A stretch of 64,000 bases of DNA from an uncultured Chloroflexia bacterium (GTDB taxonomy: Bacteria > Chloroflexota > Limnocylindria > QHBO01), in contig CAWGTN010000002.1 in NCBI GenBank assembly GCA_963825525.1, positions 928,001 through 992,000 of the forward strand, read 5' to 3'. How positions within the stretch are numbered: position 1 is the stretch's first letter; every line of letters starts with the position of its first letter. The notes beneath the pieces were generated by a model. The model had not been told where the DNA came from, made no database searches, and saw only the letters and a list, made by a program, of their open reading frames with translations. Below, piece after piece: positions 1-64,000 of the stretch. Made by a program: the position numbers and the translations under genes.

Positions 1-1420
1 GTCGGCGGGCTCGGACGGGCGCGACCCGAACCAGAGCATCGTCTCTTCCGACTCGAGCGGTGCGTCGAGCCCGATCGACGCCGCGAAATCCGGCTCACTC
101 TCCGGCTCGTCCGAGCCGCTGCGAATCCTGCGACTCGGACGCCTCCACACCGGCGTCGTCGAGCGACTCGACGTCCTCGGCGCGTTCGTTGGGTGCGTCA
201 GTGCAGCGCCGATGGGGCAGTCGGCTCCGCCTTCGGCAACGGGTCATCCCAGCCTGCGGCGTCCGGCGTCCACCAGTCGGGCTCCTCGATCACCGCTGTG
301 TAGCGGTTCCGGTCCCAGGATTCCTCCCGCACGATGCCCGAATCTTCAGCGGGCGGTGGCTCGGTGCCAGCCGCCGACTCCATCGCGGCCACGGGTTCTG
401 GCTCTGGTTCGGGCTCGGGCTCTGGCTCTGGTTCTGGTTGCGGTTCTGGTTCGGGCTCTGGGCTGGCTCCGGTTCTGGTTCTGGCGCTGGCGCTGGTTCC
501 GGCTCGCGGCTGGCGCAGGTTCCGGCTCGCGGCTCAGGTTCCGGCTCGGACTCAGGTTCCGGCTCGGACTCATGCTCGGGTTCCGGCTCGGGCTCAGGCT
601 CGGGTTCCGGCTCGGCATCGGCGTCGATCATCTGTTCGGCAACCGGCAGCTCGCGGGGCAGGCTGGCGTCTGCGCCATCGACAGAGCCAGCGACCGCCTC
701 GTCGCCCGCGTCGAGGGCTGCCTGCAGAGCCGCGAAGGCAGCTCCCGCCTCGACGCTGCCGGGAAGCTCGGCCGGGCTCGGGTCCTCCGCTCGGGCAAGG
801 GCCTCGGCGAAGTCCTCGACGAAGTGGGCCCGACTGCGACGCCGCGGCGTGGGTGTCTCGGCGACATCATCGGCGGACTCATTCGACGCCTCACGGTCCG
901 GCGCCTGCCGCGGGCTCGTGGCCGCCGACGGGGTGCCGGCCACGGGCTGCTCGGCCGCGGCCATCGGTTCCGGCTCGGGCTCCGGCCCCGGCTCCGGTGG
1001 CGGACTCGCGCGGGGAGCCGACGGTCGTGGCGTCGGGGCCGGAGCCGGACCACCGAACGGCAGCCGCAGATCCATGCGTGCCTCGAGCACGTCCACGCGC
1101 GACCGGAGCGACGCGACCTCGCCGCGAGCCTCCCCCAGGGCGAGGAGGGCCTGGCCATATCGCTCGGTCAGGTTGCGAAACTCGGTCAGGAGCTCACGGA
1201 ACGGCGACGCCTCCACCTCGGTGCTCGACGCATCACGATGACCGTTCGAGCGCGGAGCCTCACCCACCGCGGCGGGGGCCGGACGTGGCTGGAGGAAGAC
1301 GCGCATGCCCGTCTCTCCCTCCGGCGTCCCGGAGAGGACACCGCGGGCCAGCAGCTCCCAGACGCGCTCCGTTGGCACGCCGAGCACTGATGCCGCCTCG
1401 GTGACCGAATAGCCATCCAT
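1..1420 (-). CDS. HTH (MerR/Xis-like) N-terminal domain protein with coiled coil and long acidic Glu-Pro low-complexity tail; frameshifted, probably runs off the window
   Basis: ORF 290..1420 begins [27 protein letters not shown] (HTH-like), then a coiled coil and (EP)n; acidic sequence continues in another frame (198..392). Confidence 0.6.
395..615 (-). repeat. Coding 6-nt tandem repeat (GARCCN)n encoding Glu-Pro repeats
   Basis: Runs of ggttctggctctggttcgggctc... on the + strand, translating to EPEPEP on the - strand. Confidence 0.85.
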
Positions 1421-1471
1421 TGAGCCGCTAGGGTAGCGTTTCGGCTCAAGCGCAGGAACGAGCTCCCCTGA

Positions 1472-2748
1472 TCAGCCGGTCAGCTCGAGCAGCGAGTCCC
1501 GAAGCCGATCCAGCTCCTCGAGCGTGTTGTAGTGGACGAAGCCGATGCGGAGCAGCCCGCCAGCATCGGCGAGTCCCATGTGTCGCACGAGCTCCCACGC
1601 GTAGAAGTCGCCGTCCCATGCGCTGATCCCCCGCCTCGCCAGGTGCTCGGCGATCTCTCGCGGTTCATGCCCGGCGAGCGTGAACGAGAAGGTCGGCACC
1701 CGTTCGCCGACCCGTGCCGGATCGACGATGCCGTGCATCGTCAGTCCGGGCAGGCTCCCGATTCGCTCGAGCACGGCCAGCGACATCACGCGCTCGTGGA
1801 CGTGGATCGCCGACATCGCGGCACGCAGTCGGCCCCGCCGATCCGAGCGATCGCCGGCCTCGCCGTAGGCGGCACCCAGCGATTCAAGATATTCGAACGT
1901 CCCGAGCAGGCCCGCCAGCGCCTCGTGGTTCTGGGTACCCACCTCGAGCTTGCCCGGCAACTCGGCGCCGGCGGGGCGCACGCGATACGCGTCAAGCCGC
2001 TCGAGAAGGTCGCGCCGCCCGTAGAGCATGCCGAGGTGCGGGGCGAAGAACTTGTAGGGACTCGTGACCAGGAGGTCCGCTTGCAGCGCCGATACGTCGA
2101 TCGGCAGGTGCGGTGCCGCGTGGACCGCATCGACGTAGACGATGGCGCCCACCGCGTGTGCCGCCTCGATGACGCGGCCCGACATCGGTGACGGTCCCGA
2201 GGGCATTCGAGGCCAGGCCGATGGCCACGATCCGCGTCCGTGAGCCCACGACCTCCGAGAGTGCGTCAAGGTCGAGTGCCGTGCGGTCGTCGGTGAGCTC
2301 GAGCCAGCGCACCGTCGCGCCGCGGTCGGCGGCGACGGCAAGCCAGGGAGCAACGTTCGCATCGTGATCCAGACGCGTGACGACGACCTCGTCACCGGGA
2401 CCCAGATCCCGCCCGAGCGCGCGGCTGGTGCTGAACGTGATCGTGGTCATGTTCGGCCCGAACGAGATCTCGTCCGGATCATGGGCTCCCAGGAAATCGG
2501 CGCCCGCCGAATGGACTTCGTGGAGGAGCGCATCGGTCTCGACCGATGCCGTGAAGGCACCGCCATGGTTCGCGTTCGAGCGCTCGAGGTAGGTCGAGAT
2601 CGCCGCGATGCACTCGCGCGGGACCTGGGTCCCGCCCGGGCCGTCGAGGTAGGCGACCGGCACCCCGTTCACCATCCGTGAGAGGGCCGGGAAGTGATCG
2701 CGCACGGCGGCCACGATCCAGGCCCCGGCGCTCGCTCAACGACGTCAT
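1472..2748 (-). CDS. Cysteine desulfurase-like class V PLP aminotransferase; frameshifted
   Basis: N-part has AYLDGPGGTQVP and LDHDANVAPW (1992..2714). C-part has VDAVHAAPH, SPYKFF and GTQNHE (1472..2395). Frames join near 2185 and 2715. Confidence 0.88.
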
Positions 2749-2789
2749 GGCGTCCATGCTACGACGCATCGCCGCTATCATCCCCCCTC

Positions 2790-4948
2790 GTGACCACATC
2801 CCTCCGCGTCCCGACCGTCTCGGGCCACGAATTCAACCTGCCGGCCGGGCTCGAGGGCCTCGGTGAGCTCGCCTACAACCTGTGGTGGAGCTGGACGCCC
2901 CGGGCACAGGCGATCTTCAGCCGCATCGATTCCGGCATGTGGATTCGCTATCGAAACCCCATCCGGGTGTTGCGCGCGGTCGACGCCGCACGCTGGGCCG
3001 AGTTGGCGGGTGACGAGGACTTCCTTGTCGATGTGAGCCGCGTCCTCGACGAGTTCGAGCGCTACCTGGGCAACGGCTCGGACTCGTGGTACGCGGACTC
3101 GCCCGAGCGCGCGCTGGCCGGCCCGGTCGCCTACTTCTGCGCGGAGTTCGGGATCCACGAGTCGATGCAGATCTACTCAGGTGGTCTCGGTGTCCTCGCC
3201 GGCGACCACTGCAAGTCCGCGTCCGACGCTGCCATCCCGTTCATCGCGCGTCGGACTCCTGTATCGGCGCGGCTACTTCCGGCAGCAGATCGACGCCGAC
3301 GGACACCAGGAGCATGCGCAGCCGGACCTCGACCCGTCACAGCTGCCACTTCGACGCGCCCGGGGGCGCGATGGGGCGCCGCTGCAGGTCAGCGTCGAGA
3401 TCGCGGACCGGGTGGTGCACGCCGCGGTCTGGGTCGCGCAGGTCGGTCGGGCACCGGTCCTGCTGCTCGACACCGACGTTCCCGCCAACGACCCGTCCGA
3501 TCGGCCGATCACGCACATCCTCTATGTGCGCGGCCGCGAGATGCGGCTGTGCCAGGAGCTCGTGCTCGGCATCGGCGGCGTACGTGCACTTCGCGCCCTG
3601 GGGATCGATCCGGCCGTGTGGCACCTCAACGAGGGCCACTCGGCGTTCCTCCTCGTCGAGCGCGCGGGCGAGCTCATGGACGCCGAGCCGGGCCTGTCCG
3701 CTGCCGAGGCGCTGCGGCGCGTGGGCCGCTCGTCGGTCTTCACCATCCACACGCCCGTCCCCGCCGGCAACGAGGTGTTCGCCCGGGACCTGGTCGCCGG
3801 AGCGCTCGACCGCTGGTTCCGCAGCGCGCACATGGAGCCGACGGAGCTGCTCGAGCTGGGCCGGGGACATACCGATGATCCCAACGCCCCGTTCGACATG
3901 ACCGCGTTCGTGCTGCGCCACGCGGTGGGGGCGAACGCCGTGAGCAGGCTCCACGCCGACACCGCCACCGCGACGTGGCAGGACCTGGCGGGCCACCCCA
4001 TCGACGCCATCACGAACGGGGTCCACGTGCCGACCTGGCTCGGCCGGCCCGTACGGCGGTTGATCCAGCGCGCGATCGGCGTCCCACTCGGAAGCGACAT
4101 GCATGGCCCGGAGATGCTGGGCAAGCTCGGCGAGGTCGACGGCCGCGAGCTGTGGGCCGCGCATCAGCAGCAGAAGCGCGAGATGGGTGGCTTCCTGGAA
4201 GGAAGGCTGGCGCGCCAATTTGCGCGTCACGGCGAGTCGCCGGGCACGCTGCGCTCAATCCGCGGAGTGCTCAACGAGGACGCCCTGACCATCGGCTTCG
4301 CGCGACGGTTTGCGACCTACAAGCGAGCCGCCCTCCTGTTCAGCGACGAGGAGCGCCTGTCCCGGATCCTGGATGCCGCCGATCGGCCGGTGCAGATCAT
4401 CATCGCCGGCAAGGCGCACCCGGCCGATCGCCCTGGCCAGCAGGTGATCCAGCACATCTTCGAGCTCTCCCGCTCGGAGCGGCTGCGCGGGCGCGTGTTC
4501 ATCGTCGAGGACTACGACATGCGCATCGGAAGATTCCTGGTCGGCGGGGTCGACATCTGGCTCAACAACCCGCGCCGTCCGCATGGAGGCGTCGGGCACC
4601 TCGGGCATGAAGGCGGCGATCAACGGGATCCCGTCCCTCTCGGTCCTGGACGGTTGGTGGGACGAGGGCTTCAACGGTGAGAACGGGTGGGCCATCGGCG
4701 GCCGTGAGCCGATCGGTGACGAGGCCGCCCAGGACGCTGCCGACGCCGGCGAGCTCTACCGGTTGCTGGAGGACGAGATCGTTCCGAAGTTCTTCGCTCG
4801 CGACGCCGATGGGCTGCCTGTCGATTGGCTGCCCGTGATGCGCGCGTCCATCGAGGGTGCCCTGTGGCAGTTCAGCACCGCCCGGATGCTGACCGAGTAC
4901 GTGGACCGGCTGTACCTGCCCGCGGTCCGCAGCACGGTCGGCTCCTGA
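2790..4948 (+). CDS. glgP: Alpha-glucan (glycogen/starch) phosphorylase; two frameshifts
   Basis: LAYNLWWSW, YSGGLGVLAGDH, HLNEGH, FARRFATYKR and EASGTSGMKAAING across three frames (2694..3878, 3181..4680, 4583..4948). Confidence 0.92.
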
Positions 4949-4962
4949 GCCGATCCCGCCTG

Positions 4963-6426
4963 CTAGGGCAGGTAGTTCCGAGGGTTCTCCCAGACGCCGC
5001 TGTGGTTGACGGCGAAGTGCACGTGGCATCCGGTCGAGTTGCCGGTTGATCCCTCGTAGCCGATGACCGATTCGCTGGTCACGATCGTTCCGGGCCCCAC
5101 GACCACTCGCGGCTGCATGTGCCAGTACCACGTCTGGATCCCGTTCCCATGGTCGACGACGACCCCGATAGCCGGAATCCCACGGCCGCAACGGCTGGCC
5201 CGAGGCAACGACGACGCCTGCGCCGACGGAGTAGATCGGGGTGCCACACCCGTTGGCGAAGTCGATGCCGGCATGGAAGTGCGGGTAGTACGTGCCGCCG
5301 ATAGGTGTACGGCGGCTCAAGGACGAAGTTCGGTCGGCCCCCATTCCTGGGTGACGCGAACGGGCGCTCGGGCCATCGGAACCCGTAGTTGGAGGTCGCA
5401 TTGGCGGCGGCGGCGGCATCGCGGGCCGCCTGGTCAGGTGCCGCCTGCTCCTGCGCTCGTCGGGCGGCTTCGGCGGCGGCGCGGGCCTTTGCTTCGGCGA
5501 TGGCCGCCTGCTGTGCCGAGGCCTGCTGCTGGAGCTGCTGAGCCAGGCTGGTGGCTGCCGCGCGCGGCGGCCTCGTTGTCGGCGATCTGCTGCTCGACGT
5601 TGCCCTTGGCCTCGAGCGCCGCATTCAGCGCCGCGGCCTGCTCCGCGCGTCGACGATCGGCCGCTGCCTGGAGCTCCTTGAGCCGGGCCTCGAGTGCCGT
5701 CAGCTCGTCTCGACGCTGCTTCAGGCTCGCTTCCTCGTCGCGCGCGACCGCGCGCGCATCGGCGAGGGCGCGTCGGCCCTCGGCCAACGTGGCGCGGCGC
5801 GTCTCGAGCTCTTCGCGAATGGCGCGGATGTCGTTGGCCAGGGCAGTGTCCTGCTCCGACACGTTCATCAGATAGCCGACCTGGGTCGTCGCCTGGTCGA
5901 GCGAACCGGCGGACAGGATGACTTCGAGCAGCGAGGTCTGGCTGCGTTCGTAGGCGGAGCGAAGGTGGTCCTGGAGGAGCGCCTCGCGCGCCTCGAGGTC
6001 CGTCGTCCGTCGATGGATGTCGTTCGCCACCTGGATCAGCTCGACATCCAGCTCGGCGATCTGCGCTCGCAGCTCCGCGATTCGGGCCTCGATGTCCGCC
6101 ACCTGGGTGCGAACCTGCTCGAGCAGCGCCGCCACGCGCTCGTATTCGGCGGTCACGGCGCCAAGCTCGGCCTCGGCCAGGTCGAGCTGCGTGTCGAGGT
6201 CGGCGGACTTGCGCTGAAGCTGTGCGAGCTGGGCGCGCTGCTGCTGGAGGGTAGCCTCCAGCGACTGCTGCGCCGACTGTGCGTCTGCGAGCTGTGCGCG
6301 GGTCTCGGCCAGCTTGGCCTCGGGATCAGCGGCAAGGGCCGAGCCGCTGGGCTGAGTTGTGACGACGCTCCATCCAACCGTCAGCAGGGCGACGAACGTG
6401 ACGGCGAGACGAGACCGCCGCCTCAT
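4963..6426 (-). CDS. Secreted coiled-coil M23 family peptidase (EnvC/NlpD-like); frameshifted
   Basis: Signal peptide MRRRSRLAVTFVALL, long coiled coil, then HAGIDFA, YWHM and GSTGNSTGCHVHF in shifted frames. Confidence 0.85.
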
Positions 6427-6588
6427 CGAGCGGTGATCAGGTGCTGCACTATGCCCTTTGCCCCGTAGCGAGAGATGTTCGGGGCGATGGTGCCCGAAGC
6501 CTGGTGGCCGCGGAACGGGCCCCAAAGTACTACACCTGTCTAGTCCGTGTGGGTCTCGGCCTTGCCCGACACCCGGTACCTGCGCCGA

Positions 6589-7626
6589 TCAGTCGTCCTC
6601 GTCGCGCTTCGTCAAGCGGCCGATCACGACGCCCAGCAGCGCGCCCGCGCCGAGCACCACCGCCCGCGGAATCCCTCGTTTCGGCATGCCGGCGGGGACC
6701 GGTGGCGGCTCGGTCAGCACCGGCAGCAGCCGCGGATCGGCAACCGTTGTCGGGGCGCGCTGGTCGTCGATGGCGCTGGCACGCGCGAACTCCGCGCCCA
6801 ACAGCACGATCACGCTCGCGAAGTACAGGAACACGAGCAGCGTGATACCGGTCGAGATCGGGCCGAAGGCGCTCTCGTAGTTCGCGACGCTGGTGGCGTA
6901 CCAGGTAAAGCCGAAGCGCAGGATCGTCCACAGGACGGCCGCCACGATGGCGCCCGGCAGGACCTCGCCCCAGGTCACCGGGCGGTTCGGGACCACGCGG
7001 TAGATGACCCAGAACGCCAGGAAGATGAGGAGGATGGGTACGAAGAAGCCGATGAGCCACAGCGCCGTCGCCCCGCCCGGAATGCCCGCGACCACGTCCG
7101 CAGCCGCCTCCTGCAGGATGCCGGTCACGATCCCGATGACCACCGACCCGACCGCCAGGATCCCGGTCAGAGCCATGAGGAACAGGCCGATGAGCTTGTC
7201 CTTGAGGAACGGCCGCGGCGGGGCATTCTCGAAGACGCGACCGATCCCGGTCGAGATGGCGGAGAAGACCCCCAGGGCGCTCCAGGCCAGGAACGCGACG
7301 CTGATGAGCGTCATGCTGCCCCGGGACTCGATGACCGAGTCGATGATCCCGCCGATCGTGTCGGCGTCGAGCGGCGAGCCGGCCCCGGCCTGGTCGATGA
7401 TGAACTGCCGCGCCTCGCCGTCGCCGAGAAAGATCGAGCCGAGCACGACGCCGAGGACCAGCAGCTGGAAGACGGAGAGCACCGCGAAGTAGGCCATGCT
7501 CCCGGCGAACTGCAGCGCCTGGTGGCTCATGAACCCGCTCATAGCGCGGCGCGAGACCCGGGGGATGCGGTGACTGAGGCTCCACTCGTCGAGGTCGGCG
7601 AGGAGCCCCTTTGCTCGGTTGATCAT
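6589..7626 (-). CDS. YihY/virulence factor BrkB family inner membrane protein
   Basis: AGSMAYFAVLS, IYRVVPNR, YESAFG..ITLLVFLYFASVIVLLGAEF; multiple TM helices. Confidence 0.9.
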   Translation of the reverse strand: MINRAKGLLADLDEWSLSHRIPRVSRRAMSGFMSHQALQFAGSMAYFAVLSVFQLLVLGVVLGSIFLGDGEARQFIIDQAGAGSPLDADTIGGIIDSVIESRGSMTLISVAFLAWSALGVFSAISTGIGRVFENAPPRPFLKDKLIGLFLMALTGILAVGSVVIGIVTGILQEAAADVVAGIPGGATALWLIGFFVPILLIFLAFWVIYRVVPNRPVTWGEVLPGAIVAAVLWTILRFGFTWYATSVANYESAFGPISTGITLLVFLYFASVIVLLGAEFARASAIDDQRAPTTVADPRLLPVLTEPPPVPAGMPKRGIPRAVVLGAGALLGVVIGRLTKRDEDD

Positions 7627-7684
7627 CGGGTCATCCTTTCCGCAAGGCACGTGCCCGCTCGATCTTCAGGCTACCCTGTCACCC

Positions 7685-9103
7685 ATGCCGCGCCGCGAAA
7701 CCGAGCTCCTGCAGCTCGACGGTCACGAGGTCACGATCAGCAACCCGGGGAAGGTCTTCTTCGCCGATGCGGGCGTCACGAAGCTCGACCTCGTCCGGTA
7801 CTACGTCGACGTCGCCGAGGGCGCATTACTCGGCGTCCGCGATCGACCGATGGCGCTCAAGCGGTTCGTGGACGGTGCCGGTGGTGAGGCCTTCTTCCAG
7901 AAGCGCGCTCCGAAATCGGTCCCGGAGTTCGTGCGGACCGTGGAGCTTTCGTTTCCATCGGGCCGCACGGCGGACGAGGTGGTGGTCGACAACGCCGCGG
8001 CGCTGGCGTGGGTCATCAACCTCGGCTGCATCGACCTCAACCCGCACCCGGTGCGATCCGGGGACCTTGATCATCCGGACGAGCTGCGCGTGGATCTCGA
8101 CCCCGGCCCGGGCGTAGGATTCGATGACGTGCGGTCCGTGGCGCTCGTCGTGCGCGAGGTGCTCGAGGAGCTCGGCTACACCGCTTGGCCGAAGACCTCG
8201 GGATCACGTGGCATCCACGTCTACGTCCGGATCGAGCCCAACTGGGCCTTCAGTGACGTCCGACGCAGCGCGCTGGCTCTGGCCCGCGAGGTTGAACGTC
8301 GCGCCCCGGAGATCGCCACCAGCAAGTGGTGGAAGGAGGAGCGCCACGGCGTCTTCCTCGACTACAACCAGAACGCGAAGGACCGCACGGTGGCATCGGT
8401 CTACTCCGTGCGCCCACGCCCTGATGCCACGGTCAGCGCGCCGCTGACCTGGGACGAGCTGCCGGACGCGGAGCTCGGCGACTTCACCGTGCGGACGGTC
8501 CCGGAACGCTACGCGCGACTCGGCGACGTGGGTGCCGGCATCGAGGAACGCCGTCACTCATTGGAACCGCTGCTCGAGCTGGTCGAGCGTCAGGAGCGCG
8601 AGGGACTGGGCGACGCGCCATGGCCGCCCCACTACGCCAAGCAGGCCGGGGAGCCGCCTCGGGTGCAGCCGTCCAAGCGTCGTCGCGCTCCGACGGGCAC
8701 GCCCACTGATCCCACCGCCCCGCGCGGTCGAGCGGGTTCGGTGGCGCCCCCCATGCCACAGGCCCCGGCTCGGAACCCGGACGGCAGCGTCCCGCCGACC
8801 GGAAGGCGCCGGTCGACCCAGCCGCTGCTCGTCATCGGCCAGGCCGCCGACAAGGCGGACGCACTGGCGGGGCTCGATCGATGGCGCGACCGCCACCCGG
8901 ACGCCGCGAACCACGTCCGCGACCCCGAGGATGTCCTGGTCGACGCCATGCGCGGCCGGTACAAGGTGTGGTGGCGGGTTCGCGTCAATCTCCGCAACGT
9001 CCCGGAGGCGCTGCGCCCCGCCGCCGAGCCACCGGACCCCGACTACGACCCGACGACCGAGTGGATTGATCCCGTCACCCCGGATGAGGAGGCATCGAGT
9101 TGA
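7685..9103 (+). CDS. LigD polymerase-domain (AEP Prim-Pol) protein with C-terminal extension (Prim-PolD/PolD2-like)
   Basis: ISNPGKVFF, FFQKRAP, ELRVDLDP, KTSGSRGIHVY, FLDYNQNAKDRTVASVYSVR; extra C-terminal domain DVLVDAMRGRYKVWWRVRVNL. Confidence 0.9.
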   Translation: MPRRETELLQLDGHEVTISNPGKVFFADAGVTKLDLVRYYVDVAEGALLGVRDRPMALKRFVDGAGGEAFFQKRAPKSVPEFVRTVELSFPSGRTADEVVVDNAAALAWVINLGCIDLNPHPVRSGDLDHPDELRVDLDPGPGVGFDDVRSVALVVREVLEELGYTAWPKTSGSRGIHVYVRIEPNWAFSDVRRSALALAREVERRAPEIATSKWWKEERHGVFLDYNQNAKDRTVASVYSVRPRPDATVSAPLTWDELPDAELGDFTVRTVPERYARLGDVGAGIEERRHSLEPLLELVERQEREGLGDAPWPPHYAKQAGEPPRVQPSKRRRAPTGTPTDPTAPRGRAGSVAPPMPQAPARNPDGSVPPTGRRRSTQPLLVIGQAADKADALAGLDRWRDRHPDAANHVRDPEDVLVDAMRGRYKVWWRVRVNLRNVPEALRPAAEPPDPDYDPTTEWIDPVTPDEEASS

Positions 9104-9558
9104 CCGACCGCCAGGAGCTGCTGCGCCGATACGAATCCGGCGCGGACGAAGTGGATGCCGCGCTTGCCGGAGTCACCGACGAGAAGCTCGACCAGCGCCC
9201 CGCCGATGGAGGATGGACGGCACGCCAGGTGGCGCACCATCTGGCCGACAGCGAGGCCATGGCATACATCCGGCTGCGCCGCCTGGTGGCCGACGACGAG
9301 GCTCGCATCGAGGGCTACGACGAGCCGCGCTGGGCGATGCGCCTGCACTATGAACGTCCGATCCCCGACTCGATGGCGGTGGTCCGGGCCGTCCGCGCCG
9401 GCAGCCTCGGGCTGCTCAAGATGCTCAGCGAGGAGGAGTGGGGCCGCAGCGGAACCCATTCGGAGTCGGGCGCATACTCCATCCAGGACTGGCTGCGCAT
9501 CTACGCCGACCATTGCCACGAGCACGCCGACCAGATCCGTGCCGCGGTGGGCCGCTGA
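9100..9558 (+). CDS. DinB family protein
   Basis: WTARQVAHHLADSE and HCHEHADQI His motifs; overlaps the upstream stop codon. Confidence 0.85.
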   Translation: MTDRQELLRRYESGADEVDAALAGVTDEKLDQRPADGGWTARQVAHHLADSEAMAYIRLRRLVADDEARIEGYDEPRWAMRLHYERPIPDSMAVVRAVRAGSLGLLKMLSEEEWGRSGTHSESGAYSIQDWLRIYADHCHEHADQIRAAVGR

Positions 9559-9565
9559 AGGGCCG

Positions 9566-10156
9566 CTAGGGAGGGCCGATCCGCGCTGACAGGCGTTCCC
9601 GGATGGCAGGCCACTCGTCGCGGAGGATCGAGTAGTAGACCGTGTCGCGGATGTGGCCGTCGGGCAGGCGCATGTGACGACGCAGGACCCCTTCGCGGAC
9701 GGCTCCGAGACGCTCGATTGCCGCCTGCGACTGTGCATTTCTGCCATCGGTCTTGAGTGCGACGCGGCCCGCTCCAAGCTCATCGAAGGCATGGGTGAGC
9801 TGGAGCAGCTTCACCTCGCTGTTCAGCGCGGTCCGCCAGCGAGATGGCGCGAGCCACGTCCATCCGATCTCCAGCCGCTCGGAAGGCAGGTCGATGTCCC
9901 CGAACCGGCTCGACCCGACGGCCCGCCCCGTATCGAGGGCCACGGTCGCCCATACCACGAAGCGACCATCGGCCACGCCGGACGCGGCTTCGCCGTACCA
10001 CGCGTCCCACCCCATCCGGGCGAGGTCGGTGGCGAGGTAGCGCATGGCCGATGGGTCCTCGCCCGCCGCGAGCTCGAGGTCGGCTCGATGCCGGTCGGCC
10101 AGCGGCTCGAGCCGCACGGAACGCCCGGTGAGGGTGACCGGGACAGGCTGCCTCAC
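9566..10156 (-). CDS. GNAT family (RimJ/RimL-like) N-acetyltransferase
   Basis: LEIGWTWLA, KTDGRNAQSQAAIERLGAVREGVLRRH, RDTVYYSIL. Confidence 0.9.
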   Translation of the reverse strand: MRQPVPVTLTGRSVRLEPLADRHRADLELAAGEDPSAMRYLATDLARMGWDAWYGEAASGVADGRFVVWATVALDTGRAVGSSRFGDIDLPSERLEIGWTWLAPSRWRTALNSEVKLLQLTHAFDELGAGRVALKTDGRNAQSQAAIERLGAVREGVLRRHMRLPDGHIRDTVYYSILRDEWPAIRERLSARIGPP

Positions 10157-11842
10157 CGTCCGCGAGCGACGGCGGCCTCGACCCAGCCGGGGATCTCGCG
10201 GCGCAGGGTTGCCAGGGGCAGCGAGCCGTGGGCCAGGACCTCGTCGTGGAAGGCGCGAAGGTCGAACCGATCCCCCATCGCCGCGGTCACTTCCTCTCGA
10301 GCGCGCTCGATCTCACGCTGGCCGAGCTTGTAGCTGAGCGCCTGGCCGGGCCAGATCGTGTAGCGGTCGACTTCGATGGCCGCATCGACGGCTGGCAGCG
10401 AACCACGCTCGTGCATGAACTCGATGGCCTGCTCCCGGGTCCAGCCCATGGCATGCAACCCCGAGTCGACCACCAACCGAGCGGCGCGGAACGACTGGGC
10501 GTCGAGCATGCCGAGTCGCTCCTCATCCGACGCGTAGAGGCCCATCTCGTCGGCGAGTCGCTCGCAGTACAGACCCCATCCCTCGCTGTAGGCGACGCCC
10601 GCCATGCGCGAGCCGAGCGTTCGGAAGGCGGGCAGTCCCTGGAGCTCCATCTCGATCGCGATCTGGAAATGGTGGCCGGGCGTCGCTTCGTGGAAGGTGA
10701 TGGACGCGATCTTGTGGAGCTCGCGCTCGGCCGGCTGATAGGTGTTGATGTAGTACTGCCCCTGGCGCGATCCATCGACCGATGGCGGCATGTAGAAGGC
10801 CGGGGGCGAGTCGGCCTCGCGGTAGGCCTCGACAGCCTTCACGTAGCAGTTGGCCGATGGCAGGCGACCGAAGTACTCCGGAGCCACGGCGTAGGCGCGG
10901 TCGGTCTGCTCCTGTGCCAGGCGGACCAGATCGCCGGGCTCGTCGGTGTGATTCGACGGGTCCCCGGCGAGTGCCTTGCGAAGCGCGTGGCGATCGGCAT
11001 GACCGAGCCTGCGGGCGATCTCGTCCTTCTCCGCTTCGATCGACTCGAGGTCCGCGAGCCCGAACGCATGAACCTCCTCGGCCGACGTATCGATCGTGGT
11101 CTGCATCCGAATCGCGAGCCGATACGCTGCCTCGCCACCCGGGGTGGCCGACAGCCCCGGCTGTTGGCGCGCATGAGGCTCGTACTCGTCCACGAGGTAG
11201 GCGCGAAGGCGGCGCAGTGCCGCGTACACGTGGGTGCCGACGGCATCGGCGACCGTCGGTCGGTCGTCTTCGCGCACCTGGGCCATGGTGGTCGCCGCCG
11301 CCTCCGACGGGTCGACGCCGAGCATCCGATCGATCTGCTCGATCGTCCGTCGCACGGGCACCGCGGCCGCCGTGCGGCCATCGGCAACGCCCTCGGCCAG
11401 GGTGGTGATGTACTGCTCGATGAGCGCGGGGTATCGCTCGAGCCGGGTCAGCAGCATGGCCAGGCGCTCGTCCGTATCCGCCGGCTGGTACTGCGCGATC
11501 TCGGCGGGCCAGATCTGGGGGCCACTCATGTGGTCGATGGCCAGCTGGTACTGCTTCTGCGCCAGCGCCTCGAGGTGATTTTCGGTGACCAGGATGAGCA
11601 GGTCCCGCGTGATGATCTCCTCGGGACTGAGGCCGTCGGGCGCGATGGCCTGCGCCTCGGCGAGCGCCGAGCGGAAGGCGGCCTCCTCCTCTGCCCGACC
11701 ATCGGCTCCGAGGTTCGGCCATCGATCGTTGAAGCGCTCGTCGCCGAGGACGGTGGCCCACGTGCGGATCGCGCTGGAGCACGCCATCCCAGAATCGATC
11801 GGCGAGGTCGTTGACGGCGCTCGGCTGAAGGCTGACGGTCAC
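10153..11842 (-). CDS. DUF885 domain protein (putative metallopeptidase); frameshift near N-terminus
   Basis: HEATPGHHFQ, YSEGWGLYCE, RAARLVVDSGLH, PGQALSYKLG; N-terminus MTVSLQPSAVNDLADRFW in another frame with a GGGAGAG RBS. Confidence 0.88.
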
Positions 11843-11903
11843 GAGAATGAAGCTCTCCCTGGCACTGCGAACACTCTGACCCGCTGAGTCTAGCGTCCGC
11901 GCA

Positions 11904-12995
11904 TCAGACGCCGAACAGGTCCGCAAGGAGGGCGGGCGGAGTCTCCTCGAGCTGGTCGTAGCGGCAATCGGCCGGCGACCGATCCGGCCGCCAGCGCTTG
12001 AATGTCGTCGCGTGCCGGAAGCGATCTCGCTGGAGATGGTCGAACGCGACCTCGACCACGAGTTCGGGGCGCACCGGCTCCCAGGACAGATCCTTGCCTC
12101 GGTTCCAGCGCGACTGGGCGCCGGGCAGACGGCGGCCCTGCTCGACGGCCGATGCCTCGGCCAATGCCCAGTCGCGCCACGGGTGGTCCTTCATCCCATC
12201 ACGCCGATACGGCGCAAGGAACTCGACGAGCTCGGCCCGCTTCTCCATCGTGAACGAGGAGGTGACGCCAACCGACTGCAGGTCTCCCGCGTCGTTGTAC
12301 AGGCCGAGCATGAGTGAGCCGATGAGGGTGCCCGGGCCGTTCTTGTGCCATCGAAAGCCGGCGACGACACAGTCCGCCGTTCGGACATGCTTGATCTTCG
12401 CCATGGTTCGCTTGCCCGGCGAATACGGGTCATCGGACTTCTTGGCGATGACCCCGTCGAGGCCCGCGCCCTCGAAGACCTCGAACCAGTGCCGTGCGAC
12501 CGCCGGATCAGTGGACGAGGGGGTCAGCCGAACGGACTCCGGAAGGCCCGTGGCGATGCGCGCGAGCCGCGTGCGGCGCTCGGCGAATGGCCGCGCCATC
12601 GCGTCACCGTCGCCATCGGCAAGGCAGTCGAAGGCCACAAATGATGCGGGCGCCTCCTCGGCCAGCATCTTCACCCGCGACGCCGCGGGATGGATGCGGA
12701 GGAGGAGCGCGTCGAAATCGAGGCCGGTCTCAGGACGAGCGATGACGATCTCGCCGTCGAGCACGAACCGGGCATCGGCCCCGCCGATGGCGCGCATCGG
12801 CGCTTCGAGCTCCGGAAAGTAGCGGTTGAGCGGCTTGAGGTCCCGCGACTGGATGTACACCTCCGAGCCATCTCGGAACACGAGGGCCCGGAAGCCGTCC
12901 CATTTCGGCTCATAGATCCATTCGTCGCCCTCGGGTATGGCTGCCGCCGGCTTCGCGAGCATGGGCGCGATGGGCGGTTCGAGGGGAAAGGCCAT
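11904..12995 (-). CDS. ligC: ATP-dependent DNA ligase, LigC type
   Basis: PMLAK, YEPKWDGFR (adenylated Lys), LDGEIV, GLDGVIAK, KIKHVRTADCVV, RFRH...WRPDR. Confidence 0.9.
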   Translation of the reverse strand: MAFPLEPPIAPMLAKPAAAIPEGDEWIYEPKWDGFRALVFRDGSEVYIQSRDLKPLNRYFPELEAPMRAIGGADARFVLDGEIVIARPETGLDFDALLLRIHPAASRVKMLAEEAPASFVAFDCLADGDGDAMARPFAERRTRLARIATGLPESVRLTPSSTDPAVARHWFEVFEGAGLDGVIAKKSDDPYSPGKRTMAKIKHVRTADCVVAGFRWHKNGPGTLIGSLMLGLYNDAGDLQSVGVTSSFTMEKRAELVEFLAPYRRDGMKDHPWRDWALAEASAVEQGRRLPGAQSRWNRGKDLSWEPVRPELVVEVAFDHLQRDRFRHATTFKRWRPDRSPADCRYDQLEETPPALLADLFGV

Positions 12996-13034
12996 GGCGC
13001 CGATGATACGGCCCGGCATGGCATCATCCACGAC

Positions 13035-13817
13035 GTGCGTGACCTCGGGCGACGACTGCTCATCGGACTGGCCGTGCTCGCCGCCGGGACGATGGCGGTC
13101 GGCTACGCGTTCATCTTCAGCGGGATCGCAACGCCGCCGGGTGGCGACCTCGGCGTCGTCCAGGTCCCCGACCCCGGCGAGGCGACCGCCGTGCTGCTCG
13201 ACGATGGGCGCCCGGTCTTCGTTGTCAGGGACGCCGGCGCGCGGCCATGGGTGTTCGACGCGGAGGCGCCGGCTGGTCGTGGGCGCCTTCGCTCGCTCGT
13301 TGCATGGTGCCCGACCAACCAGACGTTCAGCGACCCGTTGTCCGGATCGGTGTACGCCGCCGACGGCCGGTTGATCGACGGCTCCGGCACGACCGGGCTG
13401 CTGGAGTACGCCAAGCGGTCCGAGGTCGTAGACCATCCGACCTCGTTCATCGTGCAGCCGGAGACCCAGGCCCGCGGCGTGCGCCGCGACGGGGTCAAGC
13501 CGGCCCTGACGTGTCCCGAGGACGGCTGGATCACCCACCGCCCCGAGGGCGGCGAGACCTTCGACCCGTCCGTTGCCGCGGACCAGGAGCCGCCGGGATG
13601 GACGTGGCTCGAGGGATCCCTGCAGGTGGTGGATGGCGAGGTGCGACTGTGCGACGGCCTCGATGGGGCGTGCCACCGATCCGCGTCGGTGGTCGGCATC
13701 GATCCTGCCTCGGTCGCGAGCGGTGACCGCTTCAGCGTGGGCCTCTATTTCGGCCGTGTCCACGATGGCGACATCGAGGGACTGGCCTGGGTCCCAATAT
13801 ACGAGGAGGGTTCGTGA
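13035..13817 (+). CDS. Membrane-anchored protein with a degenerate (ligand-less) Rieske-like domain
   Basis: N-terminal TM helix; VAWCPTNQTFSDPLSGSVYAADGRLIDGSGTTGLLEY resembles the Rieske C-terminal box; stop overlaps the next start (GTGA). Confidence 0.6.
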   Translation: MRDLGRRLLIGLAVLAAGTMAVGYAFIFSGIATPPGGDLGVVQVPDPGEATAVLLDDGRPVFVVRDAGARPWVFDAEAPAGRGRLRSLVAWCPTNQTFSDPLSGSVYAADGRLIDGSGTTGLLEYAKRSEVVDHPTSFIVQPETQARGVRRDGVKPALTCPEDGWITHRPEGGETFDPSVAADQEPPGWTWLEGSLQVVDGEVRLCDGLDGACHRSASVVGIDPASVASGDRFSVGLYFGRVHDGDIEGLAWVPIYEEGS

Positions 13818-15319
13818 GCATCAGCATTCAGTTCCTTGGCGCCGCTGGCGGCGTCACCGGTTCCCAGTTCCTCGTCACCGCCGGAGAGCGACGCATCCTG
13901 GTCGACTGCGGGATGTTCCAGGGCTCCCCGGAGGAGGTGGAACGCAATCGGATGCCGTTCGCGTTCGAGCCCGACATCCTCGACGCCGTCATCCTGACCC
14001 ACGCCCACCTCGACCATTGCGGGCGGCTGCCGGCCCTCGTCAAGGCTGGCTACCACGGGCCGATTCACGCCACGCGCGCAACCGTTGACCTCGCGGAGAT
14101 CGTGCTCCGCGACTCGGCCAAGCTCCAGGTCGAGTTCACGAACCGGTGGAACCGGCGACAGGCGAAGCGTGCCAGCGAGGAGGCGGCCGCGGTCGAATCG
14201 GAGGCCGAGGCCCGAGAGGTCGACGACGAGTCACTCCCCGAGCGCATGCGCAGCGCGCCGCCCGAGGGCCGAACGGAGACGCGCGAGGCTCTGTACGACG
14301 AACATGACGTCGACGCCACGATGGAGCTGTTCGTGGGGTCCGACTACACCACCGAGATCGCCGTGACCGACGGTGTCAGCGCCATGCTCCACGACGCCGG
14401 CCACATCCTGGGTTCCGCGATCGTGGAGCTGCGGGTCAGCGACGGCGAGACGGACCGCATGATCGTCTTCTCCGGGGACCTCGGGCGGGACGGGTCGCCG
14501 ATCCTCCGAGACCCGACGCCGATCACCCATGCGGACCACGTGGTCGTGGAGTCGACCTACGGCAACCGGGAGCACGCCCCGCACGACGAGGCGATCGATG
14601 AGCTGGTCGCGGCGATCTCCGAGGTGAGCGAGGACCGCGGCGTGCTGCTGGTTCCGGCGTTCGCCATCGGTCGCACCCAGGAGATCATCTGGGTGCTGGA
14701 TGAGCTCGTTCGCGACGGGCGCATTCCGCGAGTGCCCCTCTACCTCGACTCACCGATGGCATCCCGGGCAACCACCGTCTACCTGGACCATCCCGAGACC
14801 TACGACGAAGAGACCGCACAGCTCTTGCGCTCGGGGGAGTCGCCGCTGGCCTATCCGGGACAGCAGTTCACCGATTCGGTCGAGGAGTCGAAGGCCATCC
14901 GAACGGCCGACCGTCCGATCATGGTCGTGGCGTCGTCCGGCATGCTCACCGGCGGCCGGATCATGCACCACCTCAAGGATTTCCTCCCAGATCCGCGCTG
15001 CACGCTGCTGTTCATCGGCTATCAGGGCCAGGGCACGCTGGGCCGACACCTCCAGGACGGTGGGAAATCCGCGCGGATCGACGGACAGGAGGTCGACGTG
15101 CGCTGCCGCGTCCGATCCATCTCCGGATTCTCCGCCCACGCGGACCAGGAGGAGCTCGAGGCCTGGCTCGGCCACTTCGCCGCCAAGGGGAAGCCGAAGA
15201 CGGTGTTCATCGTCCATGGCGATCCGGATGCGGCAGAGGCGTTCGCCGCGCGGATTCGGACCGAGATGGGTCTCGACGCCGTGATCCCGAAGCACCGGCA
15301 GACGATCACGCTCACCTGA
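13814..15319 (+). CDS. MBL-fold beta-CASP ribonuclease (TTHA0252/Ysh1-like)
   Basis: GVTGS, THAHLDHCG (HxHxDH), AGHILGS, FSGDLG, ESTYG, FSAHAD, VHGD. Confidence 0.92.
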   Translation: MSISIQFLGAAGGVTGSQFLVTAGERRILVDCGMFQGSPEEVERNRMPFAFEPDILDAVILTHAHLDHCGRLPALVKAGYHGPIHATRATVDLAEIVLRDSAKLQVEFTNRWNRRQAKRASEEAAAVESEAEAREVDDESLPERMRSAPPEGRTETREALYDEHDVDATMELFVGSDYTTEIAVTDGVSAMLHDAGHILGSAIVELRVSDGETDRMIVFSGDLGRDGSPILRDPTPITHADHVVVESTYGNREHAPHDEAIDELVAAISEVSEDRGVLLVPAFAIGRTQEIIWVLDELVRDGRIPRVPLYLDSPMASRATTVYLDHPETYDEETAQLLRSGESPLAYPGQQFTDSVEESKAIRTADRPIMVVASSGMLTGGRIMHHLKDFLPDPRCTLLFIGYQGQGTLGRHLQDGGKSARIDGQEVDVRCRVRSISGFSAHADQEELEAWLGHFAAKGKPKTVFIVHGDPDAAEAFAARIRTEMGLDAVIPKHRQTITLT

Positions 15320-15369
15320 GCCTCGGTAAGCCAGGGGTGAGCGGCTGCTAACCCGCCGTCGCTATGTTG

Positions 15370-15396
15370 CCGGTGTGCAAGTCTCTTGCACACCGG
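15370..15396. other. Perfect 12-bp inverted repeat (hairpin or operator)
   Basis: CCGGTGTGCAAG-TCT-CTTGCACACCGG in the intergenic region; no U-tract. Confidence 0.7.
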
Positions 15397-15428
15397 ACTC
15401 ATTCGCGCTGCCCGCTAGCATTGTGCGC

Positions 15429-16260
15429 ATGCCCACCGAGCGACCACCGTTCATCTCGTTCCTGACCGACTTCGGCCTCGACGGCGCGGCCGCGACCTGC
15501 CGCGGCGTCATGCTCGATATCTGCCCCACCGCCCGGGTCGTCGATGTGTCGCACACCGTGTCCAAGTACGCGATCAGCGACGGAGCCATGATCCTGCGGG
15601 CCGCGCTGCCGTTCATGCCGGTCGGCATCCACGTTGCCGTCGTCGATCCGGGCGTCGGCACGGAACGCCGGCCGATCGGCATCCAGACCGAGCGAGGTGA
15701 CGTCCTCATCGGTCCGGATAACGGGCTGCTCCAGCTCGCCGCCGATGCGCTGGGTGGCGCAACCGCCGTCCGTGAGCTGGCCAACCGAACGTGGTGGCTG
15801 CCCGCCACCACCGCCACCTTCCATGGCCGCGACATCTTCTCGCCCGTGGCAGCTCACCTTGCCGCAGGCAACGCAACGTTCGGAGACGTCGGCGCCGAGA
15901 TCGACTCTCGCGGACCTTGTTCCGCTCGCGCTTCCGGCCCCTCACATCGTGGACGGCGCGCTCGAGACCGAGATCTCGTACGTCGACAGCTTCGGAAATG
16001 TCCGGTTGGCCGCTCGAGCGGATGCCCTGGCGGCGGCATTCGGCGGCTCGGGCGGCATCGGCACGCTCCGAGCCCGCATCGGGCAGATGTCCCTGGATGA
16101 CGTGACGTTCGCGCCGAGCTTCGGCCACGTCGCCCGCGGAGCGACGCTCCTCTATGTCGATTCGACCGGCGACCTTGCCCTCGCCGATAACCAGGCGAAC
16201 CTGGCCGAACGCATCGCCGCCAAGCGCGGAATCGGGGTGCGCCTGGAACGCGGGGATTGA
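15429..16260 (+). CDS. SAM hydroxide adenosyltransferase (DUF62 family); frameshift near 15905
   Basis: FLTDFG, VAVVDPGVGTERR, GPDNG, TFHGRDIF, YVDSFGN. Confidence 0.88.
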
Positions 16261-16322
16261 GTCCAGCGCACGAGGAAGTACACTCGGCGCGTTCAGCACC
16301 ACGCACCGGAGCGCACGACGAC

Positions 16323-17264
16323 ATGCCCAGGGTTTTCCGAGCGGCCACCATTGCTGCGATCGCCGCACTCACCGTCGCTTGCACCAGCGGCACAACCACC
16401 AGCGGCGGAGCGAGTTCCCCGAGCGCGGCGAGCACGCCCACCATGGCGCCGTCGGAATCGGCGGTGGCCGATACCTGCTCGCCCGAATCCCTCGATACCA
16501 AGACCGCCGGACGCCTGACGATCGGCACCGACAACCCCGCCTTCCCACCCTACTGGGATCCCCCGGCTGACGGCGAGACGGCGACCGACCCCTGGGAGCT
16601 GGGCGACCCGACGAACAAGCGCGGGTTCGAAGGCGCCGTGGCGTGGGCCGTTGCCGAGCAGCTCGGCTACGGTGACGAGGCCGTGGACTTCATCGCCGTG
16701 CCGTTCGACAACTCGTATGCCCCGGGCGAGAAGGACTTCGACTTCTACCTGGCGCAGGTCAGCTTCTCCGAGGAGCGAGCCACCGCCGTCGACATGAGCG
16801 ACGGGTACTACTTCTCGAACCAGTCGCTCGTGGCAAATGCCGGTACGCCGATCACGGAGGCCTCCTCATTGGCGGACGTGGCGGACTTCCGGCTCGGCGT
16901 GCAGATCGGAACGACGAGCCTCTCGTACATCGAGGAGCAGATTCAGCCGACCACCGAGGCGTCGGTGTACAACTCCAACGACGCGGCGATCGCGGCACTG
17001 AATGCCGGCCAGGTCGACGGAATCGTGGTCGACCTGCCGACGGCCTTCTTCGTCACGGCAGTCCAGATGGACGATGGCGTGGTGGTCGGCCAGTTCCCTG
17101 CGGCCGGCGACGAGCAGGAGCACTTCAGCCTGGTCCTCGAGCAGGACAGCCCGCTGACCGAGTGCGTCAACGAGGCCATCGCCGCGCTCGACGAGAGCGG
17201 CGAGCTGGAGCAGATCACCAACGAGTGGCTGTCCGAGGCCGTCGACGTACCGGTGCTCGAATAG
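16323..17264 (+). CDS. Amino acid ABC transporter substrate-binding lipoprotein
   Basis: Lipobox-like LTVAC; LTIGTDNPAFPP, GVQIGTT, DGIVVDLP. Confidence 0.9.
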   Translation: MPRVFRAATIAAIAALTVACTSGTTTSGGASSPSAASTPTMAPSESAVADTCSPESLDTKTAGRLTIGTDNPAFPPYWDPPADGETATDPWELGDPTNKRGFEGAVAWAVAEQLGYGDEAVDFIAVPFDNSYAPGEKDFDFYLAQVSFSEERATAVDMSDGYYFSNQSLVANAGTPITEASSLADVADFRLGVQIGTTSLSYIEEQIQPTTEASVYNSNDAAIAALNAGQVDGIVVDLPTAFFVTAVQMDDGVVVGQFPAAGDEQEHFSLVLEQDSPLTECVNEAIAALDESGELEQITNEWLSEAVDVPVLE

Positions 17265-17280
17265 TCGCAGGTAGACGCTC

Positions 17281-18147
17281 ATGGCGCGCCTGACGGTCGG
17301 TGGGTCCGGCCGTCGGGCCGTGGTCATCGCGCTCGCCAGCACGGTCGTCCTTTTCGGCCTGCTGGTCTTCGTGGTGGTCAACGCTCCCGGCTGGGAGCGG
17401 GTCCAGGCCTCGTTCTTCGACTGGGAGAACTTCGGCGAATCGGCGCCGAAGATCGTCGCCAAGTTCGAGGTCAATATCCGGCTCTTTCTCATCGCCGAGG
17501 TCCTCATCCTGGGCCTGGGCCTGGTCCTTGCCGTGCTCCGCGGCCTGCCCGGCCCGGTCTTCTTCCCCGTTCGGCTCCTGGCCACGGTCTACACCGACCT
17601 GTTCCGCGCCCTGCCGGGCGTGCTCGTGATCTACGTGCTCGGATTCGGCATTCCCGGGCTGCGGCTGCCGGGCGTCCCGAACGACCCGTTCCTGTGGGGC
17701 GTCGTGGCGCTCACCCTCGTGTACTCGGCCTACGTGTCCGAGGTGTACCGCGCCGGCATCGACTCGGTGCACCCCAGCCAGGCGGCGGCGGCCCGATCTC
17801 TCGGCATGACCCAGGGGCAGGCACTGCGATTCGTCGTCCTTCCCCAGGCCGTTCGGCGCGTGATCCCGCCCCTGCTCAATGACTTCATCGGCCTGCAGAA
17901 GGACACCGTGCTCGTCTCCTTCATCGGGGTGGTGGAGGTCTTCCGGCAGTCGCAGATCCGCCAGTCGGCCACCTTCAACTTCACCCCGTATCTCGTGACC
18001 GCCCTCGTCTTCCTGCTCGTCACCATCCCGCTGGCCCGGATCACGGACTGGCTCGTCTCGCGTGAGCGAGATCGGCGCTATGCGACTGCGGTGCGCAGCG
18101 CAGGTCGCGCGGGACGGCGCGGCCGATTGCTCGGGATGGGCCGATGA
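17281..18147 (+). CDS. Amino acid ABC transporter permease
   Basis: YSAYVSEVYRAGIDSV..QAAAARSLG (EAA loop), LPQAVRRVIPPL. Confidence 0.92.
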   Translation: MARLTVGGSGRRAVVIALASTVVLFGLLVFVVVNAPGWERVQASFFDWENFGESAPKIVAKFEVNIRLFLIAEVLILGLGLVLAVLRGLPGPVFFPVRLLATVYTDLFRALPGVLVIYVLGFGIPGLRLPGVPNDPFLWGVVALTLVYSAYVSEVYRAGIDSVHPSQAAAARSLGMTQGQALRFVVLPQAVRRVIPPLLNDFIGLQKDTVLVSFIGVVEVFRQSQIRQSATFNFTPYLVTALVFLLVTIPLARITDWLVSRERDRRYATAVRSAGRAGRRGRLLGMGR

Positions 18148-18902
18148 CAGCCACCGCCGCTCCCCCGCTCCACATCGAGGGGCTGCACAAGTCGTTCGGC
18201 GACCTCGAGGTCCTCAAGGGGATCGATCTCGACGTGGCCGAGCATGAGGTCGTGTGCCTCATCGGCGCGTCCGGCTCCGGAAAGTCGACCCTGCTGCGCT
18301 GCATCAACCTCATCGAGCCGATCGACGGAGGGCGGGTCGTGGTCAACGGCGAGGAGATCACCGCGCAGGGCGTGGACGTCGACCGCATCCGGCGCCACAT
18401 CGGGATCGTGTTCCAGGCCTTCAACCTGTTCCCGCACATGACGGTGCTCGACAACGTGACGCTCGCGCCGCGGCGCGTCCTGCGCCTCGATCGCCGGGTG
18501 GCGGAAGAGCGTGCCACCGAGCTGCTCGAGCGATTTGGCCTGGCCGACAAGCGGCTCGACTACCCCGATCGCCTGTCGGGGGGCCAGCAACAGCGCGTGG
18601 CGATTGTGCGGGCGCTTGCCATGGATCCGCGCCTCCTCCTGCTTGATGAGGTCACGAGCGCCCTCGACCCCGAGCTGATCGCCGAAGTGCTCTCGGTGAT
18701 CCGTGAGCTGGCGGCCGATGGGATGACCATGATCATCGCGACCCACGAGATGGGCTTCGCTCGCGACATCGCCAACCGGGTCGTCTTCCTCGACGACGGC
18801 CAGATCCTCGAGGAAGGGCCACCGGACCGCATCTTCCGAGAGCCGCGCGAGGCTCGCACGCGCGAGTTCCTGCAGCGGATCATCGAGGCCGGCCGCCTGT
18901 AG
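18144..18902 (+). CDS. Amino acid ABC transporter ATP-binding protein (GlnQ-like)
   Basis: GASGSGKST, LSGGQQQR, LLLDEVTSALDPE. Confidence 0.94.
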   Translation: MTATAAPPLHIEGLHKSFGDLEVLKGIDLDVAEHEVVCLIGASGSGKSTLLRCINLIEPIDGGRVVVNGEEITAQGVDVDRIRRHIGIVFQAFNLFPHMTVLDNVTLAPRRVLRLDRRVAEERATELLERFGLADKRLDYPDRLSGGQQQRVAIVRALAMDPRLLLLDEVTSALDPELIAEVLSVIRELAADGMTMIIATHEMGFARDIANRVVFLDDGQILEEGPPDRIFREPREARTREFLQRIIEAGRL

Positions 18903-18920
18903 CCGGTCACCCACCACCCC

Positions 18921-18971
18921 CGTGGACGACCGGTGGATAACCGCCGGTACAGCCTCCAAGGTTGTGGAAAA
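18921..18971 (-). promoter_or_regulatory. Cluster of DnaA-box-like 9-mers
   Basis: Reverse strand: TTTTCCACA (18963-18971, fits TTWTNCACA), TTATCCACC (18932-18940), TCGTCCACG (18921-18929). Confidence 0.5.
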
Positions 18972-19113
18972 ACCCCCTTGGCAGTCGGTGCTGATGACCG
19001 TACTGTGGTTCTTGTCCCGGAGGAGTCCGTGGACCCGGAGATTGCATCAAAGGGTCTCGTGGTTCCTTCGGGACACTTCTGTGCCCGGCGGACTTCCACC
19101 TGACGGAGGGAAG

Positions 19114-20148
19114 GTGAACGACGCGCCGTATCCCCCGCTCCGACCGCAGCACCCGGTGCGGGCGCACCGCCGTGATCGGAACCGGTGGCCGATGGTCGTG
19201 GGCATCATCCTGCTCGCCTTCCTGGCGACCGTACTCGCCGTCCTGCTGCTGGGGGGAACCGGCGAGGACCCGGGAGTCGGTGCTGTCAGCTCGAGCCCGC
19301 CGGCATCCACGAATGCCTCAGCGACCGCCGGCCCGTCGACCGACACCCCATCGATCGCCCCCAGTGCCGACGCGAGCGAGTCTCCGGCCCCCAGCGGGAT
19401 TGCGGTCGACTCGCTGGTCGAGACGACCGTCGAGAACCTTTCGGTGCGGAGAGCCCCATCAACGGGCGCCGAGCGGCTCGGGAGCCTGGGTCTCGGGACC
19501 GTCGGGTACGTCGTCGACGGGCCGGTCGACGCCGACGGATTCAGCTGGTACGCGGTCTCGGCGCTCGGACTGCCGCCCAATTCGGGCTGCATCACACCCA
19601 TCGAGACGGATCCGTACGGGTGCCCGGTGTGGTTCGGCTGGCTTGCCGGCCGTGCGTCCAACGGCGACCCGTGGCTGGAGCCGCACGCCATCGAGTGTCC
19701 GATCGCGCCGCTCGACGCCGAGCGCCTGATCCTGGCTCGCTCGGACATCGAGCGTCTCGCGTGTTTCGATTCCGAGTCGATCACCTTCCGCGCGTTCTGG
19801 CCCGAAATCCCTGACGACGCCGGCCTCGGCGGCGCCTGCGCGGCAGCATCCGCACCGAGCGGGTGGCTCTATTGCCAGAACATCAACATCGACTACGTCA
19901 CGCTCAACGAGGGCGAGGGCTTCGGAGGCGTGGGCGTTGCCCTATCCATCGACCCGGCGTCCAACGTGGTGATGCCTCCGCGCGGCACCTGGATCGAGCT
20001 CACGGTCCACCTCGACGATCCGGCGGCCGATGGCTGCGCGGACGCCGCCGACATGGCGGGTGACGAATACCGTGAGCTCGCCCAGGTCATCCTCGACTGC
20101 CGAGCCGAAATGGTGGTCGAGACGGTCTTGGCGGTCGCGGGACCATAG
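19114..20148 (+). CDS. Membrane-anchored hypothetical protein with SH3b-like domain and 8 Cys
   Basis: GGAGGG RBS, TM helix, Ser/Pro/Ala linker, NLSVRRAPS...VVDGPVDADGFSWY (SH3b-like). Confidence 0.7.
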   Translation: MNDAPYPPLRPQHPVRAHRRDRNRWPMVVGIILLAFLATVLAVLLLGGTGEDPGVGAVSSSPPASTNASATAGPSTDTPSIAPSADASESPAPSGIAVDSLVETTVENLSVRRAPSTGAERLGSLGLGTVGYVVDGPVDADGFSWYAVSALGLPPNSGCITPIETDPYGCPVWFGWLAGRASNGDPWLEPHAIECPIAPLDAERLILARSDIERLACFDSESITFRAFWPEIPDDAGLGGACAAASAPSGWLYCQNINIDYVTLNEGEGFGGVGVALSIDPASNVVMPPRGTWIELTVHLDDPAADGCADAADMAGDEYRELAQVILDCRAEMVVETVLAVAGP

Positions 20149-21095
20149 CTGCGCCGTCGGCCGGCGATCGCGCCCCGATGCCCTGCGCCGCGTGCCCGGC
20201 ATGGACTCCCGCGTCGGCCGGGACTTGGCCGCGAATGACCAACACGGACTGGTCAGCCTTGACGACGAGCTGGTGTGCCACGCTCCCGAGGAACAGTCGC
20301 TGGACATCGCCGAGGCCGCGCGATGCGACGATGATGAGGTCGCACCCATGGTCATCGGCGGCGTGAATGATTTCCTCGGCGGGATCGCCGGTGCGCGACA
20401 CGGTCGCGCCAACACGCCAGCCGGCCGCTCGCAGTCGCTTGGCAACCCGCTCGGTCGCTGCCCCATGGTCAGCCGCCCCGCGGCTCCGCGCCGGGACGGG
20501 CTCCGACCACGGGGTGATGAAGGATTGGTCGGACGACGGTGGCCGGGACACCGTCACCAGGTCCACCGGGAGACGACGGAACCCGGGCCAATGCCCGACG
20601 ATGCGGGGAATGGTCTCAGCTGCCGGTGATCCATCGGTCGCGAGCAGCAGCCGCGTCACCTCGGGGTACCTGGCGACCAGGACCGGACACGGCGCGTGAT
20701 CGGCGACCTCCCCTGACACCGAGCCGAGCAGCACGCTCGCGGTCGGGCCGCGACCCCGGTTGCCGACCACGATGAGATCAGCAGCGACAGATCGCGCCAT
20801 GTCGATCAGCGCGGCAGCCGGTCGGTTCGACTCGATGTGCGAGAAGACGATCAGGCCCGGAGCGGCGCAGAACGTTCGCGATGTCGTCGAGCGTCCGGTT
20901 CAGTGCCCGCTGTGTGGCGGGATCCTCGCCAGGAAACCACTCCCCACCTGGGACGTGAGCAGCCCACTCGGTGGGTCGCTCGTGAGCCCACACCAGGTGG
21001 ATGTCTGTCGGCTGCGGCCAGGTCATGCCGGCTACGAGCTCGGCAGCAACGAGCGAATGCGGGGAACAGTCGACGCCGATCACGATCCGGGTCAT
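20087..21095 (-). CDS. Tandem universal stress protein (UspA x2); frameshifted
   Basis: RIVIGVDCSPHS; DLIVVGNRGRG...LLGSVS; LLLATDGS; DLIIVASRGLG...LGSVA. Confidence 0.88.
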
Positions 21096-21257
21096 CGGTG
21101 TGTTCCTCACGCATGGGTTGGGACGGCGGCCGGGAGCGGGCGAAGCGACTCGGGCGCCACCACCTCGGCGACGAGGCCGGTGCGCCTCACCCGCTCCCGA
21201 CTCTCATCCTCGCGCGCGACGGCGGTGCGGCCCAGATACCGACGGACCGCTGGGAGG

Positions 21258-21271
21258 GGGCCATTCGGCTC
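21258..21271. promoter_or_regulatory. DosR-type box upstream of the USP gene
   Basis: GGGCC-ATTC-GGCTC. Confidence 0.6.
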
Positions 21272-21308
21272 ATGTCCGGCATGTCATGAACCGCCCAGGC
21301 GTAGCGAG

Positions 21309-24300
21309 TCAGAGACGGCGCAGGACGTAGCCCCGGTAACTCGTATGGAATCCGACCTCGCGAAGGGCATCGGCCAGGAGAGATTCGGCGACGGGTCCAC
21401 GATCAACCCGCTCGAGTCGGAGCTCGCGCATCGGCCCGCCGGGCGCGACGAGTGATGGAAGAGCGGCAACCGCTCGACGGGCTGTATCCGGATCGGCTGC
21501 GGCGGGCAGCTGCAGGAGGCCCCGCCCGCCGCGCTCGAGGTAGAGCGCCGCTTCGCCGTCGACGAGCACCACGTACGCGCCCGCTGCGCGCTGGAGGGGC
21601 AATCGCTCGTCATCTGCGGAACGCGGCCAGGCGAGCGCCGCTCCGTAGGGCTGCGCCGGATCGGTCGCGGCCAGGATATGGACCTCGGCCGATGGATCCT
21701 CGTCCTCGCGCGCCGCGCGCAGTCGGTCGACCGCTCCGGGCAGAGCGAACTGCGCTGCGCCGAGCCCAGCCACGAAGTACCCGCGACGAGCGCGGCCGGA
21801 CTCCTCCATGGCCTTGAGGACGGGGTACACCGAGGCGTACCCACCGGCGATCCCCTCCGACGCCACGGCTTCGCGGGTCACGACACCATGGCGCTCGAGG
21901 AGTGTGGTGGCCAGACCGTGGCCGCGTTCGGTCGGCGTTCGCTCCTCGCCCACCAGGTCGGCAACCAGCGACCAGCGCCCGGCGGCGCGAGGCGGCCCGA
22001 GGGCCGTGATGCGCCCCGGTCGCGGCTGGGACTTCGACCGAGACCGTGGCAGCGACAGGGCGCGCAGCGCGGCGAAGGTGTCGTTCGTCACCTCGCCCGC
22101 CCAGACCAGGTCCCAGACCGCGTCGAGGAGCTCGGCCTCGCTGCCGGCCTCGCCGATGCTGCTCCGCAGCTGGGGGTAGAAGGTCGCGCCGCGCCGCTGG
22201 AGATGCGTGCGAATGGCCTCGTGAAGCGGCTCGGATGGCCGATCATCGGCCGATCCGGCGCTCGCCAGCAGGTCGACCCGGTCCCTGCGATAGAGGGCCA
22301 CCCGGCCGTCGTCCCGACCCAGCGTGCCGCGACCGATCCAGACGACCTCGCCCGCCGCCCCCAGCTCATCGAGCAGGCGAGGCGTGTACCCCGAGACGCG
22401 GGCCGACAGGACATCTCGCTCCAGGACCGATGCCGGGATCGGCACACCCTCGAGCTGCGCGACCGCCTCGACCAATCGACCGATCCCCCCGGCGCTCGAG
22501 CCGACGCCGTGCCAGGCCGGAAGGAAGCGCGCCAGCACCTGCGGCTCGACCGGCTCGACCTCACGGCGCAATCGGGCGAGCGACCGCCGGCGGAGCTGGC
22601 GCAGAACGTCGGGGTCCGTGAACTCGTGGGCCGCGCCGCCGGGGCGGAATGCTCCTTCGAGGAGGGTGCCGGCGGCGGCCATGAGCTTCAGACGGCCCTC
22701 GACCGTGGCCCGGGCGAGGCCCCAGCGCGTGGCAGGCGCATCTGCGACGAACGGGGTGTGGGTGCGTGCCCATCGGCGCCAGCAGGAGGTCGAGCGGCGG
22801 GGCCTCCGACGGCTCGAGAAATGTCTCCGCCACGCCGGCAGGCGGGCTGGCTCCCACGGCATCCCGGTAGCGCGCCGCATCCTCGACCGCGATCCAGCGC
22901 TCCTCGCCGGCGATCCGCACGCGGATGGCGCGGCGTGAACGCTCGAGCTCAGCCAGCGCGGCGGCGGCGTCGAGCTCGTCGCTGATGCGCGCCGCCACCT
23001 CGTCGCTGCGCAGGTCGCCGATCCGACGGAGGAGGTCGCTCACGCCGTCGACGGTGCGGGCGCGCCGCGATTCGACGAGGGCCTGCAGCTCGAGCTCGAG
23101 ATCGGCAACGGCGTCCGGGTCGAGCAGCTCGCGGAGCTCCTCGGTGCCGAGCAGCTCGGCAAGGAGCTCCCGGTCGAGGGCCAGGGCCTGCGCCCGGCGC
23201 TCGGCCAGCGGCGCGTCGCCTTCGTACATGAAGGAACCGATGTAATCGAACAGGAGCGAGGAAGCGAATGGGGATGCCGATCGCGACTCGACGCTCACGG
23301 TCCGGATCCGTCGCGCGCGGATCTCGCCGAGCAGCTCGACGAGGGCCGGCATGTCGAACACGTCGCGCAGGATCTCGCGATACGTCTCGAGGATGATCGG
23401 GAACGAACCGTAGCGGCTGGCGACCGCCAGCAGGTCAGCCGATTTCTGGCGCTGCATCCACAGCGGCGTGCGTTGGCCCGGGCGGCGCCGAGGCAGCAGG
23501 AGCGCCCGTGCCGCATTTTCGCGGAACCGCGCGGCAAACAGCGCGGATCCGCCGAGCTCGGACATCAGCAGCTCTTCGATGGCATCGGGGTCGAGCAGCA
23601 GGGTGGCGTCGATGTTCGCGCCATCGGCCTCGATGCCTTCCGGCAACCGCACGGCGATGCCGTCATCCGACCAGATCGTCTGAACATCCAGGCCATGCTC
23701 CTCGCGCAGGCGCGACTCGATGGCCATCGACCACGGGGCGTGAACACGGCCGCCGAACGGCGAGAGCAGCACAACCCGCCAGTCGCCGAGCTCGTCGCGG
23801 AAGCGTTCGATCACGATGGTGCGATCCGTTGGCAGCACCCCGGTCACCTCGCGCTGCTCCGCGAGGTAGGCGACGAGATTGCGAGCTGCCAGCGGGTCGA
23901 GGGCGTTGGACTCGCGCAAGCGGATGACGGCAGCCTCGACCTTCATCGGCTCGATCTCGCGGAGAAAGGCGCCGATGGCACGCCCCAGCTCGATCGGCCG
24001 GCCGATGGCGTCGCCATGCCAGAACGGCATCTTCCCCGGTTCCCCGGGTGCCGGGGTGACGATCACGCGATCCGGCTTGATCTCCTCGATCCGCCAGGTC
24101 GAGGCGCCGAGCAGAAACGTCTCGCCGACTCGCGACTCGTAGACCATCTCCTCGTCGAGCTCCCCGACCCGCCGCCCGCCGCGGCCGGCGTCGTCCCCGG
24201 GCAGGAAGACCCCGTACAGCCCACGGTCCGGGATGGTCCCGCCGGACGTGATGGCCACCACCCGCGCGTCGTTGCGCGATGCCACCTCGTCCGTCTGGCG

Positions 24301-25776
24301 GTCCCACACCAGCCGCGGCTTGAGGTCGGCGAACTCGTCGGATGGATAGCGTCCCGAGAGCATGTCGAGCACTCCCGTGAGCTGCTCGCGCGACAGGTCG
24401 CGGAAGCTCTCCGCACGGGTCACGAGCCGATGGAGGTCGTCCACCGTCCAGCGGCCGTCGACGCAGATGGCGACAAGCTGCTGCGCCAGGACGTCGAGCG
24501 GATTGCGCGGGATCCGCGTCTCCTCGATCTGGGCCGCCTTCATGCGCTCCACGACCACCGCCGCCTCCACGAGGTCGCCGCGGTACTTCGGGAAGATCTT
24601 GCCGACGCTCGGCTCGCCGACCTGGTGACCGGCGCGGCCGATGCGCTGCATGCCCGACGCAACCGACGGCGGTGCCTCGATCTGCACCACGAGGTCGATG
24701 GCGCCCATGTCGATCCCAAGCTCGAGGCTCGAGGTGGCGACCAGCGCCGGCAGGCGTCCCTGCTTGAGGTCCTCCTCGATCTGGAGCCGCTGCTCGCGCG
24801 CCACGCTGCCGTGATGGGCTCGGACGAGCTCCTCCCCCGCAAGCTCGTTGAGGCGGGCGGCGAGGCGCTCGGCCAGGCGGCGCGAGTTCACGAAGATCAG
24901 CGTCGACCGATGGGCCCGGATGAGTTCGAGCAGCTTCGGGTGAATCGACGGCCAGATCGAGTGCCGAGCCTCTGGCCCCGCGGCCGGGCCGCCGGGTGCC
25001 TCGTCGACGTCCATGACCTCGCCCATCCGGGCCATGTCCTCCACCGGCACGATGACCTCGAGGTCGAGCTCCTTGCGTGCTCCGGCATCGACGATCTCGA
25101 CCTCACGCCCCACGCCTCCCATGAACGCACCGATTGCCTCCAGCGGCCGCTGAGTGGCAGACAGGCCGATGCGCTGCGGATCGGCATGGGCCAGGTGGCT
25201 CAGGCGCTCGAGGCTGAGGGCCAGGTGCGAGCCGCGCTTCGTGGCGGCGATGGCGTGGACCTCGTCGATGATCACGTGCTCCACGCCGCGCAGGATCTCG
25301 CGCGCCTGGCTGGTGAGGAGCAGGTAGAGCGATTCCGGCGTGGTGACGAGGATGTCCGGTGGGGTCCTGACGAGCTGGCGGCGCGCATCGGCCGGGGTGT
25401 CTCCGGTGCGGCTGGCAACCGCAATCTCGGGCACCGGGGTTCCAAGCAGATCGGCGGTCCGGCGGATCCCCGCCAGCGGCGCGCGCAGGTTGCGCTCGAC
25501 GTCGTAGGTGAGTGCCTTCAGCGGGCTGATGTACAGGACGCGGACCGTCCGCTTCGCGGGCGCCGACTCGGTCATGAGGCGGTCGAGGCACCACAGGAAG
25601 GCGGCGAGGGTCTTCCCGCTCCCCGTGGGTGCGTGAATCAGGGTGTGGCGACCACCGCTGATGGCAGGCCAGCCGAGCTCCTGGGCACGAGTCGGATCGG
25701 CGAACGCCTCGCGAAACCAGGTACGGGTGGGCTCGCTGAACGGCGCGAGGGGGTCAACGGGTTGGCGGGGGCTCAC
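21309..25776 (-). CDS. lhr: Long Lhr-family ATP-dependent helicase with C-terminal winged-helix/glycosylase-like region; frameshift near 22790
   Basis: APTGSGKT, YISPLKAL, DEVH, LSAT, TSSLELGID, QRIGRAGH; C-terminal GEVVWIG, RRGYFVAGLGAAQFA, ATDPAQPYG. Confidence 0.93.
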
Positions 25777-25809
25777 GGCACAGGTGAGTGTAGCGCCGCC
25801 TCACGATTC

Positions 25810-25821
25810 GAACAAACGTTC
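25810..25821. promoter_or_regulatory. LexA (SOS) box GAAC-N4-GTTC upstream of lhr
   Basis: TTCGAACAAACGTTCT about 34 nt upstream of the lhr start, next to the -10 TACACT. Confidence 0.75.
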
Positions 25822-25934
25822 TCATTGGCTACGAACTCGAATGGCGGCCCGATATCGGGCCTGACCTGCGGGGCCAACCGCGCCAGTTGTAGCTGGGTCG
25901 GCGCCATCCCAGTGAGGGCAGTTGCCGGGCGCGC

Positions 25935-25948
25935 CGGACCCATGTCCC
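25935..25948. promoter_or_regulatory. DosR-type box upstream of the sensor kinase
   Basis: CGGAC-CCAT-GTCCC. Confidence 0.5.
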
Positions 25949-25991
25949 CACCACCACGGTGAACGTCAGCCATGGGGGGTACGCTACGCCG

Positions 25992-27527
25992 ATGTCGCGC
26001 GTAAGCCCAACGTCGGCGTCTTCTGCGGGAGACCATCGACCGTTCCTCCCACTGCCCGATGTGCTCGAGGCCCTAGAGGCCTGGCGCGCCGCGCCCGGCG
26101 CCGAGGCGACCGATCGCCTGCGGGCCACGCTCGACGTGGCGGCTGCGGCGCTCGACCTCGAAATCGGTCGCCTCACCGTCATCATGCCTCCACTCCCCGA
26201 GCTCGACCTGGTCGTTGGCTCAGGAACGACCGGCGCCGAGATCGTGCTCCGCGCCCCCGGCGAGAACGCGCCCATCGGCTCGGTACGGATCACGGGCGAC
26301 CGTGATTCGGCGAGCTCGTTGGCGCGCGCCGTGGAGCTGCTGCTCGTCGCGACGCGCAACAGCGCGAAGGCAAGCCGGGCGGCGCGTCAGCTGAACGCCC
26401 TGGACCAGGCGGTGCGGGGAATCAGCGGCGTCCTCGACGTCGATCGCGTGCTCCAGCTCATCGTCGATCGCGTTCGCGAGCTGGCGGACGCGCAGTACGC
26501 CGCACTCGGCATCGTTGACGACACCGGCTCGATCGAGCGCTTCATCACCAGCGGGCTGGACGATGAGGAGCGTGCGCGAATCGGGGACCTCCCGCACGGG
26601 CGAGGCCTTCTGGGCCTCATCATCCGAGAGAACCGGACCTACCGGATTCCCGAGATCAGCGTTCACCCCGAGCGATACGGCTTCCCACCGAACCATCCGG
26701 AGATGCACTCCTTCCTCGGCATGCCGATCACGAGCCGGGGCGAGACCGTGGGACTGCTCTACCTGACCAACAAGATCGACGCCGCACAGTTCAGCGACGA
26801 AGACCAGGCGCTGGTCGAGATGTTCGCGCTCCACGCCGGGATCGCGATCGAGAATACGCGGCTGCTGCACCAGGTACGCCGGCTCGCCGTGGTCGACGAG
26901 CGCGACCGAATCAGCCGCGATCTGCACGACAGCGTGATCCAGTCGATCTACGCACAGACACTCGCGCTTGACGACGTACCCGAGCTGATGGGCGAGGATG
27001 CAGCGGAAGCGAGCCGCCGGGTCGACAGCGCCATCGACGCGCTCCACGCGGTGATCCGCGACATCCGCAACTTCATCTTCGGTCTTCGGCCCATCCTGCT
27101 CGAGTCAGGTGACCTGGCCGCGGGGCTGGAGCATCTCGCCGCCGAGCTCCGCCGCAATGGCGGCGTGGAGGTCCACGTCTCGGTCTCGGACGATGCGGCG
27201 CTTTTTCCCCAGCTGCCAATGGAGCACATCGCTGAGCTGCTGGCCATCACGCAGGAGGGATTAAGCAATGTCGCACGGCACGCCGCCGCCTCGCGAGCCG
27301 ATGTGAACCTTGCGCTGGCGGACGGCGCGCTCCAGCTCGAGCTCGCCGACGACGGTCGCGGGTTCGATGCAGAGCGTGCGACGGAGAAGGGGCATCATGG
27401 CCTTGGCAACATTCACGCGCGGGTGGACAGGCTGGGCGGCACACTGACCGTGGCGAGTAGTTTCGACTCGGGGACCCGTATCATCGTCTCGATACCCCAA
27501 CCATCGGTGAAGGAGTCGCAGCGATGA
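25992..27527 (+). CDS. DosS/DevS-like heme-GAF sensor histidine kinase (single GAF, HisKA_3, HATPase)
   Basis: GFPPNHPEMHSFLGMP and LYLTNK match the DosS GAF-A heme pocket; ERDRISRDLHDSVIQ (H-box); EGLSNVARHA, DDGRGF. Confidence 0.9.
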   Translation: MSRVSPTSASSAGDHRPFLPLPDVLEALEAWRAAPGAEATDRLRATLDVAAAALDLEIGRLTVIMPPLPELDLVVGSGTTGAEIVLRAPGENAPIGSVRITGDRDSASSLARAVELLLVATRNSAKASRAARQLNALDQAVRGISGVLDVDRVLQLIVDRVRELADAQYAALGIVDDTGSIERFITSGLDDEERARIGDLPHGRGLLGLIIRENRTYRIPEISVHPERYGFPPNHPEMHSFLGMPITSRGETVGLLYLTNKIDAAQFSDEDQALVEMFALHAGIAIENTRLLHQVRRLAVVDERDRISRDLHDSVIQSIYAQTLALDDVPELMGEDAAEASRRVDSAIDALHAVIRDIRNFIFGLRPILLESGDLAAGLEHLAAELRRNGGVEVHVSVSDDAALFPQLPMEHIAELLAITQEGLSNVARHAAASRADVNLALADGALQLELADDGRGFDAERATEKGHHGLGNIHARVDRLGGTLTVASSFDSGTRIIVSIPQPSVKESQR

Positions 27528-28198
27528 CCGGCGACGGAACGGCGCCCCCGCTCAGGCTCCTGGTCGTCGACGACCATGAGGTCGTTCGGCAGGGACTGGT
27601 GGCGCTTCTCGATCGGCGTTCCGGCTTCGACGTGGTGGCCCACGCGGGCACGGTCGCGGATGCCATCGCCGCGGCCGCGAAGTTCGAGCCGGACGTCGTT
27701 GTCATGGACGTGCGGCTCCCCGACGGCTCGGGCATCGAAGCCTGCCGCGAGATCCGCGCCCACCGGCCCGAGACTCGCGTGGTGATGCTCACGAGCTACC
27801 CGGACGAAGAAGCGGTGCTGTCCGCGATCATCGCCGGGGCCTCGGGCTACCTCCTCAAGCAGGTTCGCGGTCGCGACCTGGTGGCGGCTCTCGAGGCCGT
27901 CGGGCGCGGCGACTCCCTCCTCGATCCGGCGGTGACTGAGAAGGTGCTCCAGCGTGTGCGAGCGGCCGCAGGCGGAGGCGCCAACGACGAGCTCTCCGAA
28001 CTGACCGCACAGGAGAGAAAGATCCTCCTTCTCATTGCCGAGGGAAAGACGAACAAGGAGATTGCCGGGGACGTGTTCCTGTCGGACAAGACGGTGAAGA
28101 ACTACGTCAGCAGCATCCTGTCGAAGCTCAACCTGCAGCGCCGCGCCCAAGCCGCGGCCTTCGTCGCCAAGCATCACCTCGGGGACGACCAGGGCTAG
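27524..28198 (+). CDS. DosR/DevR-like NarL/LuxR family response regulator
   Basis: VVDDHEVVRQGL, MDVRLPDGSG, LTSY, GYLLK; HTH NKEIA..LSDKTVKNYVSSILSKL; ATGA overlap with the kinase. Confidence 0.92.
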   Translation: MTGDGTAPPLRLLVVDDHEVVRQGLVALLDRRSGFDVVAHAGTVADAIAAAAKFEPDVVVMDVRLPDGSGIEACREIRAHRPETRVVMLTSYPDEEAVLSAIIAGASGYLLKQVRGRDLVAALEAVGRGDSLLDPAVTEKVLQRVRAAAGGGANDELSELTAQERKILLLIAEGKTNKEIAGDVFLSDKTVKNYVSSILSKLNLQRRAQAAAFVAKHHLGDDQG

Positions 28199-28757
28199 CC
28201 TCGCGCCGGACAACGTCCCTTCTCTCGGATGTCGGGGCTGGCAGAATGTCGAGCGTAATCTCTTCGACTCCCATGTCGATCGAGTCACCCACGATCCGGC
28301 AGCCGAGCCCCTGTGTCCCGTACGCAAGCTTCCGCATCGCGCCGTTGTCGGCGTAGGTCGCCGCCGACAGGTGCCGCAGGCCCAGGCGTCGAGCATGGTC
28401 GACCAGCGCCCGCATCAGCGCGGTGCCGATGCCCTGTCGGTGGAAATCGTCAGCCACTACGAAGGCGACCTCGGCGCCACCTTCGCCGTCCGGGTACAGC
28501 GTTGCGTGGCCGATGACTCGCCCATCGTTGAGCCCCTGCTCCTCGATGACCGCGACGACACCAAGGGACGCCGGCGGCAAACTCAGTGCGTCACTTCCAG
28601 AACCACCAAGGAACCGTCGGCGACGCGACTCGGGTGACAGCCCCGCCAGCAGATCCGACATGCCCGGTGTATCGAACTCGTCCGCGACACGGATCCTGAA
28701 CCGGCCGTCGGTCTTCGGATCGTTGCGCGCTGACGATCTGGGTGACTGGATGAGCAT
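28128..28757 (-). CDS. Stand-alone GNAT acetyltransferase resembling the GNAT domain of Pat-type protein acetyltransferases
   Basis: LSPESRRRRFLG, AEVAFVVADDFHRQGIGTALM, DNGAMRKL; GAGG RBS. The 3' end may really lie near 28195. Confidence 0.82.
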   Translation of the reverse strand: MLIQSPRSSARNDPKTDGRFRIRVADEFDTPGMSDLLAGLSPESRRRRFLGGSGSDALSLPPASLGVVAVIEEQGLNDGRVIGHATLYPDGEGGAEVAFVVADDFHRQGIGTALMRALVDHARRLGLRHLSAATYADNGAMRKLAYGTQGLGCRIVGDSIDMGVEEITLDILPAPTSERRDVVRREASPGRPRGDAWRRRPRLGRGAAG

Positions 28758-28811
28758 CGGCGTTTCCTCGTTCGCTGGCACCATCGTCGGCACCCCAACG
28801 GGCTGGGCGGA

Positions 28812-28825
28812 GTGCCATAGGTCCC
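28812..28825. promoter_or_regulatory. DosR-type box between the divergent GNAT and CoA-transferase genes
   Basis: GTGCC-ATAG-GTCCC. Confidence 0.65.
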
Positions 28826-28882
28826 GAACCCACGAGACAGATGACCCCAGCCATTCGGCGACGCAGTTCCTACACTGAACTC

Positions 28883-30154
28883 ATGCAGGTGGTCAGCGTC
28901 GAGCGAGCAGTTGCGGGCGTCCGCTCAGGCGAGCAGATCTTCGTGCACGGCGGTGCCGCCACCCCGACCGCGCTCCTGCTCGCGCTCGTGGCCCGAGCGT
29001 CCGACCTGCGCGACGTGGGGATGATCCATTTCCACACGGAGGGGCCCGCGCCGCACCTCGCCCCGGAGATGGCTTCGCACTTCCGACACCGCGCGCTGTT
29101 CATCGGCGCCAATGCACGCAACGCCGTGAACGAGGGCCGCGCCGACTACGTCCCCATCTTCCTGTCCGACGTACCCGAGCTGTTCACCAGCGGTGTCCTG
29201 CCACTCGACGTCGCCCTCGTCAACGTCTCGCCTCCCGATGCCCACGGTTACTGCTCCCTCGGCACGAGCGTCGACGCCGCGATGGCGGCGACGCGTGCGG
29301 CGCGCACCGTCATCGCGCAGCTCAATCCCTCCATGCCACGCACACTCGGCGACTCGTTCATCCATGTCGATGAGATCGACCTGGCCGTCGAGGTCGATCT
29401 ACCGCCGTTCGAGCATCACGAGGGGCCGATCGGCGAGGTCGAGCGACGGATCGGCGAACATGTGGCCGAGCTCGTTCCGGATGGCGCGACCGTCCAGATG
29501 GGGATCGGATCGATCCCCGCCGCCGTCGGGCTTGCCCTGCGCGACAAGAGAGACCTCGGCATCCATACGGAGCTGTTCACCGATCCCGTGCTCGACCTGG
29601 TCGAATGCGGCGCGGTCACGGGCGCTCGCAAGGAGATCAACCGCGGAAAGATCGTGACGGCATTCCTGATGGGGAGCAAGCGCCTGTACAGCTTCGTCAA
29701 CGACAACCCGATGATCGAGATGCGACCGGTCGATTACACCAACGACACTTCAGTCATCCGGCGCTTCAGGCGGATGGTCGCTGTGAACTCCGCGATCTCG
29801 ATCGACCTCACCGGACAGGTGAGCGCGGACTCGATCGGTACCAGGTTCTACTCCGGCGTCGGCGGGCAGATGGACTTCATGCGGGGCGCGGCGCTGTCGG
29901 AACACGGCCGAGCAATCATCGCGCTGCCATCAACCGCGGCCGGAGGATCCATCTCGCGGATCGCGGCGGTCCTTGCCGAGGGGGCAGGCGTCGTCACCAG
30001 CCGCGCACACGTCCGGACCGTCGTCACCGAGTACGGAGTCGCCGAGCTCTTCGGACGGAGCATCCGCGAGCGCGCGTCCGGCCTGATCGCCATCGCACAT
30101 CCCGACTTCCGCGACGCGCTGGCGGCCGAGGCCCGCCGCCTGTACAACGTCTGA
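28883..30154 (+). CDS. Acetyl-CoA hydrolase/transferase (4-hydroxybutyrate CoA-transferase-like)
   Basis: ADYVPIFLS, QMGIGSIP, GIHTELF (catalytic Glu), SGVGGQMDF, VVTEYG. Confidence 0.92.
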   Translation: MQVVSVERAVAGVRSGEQIFVHGGAATPTALLLALVARASDLRDVGMIHFHTEGPAPHLAPEMASHFRHRALFIGANARNAVNEGRADYVPIFLSDVPELFTSGVLPLDVALVNVSPPDAHGYCSLGTSVDAAMAATRAARTVIAQLNPSMPRTLGDSFIHVDEIDLAVEVDLPPFEHHEGPIGEVERRIGEHVAELVPDGATVQMGIGSIPAAVGLALRDKRDLGIHTELFTDPVLDLVECGAVTGARKEINRGKIVTAFLMGSKRLYSFVNDNPMIEMRPVDYTNDTSVIRRFRRMVAVNSAISIDLTGQVSADSIGTRFYSGVGGQMDFMRGAALSEHGRAIIALPSTAAGGSISRIAAVLAEGAGVVTSRAHVRTVVTEYGVAELFGRSIRERASGLIAIAHPDFRDALAAEARRLYNV

Positions 30155-30194
30155 TCGATGACCGGCGCGGATGTTCCATCCAGCCTGGGCCGTC

Positions 30195-30208
30195 GTGCCA
30201 CACGGCAC
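30195..30208. promoter_or_regulatory. DosR-type box
   Basis: Perfect GTGCC-ACAC-GGCAC; -10-like TAGGTT at 30232-30237. Confidence 0.65.
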
Positions 30209-30267
30209 TCGCGGCGCAACCACCGTACGGGTAGGTTGTAGGTCACATCCACGCACGGAGATCGACG

Positions 30268-30378
30268 ATGTCCACCCAGCGCGCGACGCTCTACGACGAC
30301 TTCATCGCCTGGCTCAACGACCATTCGGTCGAATATGAGCTCCACGAAGTGGGCCCGCTCCGTTCCCGCGCCCGGTGA
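30268..30378 (+). CDS. 36-aa ORF resembling the N-terminus of YbaK/EbsC aminoacyl-tRNA deacylases (remnant or leader)
   Basis: GGAG RBS; [36 protein letters not shown]; stop overlaps the GTG of the next gene. Confidence 0.5.
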   Translation: MSTQRATLYDDFIAWLNDHSVEYELHEVGPLRSRAR

Positions 30379-31496
30379 CAGCGTCGACGACCGCCGACAT
30401 CGCGCGCTGGCGAGCCAACCTCCAGGGCGAGGTCGACGGCGCTCACGTCTATCGGGGCATGGCAGCGAACGCGGGCGATCCCCGAATTGCCACGGTCTAC
30501 GCCGAGCTGGCGGCGGCGGAGGAGCGTCACGCGGATTTCTGGCGCGAGCGACTCGCCGGCGCGGGGGCTTCTGCGCGGATCAGCCCGTCGCCCCGGGCCC
30601 GCGTGATGGCTCTTCTCGCCCGTCGACTCGGCGCCGGCATCGTCGCCCCGACCATGGCGAGCCAGGAACGCCAGGGACGGACAATGTACGACGACCAGCC
30701 CGAAGCTGCCGGCACCAGCCTCCCCGACGACGAGCGCTCGCACGCACGGACTCTGCACAAGATCACCGGCGGGCTCTCGGGTTCGATGCTCGCTCGTTTC
30801 GAGGGACGGCATCGCCAGATCGGCGGCAATGCCCTGCGAGCCGCCGTCCTCGGAGCGAACGACGGGCTCGTCTCCAACTTCAGCCTGGTCATGGGCGTCG
30901 CGGGCGCCACCGCGACCCGCGAGCCGATCATCATCGCCGGGGTGGCCGGCCTGCTGGCGGGCTCCCTGTCGATGGCTCTTGGTGAGTGGCTGAGCGTGCA
31001 GAGCTCCCGTGAGCTGTACGAAAACCAGATCGCAGCTGAACGGGACGAGATCGAGGCATTCCCGGCCGAAGAGGAAGAGGAGCTTCGTCTCATCTACGAA
31101 GCCAAGGGCATCGACGCACAGGATGCGCGTCACCTGGCGCATCGGATCATCACCGGCGATCCGCAGGTCGCCCTGGACACCATGGCGCGCGAGGAGCTCG
31201 GCATCGATCCGGATGAGCTCGGAGGGTCAGCCTGGGTCGCCGCCCTCACGTCATTCGTGCTCTTCTCCCTGGGGGCCATCGTTCCTGTCGTGCCGTTCCT
31301 GGTTACGTCCGGGCTCGGGGCGATCGTTGCCTCGGCCGCGTTCTCGGCGGCCGCGCTCTTCGGCCTTGGTGCCGCGATCACCGTGCTTACCGGTCAGCGC
31401 CCGATTCATGCCGGTCTTCGGCAGGTCGCCTTCGGGCTCACTGCCGCCGCCGTCACGTTCGGCATCGGCAGTCTGCTGGGGACGGCCATGGGCTGA
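30375..31496 (+). CDS. VIT1/CCC1 Fe/Mn transporter with N-terminal ferritin/rubrerythrin-like domain
   Basis: EERH and DERSH di-iron motifs; [26 protein letters not shown]. Confidence 0.9.
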
Positions 31497-31528
31497 TCGA
31501 AGATGAAGGCTGGTACGCTCGTGAGGCA

Positions 31529-33925
31529 ATGGCCCTCCGCGAGGCTTCCATGACGACCACAACCGATGGCATGTCCACGCTCGACCAGGACGAGCTCGAC
31601 CGACTTGACGCCTACTGGCGCGCGGCCAACTTCCTCTCCGTCGGCCAGATCTACCTTCTCGACAATCCACTCCTGCGCGAACCGCTTCGGGCGGAGCACA
31701 TCAAGCCCCGTCTCCTTGGCCACTTCGGCACCGTGCCAGGCCTCAACCTCGTCTACACCCACCTCAACCGTGCGATTCGCGACCGCGACCTCGATGCCAT
31801 CTTCATCGCCGGGCCTGGCCATGGCGGCCCCGGAATCGTGGCGAACGCGTACCTGGAGGGCACGTACTCGGAGGTCTATCCAGCTGTCGGCCGCGACCTC
31901 GATGGCATGCGCGCCCTGTTCCGCCAGTTCAGCTTCCCCGGCGGGATCCCGAGCCACGTTGCGCCGGAGACACCCGGCTCCATCCACGAGGGCGGTGAGC
32001 TCGGTTATGCCCTCTCCCACGCATACGGAGCCGCCTTCGACAATCCCGACCTGCTGGTCGCGTGCGTCATCGGCGACGGGGAAGCCGAGACCGGGCCGCT
32101 CGCCGCGAGCTGGCACTCGAACAAGTTCATCGACCCCGCCCGCGATGGCGCGGTGCTCCCGATCCTCCACCTCAATGGCTACAAGATCGCCAACCCCGCC
32201 GTACTCGCTCGAATCCCCGAGGATGAACTGCGGAGCATGCTCACCGGCTTCGGGTACGAGGTCCATTTCGTCGCCGGCGACGTGCCCGCCGATGTCCATC
32301 AGCAGATGGCTTCCACCCTGGACTCCTGCCTCGACGCCATCGTCGAGATTCAACGCCGGGCACGGAGAGGCAATGGCGCTACGGGACGACCGCGGTGGCC
32401 GATGATCGTGCTCCGCACACCGAAGGGATGGACCGGCCCGAAGACGGTTGACGGAACGCCGGTCGAGGGCACATGGCGCGCGCACCAGGTGCCGATGGCC
32501 GACGTGCGCGACAACCCGGCCCATCTCGCCCTCCTCGAAGGCTGGATGCGCAGCTACCGGCCGGATGAGCTCTTCGACGCCGGAGGCGCGCTGCGGGCGG
32601 ATCTCGCGAACCTCGCTCCGACAGGCGAGCGGCGAATGAGCGCCAACCCCCACGCGAACGGTGGCGCCCTGCTCCGCGATCTCCGTCTGCCGGACTTCCG
32701 GGACTACGCCGTGACGGTCCCGACCCCCGGAGGAACGACTGCCGAGGCTACCCGCGTCCTTGGCGAGCTGATCCGTGACGTCATCACGCTCAACCCGGAA
32801 TCGTTCCGCCTGTTCGGTCCGGACGAGACGGCCTCGAATCGGCTCCAGGCGGTGTTCGAGGCAACCGACAAGGCCTGGATGGCGGACATGCTGCCGGTCG
32901 ACGAGCACCTGGCCCCCGATGGCCGAGTGTTGGAGATCCTGTCCGAGCACACGTGCCAGGGTTGGCTGGAGGGATACCTCCTCACAGGCCGACACGGTCT
33001 CTTCAACTGCTACGAGGCGTTCATCCACATCGTCGACTCGATGTTCAACCAGCACGCCAAGTGGTTGAAGACGACCCGGGAGATCCCCTGGCGGCGTCCG
33101 ATCGCGTCGCTGAACTATCTGTTGAGCTCGCACGTCTGGCGCCAGGACCACAATGGATTCAGCCACCAGGACCCGGGATTCATCGACCACGTCGTGAACA
33201 AGAAGCCGGACGTCATCCGCGTCTATCTTCCGCCCGACGCCAACACGCTCCTCAGCGTGGCCGATCACTGCCTGCGCAGCCGCGATTACGTGAACGTGAT
33301 CGTCGCCGGAAAGCAGCCATCGCCCCAGTGGCTGTCAATGGACGAGGCCGTGATCCATGGCGCACGCGGAATCGGGATCTGGCGATGGGCCAGCAGCGAC
33401 GGAGGCGGAGCGCCGGACGTCGTTCTCGGCTGCGCCGGGGACGTTCCGACCCTGGAGACCCTGGCCGCGGTCAGCATCCTCCGCGAGGAGCTGCCGGACG
33501 TGAAGGTCCGAGTGGTCAACGTCGTGGACCTCATGCGGCTGGTGGACGAGAAGGAACACCCTCACGGGCTGCCCGACAGCGAGTTTGACGCGATCTTCAC
33601 GGTCGATCGACCGATCGTCTTCGCGTACCACGGATATCCCTGGCTGATTCATCGCCTGACGTATCGGCGCACGAATCACGACAACCTCCACGTTCGCGGA
33701 TATCGCGAGGAGGGCACGACCACGACGCCGTTCGACATGGTGATGCTCAACGACCTCGACCGATATCACCTCGTCATGGATGTGATCGACCGGGTGCCCG
33801 GTCTCGCCGCCCGCGCGGGCCATGTGCGGCAGCTCATGCTGGATCGTCGAGTCGCGGCACGTACCCACACACGCGACCACGGCGAAGACAGCCCCGAGGT
33901 TCGCGACTGGCGCTGGAGCAGCTGA
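31529..33925 (+). CDS. xfp: Xylulose-5-P/fructose-6-P phosphoketolase
   Basis: [58 protein letters not shown]. Confidence 0.96.
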
Positions 33926-33937
33926 GCTCGAAACCGG

Positions 33938-34468
33938 TCAGGCTGGAGCCTCTCTGGTCGATGGCGCCGGCATCAGGTTGACCTGTTCGAGCAGCCAGCG
34001 GGCGGTGGCTTGGGCCGCGGTGTGCAGCAGGACGCGATCGGCGATTCTTCCCAGCGAACCGCCCGGGGGCGCGTAGAGGCCCTCGATCATGAGCTGGACC
34101 GGGCCGATCTTCAGTTGTCCCGAGAACACCGGGAAGAGCGGTGCGGCCCCTGACGCACGCCAGCCGATCTCGGCTGCCCAACCTCCAGTACCGCGTTGCG
34201 GCGAGCCGAGATCCAGCAGGGCGGCCTTTCGGAAGGTTAGAAGGGAGCGGTCGCCCGGACCGACACGGAACCGCAGGTCGACCGCAAAACGACGCAGGCC
34301 ATTCACGGTCTCGAGCTCAGTCGCGCCCGGAAGCCACGCAGCATCCTTCCCTGTCAGGGCTGCAGCCACATCCGCGGCGTCCACCCGCAGAAGCGTCGAC
34401 ACGCGCAGCGGTACGAACTCCCCGTCGCCGACCACATCGATCGGTAGCTTGTCGACTGCTGCGGTCAT
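33938..34468 (-). CDS. Conserved hypothetical protein (SRPBCC/START-like fold suspected)
   Basis: FPVFSGQL...GLYAPPGGSLGRIADRVLLHTAAQAT pattern; GAAGGG RBS. Confidence 0.65.
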   Translation of the reverse strand: MTAAVDKLPIDVVGDGEFVPLRVSTLLRVDAADVAAALTGKDAAWLPGATELETVNGLRRFAVDLRFRVGPGDRSLLTFRKAALLDLGSPQRGTGGWAAEIGWRASGAAPLFPVFSGQLKIGPVQLMIEGLYAPPGGSLGRIADRVLLHTAAQATARWLLEQVNLMPAPSTREAPA

Positions 34469-34565
34469 CGCTCGACCCTTCGCGTGCATGGCGCCTCCAC
34501 CCCCCATTGGCCGTGGAGCCCGATCCACGCATGCCAATTGAACCCGGTGGTGCCCCCGCCGGGCA

Positions 34566-34624
34566 GGGCCGAAGTGCCTGCGCACCACGGGCCATTGGGT
34601 CCCGCGGCTTGGGACCCCGGACAG
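34566..34624. promoter_or_regulatory. Array of DosR-type boxes spaced about 22-23 bp apart in a divergent promoter
   Basis: GGGCC-GAAG-TGCCT (34566), GGGCC-ATTG-GGTCC (34589), GGGAC half-site (34611); -10 TAGGCT at 34648. Confidence 0.6.
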
Positions 34625-34681
34625 GTGCCTCGTGGTCGACTGGGGCTTAGGCTGGACGCGTTCCGCTCACGAGAGCCATCC

Positions 34682-35725
34682 ATGCCGCTCATCGGGGACC
34701 TGCCACTCGCTTCGCTGGTCGCGATCTTCTTGATCTCGGCGGTCGTTGTCATCGGTGCCGGTATCGTGCTTGCCCGAAACGGCGACGCGATCGCGGTTCA
34801 CACCCGCCTCGGGGGCCTGTTCATCGGAATGCTCCTCCTCGCCGGAGCCACCTCGCTGCCCGAGCTGGCCACTGACGTGACGGCCGCGGTCGCGGGGGCA
34901 CCGGACCTGGCCATTGGAGACTTGTTCGGCAGCAGCATGGCGAACATGGCCATCCTGGCGATCATCGATCTGGTCCACCATGGCCGCGTATGGCCCGCCA
35001 CCGGCCTCGGCCATGCGCGTGTCGCGGCGATCGCGATGGCCCTCACGGCCATCCTCCTGCTGGGACTCGTCGCGCCAACCGGCATCACGGTCGGCTGGAT
35101 CGGCATCGAGCCGATAGTGGTCGTCGTCGCCTACGTTTTGGCGGCGGCATGGGTACGCCGTGCCCCCGCCGAGCTCTCGTCGTCGGTGCCGACGAACGGT
35201 GACGTTGAGCTCATCGCGCCGCTCGGATTGGAACCGAGACCCGTGTCCCGACCGATGAGGGTCCACGTGCTTGCGTTCGCGGGCGCCGCCATCATCATCC
35301 TTGCCGCGGCACCGACCATGGCGCTCAGTGCCCAGGCGATGGCGGAGCGGATCGGGGTTGCGCAGACGTTTCTCGGCGTCACGCTACTGGCCATCGCCAC
35401 CTCTCTGCCGGAGCTAGCCACGTCGCTTGCTGCCGTCCGAATCGGCGCCTACGACCTCGCGGTCGGCAACCTGTTCGGCAGCAATGCGCTCAACGCGACC
35501 ATCGTGTTCGCGGCGGACGCGGCCACGACGTCCGGTCCCATCCTCGGCGTCGTGTCCGGCAGCGCCGCCATCACGGCCGGCCTGGGAGCACTCCTCCTCA
35601 TGGCGATCGCGCTGGGTGGGGTCGCGCATGGGGCGCGCACGCGCTTCGAGCGCGGCGAGCCCGACGCCGTGCTGGTGCTCGTCACCTACGGCGTGCTGCT
35701 GTGGGTCCTGTGGAACGCCTCGTGA
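34682..35725 (+). CDS. Sodium:calcium (CaCA, YrbG-like) antiporter
   Basis: Two alpha repeats, ATSLPEL...GDLFGSS.AN and ATSLPEL...GNLFGSN. Confidence 0.92.
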   Translation: MPLIGDLPLASLVAIFLISAVVVIGAGIVLARNGDAIAVHTRLGGLFIGMLLLAGATSLPELATDVTAAVAGAPDLAIGDLFGSSMANMAILAIIDLVHHGRVWPATGLGHARVAAIAMALTAILLLGLVAPTGITVGWIGIEPIVVVVAYVLAAAWVRRAPAELSSSVPTNGDVELIAPLGLEPRPVSRPMRVHVLAFAGAAIIILAAAPTMALSAQAMAERIGVAQTFLGVTLLAIATSLPELATSLAAVRIGAYDLAVGNLFGSNALNATIVFAADAATTSGPILGVVSGSAAITAGLGALLLMAIALGGVAHGARTRFERGEPDAVLVLVTYGVLLWVLWNAS

Positions 35726-38340
35726 CGTCGCCGCACGCGCGAGGCGCGGACGCGGTTCTTACCGCCCTTGGCACATCTCCGGATGGCCTGTCCAGCGCCG
35801 AGGCCGCGATCCGGCTCGAGCGACACGGCACGAACGAGCTGCGCTCCGTCCCGGGAGTCCCTGCCTGGCGCCTGGCGCTCGACGAGGCGCGAAACCCCCT
35901 CGTGCTCGTCCTCGCCGGCGCGATCATCGTGCTCATCGCGCTGAGCCTCATCGAGCCGGCCGAGTCTCGCTGGGGTGACGCCGGGCTCATCGCGGCGATC
36001 GTCGTGCTGAACGGCGGTCTCGGGTTCATCCAGAACTACCGAGCGCAGCGGGGCATCGAGGCGTTGAGGGGGCTCGAAGCGCCATCCGTCGGAGTCCTGC
36101 GCGACGCACGGCTGGTGGTGGTCGAGGCCACCCGGCTGGTGCCGGGTGACGTTGTCATGGTCGAGGAAGGCGACCGGATTCCCGCGGACGGGCGGCTGAT
36201 CCGTGCGCATGATCTGTATGTCGACGAGGCGTCGCTCACCGGCGAAAGCCTCCCCACGGCCAAGGCATCCGACGCGCTGGCGCTCGAAACGCCGCTCTCG
36301 GAACGGCGCGACATGCTCTACATGGGTACGTCGGTAGCGAGCGGCCGCGGCCGTTTCGTGGTGACCGCCACCGGGATGCGCTCGGAGATCGGCAGCATCG
36401 CGGAGGCCATGCAGGCGGCTGAAGACGGTCCCACGCCGTTCCAGCGCGAGGTAAACGAGCTTGGACGGCGCATCACCGGCATCGTCCTCGTACTGATCGC
36501 GATCATCGCCGTGCTCCAGCTCACGGTGGGTGGGCGCGACCCGCTCGAGACGTTCATCACGGCCGTGGCACTCGCGGTCGCGGCCATCCCGGAAGGGCTG
36601 CCCGTGGTGCTGACCCTGGCCCTGGCGTTCGGCACGCGACGGATGCTCGAGCGCCGCGCTCTGGTGCGGTCGCTGCCGGTGGTTGAGATCATCGGCGCCG
36701 CGGACCTCATCTGCACGGACAAGACGGGCACCATCACCGAGGGCCGGATGAGCCTTCGCCGCCTTGCCTGGCGCGGAGGCGTGCTCGAGGTCACCGGCGC
36801 AGCGGACGAGGCCGTCGGCGAGTTCGTGGCGGATGGGCGCCCCACCGACCAGCGCCAAAACCTGGCGCTGCTTGCCGGTGCGGCGTGCAACAACGCACAG
36901 CGAGCGGACGGCGGCGGCTTCCGTGGCGATCCCACCGAGGTCGCGCTCCTGATCGGTGCGATGAAGGCCGGCGTCGACCTCGAGCCGTTCGAACGCGTCG
37001 ACGAGATCCCGTTCTCGTCAGAGCGCAGGCGGATGAGCGTGGTTCTCGAGGGAGCTGCGGGACAGATGACACTCGTCAAGGGCGCACTCGAGGCGATTCT
37101 GCCGCGATGTATCCAGATCGATGCACCAGAGGGCGCTCGCCCCTTGACCGACGACGACCGCCGCTGGATTGCTGACGCCAACGAACTGCTGACAGGCGAG
37201 GCGTTTCGGGTGCTCGCCCTCGCCGGGAAGGCGGCGGCCGCGTCTGAGCGCGATGAGATCGAGCGCGACCTCGTCTTCTACGGCCTGGCCGGCATCGCAG
37301 ATCCACCGCGTCAGGCGGCTGGCCCGGCGCTGGCGGCCGCCGCACGAGCCGGCGTGCGGGTCGTGATGATCACCGGTGACAACCCGCGAACGGCAGAGGC
37401 GGTTGGCCGGGAGATCGGCCTTCGGGGAACAGTCATCGAAGGTCGGATGCTCGAGGGGATCGACGACGACGAGATCGTCCGACGGGGCAGGATCTTCGCC
37501 CGCGTGGAGCCCGGCCACAAGCTGCGCATCCTCAACGCCTTTCGTCGCCGTGGACACGTCGTCATCATGACCGGCGACGGCGTGAACGACGCACCGGCGC
37601 TCAAGGGCGCGGATGTCGGCATCGCGATGGGCGCACGCGGCACGGACGTCGCACGCGACGCGGCCGACATGGTGCTGCTCGACGACAACTTCGCGACGAT
37701 CGTGGCGGCAATCGAGGAAGGGCGCCGCATCGCTGCCAACATCAAGAAGTTCCTCAACTACCTGCTCACCGGCAACCTTGCCGAGGTCATCGTCATCCTC
37801 GTCGCATCGCTGTTCGGCATGCTGCCCATCACGGCGGTCCAGATCCTGTGGATCAACCTGGTGACCGACAGCGGACCGGCGATTGCGCTGGCCGTCGATT
37901 CGCCGTCGCCGCGACTGATGGATCATCCTCCGCGTCGTGGAGCGGTCATCGGCCGCGCCATGCTTGCGCTCGTCGGCGGCGTGGGATCGGTCATTGCGGC
38001 CATCGTTCTTGCCACCTTCTTCATCGGCCGTACGCTCTTCGATCTACCGACTGCCCAGACACTGACCTTCACCGCCCTCGTGGTGCAGGAGTACCTCCGC
38101 CTGGTCGTGATCCGGGTGCACGAGGGTGCCCCGCTGTTGGCGAACCGATGGCTGGTCGTGGCGGTTGTCGTGAGCCTGGCACTGCAGCTCGTCCTCCTCT
38201 ACTCCCCGCTCGGGGAGCTGTTCGGAGTCGTGCCGCTTGGCGCGGGTGCATGGGGCCTGATCGTCGCCGGCGTGGTCATCGGTTTCCCTGCCGCCCTCCT
38301 CGTGACCCGGCTCGTTCGACGCCTGCTCGGTCCTCTCTGA
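35722..38340 (+). CDS. P-type IIA cation-transporting ATPase (CtpF/PacL-like)
   Basis: [33 protein letters not shown]. Confidence 0.94.
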   Translation: MTSPHARGADAVLTALGTSPDGLSSAEAAIRLERHGTNELRSVPGVPAWRLALDEARNPLVLVLAGAIIVLIALSLIEPAESRWGDAGLIAAIVVLNGGLGFIQNYRAQRGIEALRGLEAPSVGVLRDARLVVVEATRLVPGDVVMVEEGDRIPADGRLIRAHDLYVDEASLTGESLPTAKASDALALETPLSERRDMLYMGTSVASGRGRFVVTATGMRSEIGSIAEAMQAAEDGPTPFQREVNELGRRITGIVLVLIAIIAVLQLTVGGRDPLETFITAVALAVAAIPEGLPVVLTLALAFGTRRMLERRALVRSLPVVEIIGAADLICTDKTGTITEGRMSLRRLAWRGGVLEVTGAADEAVGEFVADGRPTDQRQNLALLAGAACNNAQRADGGGFRGDPTEVALLIGAMKAGVDLEPFERVDEIPFSSERRRMSVVLEGAAGQMTLVKGALEAILPRCIQIDAPEGARPLTDDDRRWIADANELLTGEAFRVLALAGKAAAASERDEIERDLVFYGLAGIADPPRQAAGPALAAAARAGVRVVMITGDNPRTAEAVGREIGLRGTVIEGRMLEGIDDDEIVRRGRIFARVEPGHKLRILNAFRRRGHVVIMTGDGVNDAPALKGADVGIAMGARGTDVARDAADMVLLDDNFATIVAAIEEGRRIAANIKKFLNYLLTGNLAEVIVILVASLFGMLPITAVQILWINLVTDSGPAIALAVDSPSPRLMDHPPRRGAVIGRAMLALVGGVGSVIAAIVLATFFIGRTLFDLPTAQTLTFTALVVQEYLRLVVIRVHEGAPLLANRWLVVAVVVSLALQLVLLYSPLGELFGVVPLGAGAWGLIVAGVVIGFPAALLVTRLVRRLLGPL

Positions 38341-38352
38341 GGCGCGCAGGAT

Positions 38353-38390
38353 GGGCCGGATCGGCCCATCCACGGTGGGCCGTTCGGCAG
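38353..38390. promoter_or_regulatory. Two DosR-type boxes upstream of the USP operon
   Basis: GGGCC-GGATC-GGCCC (38353-38367) and GGGCC-GTTC-GGCAG (38377-38390); -10-like CACCCT at 38414. Confidence 0.65.
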
Positions 38391-38425
38391 ATGCCCGACC
38401 GTCCATGTGCTGCCACCCTCGAGCC

Positions 38426-39424
38426 ATGATGACCACACATCACGCTCCATCACACCCGGTGACCTCGTGGGCACCGAAGGCACGACCAGTGAAGGTGCTA
38501 CTGGCCCTCGACGGCTCGGAAGCGTCGCTCACCGGCCGCGATCTCGTCGCCAGCCTGGACTGGCCAAGCGAAAGCACAATTCACCTCGTGACCGGGTATC
38601 ACGTCCCGGTGGACTGGACCGGCGGCGTCGGGGCAACCATGGACTGGATCGGCGACCTCGAGGACCAGTATCGTGACGAGCTGGTCGACGAGCTGAAGAC
38701 GATGGCCGAACCACTGGTCGAACGCGGACTTGCCACCGTCCCGCACGCGATCCGTGGCCGGCCGGCAACCGTGATCGTCCAGGCCGCCCGTGAGCTGGAC
38801 GTCGACCTGGTCGTGATCGGCTCCCGCGGCCACGGCAGGCTCCATTCGATGCTCCTGGGGTCCGTGGCCACCGAGGTGTGCACGGATGCGCCATGCTCCG
38901 TCCTGGTGGCGCGGTCGGGGTCAGCACGGCGAGTGCTCGTTGCCACTGATGGGTCCGACACTGCGCGGGCGATCCCGCATCACCTTGCGACGTTGGGCAT
39001 CTTCGAGGACCTCCCGTGCGATGTCGTGTCGGTGCTGGTCCGGGATCCGGGCCTGTTCCAGTTGTTCACCGGCCTCTACACGCTCGGTGATGATCGACTT
39101 CGCCGCATGCGCGAGGGACTCGAGGAGCAGCGGCAGGCGGCACTGGACAGTGCGATCGGTGACCTCGCCGCAACTGGCGTTGCGGCGACACCCCACGCGG
39201 CGGAGGGAGACCCGGCGCACGAGATCATCGCGATGGCCGAGCAGTGCCGGTCCGACCTCATCGTGACCGGCGATCGGGGGCTGCGCGGTCTGGAACGGAT
39301 GGTCCTGGGGAGCGTCGCGCGCAACCTCCTGACGCACGCGACCGCCTCGGTGCTCGTGACACGTCCTGACCTGCAGGCGGCGCCGTCTGCAGGCCGAGCA
39401 GCCCACGTGGGAGCAATCCGATGA
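38426..39424 (+). CDS. Tandem universal stress protein (UspA x2)
   Basis: VLLALDGS; DLVVIGSRGHG...LLGSVA; VLVATDGS; DLIVTGDRG...LGSVA. Confidence 0.92.
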   Translation: MMTTHHAPSHPVTSWAPKARPVKVLLALDGSEASLTGRDLVASLDWPSESTIHLVTGYHVPVDWTGGVGATMDWIGDLEDQYRDELVDELKTMAEPLVERGLATVPHAIRGRPATVIVQAARELDVDLVVIGSRGHGRLHSMLLGSVATEVCTDAPCSVLVARSGSARRVLVATDGSDTARAIPHHLATLGIFEDLPCDVVSVLVRDPGLFQLFTGLYTLGDDRLRRMREGLEEQRQAALDSAIGDLAATGVAATPHAAEGDPAHEIIAMAEQCRSDLIVTGDRGLRGLERMVLGSVARNLLTHATASVLVTRPDLQAAPSAGRAAHVGAIR

Positions 39425-40158
39425 AGATTCGGGACGTGATGACCGATGCGGTGGCGACCGTCTCCCCGGAAACGACGCTTCATGAGGTAGCCCAGGTGCT
39501 GACCGACCGGCGGGTGTCGGGGTTGCCGGTCGTGACCAGCGATGGCACGTGCGTCGGCGTGATCTCGGAGGCCGACCTCATCGCGAAGCAAGCGGGACCG
39601 CAGACGGCGCGCCGAAGGCCCCTGGATTGGATTCTCGGCGAGTCGCCGGACCCCGAACAGCAGCGACGCCGCGCAGCCACCACCGCGAGCGAGGCCATGT
39701 CCTCGCCGGTCTTCACGGTGGAAGCGGATCGCCCGCTGCGGGATGCCGCGGACCGAATGGTGGCAAGTCACGTCAACCGTCTCCCTGTCGTCGACAACGG
39801 CCGGCTGGTGGGCATCGTGACGCGCGCCGATCTCGTGCGAGCCTACCTGCACATGGACGAGGAGATCGAGCATGCCATCCGCGATGACCTGCTCGATCAC
39901 ACGATGTGGCTGGATCCGTCGCGCTTCCGGATCAACGTGCGTGAGGGCCACGTCACCATTCGGGGTACCGTCGACCGACGGTCGACCGCAACCATCGTCG
40001 CCAAGCTCATCGGCCTGCTCGACGGCGTGGCCGATGTGACGAGCGAGCTCGCCTGGGAGCTCGACGACTCGAAATTCGGGCCGCCGATGGCCGGGGAGCG
40101 GGAGCCGGGCGCCGCGTCGATGTCTTCACGCGAACGTCCACGCGCCAGCCACCGCTGA
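39421..40158 (+). CDS. CBS pair plus BON domain protein
   Basis: RDVMT...SGLPVV...GVISEADL; NRLPVV...GIVTRADL; C-terminal VREGHVTIRGTV (BON). Confidence 0.9.
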   Translation: MKIRDVMTDAVATVSPETTLHEVAQVLTDRRVSGLPVVTSDGTCVGVISEADLIAKQAGPQTARRRPLDWILGESPDPEQQRRRAATTASEAMSSPVFTVEADRPLRDAADRMVASHVNRLPVVDNGRLVGIVTRADLVRAYLHMDEEIEHAIRDDLLDHTMWLDPSRFRINVREGHVTIRGTVDRRSTATIVAKLIGLLDGVADVTSELAWELDDSKFGPPMAGEREPGAASMSSRERPRASHR

Positions 40159-40207
40159 CGCTGGGTGGCCGCGCCCGAACCACTTGGCGCGGTACGCTCG
40201 TCTTCCA

Positions 40208-41302
40208 ATGCGGGTACTTGTCCTCAACCCCGGCTCCAGCACGCTCAAGGTGAGCGTGATCGGGCCGCCAGCGGACGCCTCGGCCACCAGCACGCTCGAG
40301 TGGCCCGTCGACGAGCCGGGCGCCGCCAGGGTGCTCGACCGAGCGATCCAAACGCTGGAGACCGAAGGGGTGACTGCGGTCGGGTATCGGGTCGTCCACG
40401 GCGGCCCTGACCATGTTGAACCGGAACCGGTCAGCGCCGAGCTGATCACGGCCGTGGAGGGCCTCGATTCGCTCGCGCCGCTCCACAACCGCCGCGCGGC
40501 CGCCGTCATGCGGGCGGGATTGAGCCAACTGGCTGAGTTGACTCACATCGCCTGCTTCGACACCGCGTTTCACGCCGACCTCCCGGATCAAGCTCGCAGC
40601 TACGCAATCCCGACCAAGTGGGTGGCGGCGCACGGCATCCGTCGCTTCGGCTTCCACGGGCTGTCGGTCGCATGGTCGACGCGCCGGGCGTCGGAACTCC
40701 TCGAAGCCCCGACCGGCGGCCTCGCGCTGGTGATCGCCCACCTCGGGTCCGGATGCTCGGTCACCGCGGTGCTCGACGGCCGATCGATGGCCACCAGCAT
40801 GGGCATGACGCCCCTGGAGGGCCTGGTGATGGGGACCCGCTCGGGTTCGATCGACCCGGGAGTCATGATCCAGCTGCTGCGCGGTGGGATCGACGTCGAT
40901 GAGCTTGCCGAGGGTCTGTCCGAGCGCTCGGGCCTGCTGGCGCTCTCCGGGGAGGCGCGCGTCGAGGCGCTGGAGCGTCGAGCAGAGAGCGGTGATGGGC
41001 GCGCCGAGCGCGCTCTCGCGATCTTCGTCCAGAGCGCAGCGGCCGGGATCGCTGCCGCTTCCACGATGCTTCCCCGGCTCGACGCCCTGATTTTCACCGG
41101 TGGGGTCGGCGAGAACTCGCCGACCGTGCGGGACGCCATCGTGGCGCGCCTCGGATCGATGAACGTCCCGTCGCGTCTCGAGGCTCGACGCGGCGATGCG
41201 ATCGTTGCCGCCGGGCCGCCGGCGGTTCTCGTCGTCGGCGCCCGCGAAGACCGCGTGATCGCCGACGCGATCGCCCAGTACCTCGCTGCCGGCCGACCCT
41301 GA
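40208..41302 (+). CDS. ackA: Acetate kinase
   Basis: VLNPGSSTLK, RVVHGG, APLHN, FDTAFH, GFHGLS, HLGSG, MGTRSG, FTGGVGEN. Confidence 0.94.
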   Translation: MRVLVLNPGSSTLKVSVIGPPADASATSTLEWPVDEPGAARVLDRAIQTLETEGVTAVGYRVVHGGPDHVEPEPVSAELITAVEGLDSLAPLHNRRAAAVMRAGLSQLAELTHIACFDTAFHADLPDQARSYAIPTKWVAAHGIRRFGFHGLSVAWSTRRASELLEAPTGGLALVIAHLGSGCSVTAVLDGRSMATSMGMTPLEGLVMGTRSGSIDPGVMIQLLRGGIDVDELAEGLSERSGLLALSGEARVEALERRAESGDGRAERALAIFVQSAAAGIAAASTMLPRLDALIFTGGVGENSPTVRDAIVARLGSMNVPSRLEARRGDAIVAAGPPAVLVVGAREDRVIADAIAQYLAAGRP

Positions 41303-41324
41303 GGGCCAGAACGGAACGGACAGG

Positions 41325-41439
41325 AGGCCATTGGGCCGCTGGCGGCAAGGGACTGCCGCGCCGAGCTCTCCTGGTGTGATCGTCGGTGACCGCCGGCCGG
41401 GTCGGGACCTTCGGCACGCATGATCGGGCCGGAAGGCCG
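41325..41439. promoter_or_regulatory. Three DosR-type boxes upstream of the CBS gene
   Basis: AGGCC-ATTG-GGCCG (41325), GGGAC-CTTC-GGCAC (41404), GGGCC-GGAA-GGCCG (41426); -10-like CATGCT at 41463. Confidence 0.65.
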
Positions 41440-41512
41440 TCGATCCGCCCGCACGCCGACGACATGCTGACCAGGCAACTTGACTTCAGACCCCACGGGA
41501 AAGGAGAGCCCG

Positions 41513-41929
41513 ATGACGCTCATCACCAACGAGCTCCGCGTCGCTGACCTCATGACCATCGATCCGATCTCCGTCCGCTCGGATGCCGGGATCGAAGAAG
41601 CCGAACAGCTGATGCGCGACCATCGCATCACGGGCCTGCCGGTCGTGGATGACCAGGAGCACCTGGTCGGCGTCATCAGCCAGACCGACCTGCTGTACCT
41701 GGCCATTCCCAGCGTGCGCTCGCTCATCCGTCATCGCGACCCGAAGGTCCGCGTCGGCGAGGTCATGAGCACGCCGCCGGTCACGATCGATGACAGCGCG
41801 ACACTCCGAGACGCAGCGCGCCTCATGCACCAGGAGCGCCTGCATCGGCTCGTGGCGGTCGACACACATGGGCGTCCCGTCGGTGTGATCGCCGCCATGG
41901 ACTACGTCGCGCTGGCTGCGGATTCCTGA
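41513..41929 (+). CDS. CBS domain protein
   Basis: AAGGAG RBS; RVADLMT, TGLPVVD...GVISQTDL, HRLVAVD. Confidence 0.9.
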   Translation: MTLITNELRVADLMTIDPISVRSDAGIEEAEQLMRDHRITGLPVVDDQEHLVGVISQTDLLYLAIPSVRSLIRHRDPKVRVGEVMSTPPVTIDDSATLRDAARLMHQERLHRLVAVDTHGRPVGVIAAMDYVALAADS

Positions 41930-41961
41930 GGCGAGGACCACATCGCGCGAAGCGCGCGCCA

Positions 41962-41975
41962 AAGCCGAACGGCCC
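41962..41975. promoter_or_regulatory. DosR-type box upstream of DUF5661-VKOR
   Basis: AAGCC-GAAC-GGCCC. Confidence 0.5.
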
Positions 41976-42047
41976 GCCCCACGTGGGAATGTCCCGCGTC
42001 GAGGGGTCCGCTCGTTATCCAACCCCCGATACGCGAGGACCATCACC

Positions 42048-42311
42048 ATGCAACAGCCCTATGCCACCGACGAGGTCGAGCGGATCGCGCGCGTCCTCGG
42101 CGTTGAGCGCGAAGTCGACCTTGAGCAGCTGCGACGCGGCATGAGCGTGGAGCTCGAGCACGGCAGGCGCGACCCGCTCACCAACGTCACCGACGACGAC
42201 CCGCTGATGACGGCGAAGATCGCCCTCGCGCACCTTCGCGAGTTCCCGGACTACTACGACCGCCTTGAGCGGATGGAAGCCGAAGGCAGGGTTGATGCCG
42301 GCTCTCGGTGA
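42048..42311 (+). CDS. DUF5661 family protein
   Basis: GMSVELEHG...TNVTDDDP...KIALAHLREFPDYYDRL. Confidence 0.8.
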   Translation: MQQPYATDEVERIARVLGVEREVDLEQLRRGMSVELEHGRRDPLTNVTDDDPLMTAKIALAHLREFPDYYDRLERMEAEGRVDAGSR

Positions 42312-43404
42312 CCGTCGCATCGCCATCCTGGGCGCTCTCGTCGGGCTCTTTGCCTCGACCTACCTCCTTGTCGATTATGTCTTCGGGTCGGGGATATGCC
42401 TCACCGGGTCGGGCTGCGATGTCGTCCGAGCCAGCTCGCTTGCGTATCCGCTCGGCATCCCGATGCCGCTGTTCGGGGTCGCGTACTTCGTGGTCGCGCT
42501 GGCCCTCGTGCTCACCGACAGGGCGGAAGTGGGCGGCCTCGCACTGCGGCCAGCCATCATCACGTGGAGCCTGATCGGCGTCGCGGTCATGGGCATCCTG
42601 ACGTTCGTCGAGCTCGTCGTTATCGGGGCAGCATGCAGCTGGTGCCTGTTGGCTGCCCTGGCCAGCGTCACCCTCGTCGTTGGTGCATTCCGTATCTGGG
42701 AGGACGGGTCCGGCTCGGACGGCGGTGCTGGCCGGTCGTCCCGTGCGCGACGCCGTCAGTCCGCCGCCGAGGCCGCCACGCGAAGTGGTACCCGCCGATT
42801 CACCGTGGCGTTGACGGCGTCGCTCGCCGCGGCGCTCGCGGTGCTCATCACGGTCCCTCTGCTGGCGGGCACAGGAGCGATCGTGGGCACCGGCATCTCG
42901 GATGCCAGCGCACCCACCCTGGGCACCGGCCGGCACGAGGTCGTGGTCTTCAGTGATTTCCAGTGCCCCGCGTGCGCCGTGGCGGCACCGCTGCTGACGC
43001 AGCTGGCGCAGGAGGAATCGATCCAGCTCGTATACCGCTACTTCCCCCTTACCGCCATCCATGCCAATGCCGCGGCCGCCGCCAGGTCGGCCGAGGCAGC
43101 CGCGGCCCAGGACCGCTTCTGGGACTTCCACGATGCGCTCTTCGACCGGCAGACAAGCTGGGCCGAGCTCAGCGCGCCGGACGCAGACGTGGCCTTCGAA
43201 CAGATCGCATCGGAGATTGGCCTTGACGTCGAACGCTGGCGGTCCGATGCGGCATCTGCCGCGGTGGCCACCGAGGTCGCCGCCGACGAGCGGGCCGCGC
43301 GCGAGATGCAGCTGGCCGGGACCCCGACGATCTTCATCGACGGAGCACGCTACGCCGGTCCCCTTGATTACCTCTCCCTGAGACAGGTCCTCGACGGCGG
43401 CTGA
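42295..43404 (+). CDS. Vitamin K epoxide reductase (VKOR)-DsbA/thioredoxin fusion
   Basis: VKOR loop Cys pair CLTGSGC and active site CSWC; DsbA-like FSDFQCPAC and cis-Pro GTP. Confidence 0.9.
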   Translation: MPALGDRRIAILGALVGLFASTYLLVDYVFGSGICLTGSGCDVVRASSLAYPLGIPMPLFGVAYFVVALALVLTDRAEVGGLALRPAIITWSLIGVAVMGILTFVELVVIGAACSWCLLAALASVTLVVGAFRIWEDGSGSDGGAGRSSRARRRQSAAEAATRSGTRRFTVALTASLAAALAVLITVPLLAGTGAIVGTGISDASAPTLGTGRHEVVVFSDFQCPACAVAAPLLTQLAQEESIQLVYRYFPLTAIHANAAAAARSAEAAAAQDRFWDFHDALFDRQTSWAELSAPDADVAFEQIASEIGLDVERWRSDAASAAVATEVAADERAAREMQLAGTPTIFIDGARYAGPLDYLSLRQVLDGG

Positions 43405-43419
43405 TCGCCGTTGCGGCCA

Positions 43420-43435
43420 GGAGCCATTCGGCTCC
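43420..43435. promoter_or_regulatory. DosR-type box upstream of the flavodoxin gene
   Basis: Perfect GGAGCC-ATTC-GGCTCC; -10-like CAGGAT at 43480, ATG at 43492. Confidence 0.7.
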
Positions 43436-43491
43436 CAAAAACAGGTCAGCTGGGAATGGTCCCAGCGCCCGCAGCCGGACAGGATGACGAT

Positions 43492-44037
43492 ATGGAACAG
43501 GCAGTCCGTCCACCGCTTTCGCAGGGATCTGGCGTTCTCGTCAGCGTGGCGTCGAAGCACGGCGCCACCCGCGAGATCGCCAATGCGATCGCCGATGAGC
43601 TGCGTCGGGCCGGCATGAACGTCAACGTCGACGAGCCCGATGCCGTCGAATCGATCGCGCCCTACGCGGCCGTCGTACTGGGCAGTGCCGTCTACGCAGG
43701 CCGTTGGCTCGCATCGGCCCGGCGTTTCGCCGATCGGCACCAGGCCGAGCTGCGACAGCGCAACGTCTGGCTCTTCTCGAGCGGCCCGGTGGGAACCCCC
43801 CTCGCACCAACGGAAGTGACGGGGGACGGCAGCCGCCTCCTTGCACGGCTCGAGGCGCGAGATCACCAGACGTTCGCGGGGCGGGTGGACGCGGTCGAGC
43901 TGAGCTGGGTCGAGCGCACCATCACGCACATGATCAGCGCGCCCGATGGTGACTTCCGCGACTGGGCGGTCATCCGTGACTGGGCAAGCGGCATCGCTCG
44001 TGAAGTGAGCAGCACCATCGAGCCGAGAGGAGCCTGA
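43492..44037 (+). CDS. Flavodoxin-domain protein (HemG-like protoporphyrinogen oxidase family)
   Basis: ASKHGATREIA, VVLGSAVYAGRW, WLFSSGP, GDFRDW. Confidence 0.88.
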   Translation: MEQAVRPPLSQGSGVLVSVASKHGATREIANAIADELRRAGMNVNVDEPDAVESIAPYAAVVLGSAVYAGRWLASARRFADRHQAELRQRNVWLFSSGPVGTPLAPTEVTGDGSRLLARLEARDHQTFAGRVDAVELSWVERTITHMISAPDGDFRDWAVIRDWASGIAREVSSTIEPRGA

Positions 44038-44039
44038 AC

Positions 44040-44258
44040 ATGTCGGGCCGACTCCATCAAGAGACCCATCGCCGAACGCGCGGTTCGAGGTCATGGATCC
44101 AATGCCGAGGCGACATCCGCGACTCGGGCAATGGGTTCGTCGACTGCCCGCTCCAGGGGACCATCAACGCAGCCGAGTGCCTCGACTGTCACTATCTCGA
44201 AACGCTTTCCGACGAGCGCAGCCGGCGGGTGAGCTGTCAGCTCCCGGACGACACCTGA
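44040..44258 (+). CDS. 72-aa Cys-rich putative metal-binding protein
   Basis: AGGAG RBS, starts 2 nt after the upstream stop; Cys at 22, 36, 47, 50 and 66 with CLDCH. Confidence 0.6.
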   Translation: MSGRLHQETHRRTRGSRSWIQCRGDIRDSGNGFVDCPLQGTINAAECLDCHYLETLSDERSRRVSCQLPDDT

Positions 44259-44301
44259 CCTTCGCCTGAGCCAGGGTGAGGAAGTCGGGCCGCGGGCTCG
44301 A

Positions 44302-45864
44302 TCATCCCTCGACGATGATCATCGCCCGCATCCACGGATGCGGGAGGCAGTAGTACTCGTACTCGCCCGGGGCGTCAAACGTGAACGAGAAGGTGTCGCC
44401 AGGGTCGAGGAAGCCGGAGTCGAACGACCCGTCGACGTCGGTCACGGTGTGGAGCATGTCGGGATCATCATTCATCCACGTTACCGTCGTCCCCACCGGG
44501 ATTCGAAGGACGTTCACGCTGTAGTCGCCCGGCGATTCGGCGTCGGCGAATTCATCCGCGGCACCATCGGGCTGGAACGTCCCGCTTCCCGGCAGGATGC
44601 TGACCGACTCAACGGCACCCGACGCGGTGCCTGATGCCGATGGCTCCGGCGAGCTGGATGCGTCGGGCGCGGGCGTACCTCCGGGCTCGGCAGCGCCGAG
44701 AGCTTCGAAGATCTCGGGGTTCGCGTCGCCCTCGATCACGATCTGGCCGATGGCGCCCTTGTCGAACGCGCGCGCCAGTGCATGGTCCACCAGGACCACG
44801 GTCTGCGGCACCTGGGCGATGAGGTCCACCACCACACCACCGCCGGCCGGGACCAGTGTGGTCTGCGACCCTCGAATCGGCGCATTCAGGAGGGCACCCT
44901 CGGGGTACACCGCATCCCAGTGCGAGCCGATCGGGTGGAAGTTTGAATCGAGGTTGAGGCCGGCGTTGACGAAGTAGATACGCATCGCCTCGCCGACCTG
45001 CATTCGCGGCGCGTTGTCGCCCGTCAGGGAGCCCACCGCCCCGTTGAAGACGACGAACTCGGGATGCTCGTCAGTGATTGCGGCCCGGTCGGTCTCGACG
45101 GTGCCAGCCTCATCGCTCGTGGTGTAGTACTCGGACTGGACCATGTAGAGCTCGTGCTCGACTTCGGGAAGTGGCTCTGCTGGATCCACCAGAATGCCGC
45201 CGTACATGCCCTGCGCGATGTGGACCGGCACGTCGCCGTAGGCGCAGTGGTACATGAAAATCCCCGGATACAGGAGCCGCGCCTCGATCGCCACCGTCTC
45301 ACCTGGTGCGACCGTCGTGTCGGCGGCTCCCCCTCCCTGCCCCGTCACGGCATGGAAGTCGACGTTGTGCGGGTGCATGTTGTTCGCCAGATTGGTGATC
45401 GTGAAGCGCAGGACATCACCGACCCGGGCCCGCACCATCGGCCCCGGCGTGCCGGTCTCGACGTCCTCACCGCCATTGATCCGATAGCCCCATGTCTCGT
45501 ACTCGACTCCGGTCGCGGGATCGATCGACTGCATCCCTTCCACGATGTCGAAGTGCACCTCCACGATGGCCTGAGAGGTCCGTCCAGACGCCGGAGGGAC
45601 GTCCGGCGCCACCGACACGTTGACCTCCGACTCCGGTGCCGGCGGCAGTTCGGCCTTCGGGGTGAGTTCGGGGATCACCGAGCCGACCAGGTCGGCACCG
45701 GGGCCGGCACTTGCTGCCGGTGACTCAGCGCCTGACGTCCCTGGTTCCCCGGCCACGGCTGGATCGCCGCCGAGGGCGATCGCGGCCAGCAGCAACGGGG
45801 TCGCAAACAGGGCCGCCCCGCCACAGAAGGCAAGGAACAGGACCAGTGGTCGGGGAAGGCTCAC
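44302..45864 (-). CDS. nirK: Copper-containing nitrite reductase with C-terminal amicyanin/plastocyanin-like cupredoxin domain
   Basis: HNVDFHA, MYHCA, HIAQGMYG, FHPIG and LVDHA (T1/T2 Cu ligands, catalytic Asp/His); extra domain HTVT...YYCLPHPWM. Confidence 0.92.
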   Translation of the reverse strand: MSLPRPLVLFLAFCGGAALFATPLLLAAIALGGDPAVAGEPGTSGAESPAASAGPGADLVGSVIPELTPKAELPPAPESEVNVSVAPDVPPASGRTSQAIVEVHFDIVEGMQSIDPATGVEYETWGYRINGGEDVETGTPGPMVRARVGDVLRFTITNLANNMHPHNVDFHAVTGQGGGAADTTVAPGETVAIEARLLYPGIFMYHCAYGDVPVHIAQGMYGGILVDPAEPLPEVEHELYMVQSEYYTTSDEAGTVETDRAAITDEHPEFVVFNGAVGSLTGDNAPRMQVGEAMRIYFVNAGLNLDSNFHPIGSHWDAVYPEGALLNAPIRGSQTTLVPAGGGVVVDLIAQVPQTVVLVDHALARAFDKGAIGQIVIEGDANPEIFEALGAAEPGGTPAPDASSSPEPSASGTASGAVESVSILPGSGTFQPDGAADEFADAESPGDYSVNVLRIPVGTTVTWMNDDPDMLHTVTDVDGSFDSGFLDPGDTFSFTFDAPGEYEYYCLPHPWMRAMIIVEG

Positions 45865-45962
45865 GTCTCGGGCACCTCTTGATTGCGTGGAGATGCGTCC
45901 GGCGCGTGTCAGCGCCGAACGTCATCTGCGAGCATCGTCCGGCGTCCAGTGTCCGGCGGACA

Positions 45963-45999
45963 GTGCCGTGCGTCCCGTGCACACCGTGCCGAACGGCAT
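45963..45999. promoter_or_regulatory. Two DosR-type boxes upstream of nirK
   Basis: GTGCC-GTGC-GTCCC (45963-45976) and GTGCC-GAAC-GGCAT (45986-45999); minus-strand -10-like GACGAT at 45934-45939. Confidence 0.65.
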
Positions 46000-46030
46000 T
46001 GGGACTGGGCGCGTTACAGAACGCGCCCAG

Positions 46031-46390
46031 TCATCGACCGATGCGCCCCAGGTGCGTGTCGCGAAAGTCGGTGGGTAGCTTGAGACCGTATCCAAGGGAT
46101 CGGTCCATCCCGACGTGGGCGATGAGGATTGCGCCGGCGAGGGCGACCGGCGCGAGCGCCACGAACCAGCCGATCGCCAGCACCACCAGCGCGGTCGCGA
46201 GATTGTGGGCGAGGTTGTAGGTCACGGCGCCCGACCGCGGTCCCCGCACGTAGCCGATCATCGAGAGGTCCGGCACCAGCAGCAAGGGGAGGAGCCACAG
46301 CGGATGACCATTCAGCTGGAGGTAGAGCAGCACGCCGGCGACGAAGAGGGCGATCGCCTCGACCCTCAGGACCACGTCCGCCGTGCGCAT
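46031..46390 (-). CDS. DUF4260 family membrane protein
   Basis: LRVEA...LLVPDLSMIGY..GP..GA..YN..H...HVGMDRSLGYGLK...F.DTHLG. Confidence 0.88.
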   Translation of the reverse strand: MRTADVVLRVEAIALFVAGVLLYLQLNGHPLWLLPLLLVPDLSMIGYVRGPRSGAVTYNLAHNLATALVVLAIGWFVALAPVALAGAILIAHVGMDRSLGYGLKLPTDFRDTHLGRIGR

Positions 46391-46397
46391 CAGCCGA

Positions 46398-46580
46398 TCA
46401 GCCTGATTCGGCGTGGCGACCGTCATCCACGTGGTCGGTGCGCTCCGGCTCACCTTGCTCGGTCGCGTGCGGATCGTCGAGTCGGCCTCGTACGTGCTCG
46501 TCGTGACGCAGACGCTGGCCCTTGTCGGGGATCCACCGTCGCTCGAGACGCGCAACGCGCCTGCGCAGCCAATTGATCAT
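46398..46580 (-). CDS. 60-aa hypothetical protein
   Basis: GGAGG RBS; MINWLRRRVARLERRWIPD...; fills the gap upstream of DUF4260. Confidence 0.5.
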   Translation of the reverse strand: MINWLRRRVARLERRWIPDKGQRLRHDEHVRGRLDDPHATEQGEPERTDHVDDGRHAESG

Positions 46581-46696
46581 CTTCCGGCCTCCGGCCTGAC
46601 GGAAATCGATGCCGGGTAGCCGGCGTATGACCTCCACAGAGTAGGGCGCTTCGGCAGGCGGCGTGGCCACTCCCGGCGTCGGCCATCAGCGCCGCC

Positions 46697-47899
46697 CTAT
46701 TCGATGAGCGTCCGGTACAGGTCCGCGGTCTGGCGCGCAATGGCATCCCAGCTGAAGTGCTCGACCGCCCGTCGACGGCCCGCACGGCCCATCACCTCCC
46801 GCGTCCCGGCATCGGCCATCAGCGCGTTGATCGCGCCGGCCAGGTTGCGCTCAAACCGATCGGGGTCCTCGGGAAGCATCGGATCGTCGATGGACAGGGG
46901 GACCGGCACCAAGAGCCCCGTCTCGCCGTCCACCACGACCTCCGGAATGCCGCCCACGGCGGACGCGACAACCGGGGTCTCGCACGCCGCCGCCTCGAGG
47001 TTGATGATGCCGAACGGCTCGTAGACCGACGGGCAGCAGAACACGGCAGCGTGGCTGTACAGCTGGCGGACGTCGGTTCGACTGACCATCTCGCCGATCC
47101 AGACCACGTTGTCGCGCTCGGCCTGCGCCGCGCGCACGCCCTCTTCCATCTCGCGGCCGATCTCCGGCGTGTCCGGCTGCCCGGCGCACAGCACGACGCC
47201 GATGCCCGGGTCGAGATGCTGGATGGCCCGAACGAGATGGACGATCCCCTTCTGCCGCGTGATGCGGCCCACGAACAGCACGTAGGGCACGGTCGGGTCG
47301 ACGCCGTGGCGCTCGAGGGCGTCCGTCGCCTCATCGGGCCGGTAGAAGTCCGGATCGATCCCGTTGTGAATCACGTGGATCCGCTCGGGCGCGATGTCGA
47401 ACAGCCGAAGGACGTCCTGTCGCGTGCCCTCGCTGACGGCGATGACCGCGTCCGCCGACTCGAGCGTCGTCCGCTCGATCCAGGAGCTCACGTCATACCC
47501 CCCGCCCAGCTGCTCCCGCTTCCAGGGTCGAAGCGGCTCGAGTGAGTGGACGGTCACGACGAGCGGGATCCCGTACGCCAGCCGCGTCAGCAGGCCGGCA
47601 AGATGGGTGTACCAGGTGTGGGCGTGGACGATGTCCGCCCCGACCGGATCGGCGACCATCGCGAGATCGCGCGACAGGGCGGACAGCATCGGCCTGAGAC
47701 GCTCGTCGGTGGTGGCCAGGTCGTGGACCGCTGGGTAGCCCTGGACGCGCCATCCGGCTTCAGCCTGGGCCTGGTCCCCGAAGGTTCGAACATCGAGCTC
47801 GATGAGCGTGCGCAGGTGTCGCGTCAGCTCGTCGACATGGACGCCCGCGCCGCCATAGATCGTCGGCGGAAACTCGTTGGTCAGGATCAGGGCGCGCAC
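46697..47899 (-). CDS. glgA: Glycogen synthase / alpha-maltose-1-phosphate synthase (GT4, actinobacterial GlgA/GlgM type)
   Basis: LTNEFPP..YGGAGVHV, HAHTWY, HSLEPLRPWKREQLGGGY, YEPFGIINLEA. Confidence 0.92.
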   Translation of the reverse strand: MRALILTNEFPPTIYGGAGVHVDELTRHLRTLIELDVRTFGDQAQAEAGWRVQGYPAVHDLATTDERLRPMLSALSRDLAMVADPVGADIVHAHTWYTHLAGLLTRLAYGIPLVVTVHSLEPLRPWKREQLGGGYDVSSWIERTTLESADAVIAVSEGTRQDVLRLFDIAPERIHVIHNGIDPDFYRPDEATDALERHGVDPTVPYVLFVGRITRQKGIVHLVRAIQHLDPGIGVVLCAGQPDTPEIGREMEEGVRAAQAERDNVVWIGEMVSRTDVRQLYSHAAVFCCPSVYEPFGIINLEAAACETPVVASAVGGIPEVVVDGETGLLVPVPLSIDDPMLPEDPDRFERNLAGAINALMADAGTREVMGRAGRRRAVEHFSWDAIARQTADLYRTLIE

Positions 47900-47908
47900 G
47901 CGCCCAGC

Positions 47909-48376
47909 CTACCCTGCCCGCTCCCGGGCGACGCCGTCGGAACGGCGGTGCGCGCGTTCCGCGGTGGCGGCCAGGAACGCGTCGATCTGGGCCAGGTCAA
48001 ACGGCTTGGCGACGACCGGCACCCACGCGCCGATCTCGGCCCGCCGAACGTGGTGTGCTGCCGTGCAGACCAGCAGCGGCAGGTCGGCCGTCCGCGGGTG
48101 GGTGCGCAGCTCGCGGACGAAGTCACCGCCGCGGCCATCCGGCAGATCATCATCCAGGATGAGCAGCGTCGGCACCGCCTGCTCAAGGGTCGACCGCAAC
48201 TGGTCCAGGCGCGAGAAGCCGTGAGCCTCCCAGCCGGCGTCGCGAGCCACCTCGCACAGCAGGTCTCGGGTGGCCGGATGATCATCCACCACGTACACGC
48301 CCGGTGCCTCTCGAACCCCGTGGCGCTGGTCGGCCTCGACGGCCGGCTGTTCGTCCCCCGGTGACATACGTTCCAT
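47909..48376 (-). CDS. Single-domain response regulator receiver
   Basis: VVDDH, LLILDDDLPDGRG, VCTA, KPFD. Confidence 0.82.
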   Translation of the reverse strand: MERMSPGDEQPAVEADQRHGVREAPGVYVVDDHPATRDLLCEVARDAGWEAHGFSRLDQLRSTLEQAVPTLLILDDDLPDGRGGDFVRELRTHPRTADLPLLVCTAAHHVRRAEIGAWVPVVAKPFDLAQIDAFLAATAERAHRRSDGVARERAG

Positions 48377-48428
48377 CCGTGCTTGCTCTACGTTCGTCGA
48401 ACAACTGCAAGGGATATGCCCAGCCCAC

Positions 48429-48456
48429 TTGCCGATATACTCCCCTCTAGTATCAT
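48429..48456 (+). promoter_or_regulatory. copA promoter with CsoR-type operator
   Basis: -35 TTGCCG (48429), -10 TATCAT (48451); palindrome ATACT-CCCCTCT-AGTAT (48437-48453). Confidence 0.65.
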
Positions 48457-48462
48457 GGACGC

Positions 48463-50742
48463 ATGACATCCGCGACTCCGACCGTTCCCGCCCCCGCGCA
48501 TTCCGAGCCCGACGAGATCAGCCTGCCGGTGGTGGGCATGACGTGCGCGAGCTGCGTCAACCGGATCGAGCGACACCTCAATCGGGCTGATGGCGTGGCC
48601 CAGGCGACGGTCAACCTGGCCACCGAGAGGGCCACGGTTCGGTTCGACCCGGCCGTGATCGATCGGTCGCGAATCGTGGCGACCATCGAGTCGGCCGGCT
48701 ACGAGGTCGGGCGCGAGGCGAGTGGCAGCGACACGAGCAGCGACGTGGCGGAAGCGGCCGATGAGGCCGAACGTGCGGGCGAGCGACGCGAGCTGCTGAC
48801 GGGTGCGGTGGTCTCGGTCTCGGTTGGGCTGGCGATGATGGCCGTCATGTTCTGGCCCGGCGGCACGCCGTGGCCGATGATCGACATCAATCGCTGGTTC
48901 CTCATCCCCGCCACGATCGTCCAGTTCGTGTACGGCAGGCGCTTCCTGGTGGCCGCACTGCGCGGGGCTCGTCATCTCGAGGCGAACATGAACACGCTGG
49001 TCGCCATGGGCACCCTGGCGGCATATGGCTACTCGGTGTTCATCACCCTGCTTCCGAACATCGTCATGGAGTCCGGGCTCGGGCATGAGACGTACTTCGA
49101 CTCGGCGGCATTGATCATCGGCCTCATCCTGTTCGGTCGCTGGCTCGAGGCCCGCGCCAAGGGCCAGGCGGCAGGTGCGGTCAAGGCGCTCCTCAAGCTG
49201 CGCCCCGACACCGCCCGCGTGCTGCGTGAGGGGGGCGAGCGCGAAGTCCCGATCGACCAGGTCGTCGTCGGTGACCTCGTCCGGGTCCGGCCCGGCGACC
49301 GAGTCCCGGTCGATGGGGTGCTGATCGACGGCGCCTCGGCGGTGGACGAGTCGATGCTCACCGGCGAATCGCTGCCCGTCGAGAAGCGCGTCGGGGACAG
49401 GGCCATCGGGGCGACGATCAACTCGAGTGGCTCCTTCGTGATGCGGGCGGAGCGCATCGGACGCGACACGACGCTGGCCCAGATCGTGACCCTCGTCGAG
49501 CGGGCTCAGGGCTCGAAGGCGCCGATCCAGCGCGTTGCCGACCGCGTGACCGGCTGGTTCGTGCCCGCGGTCATCGTCATCGCGGCGCTGACGTTCGCCG
49601 GCTGGCTGGTCATCGGCCCCGAGCCGAAGCTCACCTACGCGCTGACGAGCGCGATCGCGGTCCTCATCATCGCCTGCCCGTGCGCGATGGGCCTCGCGAC
49701 ACCGACCGCGATCATGGTCGGCACCGGCAAGGGTGCCGAGAACGGCATCCTCATCCGCGACGGTGCGGCGCTCGAGCACGCGCAGCGCATCACGACCGTG
49801 GTCCTCGACAAGACCGGCACCATCACGCGCGGCGAGCCTGCCGTAACGGTCGTCCGTCCGATCCCCGGCGTGGATGAGGATGAGCTGCTCCGCATCACCG
49901 CAACCCTCGAGCGCGGGAGCGAGCACCCCCTGGCGGAGGCGATCGTCCGTCACGCAACGGCGAGCGAGATTCCGATCGGTGAGGCGGCGGACTTCGAGTC
50001 CGTCGCCGGGCGCGGCGTGCGCGGCACGATCGACGCCCAGGCCGTGCTGGCCGGTACCCCCGCATTCCTCACCGATGCCGGCATCACGCTTCCGGACGCC
50101 GACGCCATTGACATCGGCGACGCCTCGGGCGTGTTCGTTGCGCGGGACGGCAGGTACATCGGCGCCATCGGCCTCGCCGATACGGTCAAGCCAGCATCCG
50201 CGGCGGCAATCGAACGGCTGCAGCGAGCGGGCCTGGACGTGTGGATGATCAGTGGGGACCGACGAGCGACCGCCAATGCCATCGGCGCCGAGGTCGGCAT
50301 CCCGGCCGATCGCATCCTCGCCGAGGTGATGCCGGGCGACAAGGCGGCACGCGTCGAGGAGCTGCAGCAGGCCGGGGGGGTCGTGGCCATGGTCGGCGAC
50401 GGCGTGAACGATGCGCCCGCACTGGCACAGGCCGATCTCGGAATCGCCATCGGCACCGGGGCGGATGTCGCCCTCGAGGCATCCGACATCACCCTGGTCG
50501 GCGACGACCTCGGGGGCGTGCCCACGGCGGTCCGGCTGTCGCGCGCCACCATGCGCACGATCCGCCAGAACCTCGGCTGGGCCTTCGGCTACAACATCCT
50601 TCTCATCCCGGTTGCGGCCGGCCTCCTCTTCCCGCTGGCAGGGGTCCTGCTGAATCCGGCCCTGGCGGCTGGCGCCATGGCGCTCTCGAGCGTCAGCGTG
50701 GTCACTAACTCCCTGCGACTGCGGGCCTTCCGCGCAGCCTGA
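48463..50742 (+). CDS. copA: Cu(I)-translocating P1B-type ATPase
   Basis: HMA domain [33 protein letters not shown] and MALSS motifs. Confidence 0.94.
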
Positions 50743-50773
50743 ACCCCACAACCCGTCAACGGAGACGCATGCA

Positions 50774-50968
50774 ATGAACGAGCTCGAAATGGCGATGGCC
50801 AAGGACCCGGTGTGCGGCATGGATGTCAACCGCGAGATTGCGTCGGCCCAGGGCCTGACCGCTGAGCACGAGGGCGAGACGTACTACTTCTGCGGCAAGG
50901 GCTGCAAGCTCGACTTCGACGAGGGACCGGCGAAGTTCTTCGACCCGTCGTACCAACCGCACATGTAA
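50774..50968 (+). CDS. YHS domain protein
   Basis: KDPVCGMDV...YYFCGKGCKLDF. Confidence 0.9.
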   Translation: MNELEMAMAKDPVCGMDVNREIASAQGLTAEHEGETYYFCGKGCKLDFDEGPAKFFDPSYQPHM

Positions 50969-51011
50969 CCCTGGGCACGGCGAGGTCGGGGGCGTCGCGC
51001 TTGCCGGTTTC

Positions 51012-51144
51012 CGCCACATTCATGCCCGGTGCGCATGGGTGAGTGGATACGGGTCGATTCCCGCCATCCTGCAGGTTGAGACGCGCATCTGACGACCATC
51101 CGGCTGTGCTGGCCCACGGATGTGCACCCCGCATGAATCTGGCG
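51012..51144. repeat. 133-bp imperfect palindromic element with 25-bp terminal inverted repeats (MITE/REP-like or structured RNA)
   Basis: CGCCACATTCATGCCCGGTGCGCAT vs reverse complement of 51120-51144, CGCCAGATTCATGCGGGGTGCACAT (21/25 identical). Confidence 0.6.
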
Positions 51145-51217
51145 ACGACTGCCTCCGCTCGCCGGACCGACCGCGCGGGCCGTCTCGCTGCCGACCATCC
51201 CCGTACACTGACGCGGC

Positions 51218-52153
51218 ATGCCCCTCATCAGCACCCGGGCGCTGACGAAGCGCTATCCCGGCGTCACCGCGCTCGACGGCCTTAATCTCGAGCTGGAACC
51301 GGGAATCATCGGCCTCGTCGGAGCCAACGGCGCCGGCAAGAGCACGCTGATCAAGATCCTCCTCGGCCTGCTCGATCCCACCGAGGGTGACGCCCGCGTC
51401 CTCGACCTCGATACCGCCACGCAGGGCGCGCGGATTCGCGAGCTCGTCGGCTACATGCCGGAGCACGACAGCCTGCCGCCCGATGTCTCCGCCACCGAGT
51501 TCGTCTCTCACATGGCCCGCGTCTCGGGCCTCCCGATCGGCGCGGCACGCGAGCGAACCGCCGATGTCCTGCGCCATGTGGGCCTGTACGAGGAGCGCTA
51601 CCGGCCGATCGGCGGCTACTCGACCGGCATGAAGCAACGGGTCAAACTGGCCCAGGCGCTCGTCCACGACCCCCGGCTCCTCTTCCTGGACGAGCCGACC
51701 AACGGGCTCGATCCCGCCGGCCGTGACGACATGCTGGCGCTCATCGAGCGCATCGGGCGCGAGTTCGGGATCGCCGTGATCGTCGCCAGCCACCTGCTGG
51801 GCGAGATCGAGCGCGTCGCCACCTGGCTGGTGGCCATCGACGCGGGCCGTCTCCTGCGGACCGCCCCGCTTGAGTCGTTCACCGGACAGACCGGCCAGCT
51901 GCTCGTCGAGACGGAGGAACCCGCCGACGGTCTCGCGCAGCGGCTCGCGACGCGCGGCTACACCGTGCGAGCCGACGGCCGGACGCTGCTGGTCGACCTC
52001 GCGGGAGCCGAGGCCGACGCCCTGGCTCGAATCTACGACGCCGTCCGAGACGAAGCCGTCGACGGAGGTCTGGCGCTCATCCGGATCGAAGCCGGACGCC
52101 ATCAGCTCGAGGACCTGTTCCGGGATGGAGGAGCCGATGACCGCGTCGCCTGA
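51218..52153 (+). CDS. ABC-2 type transporter ATP-binding protein
   Basis: GANGAGKST, YSTGMKQR, FLDEPTNGLD. Confidence 0.92.
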   Translation: MPLISTRALTKRYPGVTALDGLNLELEPGIIGLVGANGAGKSTLIKILLGLLDPTEGDARVLDLDTATQGARIRELVGYMPEHDSLPPDVSATEFVSHMARVSGLPIGAARERTADVLRHVGLYEERYRPIGGYSTGMKQRVKLAQALVHDPRLLFLDEPTNGLDPAGRDDMLALIERIGREFGIAVIVASHLLGEIERVATWLVAIDAGRLLRTAPLESFTGQTGQLLVETEEPADGLAQRLATRGYTVRADGRTLLVDLAGAEADALARIYDAVRDEAVDGGLALIRIEAGRHQLEDLFRDGGADDRVA

Positions 52154-53021
52154 GCAGGCAGGCACGATCTACGACATCGGCTACCGCCGCTACGACGGCC
52201 CGCGGCTGGGCCGGCGGGGCGCGTTCGGCGCCATTGTCGCGGCCGGGCTGCGGGCCTCCTTCGGGCTTGGACGGTCAGGCCGCTCGAAGATCATTCCGTG
52301 GGGCGCGGTGATCCTCGGGTTGCTTCCGGCCGCAGTTGCCGTCGCCATCCGGGTGCTGGTCGGCGACATCGTCGACCTGTACAGCTACGAGAACTACGTG
52401 TGGGGCATCGGCGGCCTCCTGCCGATCTTCATGGCTGCCCAGGCGCCCGAGCTTGTCGTCAACGACCTGCGGCATCGAGTCCTGCCGCTCTACTTCAGCC
52501 GCCCGATCGGGCGTTTGGACTACGTCGCGGCCAAGCTCGTCGCGCTCAGCCTGGCGCTGCTCAGCCTCACGCTGCTACCAGTGCTCATCCTGTTCCTGGG
52601 CCGCGTGCTGGCCGCCGAAGATCTCATCGGCGCCTTCGGTGACGAGATCGGCGCACTGCCCGCCATCGTCGGCAGCGGCGTCATCCACGCGGTGGCCCTG
52701 GCGAGCCTCGGCCTCGCCATCTGCTCCCTCGCCGCGCGGCGCGCGTACGCGGCTGGCGCGGTGCTCGCCGTCTTCCTGATCGGTGGCGTCATCAGTGGCA
52801 CGCTGGAGGAGGTCGGCGGAGGCCTCGAGGCCTATGCGCCATTCACGAATCCCCTCGCGATCCTCGACGGCACGCGCGAGTGGCTGTTCGGCGGAGCCGT
52901 GGCGGAGTCGCCGGTCACCAGGGCCGGCGTGCCGCTCGAGGTCTATGGGCTGGCATCCGTGTTCCTCCTGGCAGGATCCCTCGCCGTGCTGGCCATCCGC
53001 TACCGGCGCGTGACGACATGA
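52137..53021 (+). CDS. ABC-2 type transporter permease
   Basis: IYDIGYRRYDG, APELVVNDLRHRVLPLYFSRP..RLDY; 6 TM helices. Confidence 0.88.
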   Translation: MTASPEQAGTIYDIGYRRYDGPRLGRRGAFGAIVAAGLRASFGLGRSGRSKIIPWGAVILGLLPAAVAVAIRVLVGDIVDLYSYENYVWGIGGLLPIFMAAQAPELVVNDLRHRVLPLYFSRPIGRLDYVAAKLVALSLALLSLTLLPVLILFLGRVLAAEDLIGAFGDEIGALPAIVGSGVIHAVALASLGLAICSLAARRAYAAGAVLAVFLIGGVISGTLEEVGGGLEAYAPFTNPLAILDGTREWLFGGAVAESPVTRAGVPLEVYGLASVFLLAGSLAVLAIRYRRVTT

Positions 53022-53929
53022 CCGTGCTCACCCTGGCTGGCGTCTCGCGCTGGTACGGCAACGTGGTGGCGGTCAACGACGTCAGCTTCGAGGTCGGGCC
53101 GGGCATCACGGGCCTCCTCGGTCCGAACGGAGCGGGCAAGACGACGCTCCTCCATCTCATGGCAGGCTTCCTCGCCCCCTCCGCCGGGACGGTGGAGCTC
53201 GAGGGAACCCCCACGTGGCGGCACCCGGAGATCTACGAGCGGGTCGGCTTCGTGCCGGAGCGCGAGGCGTTCTACCCGTTCCTCACGGCGCGACAGTTTG
53301 TCCACGCCTCCGCGCGGCTTTCCCGCGTCGACAACGCGGATGACAGCACGCGGCGCGCGATCGAGATGGTCGGCCTCGCCGATGCCGCCGATCGCAGCAT
53401 GGGCGGCTACTCGAAGGGCATGCGCCAGCGCGCCAAGGTTGCGGCGGCCCTCGTCCACGATCCCGAGACGCTCATCCTGGATGAGCCGTTCAACGGCATG
53501 GACCCGCGTCAGCGCCTGTCGATGATGGACCTCCTTCGACGCATGGCGGCCGACGGTCGCACGATCCTGTTCAGCAGCCACATCCTGGAGGAGGTCGAGC
53601 GCCTGTCGGACCGCGTGCTGGTGGTCGTCGCCGGTCGACTGGCCGCTTCGGGCGACTTCCGGCGCATTCGGCGACTCATGACCGATCGGCCGCACCAGTT
53701 CACCCTCCGCTCGAGTGACGATCGGAGGCTGGCGCGAGAGCTGCTCGGCGGGTCGGAGGTCGAGTCGGTTGAGATCCGCGACGGCCGCCTGTCGATCCGA
53801 ACCGGCGACTACGGGGCGCTGACCCGTGCCGTGGCACCGGCCGCGCAGCGCGCCGGCGTGACGCTGTTCGAGATGCGGCCCGCCGACGAGTCGCTCGAAT
53901 CGGTCTTCAGCTACCTGGTGCGCCGATGA
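53018..53929 (+). CDS. ABC-2 type transporter ATP-binding protein
   Basis: GPNGAGKTT, YSKGMRQR, ILDEPFNGMD, SSH. Confidence 0.92.
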   Translation: MTVLTLAGVSRWYGNVVAVNDVSFEVGPGITGLLGPNGAGKTTLLHLMAGFLAPSAGTVELEGTPTWRHPEIYERVGFVPEREAFYPFLTARQFVHASARLSRVDNADDSTRRAIEMVGLADAADRSMGGYSKGMRQRAKVAAALVHDPETLILDEPFNGMDPRQRLSMMDLLRRMAADGRTILFSSHILEEVERLSDRVLVVVAGRLAASGDFRRIRRLMTDRPHQFTLRSSDDRRLARELLGGSEVESVEIRDGRLSIRTGDYGALTRAVAPAAQRAGVTLFEMRPADESLESVFSYLVRR

Positions 53930-54654
53930 TCACGGCCCTCGTTGCCCTCACCTTCCGCGCCCTCCTCAACCGGCGCCGGACCCTGCTGCTCGGGTTGCTC
54001 GGCGCGCTGCTCGTGCTGGTTGCCGTCGTCTTCCGGCTCGGCAGTCCCGATGCAGCCGCGGCGACGAGCTTCAGCGGGCGGCTCATGGCCGACTTCGGAC
54101 TGGCGGTTCTGTTGCCGCTGGTCACGGTCATCGTTGGAACCGCGGCGGTCGGATCCGAGCTCGATGACGGCACGATCGTCTACCTGCTCGCCAAGCCGGT
54201 GCCGCGCTGGCTCATCGTCCTCGTCAAGTTCGTCGTGGCGTGGGTCGTGAGCTCATTGCTCGTCGCGGTCCCGATCCTCGTCGGTGGGCTGGTGGGAGCC
54301 GGCGGCGACCCCGCGATCGGCATCGGGTATGCGATGGCATCGGTGGTCGGGGCGCTCGAGTACACCGCCGTGTTCCTGGCGTTGTCGCTCGTGACCTCGC
54401 GCGCACTGGTGGTCGGGCTGGCGTACGTCGTCATCTGGGAAGGCGTGGTGGCCGGCCTCTTTGCCGGCACCCGGATCCTGTCGGTCAGGCAGCACGCGCT
54501 GGCCGTGGGGGATGCACTGGTCGCGGATGGCGCGGTTGCCGCCGAGCTGGAACCGGCGATCGCACTGCTGATCGGTGGCGCGGTGGTGGTGCTTGCCCTG
54601 GGCCTCGCCATGCGCCGCCTGACCACCGTCGAGCTGCGGGGGGAGACCGGGTGA
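53926..54654 (+). CDS. ABC-2 type transporter permease
   Basis: ELDDGTIVYLLAKPVPR; 6 TM helices. Confidence 0.88.
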   Translation: MITALVALTFRALLNRRRTLLLGLLGALLVLVAVVFRLGSPDAAAATSFSGRLMADFGLAVLLPLVTVIVGTAAVGSELDDGTIVYLLAKPVPRWLIVLVKFVVAWVVSSLLVAVPILVGGLVGAGGDPAIGIGYAMASVVGALEYTAVFLALSLVTSRALVVGLAYVVIWEGVVAGLFAGTRILSVRQHALAVGDALVADGAVAAELEPAIALLIGGAVVVLALGLAMRRLTTVELRGETG

Positions 54655-55700
54655 CGGGCAACGGGCTCCCACCGCCGTGGGGACACACCTGGCACGGGCG
54701 TCTCGATGAGCTCGTGATCGACTCCGAGGCGCTGACCGGCAACCCGCTGGGCGACCCGCATCGCCGGCCCGTCTGGGTCTATACGCCGCCCGGGTACGAC
54801 GAGGCGGACGAGCGCCGCTACCCGACGATCTACGTCCTCCAGGGGTTGACCGGGCAGGTCGACATGTGGCGCAACCGAAAGGCCTTCACGCCCACCGTGA
54901 TTGAGGCGATCGACGATCGATTCGCCGGCGACGGGGCGGCACCCGCGATCATCGTCTTCGTGGACGCCTGGACCAGTCTCGGCGGCGCGCAGTTCCTCGA
55001 CTCGGCGGCGACCGGGCGCTACCACACCTACCTGTGCGACGAGGTCGTGCCGTTCGTCGACTCCCGATACCGAACCGTGGCGGACGCCCGACATCGTGGC
55101 GTGGCGGGGAAGAGCTCAGGGGGTTACGGCGCCATGATCACGCCGATGCTCCGCCCCGACCTGTTCGGCGGTCTCGTCACGCACGCGGGGGACGCGCTGT
55201 TCGAGGTCTGCTACGCGCCCGAATTCCGCGAGGCTGCTCGCGCGCTGCGCGACGTCTACGACGGATCGTACGAAGCGTTCTGGGCAGATGTCCGGTCGCG
55301 GCCCGGCCGTTCCCAGCGGACCGATGGCGCGCTCCTCGACGTGTGGTGCATGGCCGCCTGCTACTCCGCCGATCCGGACGGCACGGTCCACCTGCCGTTC
55401 GACCCCGCCACCGGCCGCGATGTGCCCGAGGTCTGGGACCGCTGGCTGGCCCGAGACCCGGTTCGCATGGCGCCCATGCACGCCGATGCGCTGCGCGGAC
55501 TGCGCGCCATCTGGATCGACGCCGGACGCAGCGACGACTTCTATCTCGATCTCGGCGCCATCGCCTTCCGCGACGAGCTCGCGAAGCTCGGGATCGAGGA
55601 CGACCGAGTCCACTTCGAGCTGTTCGACGGCACCCACTCGGGCATCGACTGGCGCTACCCCGATGCGCTCGCCTGGCTCGCGGAACGCATGGGCGCTTAA
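54651..55700 (+). CDS. Alpha/beta-hydrolase esterase (enterochelin esterase-like)
   Basis: VWVYTPPGY, YPTIYVL, GKSSGG nucleophile elbow, D(AG) and GTH. Confidence 0.88.
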   Translation: MTGNGLPPPWGHTWHGRLDELVIDSEALTGNPLGDPHRRPVWVYTPPGYDEADERRYPTIYVLQGLTGQVDMWRNRKAFTPTVIEAIDDRFAGDGAAPAIIVFVDAWTSLGGAQFLDSAATGRYHTYLCDEVVPFVDSRYRTVADARHRGVAGKSSGGYGAMITPMLRPDLFGGLVTHAGDALFEVCYAPEFREAARALRDVYDGSYEAFWADVRSRPGRSQRTDGALLDVWCMAACYSADPDGTVHLPFDPATGRDVPEVWDRWLARDPVRMAPMHADALRGLRAIWIDAGRSDDFYLDLGAIAFRDELAKLGIEDDRVHFELFDGTHSGIDWRYPDALAWLAERMGA

Positions 55701-55707
55701 GCGCCCA
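55690..55707. terminator. Perfect 18-bp palindrome over the stop codon; possible terminator hairpin
   Basis: TGGGCGCTTAAGCGCCCA; no U-tract. Confidence 0.35.
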
Positions 55708-55849
55708 CGGCCCGGTCGCGCCCGGCCATGAGCCCGACCGTCACGGCCCAGCACCTCGCCCGCAGTCAGACGTGGCACGCTGGACGCTATGCTCACCGGC
55801 GGGGTCGGTGCATTTCCCCGCGATTCGACTTGCTACGGAGAGCCTCGAC

Positions 55850-56716
55850 ATGACATTTCGGCCGGACGTGAAGCTCGATCCGGGCCGCGTGCAGGACGGA
55901 CGAGGGCGGCGTGTGCGTGGCGGCGGGGTCGCCATCGGCGGAGGGCTCGGCAGCCTCGTCATCCTGGGGCTGTTTCTGCTGCTGGGCGGGGATCTCGGCG
56001 ACCTGGGCGGCCTCGGTGCAGGCACGCCCGATACCGGTCCGCTGTCGAGTGAGATCGCCAGCCAGTGCCAGACCGGCGAGGACGCGAACAATCGGACCGA
56101 TTGCCGGGTCGTGGGAACGAGCCAGAGCCTTGACGCCTACTGGTCCGATGCATTCGCCGCGTCGGACGTGTCGTACACGCCGCCGACGGTGAGACTCTTC
56201 ACCGACCAGGTCAACACCGCGTGCGGAGGCGCCACGAGTGCGGTAGGGCCGTTCTACTGCCCGGTCGACCAGACCATCTACCTGGACCTCGGGTTCTTCG
56301 AGGACCTCGAGTCGCGGTTTGGGGCACAGGGCGGTCCGTTTGCCGAGGAGTACGTGGTGGCACACGAGTACGGGCACCACATGCAGAACCTGCTCGGCCT
56401 GCTGGACACGGGTCGCGACGCGGGCGCGGAGGGTGGTGCCGTCAGAACCGAGCTGCAGGCCGATTGCTTCGCGGGTGTGTGGGGCGGCAATGCCGTCGAC
56501 ACCGGATTCCTCGAGCCCCTCACTCCCGAGCAGATCGCGCAGGCACTGGATGCCGCCAGCGTCATCGGCGACGACCGGATTCAGGAGCAGACCCAGGGCC
56601 AGGTCAACCCCGAGACGTGGACGCACGGATCGTCCGAGCAGCGTCAACAGTGGTTCCGGACCGGGCTCGACCAGCAGGACCCGAACGCCTGCGACACGTT
56701 CAACGCCGACATCTGA
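55850..56716 (+). CDS. Neutral zinc metallopeptidase (YpfJ-like)
   Basis: GPFYCP.D, AHEYGHH.Q, ELQADC, THGSSEQR, CDTF. Confidence 0.92.
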   Translation: MTFRPDVKLDPGRVQDGRGRRVRGGGVAIGGGLGSLVILGLFLLLGGDLGDLGGLGAGTPDTGPLSSEIASQCQTGEDANNRTDCRVVGTSQSLDAYWSDAFAASDVSYTPPTVRLFTDQVNTACGGATSAVGPFYCPVDQTIYLDLGFFEDLESRFGAQGGPFAEEYVVAHEYGHHMQNLLGLLDTGRDAGAEGGAVRTELQADCFAGVWGGNAVDTGFLEPLTPEQIAQALDAASVIGDDRIQEQTQGQVNPETWTHGSSEQRQQWFRTGLDQQDPNACDTFNADI

Positions 56717-56717
56717 C

Positions 56718-56731
56718 GGGACCTTTGGCGG
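56718..56731. promoter_or_regulatory. Possible DosR-type box upstream of GH15
   Basis: GGGAC-CTTT-GGCGG; -10-like GAGACT at 56755. Confidence 0.4.
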
Positions 56732-56785
56732 TTGGCTCCTGCGGGCTGACGTGCGAGACTGTCGGACCCACGCCGGAGATGGCCG

Positions 56786-58840
56786 ATGTCAACGAATGGA
56801 CGCGCAGAGGGGCGCGACCACGTCGCGCCTCGCACCCCGCTGAGCACATCACCGTTTCCGCCAATCGGCGAGTACGGGTTCCTCTCGGACGGCGAAGCCA
56901 CGATGCTCATCGCCCCGAGCGGCAACATCGAGTGGTTCTGCGTGCCGCGGATGGACTCCCCCAGCGTGTTCGGTGCGATCCTGGACCGCGATGCCGGGGG
57001 ATTCCGGCTCGGACCCTCGGACCTCCAGGTTCCTGCCGCGCGCCGATATCTGCCCGGAACCATGGTCCTGGAGACGAGCTGGGGGTCGCCCAGCGGCTGG
57101 ATCATCGTCCGTGACGTGATGCTGCTCGGTCCCTGGCGCCACTCCCAGGAGCGGTCGAAGACCCAGCGCCGGCCCCCGACCGACTACGACGCCAGCCATG
57201 TCCTTGTTCGCATCGTCCGCTGCGTGAACGGCGAGATGCAGCTCACGCTCGACTGTGAGCCGGTCTTCGACTACGGCCGATCCATCGGGACCTGGCGATA
57301 CACGGAGGACGGCTACCGACAGGGTGCCGTCACGGCCGAGGGCTCCGACATCGAGCTCGTCCTGACGAGTGACATGAACATCGGCTTCGAGGGCCCACGC
57401 GCCATGGCCCGAACCCTGATCAAGGAGGGTGAGACGCGCTTCTGCGCGCTGTCATGGAACGGCGCGACACCGCCACGGACGGAGAAGCAGGCCTACAAGC
57501 GCATGGTGTGGACAGCCCATCACTGGCAGCATTGGCTGGCGCGAGGAACCTTCCCCGACCATCCATGGCGCTCGTACCTCGAGCGGTCCGCGCTGACCCT
57601 CAAGGGCCTCACCTACGCACCGAGCGGAGCCGTCGTCGCCGCGGCCACCACCTCCCTGCCCGAGACGCCGGGCGGAGAGCGCAACTGGGACTATCGCTAC
57701 AGCTGGATCCGCGACTCCACCTTCGCTCTGTGGGGGCTCTACACGCTTGGGTTCGAGTGGGAGGCCAACGATTACCTCCACTTCATCGCGGACCTCGCCG
57801 AACGTGACACCGACCTCCAGGTCATGTACGGAATCGACGGTGAGAAGGCGCTCGAGGAGCGGGAGCTGACGCACCTGACCGGCTACCAGGGCGCTCGACC
57901 GGTCCGCATCGGCAACGGCGCCTATGGTCAGCGCCAGCACGACATGTGGGGCGCCGTCCTGGATTCGGTCTACCTCCACACCAAGTCACGCGATCACCTG
58001 GACGAGCGCATGTGGCCGATCATGGTGCGCCAGGTCGAGGCCGCACTCGAGCACTGGCGGGAACCGGATCGCGGGATCTGGGAGGTCCGCGGGGAGCCGA
58101 AGCACTTCACCAGCTCGAAGGTGATGTGCTGGGTCGCGGCCGACCGCGGAGCGCGCCTGGCCCGCATCCGCGAGGCGCACGATCTCGCCGAAGAGTGGCA
58201 GGCGGCGGCCGACGAGATCCACGCCGATATCTGCGCCAATGGCGTCGACGAGCGCGGCGTCTTCACCCAGCACTACGAGACCGATGCGCTCGACGCGTCG
58301 GCCCTGCTCATGCCGCTCGTGCGATTCCTTCCGCCGACCGACCCGCGGATCCGGCGCACCGTGCTGGCCATCGCCGATGAGCTGACCGACGATGGATTGG
58401 TGCTCCGTTACCGCCCCGAGCTGACCGACGATGGGCTTTCAGGAGCCGAGGGAAGCTTCACGATCTGCTCGTTCTGGCTCGTCTCCGCGCTGGTGGAGAT
58501 CGGCGAGGTGACCCGTGGCGCACGGCTGTGCGAGAAGCTCCTGTCGTTCTCGAGCTCGCTGGGGCTGTACGGCGAGGAGATCGATCCAGATACGGGACGA
58601 CATCTCGGCAACTTCCCGCAGGCGTTCACCCACCTGTCGCTCATCAACGCGGTCATGCACGTCATCCAGGCCGAGCGCGGGACCGCATCTGGCGGCTCGG
58701 CGCCGCTCACACCCCAGGCGCCAGCAACAGTCAGCAGGCGGAAACGGTGCGAAGCAACCCAAGCAGCCAGCCGTGGCCGACGGGCCGAAGTCCGGCTGAG
58801 CGCCCTACTCCTCGTAGGGAAGGCCGCGCTCGACAGCTGA
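56786..58840 (+). CDS. Glycoside hydrolase family 15 (trehalase/glucoamylase-like); 3' end possibly frameshifted (alternative stop at 58799)
   Basis: TTSLPE..GGERNWDYRYSWIRD, GIWEVR, EGSFTICSFW, EE..LGNFPQAFTH. Confidence 0.92.
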   Translation: MSTNGRAEGRDHVAPRTPLSTSPFPPIGEYGFLSDGEATMLIAPSGNIEWFCVPRMDSPSVFGAILDRDAGGFRLGPSDLQVPAARRYLPGTMVLETSWGSPSGWIIVRDVMLLGPWRHSQERSKTQRRPPTDYDASHVLVRIVRCVNGEMQLTLDCEPVFDYGRSIGTWRYTEDGYRQGAVTAEGSDIELVLTSDMNIGFEGPRAMARTLIKEGETRFCALSWNGATPPRTEKQAYKRMVWTAHHWQHWLARGTFPDHPWRSYLERSALTLKGLTYAPSGAVVAAATTSLPETPGGERNWDYRYSWIRDSTFALWGLYTLGFEWEANDYLHFIADLAERDTDLQVMYGIDGEKALEERELTHLTGYQGARPVRIGNGAYGQRQHDMWGAVLDSVYLHTKSRDHLDERMWPIMVRQVEAALEHWREPDRGIWEVRGEPKHFTSSKVMCWVAADRGARLARIREAHDLAEEWQAAADEIHADICANGVDERGVFTQHYETDALDASALLMPLVRFLPPTDPRIRRTVLAIADELTDDGLVLRYRPELTDDGLSGAEGSFTICSFWLVSALVEIGEVTRGARLCEKLLSFSSSLGLYGEEIDPDTGRHLGNFPQAFTHLSLINAVMHVIQAERGTASGGSAPLTPQAPATVSRRKRCEATQAASRGRRAEVRLSALLLVGKAALDS

Positions 58841-59491
58841 CCATCCGGCGGCCAGGAGGCGAATTGCGACGCGCGCGTCACGGACCGGCGGATGGTCCGG
58901 AGCGATCAGCACGCCGGCAAGGGTCGGCAGCAGCGGAGCCGGCCCGAATGTGACCGCGATCAGGGACGCACCCGCGGCGGGACCGTCCACGACGTGGAAC
59001 AGGGTCTCCTGCGGCGTCCGGTCGTACGTCACCCAGGCGGGATCGGTGCTGGTGATGCGCCGGAGCCTGGTCCCGATTCCCAGCCGCCGATCGCGCGCCG
59101 TGACCGGCATGGCCGGCGCACCTGCGTACCAGACCGGGCCCGACTGGTGGAGGTGCTCGAGCGACTCGTTCCAGTCGCCCCACCATGACGAGCGACGGGG
59201 GGCGGCGGGATCGAGCGCGATGTCACTGAGTATCACGAAGTCGTCGGGGTCGTGAGCGAGGTCGGTGCACCGGCCGTCACACCCGGGCAGGATGAGCCGC
59301 GGAAGCTCGGCGATCGTCAGACGGGCACGCAGCCACTGGCTGAACGCGTCAGGGTTGCGGCCCCGCGCGCCTGGGTCGATGAGCGTGAGCACCGTCTCGC
59401 CGCGACGGATCAGATCGACGGCAACGGACAACGGATCGTGTCCCTGGCCTCGATCAGACCGGCGGCTCGGGGCTCGGTCCCGGGCAGTCAT
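58805..59491 (-). CDS. Hypothetical protein
   Basis: 228-codon ORF with normal composition filling the gap between GH15 and the LLM gene; no family recognised. Confidence 0.55.
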   Translation of the reverse strand: MTARDRAPSRRSDRGQGHDPLSVAVDLIRRGETVLTLIDPGARGRNPDAFSQWLRARLTIAELPRLILPGCDGRCTDLAHDPDDFVILSDIALDPAAPRRSSWWGDWNESLEHLHQSGPVWYAGAPAMPVTARDRRLGIGTRLRRITSTDPAWVTYDRTPQETLFHVVDGPAAGASLIAVTFGPAPLLPTLAGVLIAPDHPPVRDARVAIRLLAAGWSAVERGLPYEE

Positions 59492-59615
59492 ACCCCGATT
59501 GGACCATCGGCGACAGGACCCAGCAAGCCGTCGCAACCTCCCCGGACCGCACCAGACCGCACCACCCGCAGGGTCCGATGAGCCTCAAACACGCGATTCG
59601 GCCACAATACCGGGC

Positions 59616-60560
59616 GTGTCACGACCATTTCGATTCCTCGCCGATGCGCGCGAAATCGCGACGATCCGCGAGCTGACCGAGACCGTTCGCAAGGCCGAGG
59701 CCATCGGGATCGACACCCTGGTCGTGCCCGATCACCTCATTCCCCAGCTGGCGCCGATGCCGGCCATGGCGGCCATCGTCGCGCTGTCGGATCGGCTGCG
59801 GGTCAGCGGCTTCGTCCTCAACAACGATCTGCGCCATCCGGCGGTGATGGCTCAGGATCTCGCGAGCCTCGACGTCCTGAGCGAGGGACGGCTCGACATC
59901 GCCATCGGCGCCGGCTGGAACCGGCCCGAGTACGAGGCCATCGGCATCGCGTTCGACCGAGCTCCGACGCGCCAGGCCCGGCTGGCAGAGGCCATCGCGG
60001 TCCTCAAGGGCTGCTTCGCGGACGGGCCGTTCAGCTTTGCCGGCGAGCACTACACGATCACCGACTACGACGCGTTCCCCAAGCCCGTTCAGCGACCGCA
60101 TCCGCCGATCCTCATCGGCGGTGGCGGACGGCGAACCCTGGAGCTGGCTGCGCGCGAGGCGAACATCGTCGGCCTGGCTCCGCGCATCCTCCCCAACGCG
60201 GCGGGCGATCCCGGCTCGATCACCGTTGCCGCAAGCGCGGAGAAGATCGAGTGGGTGCGCGAGGCCGCCGGTGAGCGCTTCGCCGATCTCGAGCTCAACG
60301 TCTACCCCTCGATGACCGGCGTGAGCATCACCGACCAGCCCTTGGGCGAGGCACGCGAGGTGGCCGAGCGGCTCGAGGCGCGGAGCGGCGTCGCGGTGAG
60401 CCCGGAGGAGCTGCTGGATTCGCCGCACATCTTCATCAACACGGTCGACGGCTTCGTCGAGAAGTTCGTCCGCCTGCGCGATGAGCTGGGCATCAGCTCG
60501 ATCATGGTCGGGAGCGTCGACGAGCTGGCCCCGGTCGTCGAGCGACTGGCCGGGACCTGA
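59616..60560 (+). CDS. LLM class (probably F420-dependent) oxidoreductase
   Basis: VPDH, LNNDLRHP, DVLSEGRL..GAGW, PVQRPHPPILIGGGG. Confidence 0.9.
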   Translation: MSRPFRFLADAREIATIRELTETVRKAEAIGIDTLVVPDHLIPQLAPMPAMAAIVALSDRLRVSGFVLNNDLRHPAVMAQDLASLDVLSEGRLDIAIGAGWNRPEYEAIGIAFDRAPTRQARLAEAIAVLKGCFADGPFSFAGEHYTITDYDAFPKPVQRPHPPILIGGGGRRTLELAAREANIVGLAPRILPNAAGDPGSITVAASAEKIEWVREAAGERFADLELNVYPSMTGVSITDQPLGEAREVAERLEARSGVAVSPEELLDSPHIFINTVDGFVEKFVRLRDELGISSIMVGSVDELAPVVERLAGT

Positions 60561-60606
60561 ACCGGCCCCGTCGCACCGGATTGGTGCGACAGGGCCGCGC
60601 GGAAAC

Positions 60607-61503
60607 CTACTGGCCGAAGCCGAAGGACGCGAGGAAGGCCAGGTCATCGGCCTGGTCCACCCGGTAGCCCCCACCGTTGGTGCAGTTCGGGCTGATGCCG
60701 AACGAGTTCACGGCCACGATGGTGGTGGTGGTTCCGGCGAAGATCGGACCGCCGGAGTCGCCGAAGCACGTGCCGCCCTTCACGTTGTTCGAGAAGTTGG
60801 CGGCGATCCCCTTGCCGGTGCCATATACGCCATTGAGGTTGTTCAGCTTCAGCGTGGCAACACGGCGCGTGTCACCCCCGCTGAGGCGCTCCTCGAGCCC
60901 GTACCCGACCGCCGTGTATGTCTGGCCCTTGACCTTGGACAGGGCGTCCAGCTGACCGAGGGTCGGCAGCGACGCGTACTGCGCGCCGGCGGGAAGGGCC
61001 ACGGCCTGGCCGAGCTTCACGACGCCCAGGTCGTACAGATAGAACGCCGCGTCGTCGTACTGCGGGTGCGGCGTGGCCACACCGCGCGTCCACTCGGAGC
61101 TTGCGTCCAGGGCAGCGCTCCACCCGACGTAGCGGTCGGCATTCGAGGTGAACGTGCTGCTCGGCGGGAGGATGTCGTAGTTCGGGACCTCGGCAAAGCT
61201 GACCCATACGTCGTTGCCGCCAGAACCGCCGGTCGAGGTCGTCTCGACGCCATTGCTGCCCACGCCGAACGTGCAGTGGCCGGCGGACAGCACGGTGGTG
61301 CCATCCAGCAGCGCGCCGGTGCAGTTGAACCAGCCGCCCGGATCGTCGAATCGGGTGCTCGCCACATCGGGAACGTAGAAGAGCAGCTGACCGACCTGGG
61401 GATGAGCCCCACCGTCCGGGTCACCGTGGGTGATGGCGGCGGCCGGAGCGGCCAGGACAAGGCTCGCGACGAGTGCGAGAAGCAGGGGAAGTTTGCGCAG
61501 CAT
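60607..61503 (-). CDS. Secreted trypsin-like (S1) serine protease
   Basis: Signal peptide ending APAAA-ITHG; catalytic triad LSAGHC, YDLGVV, CFGDSGGP. Confidence 0.92.
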   Translation of the reverse strand: MLRKLPLLLALVASLVLAAPAAAITHGDPDGGAHPQVGQLLFYVPDVASTRFDDPGGWFNCTGALLDGTTVLSAGHCTFGVGSNGVETTSTGGSGGNDVWVSFAEVPNYDILPPSSTFTSNADRYVGWSAALDASSEWTRGVATPHPQYDDAAFYLYDLGVVKLGQAVALPAGAQYASLPTLGQLDALSKVKGQTYTAVGYGLEERLSGGDTRRVATLKLNNLNGVYGTGKGIAANFSNNVKGGTCFGDSGGPIFAGTTTTIVAVNSFGISPNCTNGGGYRVDQADDLAFLASFGFGQ

Positions 61504-61692
61504 CAAGTGTCTCCGAGGAGGTTTGGCGGGGACCGACAGTGAGGCGATCGACCCTGGAGCAGAAACCGTACACGGATTCCGGCGCGTGCGCGTCGGGCTC
61601 GGTGCCGTCAAGCACCACGCAATTCGGAACCGGCCGCCCCTGCTGCCAATTGGCGGGCGGGCCAGACTCGGGTATCGTTCCGGTCTTGCGAT

Positions 61693-61768
61693 GCGGGAGT
61701 AGCTCAGCTGGCAGAGCGGCAGCCTTCCAAGCTGCATGTCGCGGGTTCGATCCCCGTCTCCCGCTCCA
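61693..61768 (+). tRNA. tRNA-Gly (TCC)
   Basis: GCGGGAG/CTCCCGC acceptor stem, D-arm GCTC/GAGC, anticodon arm GCAGC-CTTCCAA-GCTGC, T-loop TTCGATC, encoded CCA; 76 nt. Confidence 0.97.
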
Positions 61769-61990
61769 CTCACCACACGCGCTGATTATCGTGCTCAGAT
61801 TGGCCCTTGACAGGCCTTCGGGCTCGCCGAGTCTTCCGAGTCTGATAGAGCAAGACATGCAGCGCACACGACCTCCCTATCGCGGGCACACGTAGCGCGC
61901 AGATCCTGGCTTCTGTTGGGCTAGGGCGAGGTCGTCTCAGCAGCCGACACGAGTTCTCGGCGCGGCTTCGCCACCGCGGAGCCAAGCAGC

Positions 61991-63022
61991 ATGCCCGGCA
62001 AGACGACCGACGAATCACGCGACTATCGCGCTGGCCACGCCGACGCCTACGACGCGACCGCACCACTAGAGCCGCAGTTCATCGAGTTCCTCGAGGACTC
62101 GGCGGCGGTGATCAACGCCCGCACCGAGTTCAAGTATCGCGCCGACTTTGCCCGCTTCACCGAGTGGCTAACCGCCGAAGACATCCCGGCCACGCTGGCA
62201 GCCCTCGAGCGCCGCGTGCTCAACAGGTACGTGGCCTGGCTCAAGTCACGCCCGGCGCCACCGGACGGAACGGCACGCTCTCGAACCACACCATCGACTC
62301 CTATATCCGCACCCTGCGCACCTTCGCGCGCTACCTGGTCGGCGACGGCCGCTTCCCGCGTGATCCCTTCTACGGGCCGCGTGCGCCTCGTCCGCACCTC
62401 GGTCAACGTATCCAGCGCGCCGCGGCCGCGGCCGATGTCGCCGCCTCGAGCAGGGTACCGCCGGGACAGAGCCGCTTTGCCTGCGTGACCGCGCCGTGCT
62501 GCTCATCGTCCTCGACGCGGGGTTGCGTACCGGCGAGTTCACCCGGCTCAACCTCGAAGACGTGGCTCTCGACGGCGGGTACCTGGAGATCCACGAGAGC
62601 AAGTGGAATAACAGCGCGTGGTCCCCATCGGCAAGCCGGTGGTGGTCGCTCTACGGCGCTACCTGCGCTGGGGCAGTCCGAAGCTGACCGGCATCGCGCT
62701 CGATGATGCTCCGGGGACAGCTCCACTGTTGGTCGGTCGCACGGGTGAGCGGCTGACCGAGAACGGGTTGTACCAGGCGGTGCGGCGCGCCTACCGCCGT
62801 GGCGGGGGCAAAGGATCACTGGGGCTGCACGCCTTTCGTCGCCTGTTTGCTGCGCACACCCAAGACGAAGGGGTCGATCAGCGCGTCACGCAGGACAACA
62901 TGGGTCACGAAGACGCTCGTGTTACCAAGCTCTACGCCGGAGCCACCCGAATTGACACCGCCCGTGCGGCTCTCAGCGGTAGGACGCCGCTGGCGTTGTT
63001 GCGAACGCGCGTTCGCCGATAG
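61991..63022 (+). CDS. Tyrosine recombinase/integrase; frameshifted (pseudogene or assembly error)
   Basis: Core-binding domain (KYRADFARF..., TIDSYIRTLRTFARYL), RDRAVLLIVLDAGLRTGE (Arg), HAFRR, MGH...TKLY across at least four frame segments. Confidence 0.85.
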
Positions 63023-63208
63023 GGTGATGCAGCATCACGCGCGCGCTTGCTCGGCTTTTCACAAATCTAGTCCGAAGGAGGCAGCGGGCCCGTTGGAGAT
63101 TCGGCACATACGGCCCGGCTTCCAGCGTGCACGCCGGCCAGATGCTGCGCGCCAACGTCGACCCTCTGGTCGACCTCGCGCACCAGGGCGCTTTCTCCTC
63201 GATACCGA

Positions 63209-63237
63209 GACCCCCGACTTGCTGATCCGAAGTCAGG
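63209..63237 (-). other. Degenerate tRNA-Arg-like fragment (possible att remnant)
   Basis: Minus strand CCTGA-CTTCGGA-TCAGC-AAGTC-GGGGGT: anticodon arm, variable loop and 5' T-stem only. Confidence 0.4.
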
Positions 63238-63534
63238 AGACCGCCGCTCGCTGCGACTGCCCTATCGCACGCTCACACTTGAGCCTAGCAGCCATGTCAG
63301 TACCAAAACCGACTTGATCGGAACGGGGCCCTCGCTGCCGCTACCGCGAGATTCAACGACCTGGGCCGCGCCTGACCGCATTGCTGGAGGGGCACGCCTA
63401 TGCGGTCTCGCTGCTCGCGCAGTCTGGTCGGGATCCGCGTAGGCGCGCCGCTGGAGAGCGTCGAGTTCGGTAGGCAGCGCGGTCGGATTGCGCTGCCGCG
63501 CGGCGATGACGAAGCTCCGCGACAGCTCGTGAGG

Positions 63535-63747
63535 TCAGCCCAGCGCTTCGCGATAGGTGTCGATCGCAGCCGTAGATCCGCCGAGCTCGTTGAGGTAATC
63601 CGCGTACTGCGTCAGCACCTGGCGCTGTAGAGCCGCTGAGCCGCCGGACTTGGCAAGGGCTACCGCGCTCCCGAAGGCCGCACGTGCAGCCTCCGTCGCA
63701 CGTCGGTCTCCGGGGTGAGGACTGCACTGCCGAAGTTTCGACGCCAC
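63535..63747 (-). pseudogene. C-terminal fragment of a TPR-like protein
   Basis: AARAAFGSAVALA...QVLTQYADYLNELGGSTAAIDTYREAL is TPR-like; no intact upstream frame seen. Confidence 0.4.
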
Positions 63748-64000
63748 CGACGCTTTCCGCGTTGTTGTGGATCTTTCCTAGCGCGAACTAGCGTCGGAGA
63801 CTGCGACGAGGATTCGTCGTCTCGGCCGATCCGCCGCGGTCTTCGAATCGACCATTAGTCCACACTACCGCGAGCGGAAACTCGCGACTGAGCCACAGGA
63901 CACGGTCTCGAGGTTGCTACATTTCAACCGGTGACCTTGATGCCGATCGAAGCGGACCGGATATGGCGGATGCTCGCACCGCGCCCGTCGGAGCGAGTAC

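Follow-up and report, generated by a model that had tools for sequence, protein, structure and literature searches.

The gene block at 20-46 kb of the window, which is the whole 64,000-nucleotide stretch of DNA analysed here, is very probably the core of a two-component regulon of the DosR/OsdR type in a Candidatus Limnocylindria genome. The host is an uncultured soil bacterium of the Chloroflexota with a genomic G+C content of 69%; it is not an actinomycete, a possibility that the initial annotation had raised, and the 80 closest loci are all from Chloroflexota, most of them from Candidatus Limnocylindria. A known kind of low-oxygen switch, with a mycobacterial relative, would thus occur in a new phylum and with targets that are partly new. 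In the model that we propose, the kinase (25992-27527) would bind heme in a DosS/DosT-like GAF domain and, by analogy, autophosphorylate the histidine of its HisKA_3 domain once the heme loses O2 or takes up NO or CO; from the same analogy we infer hypoxia or NO as the signal. The phosphate would pass to the aspartate of the response regulator (27524-28198), whose phosphorylated dimer would bind 14-bp palindromes of the form G(G/T)G(C/A)C-N4-G(G/T)C(C/A)C, centred at -42.5, where they would replace the -35 element, and/or two helical turns further up, at -64.5/-65.5. From there the regulator would activate, rather than repress, promoters having only a weak -10 element, several of the mRNAs being leaderless. 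The output would be a maintenance programme of universal stress proteins and CBS proteins, with a phosphoketolase and an acetate kinase supplying ATP by substrate-level phosphorylation. It would further comprise a CoA-transferase, a GNAT acetyltransferase, a protein that stores or exports iron, the VKOR-DsbA disulfide system, a flavodoxin-like protein and a copper nitrite reductase.

The palindrome, with the consensus GGGCCGWWCGGCCC, is enriched between the genes of the block. A de novo search by palindromic expectation maximisation (EM) in the 1986 bp that make up the block's 10 intergenic gaps yielded GGGCCGATCGGCCC with a log-likelihood of 41.8, against 28.8 +/- 3.3 (maximum 36.9) in 25 dinucleotide-preserving shuffles. 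For a non-circular matrix, 80 other species supplied 492 intergenic regions for de novo learning; there the box was the top solution (log-likelihood 638 vs 307 for the next), and the resulting matrix was then run on the host genome. At a score of at least 12, this relatives-trained matrix gave 23 intergenic matches genome-wide, 7 of them inside the block, which holds 4278 of the 268519 intergenic bases (binomial P = 5e-8), while the coding sequence of the block had no such match, with 0.64 expected. In the relatives, the window-trained matrix gave 99 intergenic vs 30 coding matches at scores of at least 12 (0.66 vs 0.026 per kb) and 69 vs 10 at scores of at least 13, so that box density between genes was 25-53 times that inside genes in the 80 relatives' loci, with the coding background unchanged.

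An origin of the boxes as GC-rich palindromes arisen by chance, or as a non-regulatory repeat family, in a 69% G+C genome is extremely improbable, even if some counts point that way: most motif matches in the genome fall within genes, by chance, with hundreds of them equally good, and a strict count of 5-4-5 dyads with one mismatch allowed did not single the motif out. For the degenerate pattern of the initial annotation, the genome holds 232 matches, of which 193 are coding (0.083/kb) and 39 intergenic (0.146/kb); the block accounts for 10, 6 of them intergenic. Since the information content of the motif is low and chance matches are common in genes, a single box proves nothing, and the weight of evidence lies in the position, phasing and conservation of the boxes. 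The density ratio in the relatives, the enrichment in the block with an independent matrix and the fixed distance to -10-like hexamers refute the reading by chance, as far as sequence analysis reaches, and the shuffle control and the fixed distance to start codons argue against it as well.

All 16 of the 14-mers quoted earlier sit at their coordinates, 38353 being better registered at 38354; the motif described by the degenerate pattern is present, but only 6 of the 16 boxes fit it strictly. Scored with the relatives-trained matrix, seven boxes are strong (at least 12: 21258, 28812, 30195, 38377, 41404, 45963, 45986) and four are intermediate (41962, 9.5; 41325, 8.3; 43421, 7.8; 41426, 7.1), but five are, singly, no better than chance (25935, 6.6; 56718, 6.5; 34589, 5.9; 38354, 3.9; 34566, 3.0). 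Pairs 22-23 bp apart, as had been described, were seen at 28812/28834, 34566/34589, 38354/38377, 41404/41426 and 45963/45986, with at least one weak member in every pair except the last; in the relatives, 9% of the strong boxes have a partner scoring at least 6 at +22, vs 0-3% at most other offsets.

The phasing of the boxes to a -10-like hexamer, at -42.5 or -64.5/-65.5, was confirmed in the window and independently in the relatives. Of the 70 relatives' boxes whose orientation is unambiguous, 14 have a NANNNT hexamer beginning at +30.5, 11 have one at +52.5 and 18 at +53.5, while the other offsets examined hold 0-6 such starts. Moreover, ATG codons in the relatives accumulate at +42.5 (5 boxes), +64.5 (5), +65.5 (9) and +66.5 (5), with a mean of 1.4 per offset, and in the window the ATGs at 28883, 38426 and 43492 each lie exactly 6 nt past the phased hexamer, suggesting that the mRNAs behind the boxes are often leaderless.

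The regulator (27524..28198, plus strand) has a REC and a LuxR/GerE HTH domain (Pfam) and overlaps the kinase stop by 4 nt. Among its solved relatives, DevR/DosR 3C3W ranks first (E 3e-59, 203 bits), ahead of VraR (147 bits); in the alignment with DevR the equivalents of Asp8/9/54, Thr82 and the helix DKTVKNYVS are in register, so that the DosR recognition helix KTVKNYVS, noted previously, is indeed kept. The kinase (25992..27527, plus strand) comprises a small N-terminal GAF-like domain, a heme-type GAF, HisKA_3 and HATPase (Pfam GAF/HisKA_3/HATPase_c), and its structure model has a pLDDT of 84.6. ATG 25992 is its likely start, picked by orthologue alignment and by a TACGCT at 25980 followed by a 6-nt gap; GTG 25959 and GTG 26061 are also possible. 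Neither protein reaches the cut-off of any NCBIfam equivalog. The GAF domain aligns to GAF-A of DosT 2VZW and DevS 2W3D at E 4e-36, and both the proximal His and the distal Tyr are kept; the roles of these residues are described in PMC4082495, according to which the distal Tyr of DosS/DosT mediates O2 discrimination and GAF-B sharpens the discrimination of CO/NO vs O2. GAF-B, present in DosS/DosT, is absent from the host kinase, which is therefore not a canonical DosS/DosT, and its gas response may differ from theirs. This is the sole GAF kinase of the DosS/DosT type in the genome. The extra N-terminal GAF-like domain is a feature of a long kinase class.

The same system and operator might also answer a signal other than O2 tension, namely NO, nitrosative stress or, via the N-terminal domain, a redox state or ligand, giving a nitrite/NO response rather than one to hypoxia or dormancy. 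We regard this as unlikely, even though, of all targets, the NirK-type genes are conserved best, and in 7 relatives' loci the boxes target regulators of the Rrf2 family, to which NsrR belongs. The lack of GAF-B, with the function described above, and the additional N-terminal domain of the long kinase class would also suit such a signal. On the other side, the distal Tyr that discriminates O2 in DosS/DosT is conserved, and O2 limitation suits a fermentative ATP module (phosphoketolase, acetate kinase) and the PFOR and ADH targets; besides, O2 and NO signals are not mutually exclusive in known systems.

Whether the DosR-like regulator is the one that reads the boxes was considered as well, as they could be operators of a Crp/FNR-family protein or of a paralogous NarL-type regulator and lie near the DosR-like gene by coincidence. 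Crp/FNR-family proteins also use 5-4-5 palindromes centred near -41.5, and the half-site variant GTGAC yields GTGA-N6-TCAC, the Crp core; in addition, Crp-type regulators are found behind boxes in the host (C3:101636-102358) and in 5 relatives' loci. However, the half-site variants GGGCC, GTGCC, GGGAC and GTGAC combine freely within boxes, and the GTGAC half is joined to GGGCC in 31 boxes but hardly ever to a second GTGAC (1 observed vs 1.7 expected), so there is no separate Crp-like class, and the boxes appear to be of one specificity. The paralogue (C2:1251862-1252557) is 54% identical to the regulator and its helix, EKTVRNYVS, is near-identical to DKTVKNYVS, so it might read a similar box; yet its own kinase is without GAF and its neighbourhood has no intergenic box nearby. 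Furthermore, the enriched loci were gathered via the DosR-like gene, whose operon has a box upstream of the kinase gene in 42 of 71 relatives (score at least 10, with a matrix trained on the same loci). Finally, the host consensus is identical to that of the Streptomyces OsdR box, AGGGCCGATCGGCCCT, as published in PMC5069765, which agrees with the likeness recognised at the outset. A coincidental neighbour is, in our judgement, very unlikely, and the DosR/OsdR-type regulator is retained as the putative reader of the boxes.

The predicted promoters and targets are as follows. The tandem universal stress protein USP_a (20087..21095, minus strand; Pfam Usp) spans two frames, with a frameshift near 20800-20850 seen by three-frame translation; in its putative promoter (21206..21271, minus strand), GAGGAT (21211-21206) has its first base 53.5 nt downstream of the centre of box 21258-21271 (GGGCCATTCGGCTC, score 12.0), which puts the box at about -65.5. 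A divergent region (28783..28876) would serve the GNAT acetyltransferase (28128..28757, minus strand; Pfam Acetyltransf_1), whose ATG 28757 is preceded by the Shine-Dalgarno-like GAGGA, and a CoA-transferase of the acetyl-CoA hydrolase/transferase family (28883..30154, plus strand; Pfam AcetylCoA_hydro/AcetylCoA_hyd_C), which scores 308.6 bits for the NCBIfam butyryl-CoA:acetate CoA-transferase, under the cut-off of 674.8. Box 28812-28825 (GTGCCATAGGTCCC, score 13.3) lies there at -42.5 from GACGAT (28788-28783) as seen from the GNAT gene; for the CoA-transferase gene it stands at -64.5 from TACACT (28871-28876), with a weak partner, 28834-28847, at -42.5; the CoA-transferase mRNA is probably leaderless, because ATG 28883 sits 6 nt past the -10 element. 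Next, box 30195-30208 (GTGCCACACGGCAC, score 13.0), at -42.5 from TAGGTT 30232-30237, marks a promoter (30195..30237, plus strand) for a fusion of a ferritin-like/rubrerythrin domain with a VIT1 iron transporter (30375..31496, plus strand; Pfam VIT1 9e-68, Rubrerythrin) and, 32 nt downstream of it, the phosphoketolase XFP (31529..33925, plus strand; Pfam XFP_N/XFP/XFP_C).

The second tandem universal stress protein, USP_b (38426..39424, plus strand; Pfam Usp 5.5e-42), heads an operon with a CBS-pair and BON protein (39421..40158, plus strand; Pfam) and, third and after a 49-nt gap, the acetate kinase AckA (40208..41302, plus strand; Pfam Acetate_kinase 5e-86). Its candidate promoter (38354..38428, plus strand) has box 38377-38390 (GGGCCGTTCGGCAG, score 13.3) at -42.5, a weak partner (38354-38367), the -10 CACCCT 38414-38419 and ATG 38426, predicted to be leaderless. 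The CBS-pair protein at 41513..41929 (plus strand; Pfam CBS 6e-31) is preceded by a promoter region (41404..41468, plus strand) with box 41404-41417 (GGGACCTTCGGCAC, score 13.7) at -64.5, its partner 41426-41439 (score 7.1) at -42.5 and the -10 CATGCT 41463-41468, and an extra box, 41325-41338, scores 8.3; the initial annotation likened this CBS-pair protein to the usual CBS members of DosR-type regulons. Box 41962..41975 (AAGCCGAACGGCCC, plus strand, score 9.5) is 79.5 nt upstream of a DUF5661 gene (42048-42311, plus strand; Pfam) that overlaps the gene of the VKOR-DsbA fusion (42295-43404, plus strand; Pfam), and no phased -10 was found for it in the sequence. The Flavodoxin_5 protein (43492..44037, plus strand; Pfam 4e-25) is distantly HemG-like, with 35 bits for the NCBIfam menaquinone-dependent protoporphyrinogen dehydrogenase, under the cut-off of 142; its putative promoter (43421..43494, plus strand) has box 43421-43434 (GAGCCATTCGGCTC, score 7.8) at -64.5, the -10 CAGGAT 43480-43485 and ATG 43492, again predicted to be leaderless. 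The copper nitrite reductase NirK (44302..45864, minus strand; Pfam), with an amicyanin-like C-terminal cupredoxin domain, narrowly passes TIGR02376 (296.6 bits, cut-off 296.3), and its likely promoter (45934..45999, minus strand) carries boxes 45986-45999 (GTGCCGAACGGCAT, score 13.6) at -65.5 and 45963-45976 (GTGCCGTGCGTCCC, score 12.7) at -42.5 from the -10 GACGAT 45939-45934.

Conservation in the relatives, many of whose promoters are orthologous so that the counts lack independence, points to NirK, the USPs, the CoA-transferase and GNAT as conserved targets, in line with the earlier proposal. NirK-type genes have a box at 19 of 26 loci; with the matrix trained on the same loci, boxes precede 23 of 44 CoA-transferase, 6 of 6 GNAT and 21 of 41 USP homologues (USP_a 11/18, USP_b 10/23), and none of 32 neighbouring ABC-type genes. 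The proposed membership of VKOR-DsbA is favoured by a box before 3 of 4 homologues. The phosphoketolase-acetate kinase pair seems to be a recurrent target: XFP was found in 68 and AckA in 67 of 151 class genomes, at least 17 relatives have AckA as the adjacent gene after XFP, and the relatives' XFP loci show boxes plus regulon-type neighbours, with VIT1 immediately preceding XFP in 5 of 29 and a pre-operon box of at least 11 in only about 7 of 29.

The Ca2+/cation antiporter CaCA (34682..35725, plus strand; Pfam Na_Ca_ex, NCBIfam calcium/sodium antiporter below cut-off) and the CtpF-like P-type Ca2+-ATPase-like pump (35710..38340, plus strand; Pfam E1-E2_ATPase, Cation_ATPase_N/C; 565-581 bits for NCBIfam P-type IIA families, under their cut-offs) fared less well among the proposed members. 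Their possible promoter (34566..34653, plus strand) has the chance-level boxes 34566-34579 and 34589-34602, TAGGCT 34648 beginning 52.5 nt downstream of the centre of the latter, and their membership is uncertain; no box precedes the 4 homologues of the pump in relatives. Divergent from CaCA is a protein (33938..34489, minus strand) with no match in Pfam or NCBIfam and 10 homologues in relatives, 4 of them with a box. For autoregulation, the host offers the weak box 25935..25948 (CGGACCCATGTCCC), flanked by Lhr and the kinase gene, with its centre 50.5 nt before ATG 25992 and out of phase; the case for regulation in the host is weak here as for CaCA-CtpF. Contrary to the earlier reading, the regulon is not fully self-contained, since candidate boxes also occur elsewhere in the genome before one ArsR-type and one Crp-type regulator and a few other genes. 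Within the window, the weak box of 56718..56760 (GGGACCTTTGGCGG, plus strand) lies at -42.5 from GAGACT 56755-56760, and the gene downstream encodes a GH15/trehalase-like protein (56786-58840; Pfam).

The 20-46 kb block of the window carries a regulon of DosR/OsdR type, here in a new phylum; its sensor is trimmed, nirK is a conserved predicted target and a fermentative ATP module is included. We infer the mechanism and signal of the regulon by homology. The genome comprises 2.58 Mb in 4 contigs, with 68.7% G+C, and the window spans positions 928001-992000 of contig C2. With the regulator as query and one genome per species, 526 relatives were confirmed, and the best 80 of them (75–91% identity) were analysed. 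All of these 80 are metagenome-assembled genomes, labelled Candidatus Limnocylindria/Limnocylindrales, Chloroflexota, ‘uncultured Chloroflexia’ and a few others, Limnocylindria being a class within Chloroflexota. As the initial annotation had considered possible, the host is not an actinomycete: the labels of the best 80 relatives are mostly of Chloroflexota type. An 86%-identical regulator, together with the same kinase, occurs on one record labelled Steroidobacteraceae, a proteobacterial family, and this label is probably a binning or labelling slip.

Along the block, Pfam recognised a tandem USP, an Lhr helicase, a GAF-HisKA_3-HATPase kinase, a REC-GerE regulator and a GNAT protein, followed by a CoA-transferase of the acetyl-CoA hydrolase/transferase family, a ferritin-like-VIT1 fusion, a phosphoketolase and a protein without recognised family. 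Further on lie a Na_Ca_ex antiporter, a P-type Ca-ATPase-like pump, a second tandem USP, a CBS-BON protein and an acetate kinase, and then a CBS pair, DUF5661, a VKOR-DsbA fusion, a Flavodoxin_5 protein and a multicopper protein. The latter (44302..45864, minus strand) is NirK by NCBIfam TIGR02376, a bare pass at 296.6 bits for a cut-off of 296.3, and ends in an amicyanin-like cupredoxin domain. Phosphoketolase (XFP) is full-length, XFP_N-XFP-XFP_C (XFP_N, 1e-173), as is acetate kinase, AckA (Acetate_kinase, 5e-86). Since the Pfam genes and the NCBIfam naming of NirK agree with it, the gene list read from the bare sequence was right.

The boxes, 14-bp palindromes of the form G(G/T)G(C/A)C-N4-G(G/T)C(C/A)C are named here by their first position in the window; 16 of them had been quoted in the initial annotation, and all 16 were found in place. 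A palindromic EM search of the ten intergenic gaps of the block returned GGGCCGATCGGCCC with a log-likelihood of 41.8, compared with 28.8 ± 3.3 (maximum 36.9) for 25 dinucleotide shuffles. To test the block with a matrix derived from that very block would be circular, and therefore two independent tests were used. Applied to the 80 loci of the relatives (1.29 Mb), the window-trained matrix gave 99 intergenic and 30 coding matches scoring at least 12 (0.66 vs 0.026 per kb), and 69 and 10, respectively, scoring at least 13; the coding density equalled that of the own genome (0.023 per kb), so the background was unchanged. Conversely, EM on the relatives' own intergenic sequence (492 regions), started from 500 random seeds, gave CGGGCCGATCGGCCCG as best solution (LL 638; next 307), and the 14-bp core of this relatives-trained matrix had 23 intergenic matches at ≥12 in the genome studied here, 7 of them in the block, which holds 4278 of the 268519 intergenic bases (P 5e-8). 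The coding sequence of the block had 0 matches, with 0.64 expected. The comparison with background and the genome-wide scan, both proposed at the outset, thus came out in favour of the motif. The box motif is real; taken alone, it is weak evidence, and 65 coding matches at ≥12 occur genome-wide by chance. With the relatives-trained matrix, seven of the 16 quoted boxes were strong and four intermediate, and the remaining five (25935, 56718, 34589, 38354 and 34566) scored no better than chance. The motif did not stand out in a strict count of dyads (5-mer, N0-8, reverse complement, one mismatch) comparing the intergenic sequence of block and genome, since its sites are too degenerate for such a count. 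EM drifted to weak, 3-periodic or G+C-rich solutions when many sites were allowed, and the results given here were obtained with a lower cap.

The regulator (27524..28198, plus strand) joins a REC domain to a C-terminal LuxR/GerE HTH (Pfam Response_reg, 3.9e-28; GerE, 5.9e-18). Its closest solved relative is DevR/DosR (3C3W; 203 bits, E 3e-59), with VraR at 147 bits and NarL at 112 bits, and no NCBIfam equivalog scored above its cut-off, the best being MadR (163.5, cut-off 300) and NarL (156, cut-off 250). In the recognition helix of DevR, Lys179, Lys182 and Asn183 contact DNA; the helix DKTVKNYVS of the regulator aligns with EKTVKNYVS of DevR and has indeed been kept, as had been noticed from the sequence. 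The acidic pocket and phospho-acceptor of DevR align as well, through VVDDHE and VVVMDVRLPDG, with equivalents of Asp54 (phospho-acceptor) and of Asp8/Asp9 (Mg-binding), roles described in the available portion of PMC4082495. The putative operator, a GGG(A/C)C-N4-G(T/G)CCC palindrome, clusters around the regulator gene. Its core found de novo is that of the consensus published for OsdR of Streptomyces coelicolor, 5'-AGGGCCGATCGGCCCT (PMC5069765, as available in part), which bears out the likeness drawn earlier between the two boxes.

The half-site variants GGGCC (260), GTGCC (98), GGGAC (61) and GTGAC (45), out of 600 half-sites, were mixed within boxes, and GTGAC/GTGAC boxes were as rare as expected (1 observed, 1.7 expected), so no Crp-type class is hidden among the boxes. 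Another NarL-type two-component system, located at C2:1250357-1252557 behind ABC transporter permeases, has a regulator 54% identical to the DosR-like one, with the helix EKTVRNYVS. The kinase of this paralogous system is without a GAF domain and no box was found nearby.

The position of the boxes relative to promoters was analysed in 70 boxes of the relatives with a single downstream gene. Measured from the box centre, the start of a NANNNT hexamer lay at 30.5 nt (14 boxes), 52.5 nt (11) or 53.5 nt (18), with 0-6 boxes at every other offset between 7.5 and 90.5 nt; orthologous promoters are among those counted, so the counts do not represent independent events. With the hexamer placed at -12 to -7, the boxes sit at -42.5 and -64.5/-65.5, and a weak partner was commoner 22 bp from a strong box than at other distances. 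Many of the predicted mRNAs would be leaderless, because ATG was over-represented at +42.5 (5 boxes), +64.5 (5), +65.5 (9) and +66.5 (5), for a mean of 1.4 per offset.

The promoters of the window have the same geometry, so that the phasing at -42.5 and -64.5 first read from a few of them was confirmed in both sets. Box 28812 serves two divergent promoters, lying at -42.5 in the GNAT promoter (GACGAT) and, with a weak box at -42.5, at -64.5 in that of the CoA-transferase (TACACT, with ATG 28883 6 nt on). A box at -42.5 precedes VIT1-XFP (30195, TAGGTT) and the second tandem USP, USP_b (38426..39424, plus strand; box 38377, CACCCT, with ATG 38426 6 nt after it). Box pairs occur before the CBS pair (41404 at -64.5 and 41426 at -42.5, CATGCT) and nirK (45986 at -65.5 and 45963 at -42.5, GACGAT). 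The first tandem USP, USP_a (20087-21095, minus strand), has box 21258 at -65.5 from GAGGAT, and the flavodoxin-like gene box 43421 at -64.5 from CAGGAT, with ATG 43492 6 nt on.

On these grounds, membership is well supported, by a strong phased box, for USP_a, GNAT, the CoA-transferase, VIT1-XFP, USP_b-CBS/BON-AckA, the CBS pair and nirK. It is moderate for DUF5661-VKOR/DsbA (box score 9.5, no phased -10) and for the flavodoxin-like gene (box 7.8, phased, leaderless), and weak for CaCA-CtpF, the kinase operon and the GH15 gene at 56.8 kb. Among the members that the initial annotation had put forward, phosphoketolase-acetate kinase, CoA-transferase/GNAT, ferritin-VIT1 and nirK were thus retained with strong boxes and VKOR-DsbA with a moderate one, leaving CtpF as a weak candidate. 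Box 48361, before a receiver-only regulator and a CopA-like ATPase, was discarded: it overlaps the ORF start and scored <10 with the independent matrix. At 47909-50968 the receiver-only response regulator is divergent from this P-type ATPase, which has an HMA domain and is followed by a 64-aa ORF. A Dos-type box precedes 5 of 8 CopA-like homologues in the relatives and is not convincing in the window. Immediately before the start of the ATPase there is a short AT-rich inverted repeat, ATACT...AGTAT, which looks like a metal-repressor operator.

The sensor kinase (25992..27527, plus strand) has a GAF domain matching the heme-binding GAF-A of DosT/DevS with E 4e-36 (2VZW, 2Y8H, 2W3D). The positions of proximal His149 and distal Tyr171 are kept (FPPNHPEM vs FPPYHPPM and LLYLTNK vs TLYLTDK), and H212 and Y234 of the kinase are invariant in 30/30 orthologues. 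The domain is of heme type by these residues and is predicted to bind heme; the roles of the two residues (proximal His, distal Tyr) and the order GAF-A/GAF-B/kinase in DosS and DosT are taken from a review (PMC4082495). The kinase core consists of HisKA_3 and HATPase_c (Pfam), with the L288 H289 D290 residues of the LHD motif invariant in 30 orthologues. By Pfam and alignment HisKA_3 begins 8 residues past the heme GAF, and in the structure model one continuous helix runs from GAF to DHp. Since HisKA_3 follows directly, no GAF-B stands between heme GAF and kinase core in the Pfam hits, the alignment or the structure model. No NCBIfam equivalog was found for the kinase.

Orthologues of the kinase fall into a short class of ~395 aa (35 sequences), consisting of GAF and kinase only, and a long class of ~500 aa (29 sequences) with an extra N-terminal domain of ~80 aa and a long helix. 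The model of this domain (residues 1-125) had a pLDDT of 95.2; Foldseek gave no match at E <= 0.001, and the top rows of VIA-align were mostly GAF or PAS, with Z of just 5.0-6.7. The genome has one GAF kinase of heme type. The heme-GAF domain was present in 107 of 301 sampled Chloroflexota genomes, and in 15/15 and 15/15 of those sampled from the two large Limnocylindria families.

In the relatives, a box scoring at least 10 immediately preceded the NirK-type gene in 19 of the 26 loci of published genomes, and 2 of the 7 boxless loci are cut by contig ends. Around the 80 regulator genes, counted with a matrix trained on those same loci, a box lay upstream of NirK in 14/16 cases, GNAT in 6/6, the kinase gene in 42/71, the CoA-transferase in 23/44, USP_a-like genes in 11/18, USP_b-like genes in 10/23, VKOR-DsbA in 3/4 and CtpF-like genes in 0/4. 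Five neighbouring ABC-type gene families in the same 80 loci had a box in 0/32. Other targets in the relatives are receiver-only, Rrf2, ArsR and cNMP-binding regulators, PFOR and alcohol dehydrogenase. XFP was found in 68 and AckA in 67 of 151 genomes of the class, each tally including one genome flagged unpublished, and their distribution by genus was identical; in at least 17 relatives, AckA comes immediately after XFP. Among 29 XFP loci of relatives, oriented by tblastn since longest-ORF orientation is unreliable at such G+C content, 12 had a CoA-transferase, VIT1, USP/CBS-BON or CtpF-like gene just upstream, about 7 had a box of at least 11 before the operon, and approximately half were without a box within 1.5 kb. 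The regulon is labile, with nirK and the USPs as core and XFP-AckA as recurrent member; lability has also been reported for actinobacterial DosR regulons. The two genes, adjacent in most relatives with XFP first, are here 6.3 kb apart in two different predicted box-controlled operons, and they are also apart in one genus of another family.

The regulon had been described as self-contained, which does not strictly hold, because candidate sites lie beyond the block, before an ArsR-type regulator (C3:57032-57465, with a box pair 23 bp apart), a Crp/cNMP-binding regulator (C3:101636-102394, with a GTGAC-type box), a Rieske protein, a VanY-like enzyme and a gene without recognised family. Both regulator families are box targets in the relatives too, suggesting a regulatory cascade below the DosR-like protein. 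High-scoring intergenic matches before mraZ/mraW (contig C1) were regarded as chance hits.

The DosR/DevR dormancy switch is known from mycobacteria and Streptomyces, and in mycobacterial DosR promoters primary and secondary boxes are about two helical turns apart and overlap the -35 region. The box pairs described here have the same layout. With the DevR/DosR-DevS(DosS)/DosT system of Mycobacterium tuberculosis the block also shares a NarL-family regulator with the same phospho-acceptor and recognition helix, a GGGNC-N4-GNCCC-type palindromic box, and USP, CBS-pair and CtpF-like pump genes nearby. The host phylum is instead Chloroflexota rather than Actinomycetota, a single sensor kinase of this type takes the place of DosS and DosT, GGGCC rather than GGGAC is the dominant half-site, the predicted targets include nirK, phosphoketolase/acetate kinase, CoA-transferase, GNAT, ferritin-VIT1 and VKOR-DsbA, and many predicted promoters are leaderless. 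The sensor resembles DosS/DosT in its heme-type GAF with proximal His and distal Tyr (residue roles as in the available part of PMC4082495) and in its HisKA_3 core, and differs in that one heme GAF is joined directly to the kinase core, without GAF-B, and that a small, possibly GAF-like front domain is present in the long class. OsdR/OsdK (DevR/DevS-like) belongs to a different phylum, and in its mycelial actinomycete host the regulon is linked to development and stress; USP genes cluster around it as they do here, according to the part of PMC5069765 available, in the main text of which ‘phosphoketolase’ and ‘acetate kinase’ have 0 occurrences each. The resemblance to FNR/Crp is by analogy only and concerns the placement of a 5-4-5 palindrome and the denitrification targets; here the boxes have G+C-rich half-sites, the predicted binding domain is the LuxR/GerE HTH of a response regulator, and no separate Crp-like box class was found. 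In class II activation by FNR/Crp, the -35 element gives way to a 14-bp 5-4-5 palindrome near -41.5/-42.5, and anaerobic and denitrification genes, in many bacteria nirK among them, are switched on.

The predicted sensor chemistry, the regulator helix, the operator and the promoter geometry of the DosR/DevR switch are thus now also seen in Chloroflexota; a literature search found no paper linking DosR with Limnocylindria or Chloroflexi. From sequence, GAF-B appears to be dispensable in a natural lineage, and nirK would be a conserved target of a DosR-type system in the Limnocylindria lineage. Read as a physiological forecast, the regulon predicts that upon loss of O2 the cell obtains ATP via phosphoketolase and acetate kinase, reduces nitrite by NirK and raises its stress proteins, which suggests microoxic conditions with nitrite for the cultivation and microcosms of this uncultured class. 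The predicted 5' ends of about ten promoters can be checked in metatranscriptomes. A bolder reading, which we consider rather unlikely, is that switch and NirK form a self-reinforcing loop in Limnocylindria: low O2 would induce nirK, NirK would convert nitrite to NO, and NO would hold the single-GAF heme kinase active, so that a short hypoxic or nitrite pulse would commit the cell to a lasting fermentative, dormancy-like state powered by phosphoketolase and acetate kinase. If true, such a loop could help explain both the persistence and the uncultured status of this abundant soil class.

Three minor features of the block were also observed. The Lhr helicase (21309-25776, minus strand) is split into two overlapping frames, with the junction near 22560-22600, giving 1071 aa with DEAD/Helicase_C/WH_Lhr and a C-terminal piece with WH3/WH4_Lhr, which looks like a single-base frameshift. 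USP_a begins MTRIVIGVD... and changes frame near 20800-20850, the annotated 237-aa ORF being without the first USP domain; the two frameshifts, 2 kb apart, may be assembly indel errors rather than mark pseudogenes. Finally, a 36-codon ORF (30268-30378, plus strand) with a GGAG ahead of it is found downstream of the VIT1 promoter, and its stop overlaps the GTG start of VIT1 (GTGA); the ORF may encode a leader peptide, or the VIT1 start may be wrongly placed.
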